This document shows, in pieces, positions 1-64,000 of a stretch of DNA of 64,000 bases. Both the position numbers and the translations under genes were made by a program. Below the pieces are notes generated by a model that worked only from the letters and a program-made list of their open reading frames with translations, was not told the DNA's origin and did not search any database. Origin of the DNA: Psammoneis japonica (taxonomy: Eukaryota); the NCBI GenBank assembly GCA_008632985.1, contig QPGO01000049.1, positions 62,001 through 126,000 on the forward strand. Reading direction: 5' to 3'. Position 1 is the stretch's first letter, and each line of letters begins with the position of its first letter.

Positions 1-2160
1 TCAAACAGCAGGAGCACGTTGGAAATCCAGCACCACCTCGGTCAGGCAGCACAAGGAACTCCAAGAGATTGTCGGAGCTCAAGAACACAGATGATGTGCA
101 ACACCTGCACATGCCAGCATCAAAGAGAAGTGGCTTAACAAACATGGTGCATCACTCCTGCTCTGGGCACTCTGCTTTTTTCACATTCTTTGCTTCAAAT
201 TTTGGCCATTCAACCACCGGACTTGAGCAAATCTCTGCAGGTGGAGATTTGCTTGCTTGTGCTGCAAATGCAAAAAACAAAATGTTCTCAGACATGGACA
301 ACAAAAAATTTGCACAATTTTGTTTTGGAGTGCACATTTGCCGAAAGCTCTGAGGGGCCATTCTTGCAATTTAGAAAGTTCAGCATCGACTTTTAACACC
401 AGGTCTTTTGCACATTTCATCTGTCAATGGAGAGGAGCTAAATCTCAACCTTCAACAATGAAATTTATGATGAGTTGCTGTCACAACAGAGAACTGAGTG
501 CCACACCCTTGGAGCAAACTTGCAACGAGCAAATGCGTGTGGCACATTTTGTGCAGATTGTGCATGATGTGACATTTTTACACTGCGCACATTGTGCTCA
601 CATGCAAATGCATGACACACCACAATTCCTTGAGCCCTGTGGTGGTTGAAGGGTTAAAACATGTGTGTGGTTGAGAAAATGCAGGAAGCAAAACAGAGTG
701 CTCCTTTCCCCTCTGTGTCAAAAATCTTCTCTGCTCAGCAGTGCACAAGTGGGCACAGAAAGAGAAGACCAAAAAGCAACCATGGGCATCCAAAGAAAAC
801 ACAGAGGGTGACATGCCAGGAGCTTCAAACTTCAAACACAGGCAGGAGGAGTGGCCAGACAATAAAAAGAGTTGAGCTCCCAGTTGTGTGCATGCAGTGC
901 AGAAGCAGCGCTGGTCTCCAAGCAGATTTTGATCAAAGCAGCACATGTGTCATGAAGTGCAAACCCAACTGCACAATGACTTTCATGCACACACAGGCAA
1001 AAAGCAGTGACAGAAAAAAATTGCTGAATTGCAAAGCAACAAATTGCCAAGAAAGAGACACTCCAGTTGTGAGAGCACAGCATTGACTTGGCAATCAGGG
1101 GCAAAACACAGGAGACAGCAATGTTGCCAGCTCCAAACAACAATCATCGTGTGTTTTGTGCCAAACATCAGAGGCAACATCAGCTGCTGCTGGCTCTCTG
1201 TGGTCAGTTGACTTGGGGGGTGCCAAGGTGAGCACAAACAAAGAAGCTGTGGTCATTGTGACAGCTTTCACAGGAAGCAGCAGGGTCGACATCTTGGAGC
1301 TCACAAAAAATCCACACATGGTTGGGCTCCAGGTTGTCAATCTTTGACAATCAGCACCATGCTCAAGGACCCACTTTTTTTTTGTCCTTTGCAACACGCA
1401 CACACCCCTGCATTTTTTTTGAGTCAAGGAAGTTGACGTCTTTGGCCTGTTTGCTGCCAGAGGATTCTTGCCACAGGCTTCAGTGCACCTCACATGGGAG
1501 TTTGTGTGAGATCTTGCATGGCACCACCCATCTTCCTGTGAAGGCACAGATCTCTCTCACTTCCTTTTTTTTGCAAAGCTGCCAACCTTGCGCAAAGCTG
1601 CGGGAGCGCCCCCTCCGGCATTGATTTGATGTTGCGCCACCCCAAATTGACAAAAACAAGAAATCACGTTGAAGCCATCTGTTGCTTTGAAGTCAGCACT
1701 TGCCTGTGTGAGCACTTTTGTTGCAAAGAGCAACCACCACCTTTGCTGTGTGCTGGTGTGTTCTCTCTTGCTTGCTGAAACAAAGAAAAAAACATTCTTT
1801 GTTGATGGCAAAGACTGGTGCAATGGGTTTTTGCAAGTTTGAGAGATCATCTCAGGGGATGATGAGAGAATTTGGAAGTTGTTGGCATTGCTGGTGAGCT
1901 GAAAAAGGGCAAGGATGGAAGAAAGAATTGCGCCATCGATGCGGTGCTGCTGCTGTGTGCACACAAGAAGTTGCCATGAGCACCAAGGTCAGCTGCTCAC
2001 ATTTTGTTCCTGCAGATGTCATTGCCACATCTCTGCAGGTTTCTCTGACACTGCTTCCTTTGAAGCTGCGTCATGGGTCGAGCTCGACAATGACAGGACT
2101 GTCTTGATTGATGCGCATGCACCTCCACTGCTTTCTCCCATTGAGCACATCAACCACTGA
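1..2160. mobile_element. Degenerate TpA/CpG-depleted repeat-like block, unclassified (runs off window start)
   Basis: Only about ten TA dinucleotides by eye, mostly in TTA/TAA context. CpG is scarce and TG/CA abundant. Many overlapping Cys/His-rich ORFs with no recognisable domain. TE origin is inferred from compositional similarity to the recognisable elements at 45.8-60 kb. Confidence 0.5.
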
Positions 2161-2427
2161 CAAACTTTAAGTCAGGACAAACTCCGAAGTCTTTGGCATC
2201 GGCAACAACACATAAGCCCCACAAGTAACAATGACCCGCATGGTTTTAGTATGACTCCTGATTTCAAGTCAGCACATGACACAAAAATCAATAATGATGA
2301 AGCGACTAGCACTATGCGAAATGAAAGAGTTGTGTGAGCAACCGCCACAAGCTTATCGATGATGCACTGTAGCTAGTTAGAAAGGAGGGATATTCTGTAA
2401 CTGCGATTTGAATCAAATCACGCCAAA

Positions 2428-5400
2428 ATGGTTTTGAAAATCGGCAGGCTTATTCTGCTCGCTAGTGCGTTTATTGGAAGAGCTAAGGGGGAAAACAGCA
2501 TTGCTGTATGGCTGACGACACGACAGCACCAAAATATGCGCAGTGGGAAGGAGGGAAGTTCTCATCACCGAAAAGCATGGATGAAATAGGCACAAGATGG
2601 CAAAAAATACGAGGCGCCTACGCGCCGACGAGAGACGAGGTTATTGTTGTTGGCTTGACTCTAGAGATGCAGATAAATGCCCAAATGTATAAGAACGGTA
2701 TATGGGAGTCCCTCCCGTTTTCACCACTTGGTGTCAGTCCTTGGGATCCCAGTACGTATGTGTCATTTGATGTCCAGTATGAGTCACAGAGTGGGAGAGC
2801 TCTTTTGGTGTGGCAAAGTATAAATGATGACTTCATTTCCTATCGTATTTGGAATGGCTCCTTCTGGAGCTCTGAGCTTAGGACTTTTCTGCCGAGAGGT
2901 AAACGTGACAAAAGGTATCAGTTGAAGCTTGTGCCAAGTCCAGACAAGAATGAAATGGTTTTGATTGTTGGTGTGGAACCCTCGTCCGATTGTGTGCTGA
3001 TCTGGAACGGTAACCGGTGGGGGAATTTTTTGGATTTAGTGAACACCTTCATGCATTATGGTGTAAAAGTAGATGCAGCCTACGAGCAGCTGCGAGGTCG
3101 AGCCATTGTGGTTTATTCAAAAGCTTCAAGTAGTCCAAAATATCGAATATGGGATGGGTCGAGATCAAGATGGAGTGAAGAGGAAACTATAATCCAGCCG
3201 GACGATGTCGATGCTAAGATAAGACTCCTGTACATCGCATCAGATCCATCAAGTAATCGGGCGTGTATTGCAGTTATAACTCACTCTCCTTGGGCATTCT
3301 GGCTTGGAATATGGGATGGCCAGAGCAAGTGGAGGTCAATAACCACTGCAGCAGCTTCGTCCAATACCCAGAAGTCTGTCGGTCTTGACGTTGCATTTGA
3401 AGGTCTATCTGGTGTTGCTGTCGCGGCGTATGTGCAAAATGACGATACGGTCCGCTATCGAACGTGGTCATCGTCTTGGTCTTCCGAGCGAATGGGACCG
3501 AAAACGGAAGCGAAACCCAGATTTGTGAAGCTATACAGTTCCACCAATAGCAACAAGGTCATGCTTGCCGTGCAGGATGCTGCCTACGACGCGAGCTTCT
3601 GTCAATGGGAGGGGAATACAAAGGGATGGGGCAGCGTTCATCAGACTTCCAACAACCGAGTCCCTATTGGAACAACCAACAAGGTTCAACTGTTTAACTT
3701 GTTCTTGTGGAATCCGAGGGAGAGAACTTCTTCACCGTCGCCAACAGCCCTGCCTACTCCATATCCCACCGAGACACCAACGAGGCGTCCTACAAGAGAG
3801 CCAACAAAACCACCATCCCCCATCCCAACAAGAAATGCAACAGCGGTACCTTCGAGAGCCCCAACGAGAACTCCCACAAAACCTCCTACGAAGTCACCAA
3901 CAGCGCTGCCTACTGCTTATCCCACCGAGACGCCAACGCGGCGTCCTACAAGAATGCCAACAAACCCGCCATCCCCCATCCCGACAAGAAATCCGACAGA
4001 GTTACCTTCGAGAGTCCCAACAAGAGCTCCCACGAAACCAGCTACAGAATCGCCAACAGCGCGGCCTACTCCTTATCCCACCGAGACGCCAACGCGGCGT
4101 CCTACAACAAAGCCAACAATGGGACCTTCAAGGGCCCCAACGGGAGCTCCCACTCCCACGAAGCCTCCTACAAGATCACCAATCCTTACACAGACAAGGG
4201 GGCAAACAGAATATCCGACGCCCGTGCCTTCAAGAACAAAAACAAAGCAGCCGACCTCGATGCCTGAAACAAACATGCCGACCTCAACTCCTACCTCTCT
4301 TCCAGCATCGCCCAGACCGAAAGATTCGACACAAGGGCCAGCGGATTCGGTAACCACCATTCCCACTCCTCCTTTCGCAAGCCCAGTGACTGGAGCTCCT
4401 ACGCAAGCTGCATTGTCACCTTTTCCGTTTTTGTCGAGTGAATCGCGATTTGGAAATTCTACAATTGCTGCAACAGACGAGCTCATCAAGAATGGCCGAC
4501 CTTGCTCCATCAACAGAGACTGCATCTCCAACACATGTCGGAACGGAGCGTGCATGGCCTCCTCGGCATGCTACCCGATCAAGCACAAGTACGGGGAAGC
4601 CTTTGACCGCAATAGGGTAAACATTGTGCTGGTCGCATCAGCATTTGATACGGTGGGATACGAAGCTTGGCAACGTAAAGCCATTTTGATATCTGAGTAC
4701 ATGAAAGAGTTCAACATGTTTTCGAATGAGGTCGAGCAGCTTAACATATTCCGCGTGGACCCAAAGAAGCTGCATCCATCATTCTGTGATTTTGGGTGTT
4801 CTGGCATTGATCGGTTGCTGTGTTGCGATGTACAATTAGCCCACATCATTGCAAGCAAATGCTTCCCGGTTGGCTCGAACTTACAGACTATAGTGATACA
4901 TAATGACCAGCGCTATGGAGGTGCAGGGTATACAAAAGCAAACGTTGCTACTGCAACAGTGCATCCAGCCGCCCCTCTAGTATTGGTACATGAGCTTGGT
5001 CACTCGCTCTTTGAATTGACTGACGAGTATTCGTATGGAGATGGAACTGGACGTGAAGCTAATTGCGACAGTGGGTCGTGTGAGAAATGGTCGGATCTCA
5101 TGATAAGAAAGAACAGACCACAAGGTTATGAAAGAGTGCAATGCATCCCTGGATGTGAGAAAAATAACTTTTTTGTCTCAGGGAAAACCTTCATGAATGA
5201 CTTGACGTATCCCGTCGGAGCTGTGAATGTGCGATTCAGTTGCTGCACTTATTTGACTTTGACGAAAAGCCTCCCATCCTACTGCCAGGTTTTTGACCTG
5301 TCTCCAAACTACCTATTCAATTATTGCAAAAACAACGACTATCAAAAATACGGCAAATCAAGCTATGAAAGCGAGGAGGTTCTTGCTATTCCGGGTTTTA

Positions 5401-5828
5401 CAACCAATGACAAGTCCGACTCTAGCTACATGAGAGTGGTAGATCCAGTGTTGGTTACCATTATTCTCAAAACGAAGCGCTCGGGTGTGACGGTATTCCG
5501 AACAAGAACGTCTCAACTAGAGACTGGAATGTTCCCTAAATCTCAGGTAGTAGGCGACTTTGCTAACGCAAGATCTGCAACGGAACAAGGTTTGGATTCT
5601 TTGTTGAAGGTAGTGGTACTATACTCTTCAGGAAAAGAGACTCTATTCTTTTCAAGAAATGTTACAATCGAAATTCCGTTGCCCAATCCGAATGATTCAG
5701 ATTTAGACTTACACAAAGACGAGGTGCCGCTCAGAGTTTCAAAGGAATCCGAAGCTCTTGAACTTGTGTTGGATACCAAAGGGAGGAACATCAAAAAGAT
5801 TCGAGCAAAGCTTATCGATGCAAGGTAA
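2428..5828 (+). CDS. Secreted zinc metallopeptidase, peptidase M64 (IgA peptidase)-like, with N-terminal W-x-G beta-repeat region and Pro/Thr-rich linker; 1-nt frameshift near 2510
   Basis: ORF 2508-5828 has NDQRYGGAG...LVHELGHSLFELTDEY (HExxH with upstream GGAG and downstream DEY, M64-like) and repeated YRIWNG/YRIWDG units. ATG 2428 encodes a signal peptide (MVLKIGRLILLASAFIGRAKG) one base out of frame with the ORF. Confidence 0.75.
3738..4190 (+). repeat. Coding tandem repeat, about 3 copies of a 156-bp (52-aa) Pro/Thr-rich unit
   Basis: SPTA(L/R)PT(P/A)YPTETPTRRPT units start near 3738, 3894 and 4050. Confidence 0.85.
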
Positions 5829-6044
5829 CACAATTATTGGAAGTAGTCGTAGACTGTAGAATGGATGAAATTTTGTGTTCGTTGGCATTACCAATAAGGC
5901 AATTGATTCTACTCTCTAGAGTGTGCACTCCAGCGTTGGTGGTGGGGTCTCTGTTTACATGTATGAAAGACGGAGCTCGAGAACAAGGGCGACGCCGGAC
6001 AACTCAACAATTGGGACGACAACCAGGGCATTGTCTCCATTAGT

Positions 6045-9000
6045 CCACAACATGGAAAAACCCTGACTGGTGGCAGCGACGCGTGCAAGGAAAAAGCGTT
6101 TTGAATTCATTCATGTTGTTGATGCACACCAGTTCAGCCTTGTTTAGAAGGCCCAAACCCTTGACAAGGTTCCAGGCAGGGAGAAGTGGATGTGGGAGAC
6201 TGGGCAGTCAGAGCCATGACCTGCTCCCAATTTCAAACACAAAGGACACATGCAAAATTGGGCACCATTGAGCATTGAGCTTCACATTGGGGTGGAAGCT
6301 TAATTCACAGTGAGAGGCTTCTCAATGAACAAACAAGGGGAGAGGTGACAGCCCTCCCACTGGTGCTCATGAGCAGAGAGCACAAGACAAGCAACAAGAC
6401 CCACACACAACAGCTGGGGAGCCATGGCAAGAACCAAATGTTCTTGGATCAACTGAGGTGCTTTTGTGAGACATTGAACAGGAAGCTTGAGTTCTTTGCA
6501 AGAATTTGTCATGACATCATGATGCCCCCAGGTTGACCCATTCAGCCACTTTGGGAAGAAGGTCCTCCAAAGGCACCTTTCTGCACTTTGAGCTGCTGGC
6601 TCACTGGAAGCTGGCAATGAGGTCAATGGGGACATTGTCAGCAGGCCACTTGTCAACAACTCCACATTTGTTCTGAAAACATGCAGGGCATGAAGATTTC
6701 ACATGCATTTCTGGTCTGCAGAAATTGCATCAGCAGCATGGTTTTGTGGAGTTTGAAAGGACCTGCCAAGAACAAGAGTTGAGTTTGCCCTCAAAGTTGC
6801 TTTGGGAATGCACTGGAGCAGCATCCCCCACAAGAAGGGAGTGCAATGACAAAGTCCAAAGATGGCAAAAACAAATGACAAACAATGAGCCAAGTTGTCC
6901 CCATGCTGCATTTTGCATTTTGTCTGGCAAGCTCTCTTGACACCTTTCTGTCAGCCACTGTTGTGCCATGTGAGAGCTCATTTGTTGGGTTGGATGCCTG
7001 CCAACTATTTGAGAGAGCAAAACACACACCACCCATTGTCTTTGGTTGGGTTGTGTTTGTGAACAAGAGCCTTCCAAGGGAGACAAAGGAAACCACAACA
7101 TGGACACCTTCATTTCAGATTTGTCTGCAGGGGTCATGCTTGGCAACACTTTGCAGCACCAGATTTCTGATTCCACCAAGGATGACAACACTTCTGTTTT
7201 CCCTTGTTCATCGTGTGTCAAAGTGATGTGTGTCAGGTCCTCATGTGACATGCAAGATGTGTGCCACCACAAAACTGATGATCTCAGCTCAGTGCTGCAC
7301 CACATGGCAAACTGAAAACTGTGCCACAAATCCATTTTTTTGTACTTTGGTTGCTGTCCTCAAGAAGCCAAAGCATTGTCAAAACTTCTCAGAACCCATT
7401 GAGCTGCACACATGCATTGAATGCATTGCTGCCACAGAGCAGAAATTTCCTCTCTTTCCTCTCTTCTGCCACTCTTCTGAAGAAGAAAATGAAAGCAAGA
7501 GATGACATTGTTGCAGCTGGTTGTGACATGAGCATCATGGCAAAAGATGCACTTGCAATTTCTTGTGACTGCAGGAGGAGTGTTGCACAATGCCTTTGTT
7601 TGAGTGTGCAGGCACCAAGTTGTGTCTGCAAGGAATCAAGGAGAGGGGCAGGTGAGGCTCTGACAAATGCCCCGCTGTTGCTGGCTGCCCCCTGCCTCTG
7701 CTGCTTTGTCCTGTTTTCCCCCACCAGCTCAACCAGATGACTCTGGACAGAGAACACCCAATGGTTCTGCCAGGCAGGAGACTTCTTCTGCACAGTGCAA
7801 CAATCACCACTCACTGCTGCAGCTGCCAGCTGCTCATGGCACACCACCAGTCATCCTGCCACCAGCAACAAAGCAATGGCAACCTTGTTTGTTGTCTGGG
7901 TGCAAGGCCAGTTGTGTTTCAGATTTGCTGGCAACCCAATTTTGTGTGGTTTGACTTTTGTGCCAGCAACAGTTGTTTGATGTCATCATTCAAGGAGTCA
8001 ACCTTTTCCCCTTTGGTCTCTCATCTCTGAACCAGACTGTCCAAGAAATGTCCACAATGACATTCTGCACACTGGCTGACATGCTGGCAGTGGAAGCTCC
8101 AGATGATGTGCTGGTGGCACCATTCTGGGCTTTCTCTGTTGCTCCCTTGAGAGAGCCAGAGCAGTGCTGGCAACTGAACCTGGCCCAAACCACCATCCAA
8201 TTTCCCAGAACTTCAAATCAGCTTTTGGTTGTCTGTGCCAAGGACCTCACAGTGGAAGCAGGACATCACTCAACATTGTCAGCCCTGACATTCAATGTTG
8301 TGCTCAAGCTCAGCTTGTCTGCTCCCCCCCCCCCCCCCCCAGCAAGAGGGTGCTCCAATGCCCACAAACTTCAAGGCAATGACTTGCCACATCATCAGCT
8401 CATGACTGTGGAGGTGCTGCTTGCAAAGGTGAGCTGTTTTTGTCCATGCAGCAGCAGCAGCAGCCACCCTTTGCCAAGGTTTTCCCCTTGCCACCATCTG
8501 GCCCACCCTCCTCCACAGCTGGCAGCACTCCAAGAGATGAGCACTTTGACAAGGTGAGGAACCTCTTTTCAGAGCATGCTCAAGCAAGGCAAAACATGGC
8601 TGGCTTCAGCTCCAGATGGTGTGCATGTGTGCACAACCTGTCAAATGGCCCACTTCACTTTTTCTCCACAAACTCCTTCAATTTTGGTTTTTCAGGTGTC
8701 AAATTGTGCTTGATGGGTTTTTTCACCCTGGGGCTGGGACCAGCCGCATTGCTGCTGTGCCCAGCTCTGCAACCTGGCTGCTGTCCCAGCAGCTCAGATT
8801 CTGACAAAGCAAAACAAAAGGCAGCCATTTTTGTTGTGCACAACTTCTCCAACAATGGCTGGGAAGCCTGCCCAAACCCAACCTGCAAAAAGTGCAGCTA
8901 AAGTGGCTGCTCACTCCAGCAGAGGGGCCCATGATGTGAGTGAAAAAAGAGCACCAGCAAGGCCAGTCAAGTGCAGCTGCCTGCACACTTGCATGCCACC

Positions 9001-10440
9001 CAAATGTCCACATGCTGCACACAGAATGGCCTGGCCCTGTGCAACCTGTGTGTGTTGGCTGTGCAGCAGTTGCAGCAGACCAACAAAATCAACAATGATG
9101 GTTGTTTGTGCAGTTGACTTGTTGATCTGCTTGCTTTGGCAGGTGCAGCTGCATGCCACATCATCTGCCACCAGTGCCTGGACAATGGCAGTCATCATTG
9201 GTCAGTGTGCAGCACATTGCAGGGTTGTCAGGCATGCTTGTGTCTCTCAAAAAGCTGAGCTGCTGTCACAAGGCACAAAGAAAAAAGCAGGGGAAGCTCC
9301 ATTTCCTGTGGCTCCAAGGGAAAAAATGTGCACTGTCAGCACCCTCTCCTCCTCTTTTGTGGCAAGTTTTGCTGACAACAGCAGATTTCAAAGAGCCAGC
9401 TGACATTTTTGGGGGCCCGCTGGCTCTCCTGCCATCCCTGTGATGGCTTTGCTGACAGCAGCAGATCTCAAAGAGGGGGCCAGCATTTTGATGCATCTTT
9501 TTTCATCTGAAAGAATGCTTTTCTGAGTTGCTGCCAATTTCAACGCCAAAGCCAGGGTTGCATTTTGTGTGGCATCCTTTCCATGTGAGAGGTCTCATGA
9601 GAAGCACGTGCCTGCTTCTTTGGCCACAGCGCTTCTTTGGCATCAGGTGGGGGTCATCCTTTTGCTGCCATCAACTGGGCCACAATCATTTGCAAAACTT
9701 GATTGCTGTGTTTTTTGTTTCTCACTTCTGATTCGACATTGGCGATGTGGGGGGCAGCTGCTGCCAACTTTGGGCGGCTGCACTGCCTCAACTTCAAGGG
9801 TGCAGAAAGCTGCAAAGAGAGAGGTGCCATCATGCAGCCACCACAGCAGCAACAAAGTTTCCCTGCTGCAAGAAAAGATTTGCATTTTGCACTGGCTTTT
9901 TGACTCTAAAAAGGATTTTGGCATTTTTGAAAATGCTTTTTTGCACTTGGAAAAGAGCGCAGGGCTCTGCTCTCTGTGGCTGATGCTGGCTTCCCTGCAG
10001 AGTTGAGACATGCACAGGGGTGAGACACAAGCTGTTTTGTTGGAGATTTGATTTCAGATGTGCCAACATGCCAAAACTGCAACCTGCTTGAGCCAAAATG
10101 GTGCAGCTTTGAGCCAGCAACTTCTGGCAGTCGTCTGGCACCTGCTGGCCAGACTGGCTGTGCCAGCAGCTGCTTTGGGCGCAGCTTTGAACTGGGCAGC
10201 ACTTGCAACAACAAAAGGGAAGTGTCAGAGGGAGAGAGGAGAAGATTGAGAAAGATTTCTGAAGTGAAAGCAGCAAACAAAACATGGACACAGCAGGGTT
10301 TGACTTGATGGCTTGGATGTGTGACCGACCATGCCATCTCGTCCACTGTGAGTCTGTGCGTCAACCGCACCTCGAACGCTGCGCACACTGATCATGACCC
10401 CGACAAGAGGGAGGTGAAACGGGATCAGACTCAACAGCAG
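6045..10440. mobile_element. Degenerate TpA/CpG-depleted transposon-derived block, possibly including a minus-strand hAT-like DNA transposon remnant
   Basis: About six TA dinucleotides in 4.4 kb by eye. Minus-strand fragments VDPRT, DLWHS and ELVCINN weakly resemble hAT transposase motifs, so family assignment is tentative. Confidence 0.45.
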
Positions 10441-10806
10441 TCAATTTTGTGCTAACCTTAGCCCCCAATTTCTCCGACGATGACCGAGAGGGCAAAATTC
10501 TTTGTAAAAGTACGACCAGCCCCCAGATGGGGCAGGGACATCATAAATGTCTAGTCACAGAGCACGATTAGTTGCTCTCAAAACAGGAAAAAGGACGCTA
10601 TGCCCAATTTTAACAGGTCATTACAATGGAGACATATGCCCCCAGCGCTTATGAGTGTCTTGTGTACGAGTTAGTAATACATAGATCACCAGGCACCTGT
10701 CTCCAACCAAAATGACTCCCAAAAGTTTAGAGACCATCTTTTCACACATTTTTTTGTTTGTGGCTTGCATCTCCCAATATACGGTATTTTCACGAGACGT
10801 GTAATC

Positions 10807-11315
10807 ATGATCAAGTACGCTAATCTTCTCTTCATCTTCGTTGGATTAGTTTCCATTGTAGCAGCTCAAGGAGGAGGTGAGTGTAATTGTTTCCTAGTTG
10901 CATCAGAACCCTGCAACCGCACTCAAGTTACAACTTTCCTCATGGCCTTGTTACTGTGTTTCCCCTCCTTCAACATTTTGCAGTCTTTGAGTCCAATCTT
11001 CGAGGCAGAAACCTTAATACGCACGATCGATGTGCACGCTGCGCTAAGTGCTTCTTTGCAGTCGAGAAAGGAGACTCATGCCGCGGCTGCAGCAAGAGGC
11101 TGAAAGCTCACTGCACCCGAGTGATGGAAAAGGAACTTGCTGATGACGCCGATTCTGTCGAAAGTCCCGAAAGTGCTTCTACCGAAGAAGAAGCAGCTTC
11201 CACCGAAGAAGAAGAAGAATCTTCCACCGAGGAAGAAGCTTCCACCGAAGAAGAAGTTTCCACAGAAGATGCTTCTTCCGCTTCGTCTGCATCCACCGTC
11301 ATCCCGCCCCCTTAA
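10807..11315 (+). CDS. Small secreted protein with Cys-rich segment and acidic Ser/Glu tail; 2 exons (10807-10876, 10984-11315)
   Basis: Signal peptide MIKYANLLFIFVGLVSIVAAQ. Intron GTGAGT...TTGCAG at 10877-10983 joins in frame to VFESNLRGRNL. CxxCxxC/CxxC motifs and (A/S)STEEE repeats follow. Confidence 0.75.
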
Positions 11316-11662
11316 GTCATAAATCGGATGACGCCGCCTTGTCGTCATCCATGCGGTGTAATCCGAAAGTGAAAGTGCGAGAAGGTCAACCGAAGCTACT
11401 GGGGCATTCTTTTTCTGGATGATGTGTTTGTCTTGTAGAATACGTTTGATGAACTAATGAAAAAATGTCAGACGTGTCATTTGCCTAATTCCGTCCAGTC
11501 TGGAGGACCACACCTAGGATGAAATTCCTTTGTCGCTCCCGACGACGCTATTCCCCACTCTAGAGGTTGGTCTTTTTCAAAGTTAGCTTGTTGTTTGCCT
11601 GTAATGTGTACTGATCCGTCCTTCTACAGTTTGCGTTATCCATCGAAGTTCAAAACCATCAG

Positions 11663-13041
11663 CTAGGTTACTAGATCATAGTTCTCTCGTCGTCTCTTGG
11701 TCACACGACGCTTCTCCACCATTACTCCAGTCGCAAACGCCAACAGTAGGGTCAACAAGGCTACCAGGACACTGGGCAAGCAATGATTCCAGGACAACAG
11801 CCGCGTACTTTCGCCCCCGGGTGCCCCCCCATGCTGAGGCACAAAGGACGCCCGATGCTGTTCAATGCGATTGAAAAAATCCGCCACGGCATTATTCATT
11901 GTCTGGGGCTCATCAATCATGGAAACATGTGCAGACTTGAGCAAAAAGAAGCTTTCGGCCATTGGAAGCTTTTCTTTCATCGCTTCAACCACGGCCGGCC
12001 TCATGGTATCATACTTTCCATGCGTCAACAAGACAGGAACCGTGGCATTGACAAGCCTATGGGTAATGTTCAAGCTTCCCAATGTTCCTGAAATGGTAAA
12101 CTCGGAAGCACCCTGCATCCCTACATATATTTCTTCATTGGCATTAGATGATGCATCCACAAAACATTCGGGGAGCGGAGCTGTACGACAAGTGAATTTT
12201 GTTGTCAAGAGGCTGGCAATCTCTTTGTATTCCTTTGAATCATATTCTACGGTATCTTCTAAATGATGGATTCGTTCTTGAACATAGGGCGGCAGACTTC
12301 CAAGGGTACCATCATTCTGTGACCACTGAGCATCAATGTAGAGCTTTGCTTGACTGAGAGGGCCCGAAAGCACCATGGACTGCAAGCCTGAGGTATCGTT
12401 CGCATCCAGAGCAAAGTATTGCGAAAGTACCGTGCCCCAGGAGTTTGCAATAATGTGATACTTTTTCAGCCCCCAATGCCGAATCAAAATTGGTAGCTCT
12501 TCAAGTGCATAATACTCGATCGTCAATAGCCAAGGATAGTCCTTGGCGACTGAGGAATTTTGTATGGTTGGTAACGCAGATTCGCCGCATCCTGCTTGAT
12601 CATAAAAGTAGACGGGCCTACCCCGGCACGCCTGTTGTTTGAGTGGCAACATGTAATTGTGAGGCCATCCTGGACCTCCGTGGATTGCTATAATAGGAAT
12701 TCCAGATGATGCCTCTGGCAATTGGTACTTCCAGTAGCGGACCGAGATTCCCCGCACCTCTACCGATCCTTTCAAAACCTCCAAGTCGCACAAGTCGGCC
12801 GTCAAATCATCGCACTTCCAGATTGCTTTCTCCTTGAGGGATCTCCTCTGACGCAACGGAAACTTCATTACTTTCGTTTTGAAACAGAGGAGGATGCGTC
12901 CACTTTCAACTCATCACAAAAGAAGCGTGCCAACGAATAAATGTGCCGAGTGCAGCTACAAAACAACAAGCCAACCAACACCAGTAGTACAACGAGCGCC
13001 AACAACGATGAAAACAGGCAGATTTCAGATTCTCGTCCCAT
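11663..13041 (-). CDS. Proline iminopeptidase / proline-specific alpha-beta hydrolase with hydrophobic N- and C-termini; 1-nt frameshift near 12878
   Basis: HGGPG, YDQAGCGES, ANSWG nucleophile elbow, GKYD and SAHVS motifs in ORF 11663-12868. Upstream ATG 13041 encodes a hydrophobic leader (LLALVVLLVLVGLLF) one base out of frame. Confidence 0.8.
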
Positions 13042-13329
13042 TCAAAAAAAGCAAAAAGATTTGGTAAAAAGATCGCGCATTCGAAAGATCGCGCGGTCAG
13101 AAGGTTCAACGTTCGACCGTCGACCGTCGACCAACTCATTCAGCATTCTCAAATGCAAATTCAGAAAACAACAGCGCAAACAGGCAACAGCGGAGCGCAA
13201 CACCAGCAACAAGGGCTAGGTGGTATGCTTGAGCACGGCGTGTGAAGCGAGAAAAGAGCGCTCTGCCGTAACTAGAGAAACAACGAAACCCACTGCCTCA
13301 CCTGAGAAGAAGCTTGCCACTGTGTTGCC

Positions 13330-13743
13330 ATGTTTCTCTCGGTTGGCAGACACGTGTTGGTGCGCGCCCGGATGAATCTTTCAAAGCAATTTGTGGTTGC
13401 GCCTCCGCCGCCTCCGCAGCGGCTGTCTTTGCCATGCCGTCGTTGGTTTGCTGCCGCCATGCCCGATAATATTCTAAACAAACGGCTCGACAAGTTTCAA
13501 GATTTGTTTGTGGAAGCTCGACTTTGCATTGAGGATGTGGTCGAGTCGGCTGATTCGACCTACTTTGATGAGGACGCACAAGCCGCCAAGGAGGCTGTCA
13601 AGGAAGCGGTGGATGAATTTCAGGATCTTTTGAAGGACATTCAAGATGAAGAACAGAAGAATCGTGTCTTACGATCCAACGGGCTAAAGGTGGAACAGCT
13701 AAAGGGAGAGCTGGAAATGGCCATCAATGGAGGTCATCATTAG
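13330..13743 (+). CDS. Small conserved helical protein, probably mitochondrion-targeted
   Basis: Arg-rich presequence-like N-terminus. Acidic helical core FVEARLCIED...STYFDED...GLKVEQLKGEL resembles plant 'embryogenesis-like' proteins (from recall). Confidence 0.65.
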   Translation: MFLSVGRHVLVRARMNLSKQFVVAPPPPPQRLSLPCRRWFAAAMPDNILNKRLDKFQDLFVEARLCIEDVVESADSTYFDEDAQAAKEAVKEAVDEFQDLLKDIQDEEQKNRVLRSNGLKVEQLKGELEMAINGGHH

Positions 13744-14424
13744 AGGTGTCAACTAGACAGAAGACTTTGTCTTTGATTAATAATCTGTATTCAGTTTATC
13801 TCGGTTGTGGACGACGAGGATGAAGCATAGTGCGACTGTATTTGAGTGTGCAGCTGGAGGTGGACTTTAGAACAAAGCGCGAATGATTCAAGAATCGTTG
13901 TTGCCATCGGCAGCATTTAGACTGTGTCTTGAATGTAAGTCCCACAATAGAGGTGGATGTGATAGAGAAGAAATTAAAAGGCAGGAAACAGGAAAGCAAT
14001 GTGCAATCAATCAATCACCCAGCATGCACGCGTACGCAATAGCACATGAACGTAATCGCAATCGAATCATCATCGATCGATCGCTCGATCATCGATCGCT
14101 CGAAAATACGACAACAGAAAGCATGGTGGCCTGAGGCTGATAAAAGTTGAAGTTGGGGTGACACGTGACACTTGCCCGAGAAAAATGAGGGTCGCTTGAC
14201 TTACTTCGATGATAGATGACAGAACAGAAGTACTAAACAGATACCCGTATGGTTCGATGTCGTCGTGAAGGAGAGTAAAAGGCAGTTTCTTCCCATGTTG
14301 ATCATAGAAGGATAAATATTTTTGATCTGAGTAGAAAATTCTTGGCACTACCAACCGTTGGTTCTGAAACCTGAAACGAAGTTGTTCGTTGTTCTGGCAT
14401 AAGGGGTTTGCACGAGAATTCAAC

Positions 14425-17027
14425 ATGACCGAAGTTTCCCTCCCCTTACCGAATCTGAATGTGTGCATCATTATTGTTGGGACGCATGGTGATGTCCTTC
14501 CATTCGTAAGCCTTGCAAAGAGGCTTATTGAATTAGGGCACCGTGTTCGGATCGCATCCCATGAAGCGCATCGCAAAGTGGTTGTCAAGGACGGCGGTAT
14601 CGAATTCTACCCTCTGGCCGGCGATCCAAAGCAGCTGTCCGCGTGGATGGTTACGACCGGCGGAACAATCATGGGCGAGGCGATGAATCCACAACTCATA
14701 CCTCAGAAGACAGCCATGGTGTCGGACATTATCAGATCTTGCTGGCCTGCCGTTACAGCACCTGATCCAAAAGATCCAGACAACAAGCCGTTTGTCGCTG
14801 ACGCCGTTATTGCAAACCCACCAGCAATGGGTCACAGTAAGTCACCGCACCATGTACGCAAATTTCTTGATTTTGTATGCCGCTTTCTCACTAGCAATAT
14901 ATTTATTTCATATTATACTAAAAATTTGCAGTTCATGTGTGCGAAGCGCTCAGAATTCCGTTGCACATTATGTTCCCACAACCATGGTGAGTCAGATCAA
15001 CATTTTGCGTGGGAGTACAGTTAATAAGATGACCTGGCTCACGTGGGTCGTTTTTTCTCAATTTATCCCAGGTACTACGGAACAACCGAATTTCCGCATC
15101 CAAGTAAGCCTTTTCGAGCCAGGATAAGTGTATTGAATATAATCTCTCTCACCTCGTATTTTGTCATGCTACACCAGTGTCTGGATTGAGCTATGAACTT
15201 GAGGAAAATAAAGGTAGCTCAAGGAAATTTCTTTTCAGCAGGGTCAACTCTGGTGATCGTACTGAGAGCTCAAGAGCCAGAGCAACAATGAAGGAGACCG
15301 CCAACTTTCGCTCGTACGCTGATTTTGAGGCCATTACCTGGACGACGTTTGGTCCTAAAATCAACGACTGGAGGTTTCAAGTTCTGAGGCTACCAAAGGT
15401 CCGAGTTGGTTCCGGAATATCGCAGGCTATTTCTCGTTCCTCGGTGCCGTTTAGCGCCATGTGGTCGCCAAGCTTTTTCCCGAAACCACAAGACTGGCCT
15501 GATCAGTGCCGGGTGGTGGGGACATTTACGCAACAACAAAAGAACAAGGAACCTCAGGTATTTGATCCCGTCCCGGTACCAGAATTGATTAAGTGGATGA
15601 ACTCCAGTGATGGTGCAGAACCCCCAATCTTTGTTGGATTTGGATCCATGGTCATTGAGAATCCCGAAGAGCTGGCCACCATGATTCAGGATGCGGCACG
15701 CGAAGCTAATTGTCGCGTTGTGGTTCAGAGTAGCTGGAGTAAGATTGAAGTCGATGGCGACGATTCTCTCGTTTACAACGTTGGACCGTGTCCACATGAT
15801 TGGCTTTTACCAATGATGAGGGCGGTCGTACACCACGGCGGGGCAGGAACGACTGCCGCCGGACTTCGCTATGGCAAGCCAACCTTTGTATGCCCTTTCT
15901 TCGCCGACCAACATTTATGGGGTGAAATGGTTTATCGAGCTGGTGTAGGGCCGTCTCCGTGCCCCGTTAGTAAGCTCACAACGGAGATACTCGTTCGCAA
16001 ATTCAAGAAGCTTGGAGATCCAGAGATCAAGCTGGACGCAGAAGAACTTGCGATCGAAATGTCAAAGGAAGATGGAGTGACTGGTGGTCTTGAGCACTTT
16101 CTGGAAGGACTTCCAAGAGACCACATGCTTTGTGATGTGGGCCTGCTTCTCGGTGAAGTGTGTCATGCTAAATTTCGACTTGGTAGCAGGCACATCAAGA
16201 TAGGAATTGAGGTGACCGCACTTCTCAAATCGATGAAGGTGGAGCCATTGCGTTCTCCAAAGTGTCGCTTCAGGGTGGGACAATTAATCAAGAAAACTCC
16301 AGAGTGGTTTGTCTCAAGGTACAAGTCAATTCACTACGGTTCATTTGGCCAAGAAGAGGGACACCCTGTGACAACCTATTCGTTGGGTCACGTGGATACA
16401 TGGTCTCAAGGACTCACATCAGGTTGTGGATTGTGCTTCACAACTGTGCTTTTCTCTCCCTGTGAGCTGTGGAACGTTACCGACAAGTACTCTCGCACGC
16501 ATGGCGCCGCGGGGTGTTTTATTGGATTGATTATTTCGCCAATTTTCGTTGTTCTCGCCATTATCAATGGTATGCTTCGTCTGGTCGATCGCGTCGCGAC
16601 TGGAATCTACAACAGTTGGATAGGCGAGGCGCCTCGTCTCTATTGCCTTGACGCGTCCATTGTCGCTCCTGTAAACGAGGCTGGGGTCCCCAGGCAACAA
16701 ATGGAGGCACTCGCAAAGAAGGGCTTGGAGCCCGAAAGACAAGAGCAGCTCTTCAGGGCGTTGGATATGGTTATCATCGCGAGGGACATTTTTGACGAGT
16801 CAAGCCCTCGGTTTCCCGATGAGCACTATCATTACCATGTTGTTAAGGTTAAGAGGCTTATAGCCTCATTGAAAGTATTGGGCAAAAGCCTAAAGCTTTC
16901 CGAGGAAGAGTCTGGGAGATTGAGAAAGTCGTTGGAAGATTTGACATGCAACACGATGAGTTTCAGCATTTTTGTCTTTCTTCTTCGCGATGCGATTGCT
17001 GAGCGGTATCTGGCCAATGATGTGTGA
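14425..17027 (+). CDS. Sterol 3-beta-glucosyltransferase-like (GT1, UGT80/Ugt51 type), about 4 exons
   Basis: [32 protein letters not shown]...[14 protein letters not shown]...PFFADQ (PSPG-like box). GT-AG introns at about 14838-14931, 14987-15072 and 15104-15177. Confidence 0.85.
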
Positions 17028-17878
17028 AGTGTGTACGGTATGACTAGTAGTGGGCATAAGTGGCACGTGGCACTAAGTTTAATGTTTCTGTGTGTGTACT
17101 TGTATTTTCCCAGTCTATGATGTCTAATGAAAATACGGTTTTCTCTTTCTCACAAAATCCTTATCCCCTCCGCAACAACGATAGTTCCTCCACTTTGAAG
17201 CATACCATAACATTATTCATCTTGTTTCAGTTTCATTGTGAACTGATATTGCGACATTAAAACATAGTCATATGCGCTTGGGCAATAGCTGCATTTGCTC
17301 GAGTGGCTGGGTCTTGATAGTTTCCGGGTACGCCGGGCTGGTGCCGTGTGTTGTCATGCGCTCTTGCTTCTTTTGTCTCGCGTGGCGCATGATGGATTTT
17401 CTGCCGTGGTGATTTTTTGACCGTCACCGTTGCTTGATGCCCAGTCGTTGAATCTTTGCCATTCCTTTCCCTATCCTGAGATTTTTTTGCTCGTGGTAGG
17501 CTCGAATTGACTAATCCCATATTCTGAAAGACACACTCAGTGTATCAAGCTTCTCTCGATATTGAATTGAGTCGCTATTATGGTAGCTTCAATTTTTGCC
17601 TTCAATAAGGTTGTGTTTGCGTTTGCCGGGTTTGCTTCATTTGCATTCAAGGTCGCGATGTCGGCCGTTAGCGAGTTCGGATTGCGCAGAGCGCGGAGTA
17701 TCGCGTGAATGAATCTTGTCTGAGTCGTGTATGCCCGCCTACAACATACTAAAGGTATCTGAGGACGAATATCATATGAATATCGTAATCGAGAATCAGT
17801 CACGCGTCGTTTTTCGTGTTACCGATCACCACGAAAAGCTCGCAGGAATACAGCAATGTTTGCCCTACCGGTACCGAG

Positions 17879-19207
17879 CTAGGACTCCAGCTTTACTTCA
17901 TTGATTATTTTGCTGATCCGATTGAATATCTCTCTTGCAGTTGGTCGCCTTTTAGCTTTGTATCGCAAACAAGCTAGAATGATGCGCCACATGGACATCA
18001 CTGTCGGATCATCACTCTCCCTCAATCTCTTAGAGAGCGTCGGCAGTGTCCATTGTGCCTTTATTTTCGGATTCCCTTCGTCGTCCATATCATCGCTGTC
18101 GTTATAGATGAAAGGCTTACCGCCATTCAACAAATAGAAAAGCATGCCTCCCAGGTGATAGACATCTGAAGCCTCCGTGAGGACTTCACCAAAAGTTTCC
18201 TCCGGTGATGAAAACTTGTCCCGTTGCCTAGCTCGTAGCTCGTTCTCGCGTTTGTGGCCACACGTCCTGTTACTTGCGGTATCCCATCCGAGAAAGAATC
18301 CCAAGTTGAAGTCACTGATTTTCAGTGTCTTTCGGTCCTGGCTAAACATCACGTTGCCTCGTCTCAAGTCCCCGTGAACAATCTTAGGAAAACCGCCGCC
18401 AATCTCGTGCAAATCCGCCATGCCTCCAGCAATGTCTCTGGAATATCGTAACTTTTCGGATAATGTGAGCTGCTCCTTTACCCTGTGTGCAACGCCGATT
18501 TCATTTATAACCGACACTCCACAGAACCCAAAAATATCAATGACATATCTGGATGCTGAAAGCCGCTCTGACGCAATGGAATCGACGGTCTGGAAATGGT
18601 AGGTCAAGTGCGAGAACACGCCGTCGACCTTTAGGGTCTTTAGAACCACGGCGTTTTCGTTTTCGATAACCTTCCAGGCATCTCTGGATTTTCCAGATCC
18701 AAGAAACTCCATAGACACTCTTTCATTTCCATGAATACTTTCAGTATCATTATGTGGGGTACCAAGCTGAAAGCCCAACTCGTGAAACGAATTGCACGTT
18801 GGATAAAATCGAGGTACTGTAGCTACACAGTTTCCGTTTCTTCCTCTTAACGGGACGGCTCCATCAGTTATATTCACAGGCGTTGAATATCTATGCCTCG
18901 TATATCTAGCACTCAACCACATGTCCTCTTCCAGAACTCGTGGTTGGGACGGCCGTACATTTGACTTTCCGTCAAGAAAGACTGTTTGAGGTGTCTCGCG
19001 CACTTGCAATTTGCGAGGTAAGATGATAGAAGTTGAAGTAGTCTCCAAATCCAAGAACGATTGGTAGTTTATCAAAACTCCCGCCATTGCAAGAGCGACA
19101 CTAGGCAGCATGTATCGCGCGACAGCTTTGTACAAGCATACGTTCCGTCGTCTATTGTGGTGTTTTGCACGGGTAATGTCGTGTCTCGTTTTGAATGGGT
19201 TCAACAT
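17879..19207 (-). CDS. Signal-anchored atypical protein kinase (DFN-type)
   Basis: N-terminal TM segment; YPTCNSFHE, LGSGKSRDAW, VLKTL, HGDL, SDFN, SPEE and DVYHLG motifs. Confidence 0.8.
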   Translation of the reverse strand: MLNPFKTRHDITRAKHHNRRRNVCLYKAVARYMLPSVALAMAGVLINYQSFLDLETTSTSIILPRKLQVRETPQTVFLDGKSNVRPSQPRVLEEDMWLSARYTRHRYSTPVNITDGAVPLRGRNGNCVATVPRFYPTCNSFHELGFQLGTPHNDTESIHGNERVSMEFLGSGKSRDAWKVIENENAVVLKTLKVDGVFSHLTYHFQTVDSIASERLSASRYVIDIFGFCGVSVINEIGVAHRVKEQLTLSEKLRYSRDIAGGMADLHEIGGGFPKIVHGDLRRGNVMFSQDRKTLKISDFNLGFFLGWDTASNRTCGHKRENELRARQRDKFSSPEETFGEVLTEASDVYHLGGMLFYLLNGGKPFIYNDSDDMDDEGNPKIKAQWTLPTLSKRLRESDDPTVMSMWRIILACLRYKAKRRPTAREIFNRISKIINEVKLES

Positions 19208-19407
19208 TTCGGACGATCAAGTCTCCGAGAATAAGCGAAGAGAAAAGGATGAGGATTAAACAATCATTTCAGGATGTGATGTGCAACTGCAGGTGAAGAC
19301 GCAGGTTGAAGGTCCTTCGCTTTGTAAACTTGTTGGCTTCGGTTTATTGCTCTTCGCACGGGTTTTGTGAGAAAACGGAAAACGAAGGGTCATCGAGGAA
19401 TGACTTA

Positions 19408-20738
19408 GGCACGTTCCCACCCCGATAATTTCGGCCGTAAAATAAATATAATTTCGTTCTACACAAAATTCCTGTAGAAACTCTCGTACAAGAAAAATCG
19501 CACGTCTGTTTTCCATCCTTCAATTTACAGCCGTAATTATCAGCAAATTACGACGACAGGTGTCGGTCGTCGTAAATTCTCTCCCGTAAATATAATTTTC
19601 ACGGTAAATTCGGCGTTTTGGGAGCTCGAACGTGCCACGTCACAAGCTCCCCATTTTTCTTTCTCCGCTCCGATCGCACAACAACCATGATGGCTGCTGC
19701 GATGAACGGACCCGTTCATACACGAACGACCGTCCTGTCTACGAAGGTAAGAATATAGAGACAGGTTAATAATACTACGCTTGATGCGATCAAGTTGTCA
19801 GAATTATGATTTTTCGTTGTTGTTGTGGCTTATGACGACCGTGTCGACTAACAGCATTTTTGATGTCTTTGTTTCTCTTGTTCAGATTTCGCGTTGGGAT
19901 TCTTCACAAACCATAAGTCTACAGACTTGAGGCCGAATCTTCATAGCAACATATGATCTGATGTTACATTGAGGGGGTTCTTTGGTGCATGCTCGAGGTT
20001 GTTACTTGATGGACTGTCAAGAGTCAAGAATGCAAGAATTTTGGTCACGTCGACGACAACAGCAAGGCTTGTGCTCCGTTTTGATGGAACATGACTATGA
20101 AGAAGGCTGTGTGCACTCATTTCATTAATCTTGTCGTAAGTTTGGACAATGATGCTGGTGGGGGTCAATGTTTTGCACAACGTCGTTGGCTCCATTGTCT
20201 GCAGCCCTTCTGTTGCTCTTTGAAATGGATTTAGGCCATTGGCAAACCGCAAGAGTTAAGAACAGTGCCTTTTAGCACCTAACATTCTGTAGAAATTTCA
20301 TTTAATAGTTTTGCATGCTGTGGTCTTACTGCACGCCAATGTTTCGTGCTTTTTCATGCTCGCTCTGCAACTCTTGCTATCAACAGAGGATTGAATGTTG
20401 GTGTGTTTCTTCTGTCCTTCACTGGTGTTATCATTAGTCTTGGGTTACCGTAGAGCAATCGCAAAATGGACAACGATTGTCCCTGACAATGTTATGGTGA
20501 CTCTCTAGTCCTAATAGCTAGCAGCTCTCTAGAGCTAGCTACTACTAGCAGTAGAGAGTAGTAGTGTAAACAGTGCTGTAGCGTGGTACTGTAGCGTGTA
20601 GCGTCCTCACCGAGCTCGACATGAGATTTTGATCTTTTTTACCGATCGAATCCGTTCCCAGCCTGACGCCCGTAAATACGTAAATTTGGCCAAATTATAT
20701 TTATTTTACGGCCGAAATTATCAGGGTGGGAACGTGCC
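19408..20738. mobile_element. Non-autonomous PIF/Harbinger-like DNA element, 1331 bp
   Basis: ~47-bp TIRs GGCACGTTCCCACCC(C)..ATAATTTCGGCCGTAAAATAAATATAATTT at both ends; TTA target-site duplication at 19405-07 and 20739-41; no intact transposase seen. Confidence 0.8.
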
Positions 20739-20741
20739 TTA

Positions 20742-21359
20742 CTACGAATTGCAAGACAATTGCGCGATTCACGTGCCCGAAGGGTGATTGTTGAAATTCG
20801 AGCTTCGCGCACGTAGAGCCTGTAGAAAATGTACCAGCCAGCCCGAAGCTCCGATTTGCGTAGATCACGTAGGAGAGTACCACAAGGTCATTTGATGAAA
20901 TGATTTAGACGACCAAAATGAAAATTTTGATACCACATCATACGTAGAAATGACATCTGCGCGAAGGGAGAATGTTGCTTCGGGCAACGATACTACGAAT
21001 TGCTGAACAATTGTGCGATACACGCGCCCGAAGGGTGATTGTTGCTTCGGGCACGAAATTCGAGCTTCGCGCACGTAGAGACCGTAGAAAATATACCAGC
21101 ATTCGAGAATGTCCGATTTGTGTAGATCACGTAGCACAGTACCACAGAGGTCATTGATGAAATTACTTCAACGACTCATGCGACTACAATAAGATTTTCA
21201 ATACCATGTACTATGTAGAATGGACATCTGCGCGAAGGAAGAATGTTGCTTCGGGCAACGATATTCGACCTTCGGGCATGTGTATCGCGCAATTGTTTTG
21301 CAATTTGTAGTATTCCACCTTCGGGCACGTGAATCGCGCAATTGTCTTGCAATTTGTAG
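20742..21359. mobile_element. Tc1/mariner-like MITE with internal ~250-bp tandem duplication
   Basis: ~42-bp TIRs CTAC(G/A)AATTGCAAGACAATTGCGCGATTCACGTGCCCGAAGG; TA at 20740-41 and 21360-61; extra TIR-like copies at ~20993 and ~21268. Confidence 0.7.
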
Positions 21360-21719
21360 TACTTGTGACCAGTTTTGGTCATTCTTCAATGTCAGAATTT
21401 AGAAATTTTGGCTTTTAGGTGTCTGTGCTTCGCGTGATAAATGTCGAGCTCGCTCGCTCGCTAGAGCGCGCGCGCTATCTCGCCAACTGTAGCGCGCCCA
21501 GTTGGCAGTGCGTGCGCATGCAAAAACAGCCAACACGAACAACGACACTTTTTTGCCGTTGCAGATTGCTGAGACAGACAAAACACAACAAAACGTGGTG
21601 GGTTGATCCCTCCTTGCAATAAAATCCTCTTGATGGATGCAATTCACTTTGGTAGAGAAAGGACTGGAAAGGCATCGCTTTCTCGGTTGACAAATTCAAC
21701 TCCGTCGCTGCTTTTCGAG

Positions 21720-22643
21720 ATGATTCCACCGGACTTGCTTCGCTCCATACTTTCTAGTTTCAGTGACGGAAAGTCTCTGTCTACTTTTCTTTTTGCGGTC
21801 TCATCGTCCGACCTTTATCGAGATCAAGGAGTAAATTTGGTCGATGGAGCACTGCGAGATCGATTGGATCATCTGGGTAGCCAAGGAGTGGCTCGCGATG
21901 CGTTTCTGCTTTCCTTCACAAATGACAACTGGGAACGACCAGAACGAGATCACCTGGAGACATTACTCCAAAACATCCGGAGAATTTCGAATGGTTTCCT
22001 TGTAGTATCGTTCTTTGAAGAACACAAAGTATATGTGTTTAACATGAGTAGCGAGCTACGTCCAGAATACCCCGTGTGGTGTGGGACGCTTCGATTGCGC
22101 TTTTATGATGAATTGCACGCACGCCACGGGCATGTTCCTGAGGAGACCGCATGTGTGATGGTGACAACAACAAATTGGGAACACTCATTTGTGAGTGACT
22201 GGAGAGACTACATGGATGAGCCAAATGCTGTCTTCTCTCCAGATTCGAGACGATTTGTACCTGTTGCACCGTTCGGGCGTATTGTGGGCATGACACGGGA
22301 GGACCGCAAGCGTCTCGCTCGATTTTCGCGTTTAATCCATAATCTCAATCAAGTCGGATTACCACCTCCTACATTGACGCTTTTGCGAAGCAACAACGTG
22401 GGACGGTCTCTTAGTGAAATCAAAATCTTGAGCGCACGACAAGCCCGTTCACGTATCATCGACTATCCATTCCTTCCAAACTACAAAGAGCATCTCTCTT
22501 TATTCGGCAAGGCTAGTCTTGACAACAACGAACTCTTTGCTTTTTGGGCTGCTGATGATTGGGATCTCCCTTTTTTTGCTACAATTGATGATATAGTCCA
22601 GCTGATGAACAGAAAGCAAGAGTACGAATCTTTGTCAACGTAG
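21720..22643 (+). CDS. Hypothetical protein with F-box-like N-terminus
   Basis: Long ORF of normal composition; MIPPDLLRSILSSFSDGKSL resembles an F-box start. The start could instead be the upstream ATG near 21633. Confidence 0.55.
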   Translation: MIPPDLLRSILSSFSDGKSLSTFLFAVSSSDLYRDQGVNLVDGALRDRLDHLGSQGVARDAFLLSFTNDNWERPERDHLETLLQNIRRISNGFLVVSFFEEHKVYVFNMSSELRPEYPVWCGTLRLRFYDELHARHGHVPEETACVMVTTTNWEHSFVSDWRDYMDEPNAVFSPDSRRFVPVAPFGRIVGMTREDRKRLARFSRLIHNLNQVGLPPPTLTLLRSNNVGRSLSEIKILSARQARSRIIDYPFLPNYKEHLSLFGKASLDNNELFAFWAADDWDLPFFATIDDIVQLMNRKQEYESLST

Positions 22644-22787
22644 CAAGAGTGTTAGAGACCACGAGTATTTTGTTTCTACCAGCAAGAGAGGGAAGAATGA
22701 AAGCCTGAAACGGGTATGTACGGGAAAGAATAATCGACCGGCCTCGAGTGAGCCATCATAGTGTTGGTCAGCTTAGTTGGACGAATA

Positions 22788-24282
22788 CTAATGAATTTTA
22801 TTGAATCTAGCTTTTGTCGATTTCCTGGACACTAATGTTTGATTCAACTCTTTTTGGCTGTCATACTCTAGCTTCTTTGCCTCGTTCTCAAGATATGTTG
22901 CGACTTGTGACGACCGTGGTCTTTTTTCGGGATCTAGAACAAGACACATACGCATGGCAGTCCTAAGAGCAACCGAAACTCCATCCGTGCTTGTCTCAAG
23001 AGCTTTCGGAAGTTTAGGAACGTCCCCGGCCAAAATGAGCTTGGCAGCATCTGCTAAAGATACACCTTCATATTTGCGTTTGTTCGTCAAAAGCTGATAC
23101 AAGATGTTCCCCAATGCATACGTATCAGTATTCTCGTCAATCATTGTATATCCATCAACCTCTGTGCTTGCACCTATTTGCTCTTCCGGAGCTCGTTTCT
23201 TGAGACCCTAAAGAGAAACCAAAAGAAATAGGACTAAGAGAGGCAAAATGTATTGAGATTTCCATATTCGATGGAGGAAGGGGCCGCTTTCTTACCATTG
23301 AGCGTCGCAGCCGCTTTTGGCGTTTACAAAGCCTTTCTTCCTCCTTGTTCCATTTCAGTATTCCCGCACAGTTAAAGTCGTTCAACTGATACCTTCCATG
23401 CAGTTTGACAAATTGTTTGGTCTTGAGATCGTTGTGAACAAAAGGCGCACGTTGACCCCCTCCAAGCCTGTGAAAGTCTGCAAGACCCTTGGCTACATCG
23501 AGAGCCGCGTATAATCGTTCAACTCGATTCAGACTCACATAATTGTCATCTAGAGTTCCTTCATCGGACCATTCATACAGAGAAGAGGCACCACAGAAAC
23601 CAAATATGCTGGCAACATTTTGGGAAGAAGTCAACTTTTCTGAAATGATTGCATCCATGCCTTCTTCCCTGAATGTTGACTCGTTGAATTCAAACCGAAC
23701 TTTGAGCGCCCATCGTGTCTCATCCGATTCTTCCAAGCGTAAGACGAGACGACTCATCCCAGAAGCCGCCACATGGAATGAATTGTTTCTATGAATATAA
23801 GAAAAGCTGTTTTCATGCATTGTGTTGCAAGTTGGATACTGCTTCGTTTGCCAGTCGTACATGAGCGTACACTCCGGTTCCTCTGTCTCATTTCGAATGA
23901 TCCGTGCCGTTCTTTCATCTTTGAAATCGTCGTGTATGTTTGGGAACCATATATTGTGAAGATTTGTCACGTTTCCGTTCAAATCGACGATTATGGAACG
24001 AGGCTTGTTGCTTCTGTGTTTGTCCGCAGACGTTGGCTCGAGAATAGACAGGCGCCCGTAACTGACGTGATCTCGTAGAACGTTTATAAACAGCATGGCC
24101 TGGACAAGCACCAACATGGCTAGCACTTTGACATAAAACGATAGCTGGTACATAACTCGTAGTCGTGAGCGTGAGTTGCACGTGAGCGGCGAAATTTTCC
24201 GATGGTCTACTGTTGTTTCCTTGGCACGTTTTGCACAGAACGAATCGTCCCCAATCAAACGTTGTGAGTGCAAAGAAGCCAT
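22788..24282 (-). CDS. Signal-anchored atypical protein kinase (DFN-type), paralog of 17879-19207; 2 exons
   Basis: TM segment, YPTCNTMHE, FGFCG, HNDLKTKQF and NDFN. Intron 23295-23208 (GTAAGA...TTAG) joins to GLKKRAPEE...DTYALG...DPEKRP. Confidence 0.8.
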
Positions 24283-24852
24283 GGCCTCCAATTCTCTGAT
24301 TCGATGTTGCTCACACTTCCTTTCAGCTTTTTCTTTAGTACCATCAGACGATCACATTGTTGGACTTCTGACCGCTTGGCTCGCTCTTTCGGCCTTTTGA
24401 GTTTTGACGGCCGTCATTTGAAATTTTGTGATGTATCCATATTTGTATATTTTTTATGGGAAGCTTGGTTTCGATTGGTTTTGGATTGGGCGTTTGTGCT
24501 ATATCGCGCTCTCTCACAACTAACTTGACTCTTAGCTTAGAGGTTGTCAGCACCATTGTAGGTTCTAGGCCTCTCTAGCTAGAGTCTCTTGCTTGGTCAT
24601 CTGCTACCGTAGATAGAGTGATAAGGAGCTCAAAACAACAAGAGCATTGTCGCTTCTGTTATGACTCACTTGCCGGAGTGTTTTTGACAACATGTCGAGA
24701 GCTTTTTTCTCGTTTGTGTTCATGGTCAAGACAGTGGCGGAGTCTTTTCGTTTTGGAGATTCCCCGAACTTCAATCTTCTACAAGTACAAGTAAAGAAGG
24801 GTGTGAATCTAATGATGTATTAAACCAAAACCACTCTATCCAATGGATGTTT

Positions 24853-25590
24853 CTACGTTTGTTGCAAAAGTCGATAGCACCACTTTTCCTCCTCCGTCCC
24901 CGCCACCAAAACAAAGCACTCATCATGGTTGCATTGTCCAACACTCTCTACAGTTACAAATGCTTCGTCAGGATAAGGATTGCTTTCATCACACAAATTT
25001 TCGGATCCTCCACTCGGTGCAAGCGTGCCACCCGACTTGGTCACAATTTGAAACGGAGCGTCTTGTGCGGGAGCAGGCTTGTCGGCAACGGCTTGCGGGT
25101 CGTGTCGTATAATTTTGCAAAAGTAGGGTTCCCACGTCTTGTATTGATTGTAAATTCGAACACTAGCACCGTTTGTACCAACCACCAGCGTCTCCATGAC
25201 ATCCAACGGCACTGTTGGCCCCATCGTTTTGGCCCAATTCGGCCATTCTTCAAATTCCAAAATTTCATCCTCTTGTTTTTCCGAGGATGCATAGAGAGAT
25301 TGTGCAAACTCTTGTCCAATGGCATTGACAGAAGCATCGTCAAACCGATATTTTCCTCCATGAAGATTCAGAACTTGGTCCCCAATTGACGTTTTGGGGT
25401 GAGCATTATTCTTGTCGGCCGCAAGCTGCAAGCGCGCACTTTTGGATGGGGATTGTTGCAGAAACAGCACAAATCCATTGCTTCTACTCGTGAATGTAGA
25501 TACAGCTACAAGAAAAAGAAACACTCTGCAAAGGAGTCTCATGGAATTACTACGTGTATGATACATGGACCCTCTTGTCCATGGAAACAT
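24853..25590 (-). CDS. Hypothetical protein, likely plastid-targeted (bipartite presequence)
   Basis: Signal peptide ending SRSNG-F (ASAF-like) followed by a Ser-rich transit-like stretch; 245 aa. Confidence 0.6.
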   Translation of the reverse strand: MFPWTRGSMYHTRSNSMRLLCRVFLFLVAVSTFTSRSNGFVLFLQQSPSKSARLQLAADKNNAHPKTSIGDQVLNLHGGKYRFDDASVNAIGQEFAQSLYASSEKQEDEILEFEEWPNWAKTMGPTVPLDVMETLVVGTNGASVRIYNQYKTWEPYFCKIIRHDPQAVADKPAPAQDAPFQIVTKSGGTLAPSGGSENLCDESNPYPDEAFVTVESVGQCNHDECFVLVAGTEEEKWCYRLLQQT

Positions 25591-25852
25591 TCTCAGGCAA
25601 GTTTATTTGGAAGCGCTTGTTCGCGGAATTTTGTTCGGCGTTTTTCGTCGCTCCGTCGTTCGTTATCGTCTGCGTTGACGATTTTTTCAAAATTCGGCTC
25701 TTTCCCATACACCGCGTACGTACGCCGCAGTATGTTTTCTACGCAACGCACACCAACGACCGAAAATTTAGAAAACACGACACAACGATGGCAAACAACA
25801 AAAGAACATACCGTGTAGGTTGTATCTCTCTTCATAAAACAGCTTTAACACC

Positions 25853-27040
25853 ATGGACGGCTCTTCTTCTTCTCCAGAACGTGGAAAACACTCTGCTCCA
25901 ATTGAAACGGCTCAAATGAGTGTTCTGGGTCGCGATGGTCGAGACTTGGAAGCAGCAGAGACACCGCAGCAACCTACTACTTCCTCTCGTGCAAAAAAGG
26001 TGGCAGCCATGGCGTCGTCATCCCAGTGGAGGCCTCCGACACCGACAAGAAGTAACGATAAGGAATCGTCATGGTGGGATGGTATCACAACAACGGCATC
26101 GCGGTGGAAATTAAAGAGAAAAGGCACAGCAACTGCTGCTCATGAAGCTCTCGAGGCGGCGTATTCGTCCTTTGAAGACAATGACTCATTAGCAAGCAGT
26201 ACGCCTACAAAACAACAGCAACAACAACAACAAGACCGTTTTGTGGGTGAGCGCCGCCATAGTAGACAAAAGTACAGTCGTGTCAAGCACCATAGCAGTA
26301 GCAACACGGCAGCAACCTTGTCGTTGCTGCAACCACAGCTAGAAGAAGGAGTCGCGGTGAATCATGCTTCTGATAATACTGCTCCAATGACACGAGAAGA
26401 CAAGTTACGACAAGACTGTTCTTTTTTCTACAGAGACATGGACGATGAAATGCCATCCCGTAATAGTAACAGAAGAAGCAAACGCCGCTCTACTACTATT
26501 ACGAGCTTGATGAACCAGGATCGGCAGGCGTTTACCGCTCGCTACGATCAATTGAATGCCAAACACGTCGTGGATAGCGATGATGATTTGGAGCTTTACT
26601 TGGATGAAGAGCTCGATCCAAACGCGATATTGTTGGATGAACCGGCTTCGCCACAATTTCCTCGTGTCGCGGACTTTTCCAATTCATCTCTCTTTTACAA
26701 GCAAGACGGCAAAATCCTCATGCGTCTTCCCCAAGACAATATCAAACTCGTCATGGACCCGCACTTGGAGGCTGGAATCTTGTCCATGGAATCCAGTCCC
26801 TACACAACAAGTGAACCGTGGAAACATCAGGATTTAACCTATTGCCTCACCGTCGATGAGGACTTGTATAGACGGGTCGTGAAGGAAATGGCCGACTCGT
26901 ACAAGACACCATGTGGGTTGTATTATTGTTGTCAAGAGGCAGAGTCGTCCGGACATGTTCATATATGGGTGGCGGTTCTGATTTTATTTTGTTTCATGGT
27001 GTTTTTGTTGGTGAATACAATCATCTTTCCTTTGGATTGA
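25853..27040 (+). CDS. Hypothetical protein, disordered N-terminus and C-terminal TM helix
   Basis: 395-aa ATG ORF with poly-Gln and a hydrophobic C-terminus (IWVAVLILFCFMVFLLV). Confidence 0.65.
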   Translation: MDGSSSSPERGKHSAPIETAQMSVLGRDGRDLEAAETPQQPTTSSRAKKVAAMASSSQWRPPTPTRSNDKESSWWDGITTTASRWKLKRKGTATAAHEALEAAYSSFEDNDSLASSTPTKQQQQQQQDRFVGERRHSRQKYSRVKHHSSSNTAATLSLLQPQLEEGVAVNHASDNTAPMTREDKLRQDCSFFYRDMDDEMPSRNSNRRSKRRSTTITSLMNQDRQAFTARYDQLNAKHVVDSDDDLELYLDEELDPNAILLDEPASPQFPRVADFSNSSLFYKQDGKILMRLPQDNIKLVMDPHLEAGILSMESSPYTTSEPWKHQDLTYCLTVDEDLYRRVVKEMADSYKTPCGLYYCCQEAESSGHVHIWVAVLILFCFMVFLLVNTIIFPLD

Positions 27041-27414
27041 GCTGCCGATCTCTTGAATGACATCCATCGGATGCATCATTTTTCTGAGGCGCTGCTAGAC
27101 TACTGACATTAAAAAAAAATTAGTGTCATAAGTCAAGCATATGGATGTTACAACGCATTATTCTTGATCATTTATGGAACACGCGTTATTAGTTGAAGCG
27201 GCATAAGTTGCTTGGAGCCGAAAAGTGAGGGTGGAGAGTAGCCCTCTCTGCCGGTAGAGTAGTAGGCCCTAGTGTGGGATCAACATGAACGGAATCCGTC
27301 ACTCTCCGAAACGTTGACAGACGACTTCGGTGTGTTTGAATCGATCGATCGACTCGGGATTCCAAGACTGAAAAAACTGAAAACTGCGGATTTTTTTTTC
27401 GATGTTGACACACC

Positions 27415-28263
27415 ATGAACGATTCGGATTCAAGTCCAACGACTCAAAGCATGCTTCTACTCCAAGAATGGGCAATCATTGAGATTGGATTGTTTCTGCC
27501 CCCCGTTGAAGGTCCCAGCACAATGGCTCTGGTGTGCCGTGACTGGCGACGGGTCGTTTCCAACAAAAATGGCTGGTCCACCTGTTTTCAGGAGTTTGGC
27601 TGCGATCCAGTTCTTCCGCCGGGTCTCACGTGGAAAGAGTGGGTGGGCTTTTTGGAAGAATTCGTAAAGAAAGGCATGGAGGAAAAACGACGACGGACGG
27701 ATGACGATGATGAAGAGGAGTTTTCTTCTATTTCTTCTACTCCTTCTATTCACAGTGGTTCCATTGTTCTTCCACAAGATTTTCACTTTCGGTTCGCTTC
27801 CAAGTACGCTTCTTTACGGACAAAGTTTGAGCACCTGATTGCCAAGCGTCGACACAAGCTCACTCTGGAACTCGTAGAGTTGCGCTCTTCCCGAGTAAAC
27901 GACGCGATGATGATGGATCACATCATGAACCTCCGAGCGCTCGCGTCGGAGCAACGAGATTTGGAGGTAACGTACTGGTGTTATGAACATCAGCAACGAG
28001 CCGAAAAACAGTTGCAACAAGAATACAACTATCGCAAATCAGCCACAGCGCAGGCGCGCAAAATTCTGACAAAACTTTTAGACGAGCTCACCCATGCCAA
28101 AAGGAATCGTCCAGGCGAGGCAGTGTACCTTGCCGAAAAAGCAGACGGTATCATGTTGACGTTGCTTCCTGATGCAGACCTTCTTGGACCGGACAAGGGG
28201 CGGTGTGTTGATCTTAGGCCGCAATGCAAGCGACTCGTAAAGGAGTTGCGTTGCATGCCTTAG
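27415..28263 (+). CDS. F-box-like protein with coiled-coil C-terminus
   Basis: LLQEWAIIEIGLFL...MALVCRDWRRV is an F-box-like signature; 282 aa. Confidence 0.6.
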   Translation: MNDSDSSPTTQSMLLLQEWAIIEIGLFLPPVEGPSTMALVCRDWRRVVSNKNGWSTCFQEFGCDPVLPPGLTWKEWVGFLEEFVKKGMEEKRRRTDDDDEEEFSSISSTPSIHSGSIVLPQDFHFRFASKYASLRTKFEHLIAKRRHKLTLELVELRSSRVNDAMMMDHIMNLRALASEQRDLEVTYWCYEHQQRAEKQLQQEYNYRKSATAQARKILTKLLDELTHAKRNRPGEAVYLAEKADGIMLTLLPDADLLGPDKGRCVDLRPQCKRLVKELRCMP

Positions 28264-28881
28264 CAAAGGTTGCATACTCGGCATTTGTCGAGAGAACGGC
28301 GGTAGCATGTGAACAAACTATATATTTTTATGGAGAAACAAATACTGCGAAACGAGAAAGGTCGCATGCATTGTGGGGACCGGATCTCGCGCTCAGGCAG
28401 GGAACACGCAAACAATGAAAGAGTAGCCCCGATCAAAGCGTAGACGGACGCAAATTAGTATCTATAATTCTAATCCCCCAAACTTCTGAACGGGGCTCTA
28501 ACTGCCGCGATACTCATTCTGCAGCTATGTACTTGAGCAGATCTACTGTAGAGTCGCTCCTGCCTGCATTTTCGCCTCATTTTGTTTGCTCAAGTCTAGA
28601 ACAGCTAGAGCGGCTGCACACTCTATTTAGAGAGAGTGTGATTCTCTAGAAATGGCAAAAGCCTAGCATATGAACGTTGTAAAACATTCTTGATTGTTAA
28701 TGGCACACGTGTTATTACTTCCATACCGTAGGGCCTCTAGAGAGCCACAGCCGGCCCCAGAGTCTCGCGTGCGCACAGTGCAGAGACTTTCTGAGTCCGC
28801 AGTCACGAGTTCAGTTTAACTTTTCAAACCTTTGCACCCATGCGACCGCACCTCTTCTCCCACTCTTCGACAGTTTCGGGG

Positions 28882-29533
28882 TCAAGTTGCTTCATCTTCT
28901 GAATCTTTCAACTTCCCTGGCTGATGCCCGTTCATTCTGGTCTTGTCAATGGCATCGAAAACCATGGCTTCTTTCAATGCCATGTCGACAGGATCCGTGC
29001 TGTGGCAAATTTCGTGATTTGCTGGCGGGAGCTTTCCCGCCATGACTCTATCTGCGGCATCATGATCGGTCACATCTTCGAAGGGCCAAGCTTTGTAAGG
29101 AGCATGTAGAAAACATTGCTGTAAAACGGAGTGGAAAAAGACACAAGGGAGCCTGGCGGAAATGCTCAAGTGACTCCTTATGCAGTCGCTGTGCGCCGTG
29201 TGCCTGGCCCAGTTCCGCGTAAAGGTCGTCTTGCGTCAAGGGATCGTTGCTTTCAGGCAGCTTTTTCAGGCCCCGTTCCAACAGTTGTTTGGCCTGGTCG
29301 AACTCGTCGCGGCCGCGGGAGAGCCGCGCCATCACGAGCCGCCAGCGGAGATGGCTTTGAGCATCCTCAGGGTCCAGTTCGGGTTGAGCATCCTTAGGTG
29401 TGGATCTCGCGGCATCAGCTTCACAAGAGGATCGAGTGTGAACCTTTCGAGGTTGGAATTGAGAAAGCTGCTCTGACTCACAGCGAATCACGCGAATAGA
29501 AAAAAGTGCTAGACGTCGTTCAACTAAGCTCAC
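28882..29533 (-). pseudogene. Gene fragments: TPR-like piece fused to the C-terminal remnant of the DFN kinase family
   Basis: FDQAKQLLERGL...LYAELGQAHGAQRLHKESLEHF is TPR-like. WPFED...GKLPP...STDPVDMALKEAM resembles GDVPKLP...STDGVSVALRTAM of the 22788 kinase. Confidence 0.45.
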
Positions 29534-29698
29534 AATCTTTAGAAATCTAAAAAAACAACAGTTGGACGATGATCCTCGTGCCTTCTTTGTTCCATTCTGT
29601 CTCGCTTCTCATCGGAATAGTTTTTAATGGTAATTTTTGCTGTGTTTTCAACCTGCATTAGTCGTCATTTACTTTCTTCTAATGTGTTAAGGTTTTAT

Positions 29699-32600
29699 CT
29701 AGGCACGACGTCCCCGCAACCTCCCCTCATATTCAAAGATGTTGTCGCCCAGTGCGGGCGCGGGCGCAGTAACGTTGAAGAGGTCTGCCGCTGTAAAAAG
29801 ATTGAAACCAGCATCGAGCGTCCTCCCTCGATTGGGAAGACACTCGTCCAATCCAGCAGTCGTCGTGACACCCAAATGCTCAATAACACCGTTCCAGACT
29901 GCATCCCACGAAAGTGTTGGAATGATGCGACCACGACCAATATTGAGTGATCCATTTGGAGTAATGTCGTCGGGATACTTTCCGTGGATCAATCCACCCT
30001 TGACGGAACCTCCCATAATCGGGTAGTGACCGCCCCAAGCGTGGTCGGAGCCAACACCACTGTTGGGCGTGATTGTGCGGGCGAAGTCCGACACGACAAC
30101 AATGGTGACATCATCCCAGAGATTCGCCAATTGGAGTTGCCTCACAAACATATCGAGGCCGTGGTTAAGAGCTTGGAATTTGGGGCGGATGTTGTCCTTC
30201 ATTTTGTAGTGATGGTCCCACCCCCCGAACGATGCATAAAATATGTCCAGATCACTGCCACGGTCCGTACGGGATTCGATCAGCTTGTACAGTGTGCTAA
30301 ACTTCCACCAAAGCTCACTTCCACCAACCGTATTCTGGTTTCCGTTATTGTACCAAATATCGGTTGATAAATCGACATTTGCCAGGTACTGCTGTAGATT
30401 TTGAGTATCTTGAATGCCAGTCATGAAACCGTTTGACCACGTCTCTCCGTAAATGTTGCTCTGAGTCGTTGTCTTTTTGTTCACCCTTTCGATGTACTCA
30501 GTTAGATTCAAGTAGCTCTGATCATTTGAACCAGGGTTAAAAGATCTTGCTCCGTAGCGACTGACGATTAGGGGCGCGGGGGCCACACCGGGGATTCCGT
30601 CGACGGCAATGGATGGATTATCGATCGTCAATGTGTTGACATTGCGATCAGCGCTCAAGACACCAGCCGCCCGACCAAGAACGCCAGTGCCTGGTGCAGA
30701 GTCATACGGGTCGACCTTCTTTCCTTCTCTTTGCATCGCATCGTGCGCGAACAGTTGAGTTTCCGTCTTGTCCCTGTAGTTTTGTTTATTCATTCCGTTT
30801 TCGTTGATGACACCGGTATTTGCAAAAAAAGAGAGAGTCTTATTCTTGTACAGCTGGTGAAAAAGCGAGAGCTCATCATGGAGAGCAAAGGTTGTGCAAG
30901 GCTGATCCTCTGCAGTGATTATGAGGCTTCTTTCGTCGTCTTCAAATGCCATCGCCCCCCGTTCCTGGTCGTACTGCTCTCTCACCGTCTGCCCTGCCGT
31001 ATTTGGCACGTTACACTCGTGCGGCACAAGCATATTATACGAATCGTAGCCTCCTGGAAGCATTAGGTACACAACTGCCTTATAAGACTCACTCGATGAA
31101 ACCGGCGGCTCGGGTGTGCCCCGCGCTTCTGCAGTCTGCTTCGCAAGGCCATTCGTGTGGAACTCAGGCGTTGAAGTTATGACTTGTTCCGCGTTGATGA
31201 AGGCTTCAATGGTGGATTTGCCGAAGTCGACCGTTTCCTGGTAAGCCTCCTCAGCAGCCACACGGCTCTCATTACTAAGCCTTCCACTAGTGAGGAGAGT
31301 GGCCAACTCATTTATATTGTCCCTAACAGACATTGTTTCATCCGGGACGAGAGTTGCGTTTCCTTCGGCGCGATCGTTGTTTCCGATATCAGAGTCTCGG
31401 CAATTGCCACCTCCAAAGCCGAACCCCTCTTTGCATCGATCCAAGCCATATCTTAGAAAAGAAAGGATGGCGTTCATAAGATTGATCGAATTTGGGCCTG
31501 TCAGCACTTGAGTTTCAGGGGCAGTGAGCCCTGCTTCTTGAACACGGCCTGCTGGCTGAAAACCCGGCTCGAAGTATGAAAAGACACTTGGAATCCGATG
31601 AGGCTGCTGCCCAATGCTGTCTTGAAGATTAGTATGGATGTAGACAAACGGGTTTAGCTGGGCGGACTCAAACTCGAGGGATCTCATGATGCGAACAATC
31701 TTCAAAAATGGCTCCTGGAGAGAGCCATGCATAGGGTCTGCATCCAAAACAACGTTACGAGCTTCTCTATCTAGAACAACCGATGCGAAAGTAGCAGCGA
31801 GATCGCCGTATTCATTTGTTCCAAACGAATAAGAATCAGATTCGTAACGACCCGTCCTGAAAGCCGTGGCTATGCGCGAGACAAATCCGGGGGAAGGGTT
31901 TGAAATTCCGAAACGCTTGGCGAAACGTATCGCCAAAAACGGAGGAGTGTTGGGGTGGTGAAAATAATGGTCAAGCACCGCTTCAGTCTCGTAAATGGCA
32001 TCGCGACTCTCTGGGTCCGACACTGAGATGAAATGAACTGGATTACGGAAAGACAAAGCTCCATTACCTACGGAGACGTCGGACTTCACGTTCTTTCGGT
32101 AGTGCTTGATTCCGTTCCGATCCACAATTTCAAAAACAGTGTCCTCTGGAGTTGCTCCAGTGTATTTAATTACGCCTTCCTTGACTTGGACGCCCGCGAT
32201 GGTTGGCTGGAGAGCCCCGATAGTTAGACGCGACAACAACTCCTCAATTGGGGTATTAACGACTAACTCGTCATTTGAGAAAGCCTCCATGTCAGTCACG
32301 CTTGCAACTTCGCACATGCAAATACCATCGAGCGCATTAATCGCGCAGCCCATGGTGGACTGACACGTCTGCGGGTCGTCGTAGTTTTGCAGCAGTGTGT
32401 TCAAGACGGTTTCGTCTCGCCACTCGACACGGAAGAACATTTTGGTGTCCTTTTGAACCATGCTTTCAACACTGGTGTCCTCGATCCCCACCGGATCATG
32501 AACAATAGCAACTTTACCTTCTCTGTCAATCTTGGCTTGAAGTCTGCAGTTCGTTGCGGACCAGTACTCCACTCCATCATTGTCGCAACCACCGATATTG

Positions 32601-35600
32601 GGGTTTCCGCACTCCGCGTTATCTAAAGAAGGGAGGGCGCATAACTTTCCTTGGCAGCGGTCACTTGCTTTGCTGAAGGTTACACGTTCCCCAGAGAAAA
32701 CTTCGACGTTTTCACGAGAGGACCATGCATCATTCGCACTGTCGCAGCACGTTGTCGACGCGCTCTCCATTCTTGGATCGCCGCACATGTGCCTACCGTT
32801 ACTAGTGCTTCTCCTGCTAATCAATTTTGCATCGCTGTAAAATGCCTGATGGACACACGGTGGTCGAATGTACTCGTAGAACATTCCACCTGAAGCCTCG
32901 AAAGTTCGTGGCGCATCAATACTGCACTCGAGGCCATCGCAGACAAGATCTTGATCAAGCACAACCTTAGTGGGGAAGGTACACTGCGCTTTTTTTCCAT
33001 TTCCGACCTTTGCACATAACGCCTTGGCGAGCGGAGAGTCTGCAGATAGACTTAATCTCTTTGCGGCACTGCCCGACCACGTGCTGGGGTCCTCGTGACG
33101 CTCCGGATTCGAGTCGGCGCCCCAAAGCAGGAAAGTTGCACCAGTCTTCAGGAAATGTTGGTCAGGAAGATCCGAGCACAACGGGTATCCTTCGCCAACA
33201 TACTTCTGGTCAACTCCCATCTTAAAGAAAACAAGCATAAATTGAGTGTACAGCTAAGGATTTCTTTTTCATCAATTCTCCCGTCGTTCATTCATACCTT
33301 TGGAAGATGGTCTCGATAATCTATCCGGATGTTCATTGGATCGACCTGGTTATCGTTTTGGCTGTTCGAACCCGATGTTCTTTTCTCAAGGTTTCCTCTC
33401 ATAGCGTTTCTTTCAAATCCGGTCCAGGCCCTCGCATATTCTGTGATCTCGTCGTTCGTGTAGCTGCGGATGGCAACGCCATTTTCTGTCTTGCGCGTTC
33501 CGTCATCGTTGAGCTTGTACAGTCCAATACTGAATAGTTGCATTATCTCCCTCGCAAAGTTCTCGTCGGGGTACTCCAATTTCTTCGATTGGGTCCACTT
33601 GTACCCCGTAGACTGGCTGTTGCGATAAGTCAACATTTCTCCCATCATCGGCGAATAGGAGACTTCCCGCAAAACAGTCCGATAATTGTTGAAGGCGTTG
33701 CGGGAAAAAATATCATAATCTATGATAACCAAAGGGAAAGAAGAAAATGTGAGATACCGCCCTCGTACCAATCGCAAGCTCTCTCGGTGCAGGCACTTAC
33801 AAGTTACGAAATGTTCTGTTTTATCCTCATACTCGATAGCATCGGGCGAAACTGCGAGAAGTTGGTATCTGAAGGAAAAAGAAAAACAAGTTCGAGTGAG
33901 GAGAAGGTGACATCAAGTACTGGCTCGACACAAACCACTCTTCAATCACTTACAGAGCCCAGGCAGCCCGACCTCTGAATTGATCAGGAGCTGAAAGAGC
34001 CAGTTCCATCCACGTAGTTACTCTCTGGCTCCTGAAATCGCTGGTACTAGTTGTCCTGTTTTTCCAAGTAGACATGTCGAAGCCACCGCGACGAATGTGG
34101 CCAAAACGAGTAAGATCATTGGCCGTCTCATACGGACTGCCACACACTGTCACCGCACCACCTTCCGCAACGACACCAGACATACCAAAAGCATTGGCAT
34201 AGTCCAGAATCACCTCCGTTGGTAGTTTTTGCAGGAACACAGAGTCTCCCAAACGACCCAGATTGGGGAAATTGTATTCTTCCTTTTTACGCTTCCACCT
34301 TCCCATGTCATGCCATTCAGGAAACAACAACGTATACGTTCCGTTTTCTGCAAATTCTTTAATGGGATTGCGTTCGTCACTGTTCCCTGGATGAGTGTCA
34401 AGGTATGTCCACTCGGTGAAGTCAAACACCTGCAAGTTGTCTGCATGTGTGTGCATCCAGCATTGGTCATTCGCCTGGACCTTAAAGCCAAGCCTGCCTT
34501 CATCGACGCCCGCACATTGGGAGGAAGATGGAAAGATAATATCCCGCACATCCTGATTCGAGTCGTCTACTCCGATAATGAGCTCGGCAATAGCGTCATT
34601 AGTGGCAGCTTGGACTTCCGTAGTACAGGGATTATCCGGGATACGTCTCCATCTCGTGCGTGCTCCGGTTGTACAGGGTTTTTCGTCTTGTTTGGTCAGC
34701 CGAAGATTGTCCACAGAGTAAACATAGAGAGTTTCGTCTCCGCCTAATCCACCGGACCCGTCATAGAGTTCTTTGAAGGTGTTGACATTCAGCACAAACT
34801 CTTTGTCTCCGACATCCTTCTGCACGCATGCGTCGTAGCTTATGGCACAAGTGTCTTCGTTTAGGAACGTGCGGGGTGCATTGGAACAGATCGTACGATA
34901 TTGACTATTGGGGGCATCTTTTGTAAGCTCGACTGCTAACTTGCCCCCATCCGCTCGAGGTGTGCTCACTTCGTTGCCAATGAGGTTGAACGAGGGCGAA
35001 TGAAGCCAGTAGAGACCATCAGCACTAGTGAAACCGACGGCTGCAATTTCAGGAGACTCTGACCATGACGGAAGCGATTTGCACTTGGAGTCTGTGACCG
35101 GCGAATTGATGTAGACCTCTTGTGTCTGTCCGTCGTAGAAGTCGGATCCAAACTCAGTAGTGTGCCCCTCAATGTCGATGACAGGAAAGGAGGGAGAGTG
35201 CACTTGATTAAAAAGAACTTGCGGATTTCCTTTAACACCACCAAAGTACATGTAACTTGCGCATGAACCATCTCGAAGAAAACGAATGCGTCCTCCGATT
35301 CCATCCACGGGACGCCTGCAAATTTCGTAACTGTGCAAAAACGAAAAGTTATTAGACCGGACTCATTCTAAAATGCCGCAAATTTCACACACTTGCTCAG
35401 TTACTTACAAACCATCATCAAATGGCAGGGCCGAGGTATCTGGGTTACTGGAGCCACCTTGTTGAATTAAACCACTAACAATTGTTCGCCGCTGTCCTCC
35501 AACAGAGAGGATCTTGTCGTTTCCTACCGTCTCGATTTGAACCATTCGGTTGTCATCCTTTTCTGAAAACGCGTACCTTCGATAACGAGTGCCCTCGTCG

Positions 35601-36208
35601 CATGGCCCGGTGACTAAACTTGGAATCAGAGTTGACTCGTGATGGTGAACAACTTGTTCACGAAAGAACTGGCGGTGCGATGACACGGGCAAGCCTTGTT
35701 GGTTTTTAACCCAGGCGGCGAAATTGCTGCCGGTTCCAGCAATTTCAGATCTAGTTGGGCCAAAAGTCACCTGCTCAAGGAAGCGAGCAGTCTTATCCTT
35801 TTGAGATAGACTATGTTCGTAGGAGGCAAAGCTGTATTTATAACCAGAAGTGAGGTTTGGAAGTTCGACAAGACACGATGACCCCGCAGTACAGTCGTAG
35901 GATAGAGATGCATACTCTCCGGGAGCGCTTTCCCAGCCGTAGTTATCGTAGCTACGTCCAACAGGCTTGATTCCATTGGTTGGAGAAACCTCGACGAGAG
36001 TACATAGCCTTCCTGCACTAGATACACCAAGCTCAACTACACCTCCAGCAAATCCAGTGTCGACAAGACCGTCAGTAGGATCTGGACACTGAATGCCAGA
36101 GGGAGTACCTGTTGGAGGGGGGGTCGGAGGAGGATTTTTCTGCGGCTTGCCAGCCTCAACAGACGCAAGGCCTGCACAACAAAACACAACAGCTTTTGCT
36201 GCCTTCAT
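29699..36208 (-). CDS. Large secreted DUF1800 + DUF1501 domain protein, multi-exon
   Basis: Signal peptide MKAAKAVVFCCAGLASVEA; ARFLEQVTFGPT, PDENFAREIMQLFSIGL, HPNTPPF (DUF1800); GGYDSYN, GGWDHH, SDFARTITPN...GSDHAWGG (DUF1501); exons in ORFs 35405-36265, 33950-35338, 33292-33777 and 29699-33238. Confidence 0.85.
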
Positions 36209-36266
36209 GGTAGTAGCCAAAGTGTGGGAATTGTGAGAGGGTGGTGGCAATCTTTCGGCTTTCACC

Positions 36267-36880
36267 GGTCATATGACTGATGGCATAAGATTTATGCCGG
36301 ACGTAAGAGAGACATCGGTTTGGAGCAATTTTAGACAAATTTATTTGGAGGTTGAAATTTTTACGATCGAGGTACGGTAGTGATTTTCTATGCAATAAAT
36401 TTCACTACTGTGGAATACATTTCAATAAGCGGACGCTTGAAGATATGACAAGATGCTGTACTGTACCATCGGAATATTATATATGCAAAGACTCGAGCAT
36501 GTTTTGCCGTTGTAACGGTCATATGACGATAGTTTAGGATTTATGCCGGACGTAAGAGAGACATCGGTTTGAGCAATTTAGACAAGATTGAGGTTGAAAT
36601 TTTTTCGATTGGCATCTTGACAAGGTGCTGTACTGTACCATCATAATATTATAGCCCTATGCAAAGACTCGAGCATGTTTTGCCGTTGTAACTGACATAT
36701 GACTGATGGTTTAGGATTTATGCCGGACGTAAGAGAGACATCGGTTTGGAGCAATTTAGACAAGATTGAGGTTGAAATTTTTTCGACTGGCGATCTTGTG
36801 ATTTTCTATACAACAAATTTCACTACTGAAGAATGCATTTCAATAAGCGGACGCTTGAGAAGATGCTGTGCCATCATAAT
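36267..36880. repeat. Three imperfect tandem copies (about 180-250 bp) upstream of the DUF1501 gene
   Basis: CATATGAC..GATTTATGCCGGACGTAAGAGAGACATCGGTTTG recurs at ~36270, ~36520 and ~36697. Confidence 0.85.
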
Positions 36881-36909
36881 GGCCCCATTTTTATGCAATT
36901 TAATGACCC

Positions 36910-39900
36910 TGCTCCCGTTTTGACTGATTGTCCAACGTGCGACGACTGCTGATGTCGAAAGCATTAACACCAGGCAGTGGCCCTGCTCATTTTCACGAGC
37001 TCCAATTTGCACAGAAGCCACGTGCTGGTTTCTGTGCATTTGTGCAAATTTTGTGCCAGTCGCGTCATTGGTGGGTGTTGTGCGCCGGCCCTGACGAAGT
37101 CTTTCTTGGGCACAAAATGTTTTTCATGTGCAGTGCTTTGGCGCAAATCTGCGCAACATTTTGCACAGGGTGTGCAGAACCACCAGGTGGTTCGTGTGCA
37201 TGAGCAGGGACACAGACAGCATGAGCAGCCATCATTCGAACCCAAACTTGCTCAGTCAGTTTGTGACAGCCCTGTGATTGGCAGCACTCGCAGTCGCAAA
37301 CCAGATGTTTGCATGGTGCAAAAAGATCCACCACCACACCATGTCAGTGTGGCTGAGCTTTTGTTTGGTGGATGTGATGTTGAAGACTTTGCTGCAGATT
37401 TTCTTGATTCAAATTTCTTCTGCTCGTTGTCAGCTCTTGCACCACCCAAATGGCGCACCAAAAATCCAAGAGCTTGCAAGGATGTGCTCAGGTCTCACAC
37501 TTTGGAGGAGATGAGACATTGCATTTCCTGCTTCTGTGATGATGATGTGCCAACCATTGTGCCTGAAATCCATTTTGATGAAGATGACAGAAAAGCAAAA
37601 TGCAGCCCAACCAATCTGACCAAGTTTGAGAACAGCCACTGGTTGTGAAGCACTTTGTGCAGTGCTGCCCAGTGCGCAAGATCACTGGAGCTCCTTTTGG
37701 TGTGTCACAACATTCAGCGAAGAGACATGTTGAAAAATGGGCACCATGGTGGGCCAAACATGGAGAATTTTTTTCACTCTCCCGATGCCCCCAAGGAAGT
37801 GCCAGATGAGTTTGCTGAAACACTGCTTGACTTGGTGGCTTTTCTTGGCAATGGAAAAGATGCTGCTGCAGACACAAAGCACAAAGATGATGATGCATGT
37901 TGCACACAACAAGCCAGCTCCAAAATGCATTGTTTGGCAACTTGGTTTTTGAACTTTGTCATGGTGCATGCACTCTTGTGTGAGCACACTCAGGTGCATG
38001 GGGCTCAACTGGACAAGAGCAAATTGGTGAAATTAGTTGGTGGGTGCAGAGAAGAGAAAATGCCAACACAACAGTGGAAAGATGACCATGCCATGCATGA
38101 CCCATGCTGCAGTGTGCTGAAACATTGGACAGCACTTGAAATTTTGGAAGTCAGGGATTTGCTCAACACTTTGGTTCTGTCAATTGTTGACAAAATGAAG
38201 TGAGATGGCAAGATGGAAAACAGCACAACCAACTGCACTGAGATGGAAGCTGTTGAACCTTCTCAACCATCTGAAAATGGCCTTGTCAACCACATGAGTG
38301 CACACAGCCAAAATGTTGAATGTTCTGATGAATCCAACAGCAACGACTCTTGGAGCACTGGTTGTGAGTCCAACTGGACAGACACAAGCAATGACTGGAG
38401 TGAAAAAGGCATTGAGACAATGTCCTCTGCAGAATCCAGCACCAACCGTGATGGTGAGAAGGTTTCAAAGTGTGAGCACATTTTTGTGAAGTGCAATGAA
38501 TGGCTCAATGAAAGAATTGGGGTTGTTGAAAAAGGAGAAAAGCTCAAAGATGCCACAGTTGATGAGGTTGCATCACTTGTCCATGAAGACCAAGCCTTGT
38601 TGAAGGCTTCAAATGAAAAGGTGGCACTGGCTTGCTCACTGCAAAATGATCTAGAGTCATTTGTTCAGAAACAGGGGCCATTTGAGAAACTCCACAGGCT
38701 GCACAACTCAAAGGCCATCTGGCAAAACATGGTGAGTGCCTGCTTTGAAATGACAAAAGATTGTTGCTGGGAACTTTTTTGCTGGATGAGAAGCAAACTG
38801 ACTCAACCAAACTGCAAAATGCATGACACAGAGTTGCATCCAGAAGTTCACTTGTGCCTGCACAAAACCCTGCCAAACAAAGAAGAGCTCAGTGACAAAG
38901 GTTTTGAGAAGACAGAGCACCATTTCTTTCCACATTTCAATTGAGTGCATGCACCTTGAGTCTTGCAACCATGAGCTGTCAAACAATGTGATGAGCTTGA
39001 ACTTGAAGACAGGAAGGACATTTACAGGGTGCAGCATTGAATGGAAGCATCTTTTTTTTCTTGGCTTGTTGCTGTGAATGGTCTCCACAGCAATGTCCCA
39101 TGCAAGAATCTTTGCATTGTTCCATGCATGTTGGAATGGGGGAATGTGGAAATGAACCTTGGCATTCAACTCCAATGGCCAGGGGCTGACAGTGGTCTTC
39201 CTGTTGTCTCTTGGGATTGAGAATTGAGCAACGGCTAAAAATTGGCATTTGTGTTTGCTTGTGACAAGTTGATCTGCATTGGGTCTTTCCTGTTGTTGCC
39301 ACTGCTGCACTTTGCCTTCTCTTGCACAGTCACAAGTTCAGTCAAAAATGGCACATTGTTGGTTGGAGACAGGGGCACTGTTCTTTCAAATGCATCTTGG
39401 TGAGCACAATGCTGCATTTGGCAGAAAATGAAAAGCGCTGTGAGAGTGTGCAAACACACACCTCATCCATTGCAGCATCTGCAGCATGAAATGGGGTGTG
39501 ACAGAAGTTGTTTGGTGTTGGCATCAAACCCCAAGTAAAGCATGCAGCCTTCCTGTGTCTTTGTTTGCTCCGCCAATTGCAGATTTGATGACACCACTTT
39601 TGTCTTCATGGATGGAATGCAACAGACTTTGAACAGCCAAACCAAATCATCTTCACCAAGTGTCTTGCAGATGCAAAGCTCTCTCACATCAACAAGAACA
39701 TGCCACATTGTGACCACAAAAGAAACCTCAACCCAGATTGTGCTCACTGCCTTTTTGGCAGAAATTTTCAAACAAGCTTGGTGGCACTGAATCAAGCTCT
39801 GAGACACAATCATGACAACAACCATGATCCCAACCCACAGCACTGCAGGTCAACACCACAACCTCATGAACCATCCACACCCCAATTTGCAGTGGGACTC

Positions 39901-42900
39901 TCCAGCTCTGGGACTCTTTTGTTGATCAATGTGAGTCTTCTCACAGCCAACTCCAATTCTGACCAGTCACCAGCAACAGGGCATTCAAGTCAAGTGGTTG
40001 CCCAACACTGCAACATGTCAATTTGCACACATGGAATGGGCATGGCTTCAAAGCCAAACTGAGCATGCAAAGGTGGGCATGGCTCCTTCCCAACAAATTG
40101 CTCATTCTTGAATGCATTGTGTGAAGGAGCCAAAAATTTCTTGCTCAATGGCTTGCCATTAAAAAAGGTCAGCTCTTTAAACTGCCGTGCCATCTGGCAA
40201 CAGCATTGGGGAGCAACTCAGTGGGGTTGAAGCCAATGATGCCTCCTCAAGACAAACCAGGATTGTCTCCTGCATTTCCTTCAAATGAATTCAGTGGAAC
40301 CAGATTGTTGCTGATGTCAAGGACTGGGCAGCGCATGAACAGCACTGCAGTCTTGTCAAAATTCTCCATGTGGCCCGCTGGGATCACAGCCCATTGAAAT
40401 GATCTCCAGACCAGTCTGTGCCAGCAGCAACCCTCAGAAGGATGCAGTCTGCTGAGCCAAGAAGATTTGCTGTTGCCATCCAGTGTTTGAAGAAGTCACA
40501 AGCACCAATGGGTCAATTGGTGGGCAACAGGTCCCTTTCGCACACTTTCCATGCAACACACTGTGCATCAACTTTAAAACAAACAACCTCAGCCCCTGGA
40601 ATGATGGCCTCACCACCCTCACATCACAACACCATCAATCAACCGTCTGCCTCTAATTTGACAAGTTGGTGCTTGGCCTTGTGCTGAGCACATTCACGCT
40701 GCACTCCGCTGCCAACCATCTGTTCTTTGACCACACAAGCAATGACATCTGGCAAAGGATTGCACAGATCTCTTGCTTTTTGCAATGTTTGGTGTTGGTC
40801 AACCTCAGCAATGATGTTGCCGGCTTTGCCTTTCTGATGGTGCTTGTCCATCCATGATCTTGTTGTTTTGTGCAGCCCTCCCCACACTCTTTCTTGGATG
40901 CCCTGCCCTGTCAAAAACACACACAGGAGACACCCAGCTGAGACAAGCTTGTTGTGCATGGACTCAATCACTGTCAACGAACTCTCTTTTTCCACTGGCC
41001 TCACAGCAAATGATTCAGACTGCACTTTGTTGACATTGCCAAGGGCTTTGACCCACAGGTCACCAGCTCCCATTGTTGATGTGTCAAGGTGTCATGGAGC
41101 AGTGATGTGCTGAAGCGCAGCATGGAGGCACACAAAAACAAGTTTTGGTTGTGGATGTCCCTCAAAAATTTTTGGTGCACAACATTTGCACCTGTGCTGC
41201 TGCTCACTGCTTGTGCCAACATGACAAAACAACATGACAGGTGCAAGCTGGTCACCATGACCGACAAATGCCACTTGCAGCAAGGTTGGTTCTTGGGCAG
41301 GGGGAGACACTTGACAAGGGAGCCACAACAACTTGTGGGGAAGGGTTGGGCTGCTGTGACCACTTGAGGGCAATGGTTTGATCAAATGGATCATGATGTT
41401 CAAGTGTTTGTTTTGACAGTTTTGTTTGGTGCTCAGTTTCCAATCATGGAGCATGTCACTCACAAGAAGAAAAAAGACATTTTGGCAAACAAATGTTTCT
41501 TGGTGCTGTTTGCAATTGTCTCTGTCATGCATGTGCCTTGAAAGTCCAGACAGAAGCAGGGGCGAGCATTGCGGATGTCCCCACATTGGAGTCAGTGCTT
41601 TGTTTTGACCATTCTGTTCACAGCTCACACATCCAGTCCTGCAATCACACCATGTGCCTTGCCACAGACAAGAGTGAAAAATCATTTTGTCAAACAAATG
41701 TTGCACAACATTTGTGCATCTCAGTCTTGTTGGAGCCTTCAAAGCTCTTCTGTGTGCAGCGAGAGCTTGGCACAAATGGAGAAAAACAAAGAACAGATGG
41801 CTCACACTGAACTTTGATGCCATCAAATGACAATGATCTTAAAAACAACAAAACAGCCACATCTCCCACTGGCCTGTGTGTGGGCAACACTGTTTTTCCC
41901 TTTGGGGGCTTCAAAATGGAGTCTCAACCAATCTCCATGCCAGCATCAAGATGCCAAAAACACCTTGGCAAGTCATGTGATCTTCTCCAGGATGCATCTC
42001 CCAGAACACTGACTGTGTTGATCAAATCCTCATGGTGCGTTGAACAGCCACTGTTGTTGTCAAATCCTTGGGGTTGCTGCCCAACTTTGTCAGGTCAGTT
42101 GCTTCAATCACAGCCAGCGCTGCTGCTCATGGTGCCTTCTCAGCAGAGGGTGAAATGAACAAAAGACCAGTCACAACTCCAGTGCACTTGTTCTGCAATG
42201 AATGCAAGAGACAGTGCTTTGCACAAAACCCCAGCTCTGGCAGACAATGCCAAAGATTTCCATGCAGCCAACAGCTTCAACACTTCTCATCAAGAGTGTG
42301 GTGATTGTTGCCTCACAACAAAGCAGACCTTGGTGGCACTCTTCATGTGGCTCACTCCATGGATTGCCTTGCATCTGCTCACACAAGTGAGGATGAATTG
42401 GACACCCATGGCAAAGTGGCTTTGAAAGGTGCAGCACCAGGTGTCATGGTGGAATCAAGCATGCCAGAGGAGGCAAATGCAAAAACAGAAGGATGTGTCA
42501 TGGAGAGCAAGGTGCACACCAGCGGCCCAAATCTCATTGTGTGGCCCATCCACAATGTTTTTGACATCTCAACGACATGCACAAGGAGTGGGCACCCTGT
42601 TGCAAAAAAGGGACATGAGCTTGATGTTGCAAAGGGGAACATGTGGTCCATTTTGCAGGGGCAACTTGTCCAGCTGGACGTGGTGGTGAGATTCAGAACA
42701 AAATGATTGGAATTAAAGTGAAGCATTTGTTGAGAAGGCAAAAGCAGTGCCCAAAGGGAGCTCCAAATGGCAGTGCAAATGCAGCAATGAACTGAGCAAA
42801 ATCAGGAAAGACATTGCCAGTGACCAAAAATTGGCGGAACCCATGGTGCTCCCCTGGAATGGTGCAGATGTGAAAACATGCATGTTGTGGAGTGTGGCAA

Positions 42901-45900
42901 GAATCTGCAAGGGATGCACTGTGTGACCATGAAGACATCCAAAGCCAAAGATGCCCAAAGTCATTCAAAAATTTGTGTGGATGTCCTTGGCACACATGGC
43001 CAGATGAAAAAAGAGACCACAAAGGGGGTTGCTTTGCTGTGTGCAGCAACAACCATTCATGGCATTGGAGACTGAGGAGCAGTCATCTTAACTTTCCTTG
43101 CAACATCTGATTGATGCTCACAACTGTTTTTTGCTGCAATGGCTGTGACTGATTGTCCATTTTTACAAGAGGAAGAACATTTCACATAAATTGGTTGGCA
43201 AGCTGGTCATCAAATGACCTTTTCAAAGAGTCTCTTGTCCTGGCAAGTCATGACCAGAGTTCTGCTTGCATTGGGAATGACCTTCAGTGCAGAGTGTTGA
43301 GCAGTTGAAGGGCACACCACTGTCCAATCCACTGCAATCTCATGTGACAAAAATGAAAACAATGTTTTCATGTCTCAATGTCTCAAATTGCTGTGCTGAT
43401 CTTTCATGATGTTTTCTCATTTGCTGGATGGCACTGAGGCCTTTCAAATTACCCAATTGCTCCACTGACATCAAGCCATGATGATGCCATTTTCATGCTG
43501 TTGTTTTGTGCACTCTAGTCTCCCACACAGGTTGACAAGTCAGACAGCCTTTTTTGCCCTTGCTTGCTGACTCTCGTGTGTCTCTGATGGAGCATCGGGC
43601 CTGCCTCAAGCTGGCTTTTGGGCACAATGTTTCATTGAACTCTCTGTCCAACACCTGCTTCCACCACTCATCCAGAGAGGCTGACACTGGCGCACACTCT
43701 GGTTCTTCAGTGGGCTGCAGTCTCTGGCTGGAAGAATGTTTCTTGGCTTTTTTCAGCTTGAAACCACAGCTCAGCTTCTGTCACAACCCTCGCCAACATG
43801 CTTTCTGGATTGTGCTTGCACAACATGCCAACCCCCTCAAAGCAGCTGCCATTTTTCTGCTCTCTTTTGTCCACCTTCAGTTGAACCAATGTGCCAGGTG
43901 AGATGGCCACACTTTTGTTGAACCTTGCTTTCATTTTTGGCGCCCCACTCTTGCCTCAGCCCCTGGCTTCTTTGTCACATCAAGCCTTCTTGTGTCTTCA
44001 GCTTTGATCTTCTGGGTTGTCAAGTGCATTGGAGGTTAGTGTGCCTCCATCAAGCTTCCAAATCTTGCAAGGGGGTGTGCCATTTGGAGCTGGCATGGGC
44101 CCCACATCCTTCATTTTTGTGATGGCTTGACATTTGCCAGCATTTCAACTTGGTCCAGCAACACAGCAAGCACTGTCTGCTCCAAACTTCTCTGCCATTC
44201 TGTCAACAAGTTGATCACATGCTGTCCTTTTTCTTTAGACTTGACACCCACATGCGTCTGCTGCAATTTGGCATCAGTGGATTTTGTGCCACTTGCACAA
44301 CTCCATGAAAATTGCTGGGCCCCTTTGTTCTCTTCTTGCTCCAAAGCTGCCATCAGGTCAAAACCTGGCATGTTCTCCCACTCCTCCAGCATTTCATCTT
44401 CCTCCTTCTCACTTGTGAAGCTGAGCCAGTCACCAGAGGATGTGAACACTGTGTTCCTCTGGAACCCCACCACAGCTCCTCTCCTCTGTTTTCCAGCCAT
44501 CGTTCCACACTTGAGCCTGATTTTGGATCCGATCCTGAGAAAATGCCCTTCAAGATTGTCCAAGGCATTGCAGAAGGGGGGCTGAGACAACTCACCATCT
44601 GTCTCTCTTGTTCTTCATTGATGACACTTTTCACATCATTGGGAATTTGTGCACATGATTTGTCTTCCATGTCAACAGCTGTCCTGCAAACTCTCCAGCA
44701 GAAGTGCAAGTCATTGCTTGGATTTTCAGCAACTCCCTGTGCTTTGTCATCACAGCCACTTGGCAACCATCTGGAGACATGACTTCAAGGACCATGGGCA
44801 AGCTTTCGGGTGAAAAAGGAAACTCCAAATTGAGGCACAAGCACAAGGTCCACAGCTGTTGTGCCATCATGCTGCTTTCACAGCAGCCTGCAACCCCAAC
44901 TCACTTTCCATGCTTTGCTGGAACCAAGCTGGTGGCAACATTTTGCTGGGGGGAGGCTTTTCTTGTGCCAAAACACATCTTGTTTGAGCACTGGGGCTTG
45001 CCAAGCCACACCATTTGAGAACAAACATTGCTTGGTCATTCAAAGTGCCCAGCTTGCAGTCAAAACCATCAAAAACTTCTCTGCAGCCTTTTTGGAGAGT
45101 GAAAACTTCAGAACCACATGAAGTCCAGACGGGCCTGCAACAAAAAGCAGCATTTTGACAGATGCTGGCAGATCCCATGGGTTTGTCCTCAATTCCTCCT
45201 CAAGATGAAAGAGTGGTGCTGTGGACCCAAACTGAGCATGAGAAAGTCTTGCATGGTCTGAGTGACCCTCACAAGCAATTGACCAGCAGAACAAGGACAC
45301 AAGCTTTGTGTCAAACCATCATTCTGTGGTTTTGTGGATGTGGGTCAAGCCATCATTGCAGCAGCTGATTGCAAACAGATGGCTGGAGATGCAGCACTTG
45401 CTGCACAGCAGCGCTGGATGAACACACTTGTGCCTTGTTCTGTCATGCATGATTGACTCATGGTGAGCTGTTTTGGACATGTCCCTGCCACGTTGGAGCA
45501 GAGACAGGGACCACAACTTGTTGGGGTCTGATGCACGCTGCTTCTTTGTTGCAAGGGGGTTTGTCTCCAGATCTGTCCCCTGCTTTGATGTCCCTGGCTC
45601 CTGCTCCTGCTCTGCCACTGCCTTTGTTGTCTGCACCCCTGGCTTTGTCAGCTTCATCTTTGTGGGCTCCACCTTGGCCCTTGCTTGGCTTTGGCTCCAG
45701 CTTTGTTTGCTTCAGCTTGGTGGGCTCTGCCTTGCTTGGCTTTGGCTCCAGATCAGTTTGTCTCAGCTGTGCTTGAGTTGTGGGTCTGGCTCCACTGGCT
45801 TGGGCTGTTTTGATTGGGTGGTTGGAGCATTCAACAGACCCCTGGTGCAGCGGCATTCTGGGCCCACCCTGGACAGTGTTGCTGCAGCATGGATTGAGCT

Positions 45901-47880
45901 CTTAGATGGCCTCAATCACTTCCTCTGCTGCTGTGAACTCCTTCCCATTGTCTGTGTGGCCAACAAGGGGGCAGCTGATCACAGAGCAAAAGTGGCAGAA
46001 CTCCTTTGCTTCATTTGTGGGAATGGCCACCATCCAGATCAACCCTGTGCAGTGATCTTTCAAACCACAAGCCACTTCATCAGCAGGGAGTTTGGGTCTT
46101 CTGGGTGGAGGTTTCAAGGGTCTTCTCCCACTCAGATCACTGCAGAAGCTTGGAGGCTTTTGTGGAAGCACAGTGCCATCAAAGTCTTTGTTCTCGTCAT
46201 TGAACACAGCCTTGTTGAAGGCTTCTCTGTGTTTGGTCTCCATGAAGATGCTCCTGACCTTCTCAGGAGAAGTTGTGGCAGTGGCGTTAAAGTGGGAGGG
46301 GTGGACGGCAACTGACATGGTGGCAAACGCAGCACAAAGAGACTCTTTCTGACTGAGAAACTCAACAGAACCACAACAAGACAGTTGCTGCAATGAAGCA
46401 AGCAACAGAGGCAGAGAGGGCAAGCTGGGGGAACCATTGAAAATCCATGATTTGCACAAGTCAGAACCCAGGCACTGGGTCTGATTGTCTGAAATCCATG
46501 TTCAAAAGATTCCATGCCACAGCTCCATGGAATCTTTTTTTGTGGAATCTTGGGTTCTAAAGAATTGTTGCAACATGCCCTTCTTGACAAACCATCTGCC
46601 ACACATTGCAAGACAATGCAAAAAAATCACAGGTTCTTGTCATGCAGCCTTTTTTTGTTTGTTTGCACTCAAAAGAGCACAGTGAAGAAATGACACACAT
46701 CATTTGTTCAACAGGTGGTGCTGATGGTTGGCTGCATCTTGATCCTTGACTCCACAGTGCTGAAGCAAATCAATGGAGTTGTCAGAAAACAAAATTTGGA
46801 AACATTTGCTTGTTGTGACAACCAAGAAAGAAAAACAGATGAGAGCACACAAATCGAAAAATTTGGCTCTTCTTTCTGACTCTTGGCACTCGGCTTAAGA
46901 GCACGACTGCACACCATGGTGCAGCAGGCTTCATCTGGGGGTGAGAAGATTTTGCAATGCTGTTCCTTCTTTTGTGGAGAACAGAATTCTGGTTTCTTAG
47001 AAATTTTTTTCTTCCCTCATCTTCATGTCCCCATTTTCTTCCATGACACTCTCTCATTCTGCCTTGGTTCAAACATTTTGCCAACATGCACATCATTGCA
47101 CATTGATTTGCATTGTCAAATCCAATGTGGTTGTTTGTTGTGAATGTGAAGAAAATGGAACCATGAGCAATTTTGTGCACCCAATGTTTGCAATGGTGTG
47201 ACAAACAACAGTCAGAGTCAATCCCCAAAAATTGTGGGTGCAGATTTTTTGCCAAACCTCAAAACAATGCGCAGCTGCGTCTTTTTGAAAATTTTTGTTT
47301 TTTTTTCCCAGACACACAACCTGACAATGAGACAACAGTGCTTCATCTAAACTGCTGCTGTGAATGATGCATGCCATTGCAAGTTTGCAACTGCTGTCGT
47401 CTGGACTTGTGGGGTCCTTTGTTTGCAAAAAGTGGTTCCGCACTCACAGAGAAATGCGTGGATTTGTCCAAATTCATTGGCTTGAAAACAGTGGTGCACA
47501 AACAAATTGATTGTCACCATTGTCAATGAGCACCACTTCACTCATCATTTGCATTGAATCTGTTGTTTGTTTGTGCAGAGAGTTGGGCATCACATGTTGG
47601 TTTGTCAGGATGTCAATTTTGTGGAGGCCAAATTGCATTGTCGGCAACTGTGAGTTGATGATGATTTTGTCAACAACAATGAGAAAGGCAATGAAACTTG
47701 TTGATTTGGGAGGCATTTGTTGTCACAATGATGTCAAGAAACAAGAAGCACTCTCATCATGAGGAGATGGATGGTTGGGGGGATGATGCATGTCTGCATG
47801 CCAAAGGTGCAAGCTCAACAGGGAACACTTTCAAGAAACGAATGAACTGCATGTCAACCATCCAAGTCGGGCCCTCTTTC
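36910..47880. mobile_element. Large degenerate TpA/CpG-depleted TE-derived block, mostly unclassified
   Basis: About 25 TA dinucleotides in 11 kb by eye; decayed Cys/His-rich ORFs on both strands; contains an integrase remnant. Confidence 0.6.
45830..46460 (-). pseudogene. rve/DDE integrase remnant of Ginger/KRBA2-like type
   Basis: LKDHCTG...GHTDNGKEF...(stop)...GGPRMPLHQGSVECSN matches the D, DNGxEF and GRPxxPxxQGSVE catalytic pattern. Confidence 0.65.
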
Positions 47881-47881
47881 T

Positions 47882-48279
47882 TGATGAAATGGCAGTTGGA
47901 AAAGCAAATGCAACCCAGCGACATTGTGTCATTGGGTGCAATGAACACACTTGTCAAAAGACACCCCAGCAAATGATGCAGTTGCTGGCCACACTTCACT
48001 GAAATGTGAACATTGCATCTGCACAAGTGTGGTCTCACACACACAAGCAAGGCGGGTGCATTCTCCTTTCATTCCACCTTGCTCTCAGCAACATTTCTTG
48101 CTCATTCCAACACATGTTGTTTCCAGTTTCCTTGGTGGATGTCACTTGCAAATCTCCTCCCCAACCACACACTTGTGGCAACAGATTTAGCAGGGATCAT
48201 CTTCAACTGTCAAGACAAACATGGATCATTGGACATTGCTGCAGATTTAGCTGATTGGAGTGCTCAAATTCCTCCAATG
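47882..48279 (-). repeat. 3' LTR of the older element
   Basis: Aligns, with indels, to 52552-52675 joined to 59789-60078. Confidence 0.7.
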
Positions 48280-51200
48280 CTCCCCTTGCTCCAAGGGAGG
48301 GGAATGTGCAGTTGTGGCACAGTGTGCATGTCCCATGGCAATGTGTTTGACCCTTCCTCAGTCACCAAGAGATGACACAAGATGCCAAGATCCTCCCAAC
48401 TTGGAACACATTTGCTTCAAGCTTGGGATTCTTGGTGAAAGCACTGACAATTCTTTCTTCAATGGCAAGGGCAGGTGTGGCAGAAGACTCATTGTCACTG
48501 GAGTTGCAGGATGCATGGTCAACACTGTCAGGGTCCATGGTTGATTTGGGGCTCTTGCATGGAAAATCAAGTTGGACAATGACATTCTTGGGTGCAAAAT
48601 GCGTGATGACACCTCCACCTTTTCCCTCATGAGTGCCTTTGATGAATGGCACATGCTTGCCAATCATCTTGAAGCTGTGATGCCTGTGTCCAAACAAAGG
48701 CAATTGGCAGATGAGCATGTTGTTGGGTGCAATGAAAAGCATTGATTGGGAACTTTTGTGAGAAGTGAGCAAAGTGCACTCAGAGCTGGATGCACAGTGC
48801 TGTCACATGGGATCATGCACATGAATGGAATGGTCAGCTTTTGCCAAACAAATGACAACCAACTGTCAAGGTTTGCTGACATGCATGCATGGATGCAACA
48901 CATGCAGCCTGCTGCAAGTGCCCACAATTTCAAAATTTCAAATGAATGCCAATGGACAGCAGAGCCCCTTGCTGGCAAGGACAACCATGACCATGCTGTT
49001 TTGTGTGGGTGAGTGGCGTGCCTTGCAAGGGTTGACAAAACAACTCATTGGGAATGCCATTGAGGAAGGCTGCATCAGCCAAGGGCTTCATTAAAATGTC
49101 ACTCATGTTGTTGCCAGCTGGAACATGGAAGAATTGAATGATCTCAGCTCTGTGCACACTTCTTGGATCATTGTCAGCATCATGGATGATGAGATCAGGC
49201 ATGGAACTGCCATCATCATGGTTGGTGCAGTTGACAGGAAATGTGACTGCATCTTTGTTGGTGCTGCAATCTGGTGCACAATCCCCCATGTGGCATGGTT
49301 GATGGAAACCCTTGATGCAACTGGCCCTGGATCAGGGTCTTGTGCATTGCTTGGCAAAAGTGTTCCACTGGGTTCCACACACCAGGCATGGTCATGTTGA
49401 TCAGGCTGAGGTCTCAAAAAGTTGCTTGTCTGTGGGTGACTGGTTTGTGACAGTCATGAGTGTTCCAAGTGTTCCATGTGTCAAGAAAGGGACCACAACT
49501 CCATTTGGTGTCATGAGCCATTGTGTTCGGCAGTGACCTCTCCTGTGCTGAGGTGGTGGTGGGCAACAGAGTCAACAATGCAACCTGCCTCTCACAACAC
49601 TGGCATTCCAACAATGAGACAAAAAGAAAGCTGCAGGGTTGGCTGTGCCTTTGTGCATTGACAGAGTCATGACTGAACCAACCACCAGGCAAGTCCACCA
49701 CAGTTGCACCACTGGTGATGTCCAGACCATCCATTCTTGTGCATGATTCATCAAAACCAATGAGGTTTGGATTGCATCTCATGTTGTCATGTGGGTGCCA
49801 ACCTGGGCCAAAGATGCCTGCATCAGCCCCACCATCTGAAATGAGCAGGGGTTGGTTGTCACGGGCACATCCCAACAGGGCTCAAGCTTCAAGGTGTGGC
49901 ATGCTGCCAATGATCAAACAAGTCATGTTGACAGATCAGAAGAGTCCCATGAGGTCTTGAGATGCCTCAAGGAGAGACCACGCCATTCCATCATGACTGC
50001 TGTCATCTGCACCAGTTGCAGATGCTGAGTGTCAATGGAAGAATCATCTGAAGGTTTGTTGTGTTCTGCAGTCTGGTTGGGCACAAACGCACATCTTTTG
50101 AGCTTGATCAATGGGACACTGCTTTGGTGAGGTGTGCTTGTTGTCCACACAGTTGTTTCTTTGTTCTTGCCAGCAACAAAATGGTCCACCAATTTGTCAC
50201 ATCATTGGAAGAGGAGGCTTTGTCTCTGTCAGGAACCAATTGCAGAGTTGCAGGTGGGACTTCACAACTGTCTGGGATGTCCATGCCTCTGCAAGTGTGA
50301 TGAGCAGCATTGACATGTGCACATCAACAATGGACTGAATGAAGCTGTCAACATCACCTTCCAAGCATGACAGTGCTTGTGCAGCCTTCTTGGCATGGCA
50401 GCTGCTTTGTTTTCTGTGTGGTCTTTGTTGCACAGGTGTGCCCATTTCCAAAGTTGGGTTGAGGTCCACTTGCAGGATGGGGAGTCATGCACACTGGGCA
50501 ATGGTGTCACATGTCAAGCAAGAGCACAGGTTGGCAAGCAGCCTTGACTTGCATGCTCCATCTGTCCACTGACATGCAGTGTGCACTGGTGTGTCCATGT
50601 GAACAGCACCCTTGATGTTGATTTGGTTGATCTTGGTGAAGGCAGTCTGGCATTGACAAATGCTGTGATGCCTCCAGTGCAGTGTTGATGGGAGCATCAC
50701 ACATTGATGGCATCCACCCAACTGAACTCAGCAAGTCAGAAGCACCTTCTCCTTTGTGATGCTCCAAAAACCACACCATGCCCTGAACCCATCCTTGTTT
50801 TTCTTGTGTGGTGTGTCTCAGGAATTGCTTGCCAACTCCTTTGTGGCATGCAGCAAACAATGCACTGTGCACACACTTGTGGTCCACATGGAGTTGAGCA
50901 AGGGGGCAACAATGATGGGTTGCAACTTGGGCATCATCTCCCCAAGACACAGTCACCATGTTCCTCACAGGCTTGTGGGGTGTCTGGATCCATTCACAAC
51001 CCACCTGTTGCATGATCCAATGTCCTCCTTTGAAGAGGGATTTGAAATTGGGGAAGGTTGCGTGATCCCCATCCCCCATGCAATCTTGATGAAAATGGGG
51101 TGTCACTTGTGCACATCATGGCAACATTCCTTGGATTGGCACATGCATGGGTTCCACAGGTGATGACAATGACCCATGTCAATGCATGAGAGGGCTGCAC

Positions 51201-52675
51201 TGTCCAAGTCAGGAGCTAAAAAGGCATCTCAATTGGGACATCCCCCCTGTTGCCATGATGTGATGCATCAAGTGACACAGTGTGGGGTGGTCATGCACCA
51301 TGATGAGTGGTGTGCACAGGTGTGGTGGGCCTCTGAAGGACATGCGGGGGACAAGTTGAGATGCATGTCAGTGAGAGGCTGAGTGTGTGGGTGGAGGGTC
51401 TGATGGTGGGGCTGTTGCAGGAGCAGTGGTGACAGCTGGTGTTGGTGCAGCACCAGAGGAGTTTTTGGTCAAGGCTGTGGCAGTTGCTGGTGTGTGTGGA
51501 TGCATCCACATGAGGGGCATTTGGGAGCACCTTGGCAGTGCTGGCAGTTGTGGGAGGTGTGGGATCCTTGTGGAGCTTGAGCCACTTGATGTTGAACAAG
51601 ATGTTGGCATCTTTTGCCATGCACAGCTAAACCTTCCTTGTCAAACAAAGAGACCAGGAAGTCACCTGCATCACCATGCATGAAATCTCTTGCACAGGTC
51701 CCAAGCAAACATGTGGGTGTGCATTGTGTCCACTCCAAGGTTCCTGAAGGGTTCACATCTGAGGATGTTGCACACTTTCAACAATGGGAGTTGGCAGAAG
51801 CCCACGAAGAGTTGGATGTTGGTGATGCAATGTTCGCGCAAGAACTGGGTGGTGTCAGCAGACAAGCATGGTTTGCGGGCTGGTGCCGTGAGAAATTCTT
51901 ACAGTGTGTCACTGGTTCTTGGCGCTGCACACACAAAAAGGCGGGTCATCAACATTGTCCTGGTTTGTGGTGGTTGTTTTGGCCTTCAAGTCATTCTTGG
52001 GGCACTTGCTTGAAGGGGGTTGGTGATGCAACATCTGCAAGCATGTGTCAGGGATGTGTCAGTGTTGCACAGCGTGTTTTGCAGTGTTTTCATCACTGGT
52101 CCCATGCTCTTGTGCCTGAGTGTTTTGCAGCATTGTGTTCACTGGTCACATTCTTGTGTTTCTTCAAGCCTCTGCAACCTCTGTCAGTGGTGCTTCTCAT
52201 GTCTGGCATGAACGTTGAGAGCCTGTCACAGGGGCACCAAGCTTTGGTGCTTGCAAAACACACTGTCAATTCAGCGTCCTCTGCCAAATCCACAAGAGGC
52301 AACATGGGCTCTCTCTGATTTTGTTCAATCCCTTGGGCAATTGCCAGTCACCTTGAAGACCTTCATGTGAGCACAGACCTCCTTGGGCTGCTCAACTTCC
52401 TCAGTTGTGCACCGGCAGGAGTGCTTCTGCCCCAGGCTCTTGACTCCTCGAATGTTCGTGCGGGGCTCTCGACTCGAATCTTCGTGCTAGATGCAATCTG
52501 GTCGCCAACAGAATCTCTTTCTCTCTGGCAGCTGAACAAAGCAATTGGCTGTGATGAAGTGGTGGCAGCCAGGAAAGCAAATGAGATCCAGTGGTGTTGC
52601 ATCATCGGGTGTGATGAAATGAACACACTGATCACAAAGGACACCCTGACGCAGCCACTGGGCACAATTTGCCAA

Positions 52676-52951
52676 TGACAGGATTTGAGCAGGATTTGGG
52701 TGCGCGCAAAATGTCGCGCGCTGTTTAGTTTGCCGCACACAGTTTTGTGTGCTTTAGTTCCGCGCGTTCGCGCGCGATGCAGTTTGCTTTCGAGCCACAA
52801 GGCTCACAAGAATAATGACAGTGGCCCGGTTGTGCCGACTCACACGTCTTTCGGCTCCTGTGACGGTCTCTGAGCGGAGATTCATCTGCCATTTAGACAG
52901 CAGTGAGGAGTCATTGTTTGAATTCTTGCCATTTGCCTTCATTTTCTGTCA
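52676..52951 (+). repeat. 5' LTR
   Basis: Gapless match to 59508-59783 with 22 mismatches by manual alignment. Confidence 0.95.
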
Positions 52952-53890
52952 GATTGACAGTCTTGCTCATTGTCAACCCATTGAGCAACCGCCATCATCG
53001 TCGTTGATTTACCAACGACGCCATTTCAATTCTGCGTGGACCTCCGCACATGATCTACATACATCGGCAAGTCTGCGCGCATTCAATGCCAGGGCATCGG
53101 CAGGAAGTTAACGTCACCGTCAAGTCTCCTTGCCACTGGATGTCTGGATTGATTGCACTGCCTTTGATCGCTGAAGACATGCATTCAACGGTCATGTCCA
53201 AGTCTGTCCTTGATCCTCATCCCTTGACACACCCACTCATCAGTTGACGGTCAAGAACCCCACACATTCAAGGATCTTCGTCGCTGAAGACACACACACA
53301 TGTGCGCATCTTCACGGCCAAGAACCTGCACCCACTCTTCGGACTGCGGTTTTGCTGCCACTCTGCAAGCACACCGAGTCCATTGTGCCTGATCCACCCT
53401 GGACTGCTGGTGCTCTGCAGTTCCACCAGGTCCACGAGGATGACTGTGAGAGCAAGCAGCCGTGATTGCAGCCTGCGTTGGGGCGAGGGTGCTTTCCCGC
53501 GTTTGTTCGTTCGTCCACAGCGCCCAACGCCTACGTCAACTGGCCAGCCTGATCGGGAAATCCAACCGACATAAAATGAGAACGGTTCGGGGGTCTTGTC
53601 CACCTCCAGTCAGCTCACCTGCAGGGGTTTGCAACCCGCTGCTCCGCTCGCAAGCAACCCAAAGCGCCGCTGGCTGCGGGTTCGGACGTGCCGGCACAAC
53701 TCTGCGGACCGGACAGGAAGTTTAGCACTTGGCAACGAACGGGGTGGCAAAGCCCGGCGACTTCTGATTTTAAGATAGATCAAGATTTCAAGTCAAGTCC
53801 ATTTCAAGTCAAGTCTGTTCTCACCCAAGCTTCAAGCCTGCCTTCGCTTCCCAACAAGAGTTGCTTGTCCTGACACCACTTTTGTCCACC

Positions 53891-56800
53891 ATGGTTCTCA
53901 CTCGTCAGCAACAAACCGATGGTTTCGAGCACGTTGTTGGAACCATGCTTGCCCAGGGTGCTGGGAGCCCTCTCCGTTTGGCTTTGGCACAAGACGGCAC
54001 GGACTCGCATCAGGAACTGTTCACGTTCATGCTGCCCCAAATCGACTCGCTTGAGTGCGACAACGGCACTGATGTGATCCCTTTGCCCCGTGGTTACAAG
54101 AACATGTTGGCAGCTCCAGTCAGTCTGTGCATTGTCAAAGCACACAAAGGTCTTGACGTTGCCAATGACTCCTCGTTGTTCACGCATGACGAGTTCCTTG
54201 CCTGCCGCCTCAGCCCCGACTGCATGTCTTCTGTGTCCATCGGCAGCTCACCCCTCGCACCTCCGCATGTCACCAACCCGACCAAGGCACGCGACCCGGT
54301 GCGGGACTTCAAGCGAGGCATCAAGCATGATCCCACCGCTTTCACGGCTCTCAAATCCGACAAGCAGTGGCACACTTGGCACACCTCACTTGTGGCACAA
54401 GCCCATGCCCAAGACGTCGAGTGCATTCTAGACTCGTCGTACAAACCGACCAGCCCCGAAGACAAACTGCTCTTTGCTGAACAGCAAAAGCACATGTTCG
54501 CTGTCTTCGAACGCATCCTTCTCACCGACAAGGGCAAGGCTCTCATCCGCGAAAATGTGGGGTCTTCTGATGCACAGACCGTCTGCCGCGCCTTGTCTGA
54601 GTGCGCGCTCGCCTCCACCCGTGCATCTGTCGAGTCCTCCACCCTGCTGACGCACCTCACCACCGCACGTCTTGGTGATGGTGCTTGGAAAGGTCCGACC
54701 CACGGGTTCATCCTTCATTGGCAAGATCAGTTGCACAAGTGCGAGGCACTCATCCCGGCCAGTGACCACTTCTCTGAAGGACAGAAGCGCGTCATGCTCG
54801 AGAATGCCGTGCACCCTGTCGAGGAACTCCGTGCTGTCAAGAACCAAGCTGATCAGCATCGTACGCAGAGTGGCAAGAGCCTCACATGCGATCAACACTG
54901 TGGCTTGCTCCTCTCCGCGGCAGCCCAATGCGACAGTGCGTTTCAACCCAAGACGACACCTCGAGCTCCCCGCCGCGCCATGTGTGCACACGACGTCTGC
55001 TCCGAGGAACCGTCCGACGATGTGTTCTACGACATTGACAGTGACATTGACGTCCTTCAGGCCAATGCTGCCTGCACCCGTGGTCCCAGCCTCACCGGTG
55101 ACCAATGGAAACGTCTCCCTCCCGACCACCAACGGATTTGGGATTCGTTGCCCCATTCCTCCAAGGCGATCATCCTTGAGCATTCTCGTCCGCCTCCCCG
55201 CAACCCGCGAAACAGCAACTGCCATGAGTCCGTTACGGCCAACCTTCACGACCAACGCCTTGGGAGTGACGGTGATGTCAACTTGTCCAACACGACTCCT
55301 GCTGACTCTGGTGACTCCGCTCCAAATGTGGGTGCCACTTCGGATGATCCCATCCTGGCGCGCCTCACCAAGCGCAAGCCACTGCCACCCGGTGATCTGC
55401 ACCGTCTGTTGTCTCCTAACCAAGCCCCCAATGCCAGTCGACCGGGGCCATCCGCCGCTCCCTCTACCCCGCCAGCTTCTGCCGATGACATGGAACTCAA
55501 CGGCCGCACTTGCCGCCGCGTTGACAACCACAATGTCATTTGCTCTGCCTCTGCTCATCGCTCCACACGCACTGGCGCTCTAGTTGATCTTGGGGCCAAC
55601 GGCGGCATTGCTGGCGACAACGTTCGCGTCATTGCACGCACCTCTCGCCAAGTCGACGTTCAGGGCATTGACGATCATCAATTGGTGGACATCCCTGTTG
55701 TCACCGCTGGTGCCGTCATTGAGACCCAGCGTGGTCCCGTCATCGCCATCCTCCATCAGTGCGCGTGCACGGGAAAGGGCAAGACCATCCATTCCTGCGG
55801 CCAGCTCGAATGGTGCAAACAGGATGTCAACGATCGCTCTGTCAAGGTGCCCAACGGCTTGCAACGTGTTGCCACTCCTGATGGCTGTGTCATCCCCATT
55901 GACATCAAGGCCGGCCTGCCTTGTGTTGCCATGCGACCTTACACTGACGCCGAATGGGACACCCTGCCCCATGTCATCCTCACCGGTGATGACACATGGG
56001 ATCCTTCCATCCTCGATCACTCTGTCACTGATGACGACCAGTGGTGCGACGCGATCTCTGACCCACAGGACGATCCCACTGCCAACCTGTTTGACGAATG
56101 CGGCAACTGCCGTCATCGTGTCGTTGTCAACGAGACCATCATGTCCGCTTCCTTGTCTGCCGATCACGCGTCCGCCCTCGATGATCACCTCATTCCGAAC
56201 GACGACGTGTTCTGCGAGTGTCATCTGCACGCGATTGACCCCAAGGACGACGACGTCCCGCCCCCGGAGCGCACTGCACAGCCCAAGGACCCGCCCTTCG
56301 AGTCTCTTCGGCCTTGCTTTGGCTTCCTACCCACCGACACGGTCCGTCGTACTTTTGACTGCACCACGCAGTGCGCCCGCATGCCCACCGGTACACACCT
56401 TAGGAAGGCCTACAAATCACCCAACCCCGCCCTTGATGTGCACCGCCGCAACGAGCCTGTCGCCACTGACGCCGTTCATGCCGACACCCCGGCCGTCGAC
56501 TCTGGTTGCACCAGTGCCCAACTGTTTGTTGGCACCGAGTCTGCCGTCACTGACGTCTACGGCACCAAGACGGACAAAGAGTTTGTCAACACACTCGAGG
56601 ATCAGATCCGTGAGCGTGGTGCCCCATCCAAACTCATTGGCGACCGTGCTCAAGTTGAGATCAGCAACAAAGTGCTCGGGATCCTGCGGGCCCTCTTCAT
56701 CTCCAGCTGGCAAAGTGAGCCTCACCAGCAACACCAAAACTTTGCCGAGCGTCGACACCAGACCGTGAAGCGCATGGCGAACACTGTCATGGATCGTTTT

Positions 56801-59560
56801 GGTTCGCCCGCCCACACATGGCTGCTGGCGCTCATGCATGTGTGCTTCATGCTCAACCACACAGCATCCCCACGTCTCCACTGGCGCACGCCCCTTGAGA
56901 CTCTCACTGGCTCCACCCCGGACATCAGCCCATTGCTTCACTTTCACTGGTGGGAACCCGTGTGCTTCCACCTCGATGACTCCGATTGGCCGTCCGAATC
57001 CCGTGAGTTGCGTGGACGCTTCGTTGGCATTGCTGAGCATGTCAGCCACCAGATGACCTTCAAGATTCTCTCTGACGAGACTCAGAAGATCCTCTGCCGG
57101 TCCAACATCCGCTCCGCTGCCACCGATCCTGCCGTTCGAAACCTGCGTCTTGATCCTCCTGATGGGGAGCCACCTGAACCCATCATCAAATCTCGCCATG
57201 ACGACAACCCCATCGATTCTCCTGATGGGGAGATCAGGACACCCAAGATGCCAGTTTTCGATCCGCAAGACATCATTGGACGCACCTTCCTCATGCAGCC
57301 ACAAGAGGACGGACAACGCCACAGAGCTCGCATCGTCAAGGCCGTCGAAGACCACGAATGGAAAGTGAACGGCAATCCCGAGCTCACTGAGTTCGTCTGC
57401 TCTGTCAACAACGACGAACACGAGGAAGTCCTTGCCTGCAATGACATCATGAATCACATTGAGCAAGAAGACGAAGACACTGCTGTTTGGAAATTTTGAT
57501 GCATCGTGTCACATGAAGGACCTCTGAAGCCTCACGACCCAACCTGGAAAGGCTCAAGCTACAACATCATGCTTGAATGGGAAAGTGGGGAGATCACGTC
57601 CGAGCCTCTTGCCATCATCGCCAAGGACGACCCCGTCACCTGCGCCATCTGTGCACGAGAGAACGGACTCCTCGACACGGATGGCTGGAAGCGGTTCCGC
57701 ACCATCGCGAGGCGCCAAAAGAAGCTGTTTCGCATGGCCAACCAAGCCAAGCTTCACTCCTTCTGCACTGCACCTTGCTGCAAGTGCGGATGCGAAGTTC
57801 CCCGGAACTGCAAACACGCCATGTCACTGGACGAACGCAACGGCAACCGCAAATGGGGAGACGCAACTAATCTCGAGATGGACCAACTCGACGAATGCGA
57901 AGTCTTCCATGACTGCGGGCCCTTCGAGTCTTCCACTCCTCCTGCGGGACACAAGAAGATCCGAGTGCACCCAGTGCACGACGTGAAACACGACGGTCGC
58001 CACAAGGCACGACTCGCAGCCGACGGGCACCTCACGGACGTGCCTGTCGACAGTGTCTGCTCCGGAGCAGTCTCCCTCCGTGGCCTTCGGCTGATGATTT
58101 TCCTGGCCGAACTCAACGAGTTGGAGACATGGGCCACCGACATTGGCAATGCCCACCTTGAAGCCACCACCAAGGAGAAGCTTTACATTGCAGCCGGACC
58201 CGAATTTGGCAAACTCGAAGGACACATCCTTGTCATCCACAAGGCCCTGCATGGACTGCGCAGCTCCGGTCTCCGCTGGCACGAGCACTTCGCCGACTGC
58301 CTGCGAGCTGAAGGCTTCTTCCCCTGCCGCACCGAACCCAACATTTGGATGCGCAGGAACGGCGACCACCATGAACACATTGCCATTTATGTGGATGACC
58401 TCGCCATTGCCATGAAGGACCCTCAATCTTTCGTCGATGCTCTCACGGAAAAGCACAAGTTCAAGCTCAAGGGTGCGGGACCCATTGAGTTCCATCTGGG
58501 TTGCGACTTTTCCCGGGATCCCGACGGAACCTTGTGCCTGTCTCCGCGCAAGCACATCGAGCGCATGGTTGACAGCTGCGCCCGACTGTTTGGGGAGAAA
58601 CCTGCCACCAACGCCCTGTCACCTCTGGAGAAGGGTGACCACCCCGAACTGGACACTTCCGAACTGCTGGGACCCGATGGCATTCACAAGTTCCAGTCTC
58701 TTGTTGGTTCACTCCAATGGGCAGTGTCCCTTGGTCGAATTGACATTGCCACGGCCGTCATGTCACTCTCTAGCTTCCGAGCTGCGCCCCGTCAAGGCCA
58801 CTTGGATCGTGCCAAACGCGTCTGTGGGTGCCTCTCCAAGATGCGACACGGTGCTCTCCGCGTTCGCAAGGAAGAGCCCGACTGTTCGGATCTCCCTGCC
58901 CCGGCCTGTGAATGGATGCATTCCGTGTGCGGCGAAGCAGAAGAGATGATCCCGAAGGACGCTCCACCACCCCTTGGCAAGTTCGTCACTGCCACCCACT
59001 ACGTCGATGCAAACTTGTGCCATTGCATGCTCACCGGACGCTCTGTCATGGGAATGCTCCACTTCCTCAACAAATTCCCGGCTGATTGGTTCTCTAAGAA
59101 GCAAGCCACCACAGAGACTGCGACCTGCGGGTCTGAATTTGTTGCTGCAAGGACTTGTGTCAAGCAGATTGTTGACCTGCGCATCACCCTGCACTGCCTT
59201 GGCATCCCGATCCGTAATGTCAGTTGCATGTTCGGTGACAACAAGTCGGTTGTAGACAGTGCCACCATCCCGCACTCCAAGTTACACAAGCGACACACTG
59301 CACTGTCGTTCTGCCGTGTGCGTGAGGCAATTGCCTCTGGTTGCCTTGAGTTCCACTTCATCGAAGGCTCCCGCAACCCTGCTGACATCCTCAGCAAGCA
59401 TTGGGGTCACTCCCAAATCTGGGACCTTCTCCGCCCCCTCATGTTCTGGAGCTTCATTTCATCCAAAGTCGAATCTGTTTCTGTGACTCCTCAAGCAAAC
59501 TGGGGAGTGACAGGATTTGAACAGGATTTGGGTGCGTGCGAAATGTCGCGCGCTGTTTAG
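53891..59560 (+). pseudogene. Copia gag-pol polyprotein pseudogene (in-frame TGA at 57497, many Tyr->His/Cys substitutions)
   Basis: Gag DFKRGIK; protease VDLGANGG; integrase SEPHQQHQNFAE; RT KHDGRHKARL and YVDD; RNase H GSEF, FGDN, NPADILSK. Both ORFs are in the same frame across the stop. Confidence 0.9.
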
Positions 59561-59783
59561 TTTGCCGCGCACAGTTTTGTGTGCTTCAGCTCCGCGCGTT
59601 CGTGCGCGATGCAGCTTGCTTTCGAGCCACAAGGCTCACAAGAACAATGACAGCAGCCCGATTGTGCTGACTTGCACGTCTTTCGGCTCCTGCAACGGTC
59701 TCTGAGCGGAGACTCATCTGCTGTTTAGACAGCAGTGAGGAGTTGTTGTTTGAATTCTTGCCATTTGCCTTCATTTTCTGTCA
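59508..59783 (+). repeat. 3' LTR
   Basis: Preceded by PPT GGGGAG and followed by TSD GCCAA. Confidence 0.95.
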
Positions 59784-60567
59784 GCCAAACACAAACATTG
59801 CACCTGCACGAGATGTGGTCTCACACACATGAGCCAGGTGAAGTGCATCCTCCTTTCACTCCACCTTGCTCTCAACAATGTTTGTTCACTCGTTTCAACA
59901 CTTTCATTGGTGGGTGTCATTTGCAAATCTCCCCCCCCCCCCCAACACAGACTTCCTGTGGCGGCCACAGATTTTTTTTTTTAGCCAGGATCATCTTCAA
60001 CTGCCAAGACAAACTTCACAGTTCATCAGACATGTCTGCAGATTCGACTTGTTGAAGCACTCAGAGATTCCTCCAACATGAGACGCATCGATCAAAGCAG
60101 GGCCCCGCCATCCAAGTGGAACACATTGCACGCAACTACCTCTAGAGCAAGGCGGGGACCGAATCCCGAATCCCGAATCCCAAGGATTTCTATCCTTTTT
60201 AGGAACTAGGCTATTCAAACAATACCATACAAAAACACAAAGCTTAACTATTTCTATCGACACCTATTTTCGTATTCTAAAATTCTGACACATGGAGGAA
60301 GCGCTGTCGTGTCGGCGGCGGTGTCTTTCCCGTAGAAATCGTACGAGTCGCCACGTAGAAACGCGTCAGTCGCAATCCGTTTCTCGCAACTCTGCAGAAA
60401 TATTTTTTTTGTATGTATCGTTGTTGTTGAGGTTGTTTTTATGACACCTCTTGTTGTTCTGTTTTGAGTTTCATGGTCTTGGAATAAAAGAAATTGAATT
60501 GTCGGTGTGGTTTGTTTGAATAAGCAAGCCGTTCTCAACGGCTTGTTGAATTGATTGATTTTTGAAT

Positions 60568-63500
60568 ATGAAACGAAGAAGCACAAAAAATAAAAGTTTC
60601 TCGGTCGTTGCTGTAGCTGTTCTTTTTATGAGTGTCTTTTGCGTTGGGACACTTGCTACAATCGCAACAGATACAACAACGACGACAAGACAACAAGCAG
60701 ACACTACAATTCTGGATACAAGCGGTGGAGCTACACTGGCATCATCGTCTTCCAAAACTCCACCGCCGATTGAAACGACATCGCTGATTGTTTGTGCCGT
60801 CGATGGGAGTGTCTACACAGTAGATGCCTTTTCCGGTGAGCTCAAAAGTCACTTTGTAACGGACAAGCCGCTGGTGACAGCCAAGGGTGCAGAAGACTGG
60901 GAGGAACGCATTGTTCCCGGTCTCGATGGACGACTCTATGCGCTCAAGGCGGGTCCCGAACTGAAACCTCTTCCACTGACCGTCATGGATATCTTATCCA
61001 ATCCGGTACGAACCTGCCGAGACGGAGGGCAAGATTGTGGTGTAGTCACGGGTATCAAAACGACGTCCTTGTATGGATTTGATCCAGCCACGGGTATACT
61101 GCAATGGAAGGAAGCAGACGGGGAAACAAAACGAGCTCGAGGTCATTCACGAGACAATGTGTCGGTGGTGTTACAACGAGAAGACTTTATTGTACGACAC
61201 GTTTCCGCTCTAGACGGAGAAGAATTGTGGGACGTGTCTGTTGGCAAGTACATTGCTCTGGACTTTTCTGGACCAGCTCTATCATCATCGTCATCATCAG
61301 CCACCATTCAACCGAGTCATGGACAAAAGTTATTGCCGGGTCGACCCGAGAAGGAATCTGTACCAGCACCAGACGACAATGACCTTCCCACGATTGCCTT
61401 TGATAAGATTGGAAACTCAGTCGTTGCCATTAATCAGACTACAGGAAACGTTCTGTGGAAGAGAAAAATGAGTAGCGTCATTGCTTCTGTGTATGGTGTG
61501 CGACAAGATGGCTGGGCCGAGCTGCGTGTCTGAACGATGATGAATTTGAAGCCACGATCAAAAAGGCCATGGACAGTACCAAAAAGACCGTTGCATCGTT
61601 GCCTGCGGCAAAGTCGCAAGAACCGGGTCTGGTGCTTTCCAATCGTGCGCGAATGCAACAAGAAGAGGGTAGTGAATTTATGAAGTCCTTTCTGAATGGA
61701 CACATGCCATCCTATGTGCGATTCAACACGGCAGAACAAGACAAGGGCGGGGCTCTGGTGCTGTACGAACCTCCGAATGTGGAAGGAATGCTTCAATGGA
61801 AAACAAAGCTAAACAAGCACGAATCAACCATGTTTGTACGTACACCCTCGTTTCGATCCGATGACGAGTCGTGCGTTTTATCCGCCGATGGGTTGTGTGA
61901 ATCCGACAGCGGATCTTTTCTGGATATCGACCGAGATTTTGGCTATGCCGGACAAAAGTTACTGCCTCCCGCACGAGGCGGGCCGTCGACTATCAATTTG
62001 CGAGGAACGCCCAGCCAGAATAGTGGAGGTCTGTTCTTGTCGTGGTCTGTCGTCATGGCGATTGTGCTATTCATGGTGGCAACCGTGGTGGCATTGCGAG
62101 TTTTGTATTTGCAAAAAAGGCACAAGTGGGTGTCACTGGCACAGACTCCACCTCTTTTGCCAACCAATCCAAACAGCCGAGAAGACGAACATGACGACAA
62201 GGCACGCTTTACGTTAGGAGATGGTTCTCCGTCGGATATCCATGCACACTCGGACCACCATTCTGATTATCTGGGGACTTTGTTGTCCACCAGTAGTTCC
62301 GCCAAGAGACAAAATAAGAAGAAAATGATGAGAAGCATGAGTATGCCAATGCTCCACGACGACCATGATGGTGACGACCTGATGCAGCTGACCGTTTGGG
62401 ATCCTTCCTCGGCAAAAGAGCTAGACAAGGTAGATGCTGGGCCACCTCTTAAGGTGGGCAAAAATGCGACAAGGGTCACGTCAGGGACAGCTGCCGTGAC
62501 GTCTCAGGCAACAACTCCTGTACCGGCGCCACCACCAAGTGTCGAAACCACGAGTCCTGGTCTCATTGATGGCGTTCCACTCGTACGGTATTCCCGATAT
62601 CGATCCGAGTTTCGAGAGGAGTCGGCGCTGGGAAAGGGCGGTTTTGGAACTGTGTTTCAGTGCATCAACGCTCTGGACGGCACCAAATATGCAGTCAAGA
62701 AGGTTCGGATAAAATCGCAGACGGACGCCTCTGGAAATCTGGTCAAGGCCTTTTCACGGCGACTGCAGCGTGTGCTGCGTGAGGTAAAGATCCTGGCGCT
62801 CTTGGATCACAAAATATTGTACGGTACTACGCTGCGTGGTTGGAAATAGAGGAGGAAGGGATGGGAGGAGATGATGCTTCCATGGTGGAATATGGAACGA
62901 CTACGGATAAGAAATTGCATCGTGTCTTTTCCAGTGAATTTCTGGCTGGTACCGCTGGCGCACCCGCGTCAGACACACAGAGCTTGTTGACTTCGGGCTT
63001 TCGATCAAGGCGTGTAAAGTCGAAGAAAAAGTATGCACTGTCGACTAATCCTTTGGGCACAAATATCAATTTGTTTGAGAATGAGGAATCGCTCGAGCTG
63101 AGTCGCCGTAGGAAATCTTTGAACGAATCGGATGATATTGGTTTCACCTTTGAGCGAAGTGGTAGTGATGTGGCGTCAAAAAAGACAGAGTCGAGCAACG
63201 CAACATCGACGGAGAAAATTACGCAGATGGTGCGAGGCGATGATGGGAGCGATTCCTCTACTAGCTCAAGTGATGCAAGTGTCAGTAGCGGCGAGCGAGA
63301 GAGCTCTGCCTGGCCATCAGAAGACCCTACTCCCACAAAGACCAATGCCGTTTCTGACAGCGAGAAGGAAACCGCTTCGAAGATAAAGGCATCAGACGGA
63401 GAGGACAGAGATGCGAGAAATCTTCCTGTGAGCCAAGTCACTCATACTCTGTACATACAAATGCAACTCTGCAGCCAGAAAAGTCTTTCTGATTTCCTTG

Positions 63501-64000
63501 TCAACAAAGACGCTCGAAGAAAAGGCACAACGTCATCTTATGGGGTGGATATTCCTTATGCACTTGGTTTGTTCAAGCAGATTGTCGCGGGTGTGAAACA
63601 TGTACACCAGCAGGGTTTGATTCATCGTGATTTGAAACCGAGCAACGCGTTCATCGACGAGGCGGGTGTTGTCAAGGTTGGAGATTTCGGGTTGAGCCGT
63701 GAGTCAGCGGCCGGGATAATGAAAGATGGCATTGAAGACAGTGACACTGCTGCGGATTCATTTCATAGCCCATTGGGAGGCGATGACGACAACACGGCAG
63801 GGGTAGGAACCCGATCATACGCCAGTCCTGAGCAAATGAGTGGTTCTGACTATGATGCTAGCACTGACATTTACTCTCTTGGCATTATGCTGTTTGAGTT
63901 GTGTTACCCCATGTACACTGGCATGGAGCGACACATTATGTTTGACGGTATCCGCAAGGGTATCTTCCCAGATGCTTGGAAAGAATATGTCGCAGTCGCC
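60568..64000 (+). CDS. PERK-like transmembrane eIF2-alpha kinase (incomplete at window end; 1-nt frameshifts near 61530 and 62812)
   Basis: Signal anchor; IRE1/PERK-type luminal motifs VDGSVYTVDAFSG and IVPGLDGRLY; TM helix; LGKGGFG, YAVKKV, NIVRYYAAWLE, long kinase insert, LYIQMQLC, HRDLKPSN, GDFGL, GTRSYASPEQ. Confidence 0.85.

Follow-up and report, generated by a model that had tools for sequence, protein, structure and literature searches.

Introduction

To our knowledge, mutational genome defences are barely known beyond fungi and the antiviral deaminases of animals. The closest described process is found in the chlorarachniophyte Bigelowiella natans, where integrated viral DNA undergoes A:T→G:C hypermutation that is reported at TpA only (Mettrop et al., bioRxiv 10.64898/2026.01.13.699255). 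According to the main text of this preprint, A→G and T→C made up 230 of the 231 mutations in the two viral regions, all at TpA in the authors' account, the rate was measured in mutation-accumulation lines with a TpA rate difference of more than 1000-fold, and the main target was single copy (10.64898/2026.01.13.699255). This preprint on a rhizarian alga is the one earlier report of a TpA-directed A:T→G:C system. Fungal RIP needs duplicated DNA together with RID/DIM-2 in the sexual phase, and the diatom DNMT4 is described in the available text of PMC9998398 as related to RID and of unknown function.

The window analysed here comprises 64,000 nt of the diatom Psammoneis japonica (contig QPGO01000049.1). 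A first-pass annotation, made from the letters alone, had claimed that three blocks in it, taken to be transposon-derived, were nearly free of TpA, and had presented the process as one perhaps not described before in diatoms. A literature search that covered the main text of the preprint found no report of TpA hypermutation in a diatom; additionally, a term search of Maumus 2009 (PMC2806351) did not return the word 'deamination', and none of the 12 passages covered out of 23, all of them CoDi passages, speaks of hypermutation. What is new is the footprint in a diatom and on a transposon, while the kind of process has a precedent in the viral inserts of B. natans, described in one 2026 preprint. 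Overall, our analysis reveals a DNA-level, TA-context mutation footprint that post-dates integration and extends over a copia element and the degenerate blocks adjoining it.

Results

Dinucleotide composition and borders of the depleted blocks

The counts bear out the near absence of TpA in the three blocks. The old block at 1-2160, which continues past the start of the window and in which no TE domain was found, holds 8 TA and 27 CpG, that at 6045-10440 holds 6 TA and 26 CpG, and that at 36910-52675 holds 32 TA (roughly 30 had been estimated) and 107 CG in 15,766 nt. The latter block is interrupted by a copia insertion (52676-59783) with 41 TA in 7,108 nt, and resumes at 59789-60120 with 1 TA and 7 CG. 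Pooled observed/expected ratios of TpA are 0.03 for the old blocks (47 TA in 22,598 nt), 0.12 for the copia element and 0.58 for the flanking genes (1,322 TA in 33,353 nt), which is in agreement with the earlier statement that TpA is ordinary in the adjacent genes. The loss has sharp borders, which can be placed within tens of bases: the last ordinary TA on the left stands at 36901, followed by TA at 36965 and then only at 38034, and on the right TA is back at 60137. The tandem units at 36216-36905 were considered as a paralogue against which the block edge could be polarised, and rejected, given that homology stops where the TA-free block begins.

Both TG and CA are raised, with pooled ratios of 1.84 and 1.89 in the old blocks, 1.53 and 1.37 in the copia element and 1.15 and 1.16 in the genes, which indicates that both strands were hit, as the first-pass annotation had proposed. 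It had overlooked, however, that part of the excess in the old blocks is ordinary 5mC decay at CpG, since CpG is nearly gone there (pooled ratio 0.12, compared with 0.88 in the copia element and 0.99 in the genes). Block edges are without TpA but retain CpG, which may point to a coupling with chromatin. Every dinucleotide other than TpA and CpG has a ratio of at least 0.79.

The TA sites that survive differ in their flanks from those in genes. Only 5 of the 41 in the copia element are contained in ATA or TAT, against 47% of the TA sites in genes, and 33 of the 47 in the old blocks are TTAA plus CTAA/TTAG, against 13% in genes; the baseline of this flank preference is the host genes, and the element, which is richer in GC than these (0.57), may have begun with another mix of TA sites. 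TAY as the sole target was ruled out by the occurrence of Tyr→His also after C or T.

A Ty1/copia retrotransposon with open frames nearly devoid of tyrosine

The segment 52676-59783 (+ strand) is a Ty1/copia LTR retrotransposon, as demonstrated by its direct LTRs with TG...CA ends, the 5-bp target duplication and the RVT_2 domain. Its 5' LTR (276 nt) spans 52676-52951 (+) and its 3' LTR 59508-59783 (+), the two sharing 92% of their nucleotides, or 99.3% when only purines and pyrimidines are distinguished, and the target-site duplication GCCAA lies at 52671-52675 and 59784-59788 (+). The first open frame of the polyprotein, on the gag to integrase side, runs from 53774 to 57499 (+) and is terminated by an in-frame TGA (57497-57499), with no Pfam family detected along it. 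The second open frame, at 57500-59560 (+), encodes the Ty1/copia reverse transcriptase (RVT_2, E 2e-24). Tyrosine amounts to 0.5% of the residues of the first frame and 0.6% of those of the second, which has 4.5% Cys and 5.5% His, compared with a median of 4.3% Tyr among the homologues. The atlas clusters closest to the element are recorded as Bacillariophyta.

The copia family is very abundant, at roughly thousand-fold depth, as the summed word depth is 66,000-141,000 within the element and about 60 in its flanks. The full-length reading covers one transposon copy; among the 35 variant rows listed inside the element, 14 set TG or CA in the window against TA in other copies (share 0.29-0.97), two go in the reverse direction and one concerns a dinucleotide that is CA versus TG. 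The abundant copies are not themselves TpA-free, a possibility raised in the first-pass annotation, but carry TA at the same places. Reads that showed TA at the depleted sites had likewise been named as a possible objection; the contigs of run X1 (about 60x) reproduce the TA-free sequence, matching 42001-52705 with 0-5 differences per piece. The runs listed with this stretch are four, all from one sample of one study that is possibly the assembly's own source, and they include neither an independent study nor RNA.

Old blocks of putative transposon origin

The block at 36910-52675 has a word depth of 60-141 in run X1, essentially that of a single-copy sequence. No Pfam match above the curated cut-offs was obtained for the old-block ORFs (8 of at least 200 aa and 39 further ones of at least 110 aa in 36910-52803), and none for the ORFs at 6730-7359, 7955-8557 and 8714-9403 in the block at 6045-10440. 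The copia reverse transcriptase HMM had no match in the six frames of the old blocks, and the tblastn matches of 14 homologues of the copia polyprotein were confined to the young element. A match to APOBEC1 in one old-block frame was dismissed as a chance frame (14.8 bits, compared with a cut-off of 27). The lengths of the old-block ORFs are those that chance produces in TA-free sequence, as the longest ORF reached at least 282 aa in 16 of 100 shuffles.

Comparison of the window with itself, by blastn and in the purine/pyrimidine alphabet, returned only the LTRs and one old repeat pair within the TA-free DNA. The older repeat copy lies at 47888-48280 (+) and is paralogous to the target of the copia insertion, a sequence now split into 52561-52675 and 59789-60079; the pair differs by 60 transitions and 23 transversions, with 13 TG/CA double differences. 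The first-pass annotation had described all blocks as TE-derived and the loss of TpA as restricted to transposons. Both statements hold for the element at 52676-59783, with its LTRs, 5-bp duplication, RVT_2 domain and sharp borders, whereas for the older blocks, which yielded no TE domain, a transposon origin is putative.

Polarity of the changes in conserved protein columns

The direction of change was read against 35 homologous polyproteins with 502 conserved columns. The copia copy is intact at 445 of these columns and deviates at 57, of which 26 are undone by one TA→TG/CA reversal, 10 by one CG→TG/CA reversal and 21 are of other types, which confirms the enrichment for TA→TG/CA that had been suggested as a check. 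At the 23 columns of conserved tyrosine, the copy has Tyr at 2, Cys at 11, His at 7, Phe at 2 and Trp at 1, and the picture was the same when the comparison was repeated with 60 homologues (Tyr kept at 3 of 21, Cys at 10, His at 6). Conserved Tyr codons have thus turned into Cys or His at 18 of these 23 columns, with a Cys (TG) to His (CA) ratio of 11:7.

A metagenome scan for related loci gave a single locus, L001, which served as a control. This related element shows 29 changes, none of TA type and 7 of CG type, and keeps Tyr at 9 of 9 conserved columns; its CpG ratio is 0.01 and its TpA ratio a normal 0.49, so that methylated, decaying TE DNA is not generally TpA-losing. Conserved tyrosine was also kept in two control proteins (18 of 18 and 14 of 14 columns). 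Additionally, 5 Tyr-depleted copia reverse transcriptases that carry His or Cys where Tyr is conserved occur among the best 150 representative proteins.

Differences between the two LTRs

Of the 276 LTR positions, 22 are not the same in the two copies, in every case through a transition. These differences comprise five TG/CA double differences, two TA/CA differences, five in which CG faces TG or CA and five others, and random placement produced at least five TG/CA doubles in 1 of 200,000 trials. Because TG and CA disagree between the LTRs of one insertion, the changes post-date integration. By type, 12 of the 22 differences are attributable to TpA and 5 to CpG, and in the LTR pair 12 of 18 visible ancestral-TA copies have mutated, compared with 5 of 44 CpG copies; the decay of CpG in the LTRs is therefore several-fold slower than the loss of TpA. 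The excess of TpA over other LTR changes is large, yet far under the rate difference of the preprint, which could reflect episodic activity or a different process.

Discussion

Taken together, these results are best explained by targeted TA→TG/CA hypermutation of the B. natans kind, probably by a DNA adenine deaminase, an explanation in which we have moderate confidence as a whole. The central proposal of the first-pass annotation, a TA→TG/CA process distinct from both C→T RIP and 5mC decay, is upheld by the Tyr→Cys/His replacements, the TG-versus-CA disagreements of the LTRs and the TA carried by sister copies. In this process, 5'-TA-3' becomes TG or CA, equivalent to A→G on either strand, over a copia-type LTR retrotransposon and adjacent degenerate blocks, with an abrupt end at their borders. 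The loss of TpA is far quicker than methylated-CpG decay, because most TpA is gone from the young element while most CpG is kept, and the completion of both losses in older DNA has left TG and CA as nearly the sole pyrimidine-purine steps. Since TA→TG/CA is unable to make an in-frame stop, frames remain open while Tyr is exchanged for Cys or His.

The agent would most likely be a deaminase that converts adenine to inosine on DNA and belongs to the ADAT2/3 type, the TadA type or another deaminase fold; it may be steered to transposon or heterochromatic DNA, perhaps by repeat pairing, small RNA or a chromatin mark, and prefer the flanks TAT > TAC > TAR. A DNA adenine deaminase is a candidate only, as the best we can infer, and no gene for such an enzyme was found in the window, as the first-pass annotation had also noted. 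More tentatively, the diatom and the chlorarachniophyte may share an old genome defence, possibly SAR-wide and the mirror image of RIP, in which a guided DNA adenine deaminase would erase TpA to saturation in transposons and integrated viruses and kill their coding capacity, stop-free, by Tyr→Cys/His and similar changes; this wider reading is possible rather than probable. If true, it would account for the Tyr-free open transposon frames found across marine sequence collections.

The alternative that survives best involves no dedicated defence, and supposes that a housekeeping activity (e.g., a tRNA adenosine deaminase) or spontaneous single-strand chemistry slowly erodes TpA in compacted or late-replicating DNA. 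Although the old blocks share domains of TpA and CpG loss, and the LTR excess of TpA changes is far below the 1000-fold of B. natans, such slow erosion is hard to reconcile with a young element that is mostly without TpA at a CpG ratio of 0.88, with borders defined within tens of bases, and with the control L001, where CpG fell to 0.01 and TpA stayed at 0.49. We consider this explanation unlikely.

It is also quite unlikely that thymine is the base targeted, by a TET/JBP-type oxidation of the TpA thymine to 5hmU or 5fU, which would mispair with G and yield T→C. The TA step is palindromic, so that sequence does not distinguish A→G on one strand from T→C on its complement; moreover, TpA is the context of dinoflagellate 5hmU and of base J in the telomeres of kinetoplastids, and T→C is the change favoured by 5-formyluracil. 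However, we know of no such thymine-oxidising enzyme or base in diatoms, and glycosylase processing should add transversions, of which there are 0 among the 22 LTR differences.

The uniform transitions of the LTRs (22 of 22, with 99.3% purine/pyrimidine identity) weigh against patch repair of methylated repeats by a Y-family polymerase, a pol-eta-like option (WA→WG) that the first-pass annotation had offered and that is now disfavoured, as pol-eta spectra are rich in A→T and A→C and AA should also be a target. The WA motif does accommodate TA→TG, and three of the five 'other' LTR differences would lie in TT (AA→AG on the opposite strand) under an assumed T→C direction. Nonetheless, the near clearance of TpA with most CpG kept is unlike repair triggered by CpG deamination, and this mechanism appears distinctly improbable.

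That deaminases edit retroelements ahead of integration is well established in animals, and A-to-I editing of the retrotransposon RNA, or editing of its cDNA, would leave changes of a similar type. Five TG-versus-CA disagreements between the LTRs of one insertion already contradict this explanation for the LTR differences; the marks fall on both strands without one-strand bias (11 Cys versus 7 His), and the paralogous repeats of an old block that has no retroelement signature show TG facing CA at 13 sites, all of which makes pre-integration editing very improbable. An artefact of sequencing, base-calling or polishing at modified bases is just as hard to sustain: the reads do come from a single study, possibly the source of the assembly, and their platform is unrecorded, but the run X1 contigs (about 60x) agree with 42001-52705 to within 0-5 differences per piece, an artefact would not swap Tyr for Cys or His and yet spare 445 of 502 conserved columns, and Tyr-depleted relatives are present in other public data. 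Finally, a natively TA-poor element, owing to codon usage, foreign origin or TA-avoiding selection, would fit the GC of 0.57 above that of the host genes but has almost negligible probability, being at odds with the homologues' median Tyr (4.3% versus 0.5-0.6%) and contradicted both by the change of 21 of 23 conserved Tyr columns and by the TA at the same places in abundant sister copies.

Targeted hypermutation, if it is the correct explanation, has several implications. The process may be widespread in marine protists and would act on transposons as well as viruses, and diatoms offer a more tractable group for finding the enzyme; genome-defence biology and base-editing technology would both have an interest in a natural DNA adenine deaminase. 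In practical terms, hypermutated elements keep long open frames and are thus easy to misannotate as genes, while they evade domain searches. Age estimates based on LTRs are distorted as well, with 12 of 22 differences of TpA type and 5 more of CpG type.

Comparison with known systems

The deamination of 5mC resembles the process described here in turning a palindromic pyrimidine-purine step into TG or CA, and it is also present at this locus (CpG ratio of 0.12 in the old blocks, 5 of 22 LTR differences, 10 of 57 protein deviations). It cannot remove TpA, however, and L001 shows what CpG loss alone looks like; CpG decay is a second, separate process here. APOBEC3 and ADAR of animals are similar as deaminase-type transition hypermutation of retroelements, but their substrate is the cDNA or RNA ahead of integration and their marks fall on one strand, whereas here the LTRs differ and both strands are affected, and APOBEC makes C→U rather than A→I changes. 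Somatic hypermutation by pol-eta (WA→WG) shares A→G at TA and differs in its transversions, which are absent from the 22 LTR differences.

Fungal RIP is alike in being a DNA-level, post-integration process that produces only transitions, on both strands and in a dinucleotide context, and in being able to saturate and ruin transposon copies. Its chemistry is the opposite: RIP changes C to T, chiefly as CpA→TpA, and makes TpA and stop codons, while here the change is A:T→G:C, TpA is destroyed and stops cannot be made. The RIP signature of raised TpA and lowered CpA/TpG is accordingly absent at this locus, where loss of TpA goes with elevated TG/CA.

The B. natans system, as presented in the main text of the preprint, differs in host, in target and in extent. 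The host here is a diatom (stramenopile), and the words 'diatom' and 'stramenopile' do not occur in that text; the target is a very high-copy LTR retrotransposon rather than a single-copy giant-virus/virophage insert; and depletion is near saturation (0.03-0.12), against a Rho of 0.45 in their NCLDV region, and is superimposed on CpG decay. A live rate is available there, raised by orders of magnitude per generation and in only some of the lines, while the present estimate is a relative one from the LTR pair only, and the flank preference reported here has no counterpart in that text, from which the word 'context' is absent. The likenesses concern the mutational process itself, since the changes in both cases are nearly only A→G or T→C, at TpA, yielding TpG or CpA according to strand, and leave a long-term footprint of low TpA with high CpA and TpG. 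Confinement to blocks of foreign DNA, as in B. natans, holds here for the copia element, with the flanking genes at 0.58, and is putative for the older blocks; TE-type Pfam families are enriched among the low-TpA coding sequences of that alga, and an adenine deaminase is the proposed agent, as a candidate, in both. These parallels suggest that the diatom locus may record a targeted hypermutation of silenced foreign DNA like that seen in the B. natans mutation-accumulation lines.

Results

Loss of TpA was measured by a 1-kb scan of the window and by pooled dinucleotide counts. The first-pass annotation had described nearly TpA-free blocks with about 30 TA in 36.9-52.6 kb, and the counts bear this out: 32 TA were found in the 15,766 nt of 36910-52675, 8 in 1-2160, 6 in 6045-10440 and 1 in 59789-60120 (together the old blocks), and 41 in the 7,108 nt of a younger element at 52676-59783. 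The pooled observed/expected ratios of TpA, TG and CA were 0.03, 1.84 and 1.89 in the old blocks, 0.12, 1.53 and 1.37 in the element, and 0.58, 1.15 and 1.16 in the flanking genes, confirming that adjacent genes have ordinary TpA and that TG and CA are raised in the blocks. Block edges are sharp, with ordinary TA density until 36901 and again from 60137. The CpG ratio was 0.12 in the old blocks, a loss on which the earlier annotation was silent, 0.99 in genes and 0.88 in the element. The near disappearance of CpG leaves two possible sources for the TG/CA excess of the old blocks, and the TpA process is visible on its own in the younger stretch. At 36910-37460, 10326-10440, 1931-2114 and 6077-6097, many CpG are left where TpA is already lost; the outermost 100-500 nt of these blocks thus still bear CpG, and the TpA-free domain is slightly wider than the CpG-poor domain.

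The younger stretch (52676-59783) is a Ty1/copia-type LTR retrotransposon with direct LTRs of 276 nt (52676-52951 and 59508-59783), TG...CA ends and an intact flanking 5-bp target duplication, GCCAA. Its first long frame (53774-57499) ends at an in-frame TGA and its second (57500-59560) contains an RVT_2 domain (E 2e-24). This lone TGA (57497-57499) splits the copia polyprotein where the aligned homologues have Lys (24/34) or Arg (7/34). No Pfam family was found in the gag-to-integrase part (53774-57496), and the precomputed Pfam content of the listed homologues is RVT_2 only; either the lineage is poorly modelled or the families are masked by mutation load. The insertion site is an older repeat, 52561-52675 and 59789-60079 being jointly paralogous to 47888-48280. 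The transposon origin proposed for all blocks therefore holds for 52676-59783, on the basis of LTRs, target duplication and RVT_2. The old blocks gave no such match: their 47 ORFs contained no Pfam family above cut-off and have lengths at chance level for TA-free sequence, and neither an HMM of the element's reverse transcriptase (RT) lineage nor tblastn matched them. That these blocks derive from transposons is an assumption.

The block at 36910 adjoins a tandem array (36216-36905) of three units of 170-250 nt in which TpA and CpG are ordinary, with the homology ending at the start of the TA-free block. On the minus strand, 29699-36268 carries four consecutive open frames with gaps of about 40 nt and DUF1800 and DUF1501 matches, which probably form a single large gene interrupted by short introns (its homologues in diatoms span 1,200-2,000 aa). 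Additionally, a 156-nt unit is repeated three times in tandem at 3737-4204, within a 1,113-aa frame with a Peptidase_M64 match and PT repeats. Homology places the host among the diatoms: the best named relatives of the DUF1800/DUF1501 gene are diatoms only (35-45% identity; Pseudo-nitzschia, Fragilaria, Nitzschia, Seminavis, Epithemia and others), its best unnamed matches reach 51% identity, and the atlas clusters nearest to the element's RT are recorded as Bacillariophyta.

Three independent lines polarise the change, namely protein outgroups, the LTR pair and sister copies. The 120 top relatives of the RT frame (52-67% identity) have median contents of 4.3% Tyr, 1.2% Cys and 3.7% His, compared with 0.6%, 4.5% and 5.5% in the window copy. 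Against 35 long homologues, the window copy is identical at 445 of 502 columns conserved at ≥80% and differs at 57, where the consensus residue is restored by a single TG/CA to TA reversion in 26 columns and by reversion to CG in 10, the remaining 21 being other changes. The 23 conserved Tyr columns hold 2 Tyr, 11 Cys (TGY), 7 His (CAY), 2 Phe and 1 Trp, and the Cys:His ratio of 11:7 indicates that both strands are affected. With 60 homologues, Tyr was kept at 3 of 21 columns (10 Cys, 6 His), and GTA to GCA, CTA to CCA, ATA to ATG and T|ATT to T|GTT changes were also observed. As a control, the same procedure applied to L001, a related copia element on a metagenome contig, returned 29 changes, none of TA type, 7 of CG type and 22 others, with Tyr kept at 9 of 9 columns. 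L001 (4,027 nt) has 3 CpG (observed/expected 0.01) and a normal TpA ratio of 0.49, a case of pure CpG decay with TpA kept, demonstrating that the two losses are separable.

The LTRs of one insertion start identical. Here 22 of the 276 positions no longer match, each through a transition, and identity in a purine/pyrimidine alphabet is 99.3%. The differences comprise five places with TG versus CA, two with TA versus CA, five with CG versus TG/CA and five others; when 22 transitions were scattered at random 200,000 times, one trial gave at least five TG/CA doubles. Since TG against CA at one place can only derive from a palindromic TA or CG that was struck on a different strand in each LTR, these events occurred in post-integration DNA. 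Mutation was seen in 12 of 18 visibly ancestral TA copies versus 5 of 44 CpG copies, both lower bounds because concordant LTR changes are invisible.

The summed contig word depth over the element was 66,000-141,000 in one sample versus about 60 on its flanks, which indicates a very abundant family. Among the 40 variants listed (387 further ones exist), 35 lie inside the element: other copies have TA where the window has TG/CA in 14 (share 0.29-0.97), the reverse occurs in 2, and 2 show CA versus TG at one dinucleotide; other copies have CG where the window has TG/CA in 7 and CA where it has CG in 1; 1 is ambiguous, 6 are other transitions and 2 are transversions. The TA form had a share of 1.0 in three small runs at 13 of the 14 places, those covered, and in one run its share was 0.70 at 53088 and 0.68 at 53196. 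The presence of TA in sister copies at these places implies that the family's abundant form is not itself TpA-free, so the first objection foreseen in the first-pass annotation does not apply. In contigs of sequencing run X2, 143 places have T/A against C/G in the window, 110 the opposite, and 27 are transversions. The protein outgroups and the LTR pair rule out classical RIP polarity, in which the other copies would have changed from CA to TA. The three lines thus support the core of the earlier interpretation, a TA to TG/CA direction distinct from RIP.

The TA-free sequence was also checked in reads. In contigs of run X1 (about 60x word depth), 42001-52705 recurs as four pieces that deviate from the window at 0, 0, 1 and 5 letters, although the four runs come from one sample of one study, possibly the source of the assembly, with platform unrecorded, and are not independent support. 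The sole differing letters at 46196, 48972, 51346, 52275 and 52489 (three window CG versus CA/TG, one window TA versus TG and one other transition) may reflect allelic variation or very recent mutation of the CpG and TpA types, but the numbers are small.

TA is evenly sparse along the element (0-5 per 250 nt), and TA in any flanking context can be affected, yet survival is uneven. ATA/TAT-containing sites make up 5 of the 41 surviving TA in the element versus 47% of TA in genes, and TTAA with CTAA/TTAG 33 of the 47 in the old blocks versus 13% in genes. This suggests a flank preference of TAT > TAC > TAR, with the caveats that genes only approximate the original context mix and that newly created TA may be among the survivors. 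Because TA to TG/CA changes are unable to create an in-frame stop, long open frames remain in a dead element.

A comparison with 1.84 billion representative proteins yielded five among the 150 best matches whose Tyr content is 0-1.9% and whose Cys and His are raised. These copia RT proteins keep Tyr at 0/9 (P0321), 0/13 (P0295), 1/7 (P0389), 2/10 (P0352) and 3/12 (P0267) conserved columns, the lost columns being mostly His or Cys; P0057 keeps 11/22, and the six together span 0-2.3% Tyr. Controls kept all (P0244, 18/18; P0257, 14/14). Since the depleted proteins are 46-64% identical to the query, they belong to other families or other hosts, in which the same footprint is thus present.

Discussion

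Our results demonstrate a DNA-level, post-integration process that acts on both strands, makes transitions only, is TpA-specific and domain-limited, and outpaces CpG decay. It is fairly probable that this process and the targeted hypermutation reported in Bigelowiella natans are of one kind. Because its products are exclusively transitions, adenine-to-inosine deamination in DNA would be the simplest chemistry. A by-product of housekeeping activity in compact chromatin would not require a dedicated defence, but we consider it unlikely. Thymine oxidation with mispairing, indistinguishable from adenine deamination from sequence alone, seems slightly less likely still. The pol-eta-like repair offered in the first-pass annotation is weakened by the missing transversions and appears improbable. 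Editing before integration is contradicted by the LTR discordances and is very improbable. The same holds for an artefact, which is contradicted by the read contigs and the protein pattern: conserved columns are largely intact with losses concentrated on Tyr, and Tyr-depleted relatives occur in other public data. Native composition is hardly credible given the sister copies and the Tyr loss.

We found no earlier description of TpA loss from diatom transposons in the literature searched. In the classic diatom transposon paper (PMC2806351), a term search did not find "deamination", and hypermutation is mentioned in none of the 12 passages inspected out of 23. Diatom DNMT4 enzymes are described as RID-related with unknown function (PMC9998398), which makes them a starting point for seeking a RIP-like pathway but provides no evidence for the process seen here.

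The window is a further case of a process described once, in a preprint on a distant lineage, here with one copy fully read. In mutation-accumulation lines of the chlorarachniophyte B. natans, the mutation rate of two integrated viral regions is about 1000 times that of the remaining genome, with 230 of 231 mutations in these regions being A to G or T to C, all on TpA according to the authors, and with hypermutation in some lines only (Mettrop et al., bioRxiv 10.64898/2026.01.13.699255, 14 April 2026). The same preprint reports 324 low-TpA coding sequences enriched in reverse-transcriptase and DDE domains and 124 window clusters that are TpA-poor and CpA+TpG-rich, and proposes, without demonstration, an ADAT2-like DNA adenine deaminase as the agent; the words "diatom" and "stramenopile" are absent from its text. 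Our finding points to a mirror image of RIP that may be widespread among marine protists, and the diatom adds a second system for tracking down the enzyme. The mutation signature is the same in both systems, whereas the host lineage here is a diatom, the proven target is a high-copy LTR retrotransposon instead of integrated viral regions, and the degree of erosion differs, with the window also bearing an overlay of CpG decay and a flank preference.

Follow-up and report, generated by a model that had tools for sequence, protein, structure and literature searches.

The window, by which we mean the whole 64,000-nucleotide stretch of Psammoneis japonica DNA that was analysed, contains a retroelement embedded in decayed repeat DNA. 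A repeat search found one direct pair of long terminal repeats (LTRs), placed by that search at 52676-52952 and 59508-59784 and 92% identical at a spacing of 6832. The element is of the Ty1/copia type, an LTR retrotransposon that entered this pennate diatom chromosome recently. It has an RVT_2 reverse transcriptase domain, direct LTRs that run TG...CA, a polypurine tract (CTGGGGAG, immediately 5' of the 3' LTR) and a target-site duplication (TSD) of 5 bp. Because this duplication is perfect, the element represents a single insertion. The features discussed below are the following:

1..2000, unstranded, third TA/CG-poor block, recognized by composition; continues past the left end of the window
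6000..10450, unstranded, second TA/CG-free block, recognized by composition
36970..52675, unstranded, decayed repeat DNA nearly without TA and CG (TA observed/expected ratio 0.02-0.04, CG 0.05-0.17, CA+TG 1.8-2.1)
47882..48280, + strand, older repeat copy A, heavily mutated and paralogous to the copia insertion site (purine/pyrimidine-coded seed search and transition-tolerant alignment)
52552-52675 and 59789-60079, + strand, older repeat copy B, split by copia (same alignment)
52671..52675, + strand, left copy of the TSD, GCCAA, 5 bp (identical pentamer outside both LTRs)
52676..52951, + strand, 5' LTR, 276 bp, TG...CA (repeat search and base-by-base comparison)
53774..59560, + strand, gag-pol in a single frame of 1929 codons, with TGA at 57497-57499 as its only interruption, ending inside the 3' LTR
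57941..58573, + strand, reverse transcriptase, Pfam RVT_2, Ty1/copia type (Pfam E = 2.1e-24)
59508..59783, + strand, 3' LTR, 276 bp, TG...CA (repeat search and base-by-base comparison)
59784..59788, + strand, right copy of the TSD, GCCAA (identical pentamer outside both LTRs)

The RVT_2 match covers residues 147-357 of the translation of 57503-59557, scoring 86.9 bits where the cut-off is 31.6. For the integrase, the region 53774-57496 gave no Pfam match at E values up to 5; an unmutated homologue, P0013, likewise shows RVT_2 only, and the alignments of homologues to the element begin at 55898 and continue downstream. A tblastn search of the window with 120 homologues located no second copia copy.

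The two LTRs can be aligned over 276 bases without a gap, and all 22 mismatches are transitions (P = 1.3e-4 if transitions make up two thirds of changes, and 0.053 even at 87.5%). This agrees exactly with the count given in an earlier, sequence-only reading of the window, and each class of difference named there was recovered. Five pairs of adjacent mismatches are swaps, with TG in one LTR and CA in the other (52822/3, 52841/2, 52861/2, 52890/1 and 52912/3). The 5' LTR has TG at 52822 and 52861 and CA at 52841, 52890 and 52912, so that mutation has taken place on both strands and in both LTRs. Two further sites are TA versus CA (52755 and 52813, with TA kept in the 5' LTR at both), five are CG versus TG or CA (52705, 52708, 52737, 52771 and 52836), and the remaining five transitions lie at 52689, 52758, 52783, 52829 and 52881. 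When 22 changes were placed at random 200,000 times, five or more adjacent pairs on TG/CA occurred with a frequency of 5e-6. Pyrimidine-purine (YR) steps, which take up 144 of the 276 positions, hold 17 of the 22 mismatches (P = 0.011). By class, the aligned YR steps are TG/TG 24, CA/CA 17, CG/CG 17, CA/TG 5, CG/TG 3, CA/CG 2, TA/TA 2 and CA/TA 2.

Seven TA-type sites (the five swaps and the two TA/CA sites) are thus discordant between LTRs that sit inside an intact TSD. With an intact TSD and a paralogous empty site, inter-element recombination does not account for the LTR differences; such differences could be imported by gene conversion from copies mutated in other ways. The sequence-only reading had placed the changes after integration and independently in each copy. 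LTR discordance shows action after cDNA synthesis; that the changes are strictly post-integration does not follow. Its argument against ADAR-like RNA editing stands, with seven TA-type sites that differ between the LTRs in mixed orientation. A deaminase acting on single-stranded DNA at the cDNA stage was rejected as well: it would give one swap orientation, and the split seen is 2 versus 3.

The coding sequence indicates which dinucleotide was lost. In columns that are conserved among the 120 homologues, only 4 of 29 tyrosines are kept (3 of 23 in the reverse transcriptase part alone), whereas 508 of the 589 conserved columns as a whole are unchanged. Other residues are largely retained: Phe at 22 of 23 columns, Lys at 28 of 33, Arg at 41 of 44, Asn at 16 of 19 and Ile at 24 of 29. 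The replaced tyrosines comprise 13 Cys (TGY), 9 His (CAY), 2 Phe and 1 Trp. Thus 22 of the 29 conserved Tyr codons have undergone A to G or T to C changes that turn them into TGY or CAY, there is no strand bias between Cys and His (13 versus 9, P = 0.52), and in the comparison with other copies a few A to G or T to C changes fall outside TpA. The direction is from TA to TG or CA, and the appeal to tyrosine for a TA origin in the sequence-only reading is well founded. Arginine codons of the CGN type are intact at 39 of 42 columns, the other 3 having become CAC. Independent environmental relatives show a partial replacement of Tyr by Cys or His. The best-scoring homologue, P0001, was set aside as a member of a different family with its tyrosines intact.

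Other copies of the element were compared as Logan contigs from a single sample, possibly the one that was assembled. The copia family is very abundant there: 14,228 contigs could be aligned (run X1), and the summed depth over the element is 55,000-166,000 versus about 60 in the flanks. Variation between copies amounts to 376 transitions and 56 transversions (run X1). Forty of 442 differing places were listed, one of them an LTR site, and the 35 inside the element were examined. Among these 35, this copy has CA or TG where others have TA at 14 places or more (TA share 0.29-0.97). There are at least 8 places where this copy has TG or CA and others have CG, namely 59668 and seven internal sites. 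One pair of rows is a CA/TG swap between copies, and at 53533 and 53776 this copy has TA where all or most others have TG or CA. The two LTRs, and likewise the copies, have mutated independently of each other.

Position 59668, in the 3' LTR, is T here and C in 98% of the other-copy depth; the difference at 52836/59668 is therefore CpG decay. One contig of another copy ends in GATGTAGT, at a point where both LTRs here read GATGCAGT. One contig from run X2 has CGA CGC where this copy has TGA TGC, so the only stop in the frame is a CpG to TpG change. All five LTR sites with CG versus TG or CA represent ordinary CpG decay.

For the five swaps, the choice of ancestor lies between TA and CG. The polarization of these sites rests on a site model that assumes homogeneous rates. 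The model supports the earlier preference for TA over CG by 10.8 log-likelihood units, and CpG loss in the element is small. Its per-LTR rates are 0.76 for TA and 0.12 for CpG. Only 0.16 swaps derived from CG are expected, compared with 5 seen (Poisson P = 8e-7). Few are expected because only 3 of 42 CGN arginines were lost and the LTRs have 17 CG/CG sites against 5 of CG/TG or CG/CA. The fit of the TA model is moderate (2:2:5 observed versus 0.7:4.6:3.7 expected), and the only LTR site polarized directly among the listed places is 59668, a CpG site. The five swap sites were, under this model, probably TA in the ancestor. Combining model and codon counts, TA loss of about 79% compared with CG loss of 7-12% gives a rate ratio of about 13-fold.

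The composition of the window shows the same bias at a larger scale. The element has observed/expected ratios of 0.12 for TA, 0.88 for CG, 1.37 for CA and 1.53 for TG, while TA in genic DNA is at about 0.55-0.6, and GC content is 47% there compared with 57% in the element. Counts of TA per 500 bp, about 20 outside, drop to 0-5 in the element and in the repeat blocks, with borders at 36965 (the last TA upstream of the 36970 block) and 60137. TA loss is confined to the element and the repeat blocks, that is, to selfish DNA, and neighbouring host genes are normal. Across the three blocks the TA ratio is 0.02-0.06 and CA+TG is 1.8-2.1; TpA depletion with a gain of CpA and TpG, the trace that long-term action leaves, is thus present in both element and blocks. 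The TA edges of the blocks are sharp, and the TA-free zone is broader than the CG-poor zone. Retained TAs are mostly 3' of a pyrimidine, with ATA and TAT almost absent. The stop triplets TAA and TAG occur at 1.2 and 0.6 per kb in hypermutated DNA, compared with 9.3 and 9.0 in normal DNA. Among 147 open reading frames (ORFs) of at least 80 residues from the three blocks, none matched Pfam above the curated cut-off, and three matches were sub-threshold (E 0.002-0.003). No tandem array was found at the left block border.

Copies A and B of the older repeat allow a comparison that does not involve copia. Copy A is the paralogous empty site for the copia insertion, and its alignment with copy B has 299 identical columns, 66 transitions, 13 transversions and 58 gap columns. 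The 86 aligned YR sites are CA/CA 39, TG/TG 24, CA/TG swaps 14, CG/TG 4, CA/CG 3, TA/TA 1 and CG/TA 1. Swaps thus account for 14 of 86 sites; about 20% would be expected at saturation.

The explanation that we favour, and consider quite probable, is a repeat-confined process at the DNA level that changes TpA to TpG or CpA after the cDNA has been made, most probably after integration, and that hits copies independently. Copia cDNA would be made, and TpA mutation would follow, most probably once the element is integrated, as an A:T to G:C transition on either strand by a process confined to repeats. Each LTR and each genomic copy would be mutated separately, so that an ancestral TA would come to read TG in one and CA in the other. 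A slower decay of presumably methylated CpG to TpG or CpA would run in the same domains, and in old repeats the two processes together would push every palindromic YR step to CA or TG. By analogy with the algal system described below, the process probably acts on chromosomal DNA. As to the chemistry, we infer adenine deamination (A to inosine, read as G), targeted by chromatin or small RNA. A different chemistry, in which a repeat-specific modified T or A at TpA mispairs or is mis-repaired to give T to C or A to G, is rather unlikely. Like CG, TA is its own complement, and a mark on it could thus be maintained on both strands; 5-methylcytosine makes CpG mutable, and the losses of TA and CG share domains. 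These data contain no sign of any modification, however, and the two losses differ in the extent of their zones and about 13-fold in kinetics. The authors of the one comparable report prefer an ADAT2-like deaminase, also without proof, to judge from the main text of their preprint (bioRxiv 10.64898/2026.01.13.699255).

Three further alternatives concern the origin of the changes rather than their chemistry. Decay of methylated CpG, with a CG ancestor going to TG in one LTR and CA in the other, is a real process in this copy: it accounts for the five CG versus TG/CA LTR sites, the CGA to TGA stop and the old neighbouring blocks, where nearly all CG is gone, and CG is the family state at 59668 and the seven internal sites among the 35 places examined. 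As the source of the swaps it is very improbable. Methyl-CpG decay is unable to turn TA into TG or CA, is about 13 times slower in the element than the TpA process, and leaves the Tyr to Cys or His changes and the TA of other copies without explanation; the modest CpG loss and the likelihood difference given above also count against it. Somewhat less improbable, though still doubtful, is ADAR-like editing of sense/antisense RNA or editing of cDNA before integration, with the LTR differences introduced later by gene conversion or cDNA recombination. The abundance of the family would supply conversion donors, changes common to both LTRs carry no date, and LTR discordance fits editing of double-stranded cDNA before integration as well as it fits chromosomal mutation. 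The 5' U/T preference is an ADAR context (bioRxiv 10.64898/2026.01.13.699255, Discussion). Against this, a single-stranded cDNA stage predicts one strand orientation whereas the seven discordant sites are mixed, and the TA-free state extends to the sharp-edged non-copia blocks and the older repeat pair. To our knowledge, ADAR proper is a metazoan enzyme, whereas the host here is a diatom. In Bigelowiella natans the same signature is found in chromosomal single-copy DNA, according to the main text of the preprint (bioRxiv 10.64898/2026.01.13.699255). Finally, modified bases in repeats might have been miscalled as TG or CA, and an effect that is domain-specific and almost complete does resemble a systematic miscall at modified motifs. 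In run X1, however, the TA/CG-free DNA from 44000 to 52705 is covered at a word depth of about 60 by three long, unbranched Logan pieces that differ from it at 0, 1 and 5 letters (5 in the piece of 5174 nt); the run is again of the one sample that the assembly may come from, and so gives no independent support. Were a mark present on both strands, mixed TG, CA, TA and CG calls and branching would be expected; TA persists in particular contexts, and the independent environmental relatives carry part of the Tyr replacement. The sequence is unlikely to be an assembly artefact, and miscalling of this kind is scarcely credible.

The repeat-confined TpA process has a close counterpart in the chlorarachniophyte B. 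natans. There, mutation-accumulation lines acquire TpA to TpG or CpA changes de novo: two integrated viral regions took 231 of the 302 new single-nucleotide mutations, and 230 of the 231 were A to G or T to C at TpA (NCLDV 210/211, virophage 20/20), as given in the main text of the preprint (Mettrop et al., bioRxiv 10.64898/2026.01.13.699255). The same text reports that reverse transcriptase and DDE domains are over-represented in TpA-poor coding sequences (bioRxiv 10.64898/2026.01.13.699255). As far as that text goes, the two systems share TpA to TpG or CpA by strand, in foreign or selfish DNA beside normally mutating host DNA, as well as long-term TpA depletion with a gain of CpA+TpG. They differ in host (a diatom, Stramenopila, versus Rhizaria) and, by the same text, in target (an abundant LTR retrotransposon and decayed repeats versus a single-copy giant-virus/virophage insert), in depletion (TA ratio 0.02-0.12, near saturation, versus Rho 0.45) and in evidence (LTR pair, copies and homologues versus de novo mutations). 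In the old diatom blocks, unlike B. natans, CpG loss accompanies TpA loss. The terms 'diatom', 'CpG', 'LTR' and 'retrotransposon' are absent from the main text of the preprint.

Like fungal RIP, the diatom process is DNA-level, transition-only, dependent on dinucleotide context and active on both strands; repeats are hit with sharp or slightly leaky borders, and copies diverge so that their apparent age is inflated. RIP itself is ruled against by its direction. In the accounts consulted it changes C:G to T:A, typically CpA to TpA, and produces AT-rich DNA and stop codons, whereas here the element has lost TA and reached a GC content of 57%. ADAR hyperediting and APOBEC3 resemble the present case in leaving deaminase-type, context-dependent transitions fixed in retroelement copies, and the 5' U/T preference matches ADAR. 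Such editing takes place before the element integrates, and its changes are therefore common to both LTRs; that of APOBEC is limited to one strand (G to A). Here, in contrast, there are differences between the LTRs and hits on both strands, and the process extends to repeat DNA other than retroelements. ADAR-type RNA hyperediting with fixation by retrotransposition was rejected on the LTR discordance of the five swaps and two TA/CA sites, and APOBEC-type cDNA editing on the dominant changes, A to G and T to C on both strands.

Literature searches returned fungal RIP and unrelated papers and no report of TpA hypermutation in diatoms. The one account of a TpA-specific process that they yielded is the B. 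natans preprint, taken here without its supplements (bioRxiv 10.64898/2026.01.13.699255). In the available text of Maumus et al. 2009 (PMC2806351), a term search for hypermutation, deamination and dinucleotide gave no hits. The signature points to a DNA-level defence previously reported from one other alga only; what is new here is the diatom host, the retrotransposon target and the near saturation. With a second, distant lineage, the signature would no longer be a curiosity of one species but a candidate for a genome defence general to marine algae. More speculatively, TpA hypermutation may be a domain-targeted DNA-editing defence, a 'reverse RIP', conserved in diatoms and chlorarachniophytes and perhaps widespread in SAR; we regard this as possible but less likely than not. 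If true, Tyr codons and TAA/TAG stops would be erased and none created, and repeat copies would diverge below the recombination threshold. Acting alongside cytosine deamination, perhaps with a single deaminase for A and C in DNA, the process would turn all palindromic YR steps into CA or TG. Genetic tools exist for some diatom species.

An LTR pair serves as a built-in before/after control, which places the action after cDNA synthesis and independently in each repeat. The warning in the sequence-only reading that LTR dating would mislead is borne out: with 17 of the 22 differences in hypermutable YR steps and no transversions or indels, LTR dating is invalid for this copia element. In genomes of this kind, ages come out too high both from LTR-divergence dating and from Kimura-distance repeat landscapes. 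Hypermutated DNA is also full of long spurious ORFs, because TAA and TAG are missing, and its homology is poorly recognized, so that gene and repeat annotation can be misled. Searches beyond the window were made for relatives of the element. An IUPAC pattern of the LTR with degenerate YR steps gave 0 matches in viral contigs and 0 in metagenome contigs; a protein-guided search located nothing in the viral contigs and one metagenome locus, 53% identical, which was rejected as another family. Lastly, the process raises GC locally, counter to the usual AT mutation bias.

The only pair of long direct repeats in the window lies at 52676-52952 and 59508-59784 (92% identity, 6832 bp spacing) and contains the LTRs of a Ty1/copia retrotransposon (52676-59783). 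A base-by-base reading gives LTRs of 276 bp each, which have the termini TG...CA and differ at 22 positions without indels. All 22 mismatches are transitions, exactly as the sequence-only reading had counted them, and its mismatch classes are reproduced in full. A purine tract is located just before the 3' LTR.

52822, 52841, 52861, 52890, 52912: TG/CA swaps (TG in one LTR, CA in the other), five
52755, 52813: TA versus CA, two
52705, 52708, 52737, 52771, 52836: CG versus TG or CA, five
Other transitions between the LTRs, five
52671-52675 and 59784-59788: target-site duplication GCCAA, identical pentamers directly outside the LTRs

This mismatch pattern is not a product of chance. When 22 changes were placed randomly in 200,000 trials, five adjacent pairs fell on TG/CA at a frequency of 5e-6, and 22 transitions out of 22 have P = 1.3e-4, assuming a transition share of two thirds.

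The direction of mutation can be read from the coding part. The inter-LTR frame of 1929 codons is open apart from one TGA (57497-57499), and its distal part matches RVT_2, the Ty1/copia reverse transcriptase (Pfam, E = 2.1e-24); no Pfam integrase match was found in the element or in an unmutated homologue. A contig from another copy has CGA CGC in place of TGA TGC, so the sole stop codon is a CpG to TpG change. A homologue search gave 1922 relatives out of 7999 scored candidates, and the best 120 (52-67% identity) were aligned with the translation of 55598-59557; columns shared by at least 70% of the 120 were taken as conserved. This copy agrees in 508 of 589 such columns and retains 4 of 29 conserved Tyr (3 of 23 in the reverse transcriptase part taken alone). 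The 25 lost Tyr columns hold 13 Cys (all TGY), nine His (CAY), two Phe and one Trp, with no strand bias between Cys and His (P = 0.52). Among other amino acids whose codons contain A or T, retention is 22/23 for Phe, 16/19 for Asn, 28/33 for Lys and 24/29 for Ile, and 41 of 44 conserved Arg are kept, 39 as CGN; all three losses are CAC His. Replacement of Tyr by Cys or His, with other residues and CGN Arg retained, shows mutation from TA to TG or CA, with high TpA specificity and small CpG loss. Base composition agrees with this direction: TA O/E is 0.12, CG O/E 0.88 and GC 57% in the element, compared with about 0.55-0.6, about 1.0 and 47% in the genes around it. The 41 TAs left in the element are mostly preceded by a pyrimidine, and ATA/TAT is nearly absent.

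A swap could descend from either TA or CG. Pattern scans of viral and metagenome contigs found no other LTR copies, and protein-guided scans for the family found one locus of an unrelated family and otherwise nothing. The paired LTRs themselves contain the following classes of pyrimidine-purine (YR) steps: TG/TG 24, CA/CA 17, CG/CG 17, CA/TG 5, CG/TG 3, CA/CG 2, TA/TA 2 and CA/TA 2. With 17 intact and five singly changed CpG sites, the CpG hit rate per LTR is 0.12; this predicts 0.16 CG-derived swaps, so that at least five have P = 8e-7. If the swaps are counted as former TA sites, the hit rate becomes 0.76, which fits the Tyr loss of 76-79%, and the TA model is ahead by 10.8 log-likelihood units. 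Its fit is only moderate (2:2:5 observed, 0.7:4.6:3.7 expected), which refractory contexts might explain, as both retained TAs are TTTAG. We infer, on a strong but indirect case, that the five swap sites were ancestrally TA.

Other copies were also compared in reads from one sample (four coded runs of one study, possibly the assembly's own source), with contigs aligned to the window at 85% likeness. In one run, word depth is about 60 in the flanks and sums to 55,000-166,000 over 14,228 contigs in the element interior, so the family is very abundant; differences between copies comprise 376 transitions and 56 transversions. Of 442 differing places, 40 were listed, and the 35 inside the element were examined, leaving out five in the left flank. 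At 14 of these 35, other copies have TA (share 0.29-0.97) and this copy CA or TG; the reverse, TA here against TG or CA elsewhere, holds at two, and one pair is a CA/TG swap between copies. At eight, TG or CA in this copy stands against CG in others (share at least 0.93 in six), and the remaining nine include two transversions. One other-copy contig end reads GATGTAGT, against GATGCAGT in both LTRs. The only LTR site among the places listed, 59668, is T in this copy and C in 98% of other-copy depth, which indicates CpG decay at 52836/59668. Private changes of this copy, against at least 93% of other-copy depth, stand at 53236, 53732, 53744, 54035 and 56471. These five are A to G or T to C outside TpA and may reflect weak off-context activity of the TpA process; the listed places contain two non-CpG changes of G to A or C to T (53533, 59459).

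The LTR differences place the changes after cDNA synthesis; the further step, that they followed integration, is strictly not fixed by the LTRs. The target-site duplication is intact and an older repeat contains a paralogous empty site, which together exclude inter-element recombination as the source of the differences. A model in which single-stranded reverse-transcription intermediates were deaminated predicts swaps of one orientation only and does not fit, since both outcomes occur in each LTR (at the swap sites, the 5' LTR has TG at two and CA at three). Judged from the LTR pair alone, editing may have struck double-stranded cDNA that had yet to integrate, or other copies may have contributed differences by gene conversion. 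That a chromosomal process acts across whole domains is shown by the surroundings of the element.

1-2000, about 6000-10450 and 36970-52675: blocks poor in TA (O/E 0.02-0.06) and CG (O/E 0.05-0.2)
47882-48280: older repeat, copy A, aligned to copy B
52552-52675 and 59789-60079: older repeat, copy B, interrupted by the copia insertion

CA+TG O/E in the three blocks is 1.8-2.1. TA borders are sharp, at 36965 and 60137, whereas CG fades over 500-1000 bp, leaving TA absent and CG partly present at the edges (36970-37500, 10130-10450, 51500-52675 and 59784-60137). The zone without TA thus exceeds the CG-poor zone by 0.5-1 kb; a wider spread of the TA process or a younger age of the edges would account for this. 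The two older repeat copies align with 299 identical columns, 66 transitions, 13 transversions and 58 gap columns, and have swaps at 14 of 86 YR sites; TA or CG make up 40% of YR steps in normal DNA of the window, so about 20% swaps would be expected once both were saturated. The TA/CG-poor DNA is reproduced in long unbranched Logan contigs, which argues against a miscall artefact. Counted over both strands, TAA falls from 9.3 per kb in normal DNA to 1.2 in the blocks and TAG from 9.0 to 0.6, so long ORFs run throughout all six frames. None of the 147 block ORFs of at least 80 aa has a real Pfam match, and spurious gene calls are to be expected there from gene finders.

Searching the literature for comparable processes turned up fungal RIP, in which the direction of mutation is opposite, and one preprint. 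In its main text, Mettrop et al. (bioRxiv 10.64898/2026.01.13.699255) describe mutation-accumulation lines of Bigelowiella natans in which two integrated viral regions took 231 of 302 nuclear single-nucleotide mutations, 210/211 and 20/20 being A to G or T to C. These AT to GC changes hit TpA steps with a rate of about 6e-7 per site per generation and are confined to some lines; the authors propose, without proof, an ADAT2-like DNA adenine deaminase. The words 'diatom', 'CpG', 'LTR' and 'retrotransposon' are absent from that main text. Taken together, the observation is confirmed and the original proposal of both-strand, transition-only mutation is supported; the element is a diatom case of the TpA hypermutation recently described in this chlorarachniophyte. 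In contrast to B. natans, the targets here are a retrotransposon and old repeats, mutation is near saturation, and ordinary CpG decay runs alongside.

Two environmental protein relatives carry a weaker trace of Tyr to Cys/His change, at columns other than those of this copy: P0057 has 12 Tyr, six Cys and five His in 24 covered conserved Tyr columns, and P0118 has 16, four and two in 23, against a median Tyr share of 0.92 over homologues. Other hosts or families may thus undergo this hypermutation too, and the process probably extends beyond the P. japonica genome. At some columns, Cys in one relative stands opposite His in the other. A 4027-bp metagenome contig with a copia relative (L001, 53% protein identity) has CG O/E 0.01 and a normal TA O/E of 0.49; such complete CpG loss without TpA loss indicates that the two processes are separable.

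Elsewhere, the window carries an intron-free gene with many diatom homologues:

29702-33253, minus strand: DUF1800-DUF1501 fusion ORF, 1184 aa

Its best named relatives are from Pseudo-nitzschia, Fragilaria, Nitzschia and Seminavis (44-51% identity), in keeping with a diatom host, and both domains are typically bacterial. Repeats are borne by 3737-4204 and 20793-21263; diverged direct and inverted repeats occupy about 19400-21330, within DNA of normal composition, and three tandem 156-bp units lie within a 1113-aa ORF with Peptidase_M64 and PT-repeat matches.

Follow-up and report, generated by a model that had tools for sequence, protein, structure and literature searches.

Positions 52676-59783 of the 64-kb window (the whole stretch of diatom DNA that was analyzed) hold a complete LTR retrotransposon of the Ty1/copia type, as indicated by two 276-nt LTRs with TG...CA ends (92% identical) and a 5-bp target duplication (Table 1); its family has a high copy number. 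The polyprotein's first ATG, at 53891, corresponds to residue 1 in alignments with full-length relatives, the frame is free of frameshifts, and the terminal TAG of the frame sits within the 3' LTR. The reverse transcriptase domain matched Pfam PF07727 (RVT_2) with an E value of 2.1e-24 and a score of 86.9 bits (cut-off 31.6 bits) versus 104 bits in two intact relatives, and the ~1,330 residues N-terminal to it are colinear with those of the relatives. In common with Ty1/copia elements this copy has TG...CA LTRs, a 5-bp target duplication, RVT_2 in the C-terminal half of a single polyprotein of roughly 1,890 residues and hundreds of relatives in aquatic metagenomes. It departs from them in that neither this copy nor the two intact relatives matched a Pfam family for gag, protease or integrase (E up to 1). 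PDB sequence and profile searches with the polyprotein gave no sequence match and nothing useful, and tblastn and blastn searches of the element against the 64-kb window found no second copy. Ty1/copia elements include the CoDi (diatom copia) groups, to which this copy may belong.

Table 1 The retrotransposon and the TpA-depleted DNA around it (window coordinates; o/e, observed/expected)
Feature	Position	Strand	Properties and evidence
Third block without TpA, CpG-poor	1..2200		Extends past window start; measured over 1-2000
Second block without TpA and CpG	6001..10400		TpA o/e 0.03, CpG o/e 0.07 (over 6001-10000)
Older block, TpA- and CpG-depleted	37001..52675		31 TpA in 15.7 kb, o/e 0.03; CpG o/e 0.11
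Older direct repeat, left copy	48009..48277	+	71.6% identical to 59794-60076; 7 CA/TG discordant doublets
Target-site duplication GCCAA, left copy	52671..52675		Identical 5 bases abut each LTR
5' LTR, 276 nt	52676..52951	+	TG...CA ends; TpA o/e 0.26, CpG o/e 1.12; repeat search, alignment, composition
Leader/5' untranslated region	52952..53890	+	TpA o/e 0.19 (measured 52952-53860)
Single polyprotein frame	53891..59560	+	Colinear with 1845-1933-aa relatives
Only internal stop, TGA	57497..57499	+	CGA to TGA, a CpG>TpG transition; not a TA change
Copia-type reverse transcriptase domain (Pfam RVT_2)	57941..58573	+	86.9 bits
3' LTR, 276 nt	59508..59783	+	22 mismatches versus 5' LTR, transitions only
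Target-site duplication GCCAA, right copy	59784..59788		Identical to left copy
Older direct repeat, right copy	59794..60076	+	Within TA-poor right flank 59789-60136

The initial annotation had estimated only about 10 tyrosines in a polyprotein of about 1900 residues, and direct counting gave the same picture. Translation of 53861-59560 on the plus strand gave 1900 codons with 10 Tyr (0.53%), 95 His (5.0%) and 68 Cys (3.6%), and all 10 Tyr (again 0.53%) fall within the 1,889-codon polyprotein frame. In contrast, the Tyr content of 240 relatives has a median of 4.0% and a minimum of 2.28%. The view that the frame is otherwise intact held with regard to frameshifts and failed on one point: the translation contains two stops, one terminal and one internal. 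The codon following the internal TGA is TGC, which likewise arose from CGC; the relatives read K/R then R at these two positions, and a contig of another copy has CGACGC at 57497. Both Tyr codons, TAT and TAC, contain TA. The polyprotein thereby lost 44 of 52 conserved tyrosines. A change of TA to CA or TG never yields an in-frame stop and eliminates TAA and TAG, so the frame of the element remained open. The open frame is therefore no indication of youth or constraint.

The direction of change was determined by comparison with the 240 relatives at conserved columns. At the 52 columns having a Tyr consensus the window retains eight and has Cys at 25 and His at 13 (38/52 His or Cys), whereas for every other residue type it retains 73-100% of the conserved columns. 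An independent set of 38 Tyr columns gave a similar result: 80 loci retain a median of 89%, whereas the window retains 5/38 and has His at 11 and Cys at 18. The proposal that mutation ran from TA to CA or TG, and not the reverse, is thus borne out, since His and Cys are not what the relatives have there. Of the 11 His/Cys positions picked out earlier, nine have Tyr as the majority residue in the relatives; in the other two (residues 1311 and 1373) the majority residue is Phe, and Tyr ranks second (80/222 and 96/222). The Leu to Pro change (CCA) and the two Val to Ala changes (GCA; relatives have Val at 213/221 and 220/221) also proved correct. There were 133 single-step differences at conserved columns, 50-51 of which are TA to CA or TA to TG changes; the remainder are 24 CpG transitions, 13 other transitions and 45 transversions. 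TA loss affected both strands, there being 34 TA to TG and 16 TA to CA changes at conserved columns. For Tyr columns only, the TG:CA split was 25:13 (binomial p 0.07). Two tests for strand-coordinated patches conflict: a runs test on the CA/TG outcomes gave p 0.02, toward clustering, and local CA/TG skew near the sites gave no signal (p 0.57-0.79).

Dinucleotide composition followed the same direction. The ORF contains 27 TpA (o/e 0.11), together with CA at o/e 1.32 and TG at o/e 1.60, whereas AA, AT and TT are near 1.0. The LTRs have TpA o/e values of 0.13-0.26. Host DNA in the same window has a TpA o/e of 0.53-0.58 and a CpG o/e of about 1.0, and the lowest TpA o/e among the 80 related metagenome loci is 0.31 (median 0.715). 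As the relatives carry Tyr and these loci are not TA-poor, TA is the ancestral state in the element. The GC content of the element is 57.5%, whereas the median of the relatives is 47.9%. CpG was said to be still plentiful and in number it is (406 in the ORF, o/e 0.88), but its decay has begun, as seen in the 24 CpG changes and in the sole internal stop.

The loss of TA extends beyond the element, with about 29 kb of the window cleared. In the block to the left (37001..52675) CA and TG each reach about 1.9 times their expected frequency, and the right flank (59789-60136) has one TA in 348 nt and a CpG o/e of 0.42. The cleared DNA ends abruptly, within 200 bp: around 2200, 10400, 37000 and 60200 TA counts per 200 nt go from 0-1 to 8-13 in a single bin, and at a fifth edge, around 6000, they drop from 12 to 2. 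CpG outlasts TA at the block edges. Host genes in the window have normal composition. None of 112 ORFs of at least 90 aa from the three older TA-free blocks matched a Pfam family, so that no transposon could be recognized in them. Older repeat DNA surrounds the element, and the direct repeat on both its sides (Table 1) is probably the LTR of the older element that hosts the insertion.

The two LTRs allow the changes to be placed in time. All 22 mismatches in 277 aligned positions are transitions; among these are five doublets in which one LTR has CA and the other TG, two TA/CA sites, five sites with CpG in one LTR and TG or CA in the other, and five in other contexts. Fewer than one CA/TG doublet is expected from CpG ancestors at about 11% CpG loss per LTR (our estimate), and thus the doublets indicate independent hits after integration. 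As a rough ratio, most TA sites of the LTRs have changed, compared with five transitions outside TA and CpG contexts over 277 nt. K-mer contigs from a public run (X1 contigs) were used to examine other copies of the family. Although single contigs covered the flanks, 14,173 contigs fell on the element, all from one sample that is possibly the assembly's own source and hence not independent of a base-calling artefact; 3,399 of these match the element at 99% or better. Variant places on the element comprised 341 transitions and 41 transversions. Among the 40 places listed (there were 352 further ones), the window has CA or TG where other copies have TA at 15 and where other copies have CG at another 11. 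In the leader, other copies from the same sample also read TA at several of the window's CA/TG sites. In the single-copy left flank the run contig and the window differ at two of 706 positions, one being a TA to TG change.

These data make it likely that the element was altered by a host-driven, domain-targeted A:T to G:C hypermutation acting at TpA on DNA after integration, accompanied by a slower decay of CpG. The retrotransposon would have integrated into older repeat DNA, after which a host process limited to the repeat domain would have turned most 5'-TA-3' into CA or TG, that is, A:T to G:C transitions on either strand. CpG decay would be the second and slower process, just begun in the element, where it would have given rise to the sole internal stop, and complete in the older neighboring blocks. 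By our estimate the rates of TpA and CpG loss differ roughly tenfold, with TpA loss coming first, and such a gap fits two separate processes. Hypoxanthine pairs with C, and an enzyme may deaminate adenine at the TpA steps of DNA, by analogy with the ADAT2-like activity proposed for Bigelowiella natans. Targeting may depend on whether the DNA is silenced or on whether it is repeated.

A different chemistry having the same outcome is unlikely. Thymine could be modified at TpA (an oxidized or hypermodified T mispairing with G), or one enzyme of two specificities could remove both TpA and CpG. TA is self-complementary, and thus the sequence does not separate A to G from T to C. Moreover, the older blocks have lost both self-complementary pyrimidine-purine steps such that only CA and TG remain, and bioRxiv 10.64898/2026.01.13.699255 cites ADAT2-type enzymes with activity on A as well as C. 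The two-specificity enzyme is opposed by the nearly complete loss of TpA in an element that keeps a CpG o/e of 0.88, by the roughly tenfold difference in rate and by the persistence of CpG at block edges from which TA is gone.

It is also rather improbable that the changes preceded integration, with an ADAR- or ADAT-like enzyme acting on retrotransposon RNA or cDNA and the mutated copy then inserting. The twofold excess of A to G over T to C on the sense strand (34 vs 16) is compatible with a degree of editing that was strand-biased or came before integration, and the same preprint (bioRxiv 10.64898/2026.01.13.699255) discusses the preference of ADAR-type enzymes for a 5' U. However, 16 of the sense-strand changes are T to C, the LTRs show opposite outcomes at five sites and differ at two more TA sites, and non-homologous DNA on either side is also TA-free with sharp domain edges. 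The TA to TG change among the two left-flank differences also argues against editing before insertion.

A sequencing or assembly artefact, in which a modified base in silenced DNA is misread such that TA is reported as TG or CA, seems very improbable. Diatom repeat DNA is methylated according to PMC9998398, and all the data may derive from one sample. However, contigs of the public run reproduce the TA-free flank with two differences in 706 nt and 3,399 of the 14,173 on the element match it at 99% or above, TA is read at the same sites in other family copies from these data, and each site has one fixed outcome, CA or TG, whereas we would expect misreading to be strand-dependent. Selection or compositional drift (TA avoidance linked to RNA stability or codon usage, GC-biased gene conversion, or a shortage of TA in the family from the outset) is hardly credible, for although most genomes have a mild TpA deficit, host DNA included (0.53-0.58), and the GC content of the element exceeds the median of its relatives, the LTRs, leader and unrecognizable old DNA show equally strong loss, conserved residues were destroyed (44/52 Tyr), other A/T-containing dinucleotides are unchanged and 0/80 relatives fall below a TpA o/e of 0.31.

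If post-integration hypermutation at TpA is correct, such mutation of foreign DNA extends beyond one chlorarachniophyte to a second, distantly related algal lineage, the diatoms, which are the most important group of marine primary producers. The element would then be a dated example in which TpA loss precedes CpG decay and runs roughly ten times faster, in place, on both strands and ending at domain edges. There is also a consequence for annotation. DNA free of TA lacks TAA and TAG, and thus dead elements still show long ORFs in several frames (26 of at least 100 aa between 52000 and 61500). Such elements seem intact to gene finders, whereas older ones are invisible to domain searches (0/112 ORFs). 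Such domains could be mapped, and the enzyme sought, with a statistic that scores TpA depletion together with an excess of CA and TG, whether or not CpG is present. It is quite possible, though we hold it tentatively, that diatoms have a dedicated genome defense in which adenine (or thymine) is edited at each TpA in silenced mobile DNA until all are gone, a reverse-direction counterpart of fungal repeat-induced point mutation (RIP) that makes no stops. Its signature, and perhaps its enzyme, would be common with the rhizarian Bigelowiella, implying an old and widespread mechanism of the SAR clade; in the boldest form one dual A/C deaminase would remove both TpA and CpG, with only CA and TG remaining.

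In ascomycete fungi RIP converts CpA/TpG to TpA, thereby enriching TpA and making stop codons. The process seen here shares with RIP a transition-only, dinucleotide-specific hypermutation that strikes repeated or mobile DNA after integration and stays within the repeat domain, with LTRs that diverge independently, but it runs in the opposite direction: GC rises and no stops are made. RIP was rejected as an explanation, since TpA is depleted and CpA/TpG enriched. The animal ADAR (A-to-I) and APOBEC (C-to-U) systems, which edit retroelements and viruses, work with a strand bias on RNA or on single-stranded intermediates of replication. Deaminase-type transitions, a neighbor preference and selfish elements as the target are held in common, whereas here both strands, the flanks and two LTRs were struck independently in place. 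The 16 sense-strand T to C changes and the opposite LTR outcomes led us to reject ADAR-type RNA hyperediting. Diatom transposons bear 5mC according to PMC9998398, and CpG methylation and deamination account for the 24 CpG changes at conserved columns, the internal stop and the CpG-free older blocks, but not for the loss of TpA, which is faster and earlier in this element.

The closest known system is that of B. natans. In full-text searches of the openly accessible literature, hypermutation directed at TpA turned up for B. natans, in one preprint, and not for diatoms. According to that preprint of 2026 (bioRxiv 10.64898/2026.01.13.699255), giant-virus and virophage DNA integrated in the genome acquires TpA to TpG/CpA mutations de novo in mutation-accumulation lines at about 1000-fold over background, mutation elsewhere in the genome is normal, reverse-transcriptase and DDE-endonuclease domains are over-represented among coding sequences of low TpA, and an ADAT2-like adenine deaminase is proposed. 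Both systems share A:T to G:C changes at TpA that give TpG or CpA by strand (of the 44 Tyr lost here, 38 have become His or Cys), and in both foreign or mobile DNA is hit in place, as indicated here by the LTR doublets, the TA-free flanks, the sharp edges and the normal host genes. They differ in host (a stramenopile, the diatom, rather than a chlorarachniophyte), in target (a high-copy LTR retrotransposon rather than a single-copy viral insertion) and in extent, TpA o/e being 0.03-0.11 here, near saturation, versus 0.45 in the NCLDV region there. Our process is inferred from the sequence of one window and the contigs of one sample rather than from mutations seen arising, whereas that of B. 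natans was watched in mutation-accumulation lines. Finally, the older DNA of the diatom has, in addition, lost CpG completely.

The polyprotein of the copia-type element has lost almost all of its tyrosines, as the initial annotation had claimed. The 1,900-codon translation from position 53861 contains only 10 Tyr (0.53%) together with 95 His (5.0%) and 68 Cys (3.6%), whereas 240 relatives have a median Tyr content of 4.0% and a minimum of 2.28%. The median His and Cys contents, taken from the first 120 of these relatives, are 3.7% and 1.2%. In the DNA of the ORF only 27 TpA sites are found (observed/expected ratio, o/e, 0.11), with o/e values of 0.88 for CpG, 1.32 for CA, 1.60 for TG and about 1.0 for AA, AT and TT. 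The in-frame codons ATA, CTA, GTA and TTA number 0, 3, 1 and 1, respectively. Depletion of TpA is also seen outside the ORF, in the LTRs (o/e 0.13-0.26) and in the leader (0.19).

In other respects the element is complete. The LTR pair, aligned as two direct repeats, is 92% identical and is adjoined on both outer sides by the five bases GCCAA. Alignment of the polyprotein with full-length relatives gave a single segment in an ungapped frame with no frameshift; in one example, a 1,845-residue protein is matched over its residues 1-1833 by residues 11-1863 of the translation (numbered from 53861, which makes the ATG at 53891 residue 11), with 56% identity. RVT_2, the copia-type reverse-transcriptase domain, was found in the C-terminal part with a score of 86.9 bits, the score of two intact relatives being 104 bits. 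Pfam searches of the window and the same two relatives detected no gag, protease or integrase families, and PDB sequence searches gave no useful match. The layout of the element is consistent with a putative integrase preceding reverse transcriptase.

Features of the element and of the older repeat pair that brackets it (window positions)
Feature	Position	Strand	Remarks
Older direct repeat, left copy	48009-48277		71.6% identical to right copy
LTR retrotransposon, complete	52676-59783	+	LTR pair and target duplication
5' LTR, 276 nt	52676-52951	+	direct repeat, TG start, CA end
Polyprotein frame	53891 (first ATG) to TAG 59558-59560	+	terminal TAG within 3' LTR
3' LTR, 276 nt	59508-59783	+	direct repeat, TG start, CA end
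Older direct repeat, right copy	59794-60076		element inserted 5 bp upstream

To establish the direction of change, the polyprotein was aligned with the 240 relatives, which came from two database searches, and the 1,000 columns that were covered by 20 or more relatives and reached a consensus of 60% or higher were scored. The window residue is identical to the consensus at 829 columns and different at 171. Only 8 of the 52 consensus-Tyr columns are still Tyr, the remainder being 25 Cys, 13 His, 5 Phe and 1 Trp, and every other residue type is retained in 73-100% of its columns. A single base change suffices for 133 of the 171 differences (38 need more than one step), and these 133 comprise 34 TA>TG (plus one ambiguous case), 16 TA>CA, 22 CG>CA, 2 CG>TG, 13 other transitions and 45 transversions. 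The TA-type changes that do not involve Tyr are the L>P (CCA) and two V>A (GCA) replacements predicted by the initial annotation as well as I>V, N>D, K>E, S>G and T>A, and all of them lie beside a retained T or A. At 9 of the 11 His or Cys positions read there as former tyrosines, Tyr is the majority residue among the relatives; at the other two Phe ranks first and Tyr second.

A DNA-level control was provided by 80 related metagenome loci, in which TpA o/e over the RT-RNase H region is 0.31-1.13 (median 0.715), the window value being 0.11. At 38 separately defined conserved-Tyr columns these loci keep a median of 89% of the tyrosines and the window keeps 5. Because the relatives retain Tyr and TpA at both the protein and the DNA level, TA is the ancestral state and the family is not inherently TA-poor, which supports the proposal of a targeted loss of TA. 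Two of the 80 environmental loci have a partial version of the signature: L030:14-1975 (TpA o/e 0.31, 12 of 23 conserved Tyr kept, 9 replaced by His or Cys) and L068:452-2455 (TpA o/e 0.33, 13 of 24 kept, 9 replaced by His or Cys). A third locus, L066, keeps 12 of 24 conserved tyrosines, yet is not TA-poor.

The timing of these changes was deduced from the LTR pair, the two LTRs being assumed identical upon integration. All 22 differences in 277 aligned positions are transitions, and they include 5 CA-versus-TG doublets, 2 TA-versus-CA sites, 5 CpG-versus-TG/CA sites and 5 in other contexts. A CA/TG doublet requires that a TA or CG ancestor was struck independently in each LTR and on opposite strands. 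Rough relative rates inferred from the LTRs are that most TA sites, only about 11% of CpGs and about 1% of other sites have changed per LTR. With so low a CpG loss, CpG ancestors are estimated to yield well under one such doublet, and thus the doublets are former TA sites that mutated after integration. Two sites at which TA is kept in both LTRs (52726/59558 and 52894/59726) each read TTTAG, one of them being the polyprotein stop codon in the 3' LTR; their retention fits a slower rate in TAG and TAA contexts.

Other copies were sought in a public sequencing run that perhaps derives from the source sample. The element matched 14,173 run contigs whereas the flanks matched single contigs of depth about 60, and hence the family is high-copy. 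Variant places among the run contigs were 341 transitions versus 41 transversions. Contexts were read from the 40 listed of 392 places. Among these 40, the window has CA/TG where other copies have TA at 15 and where they have CG at 11, the reverse situations (window TA or window CG, other copies CA/TG) occur at 3 places each, and the rest are 6 other transitions and 2 transversions. In the single-copy left flank one run contig differs at 2 of 706 positions, one CG>TG and one TA>TG, an anecdotal pair (n=2) located at 52275 and 52489 that could reflect either haplotype divergence or ongoing change at the two hypermutable dinucleotides.

Conversion of TA to CA or TG is unable to generate an in-frame stop: TAT/TAC becomes CAY or TGY, NTA becomes NCA or NTG, and NNT-ANN becomes NNC-ANN or NNT-GNN. 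It also eliminates existing TAA and TAG codons. Each of the other five frames of the element has only 4-10 TAA/TAG codons, and 26 ORFs of at least 100 residues overlap 52000-61500. The open frame is therefore a by-product of the mutation type and is evidence for neither youth nor constraint. The only internal stop is the TGA at 57497-57499, where relatives have K or R, and the next codon is TGC, where relatives have R. As the sequence at 57497 is CGACGC in a run contig of another copy, this stop is a CpG>TpG change.

Loss of TpA is not confined to the element. In 1-kb steps TpA is nearly absent (0-9 per kb) at 1-2000, 6001-10000 and 37001-60000, and numbers 26-58 per kb in the remaining window. 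The TA-free blocks outside the element have CpG o/e values of 0.01-0.3, with CA and TG about twice expectation; measured over 1-2000, 6001-10000 and 37001-52675, o/e is 0.03-0.06 for TpA and 0.07-0.21 for CpG. Together these older blocks (1-2200, 6001-10400 and 37001-52675) make up about 22 kb with essentially neither dinucleotide. At the four block edges near 2200, 10400, 37000 and 60136 the TA count per 200 nt jumps from 0-1 to 8-13 inside one bin, and at the fifth (about 6000) it drops from 12 to 2. The outermost TA-free 200 nt at 2001-2200, 10201-10400 and 37001-37200 still contain 5-9 CpG with 0-1 TA, and thus the TA-free domain extends slightly beyond the CpG-free domain. The older direct repeat pair has 7 discordant CA/TG doublets, and the position of the element next to its right copy indicates a nested insertion. 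No Pfam families were detected among 112 ORFs of the older blocks. The genes between blocks look ordinary (an alpha/beta hydrolase, a glycosyltransferase, a kinase and a DUF1800/DUF1501 protein); the nearest protein-atlas cluster of the last, which may be its own cluster, is labelled Bacillariophyta (score 0.96). Repeats of normal TA content are present at 3737-4119 (tandem, period 156, 2.5 copies) and at 36266-36858, where a stretch of about 170-180 nt is repeated close to the large TA-free block, on the outer side of its left edge.

The best-supported explanation is a host process acting on integrated DNA within silenced or repeated domains, which would turn TpA into CpA or TpG on either strand and would be followed by a separate, slower decay of CpG. 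The chemistry would presumably be deamination of adenine to hypoxanthine, and a targeting signal is likewise presumed. The TAs that remain (41 and 46 sites counted) are non-random: TAT/ATA contexts account for 26% of TAs in host DNA, for 6% of those left in the element and for 4% of those left in the old blocks, and TAA/TTA make up 59% of the latter. This pattern suggests a preference for the 3'-side base. On strand-coordinated patches of hits two tests disagree, a runs test pointing to clustering (p 0.02) and local CA/TG skew around the sites giving no sign of it (p 0.57-0.79).

Tests of the element for ADAR-type RNA editing were negative, and relative to fungal RIP the process runs in the reverse direction. 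A full-text literature search found no report of TpA-directed hypermutation in diatoms, and a term search of a paper on diatom DNA methyltransferases in which RIP is mentioned (PMC9998398) returned neither "deamination" nor "dinucleotide". The mutation signature matches that of Bigelowiella natans, for which a 2026 preprint reports that 230 of 231 new mutations in mutation-accumulation lines were A>G or T>C, all at TpA, that the targets are an integrated giant virus and virophage, and that RT and DDE-endonuclease domains are over-represented among coding sequences low in TpA; its authors propose an ADAT2-like deaminase (bioRxiv 10.64898/2026.01.13.699255). In contrast to B. natans, the host here belongs to another lineage, the target is a high-copy LTR retrotransposon, TpA o/e is 0.03-0.11 rather than the 0.45 given there, and loss of TpA is coupled with complete loss of CpG. 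We file the window case with this very recently described type of TpA hypermutation, which it extends to diatoms and for which it reveals the order of events.
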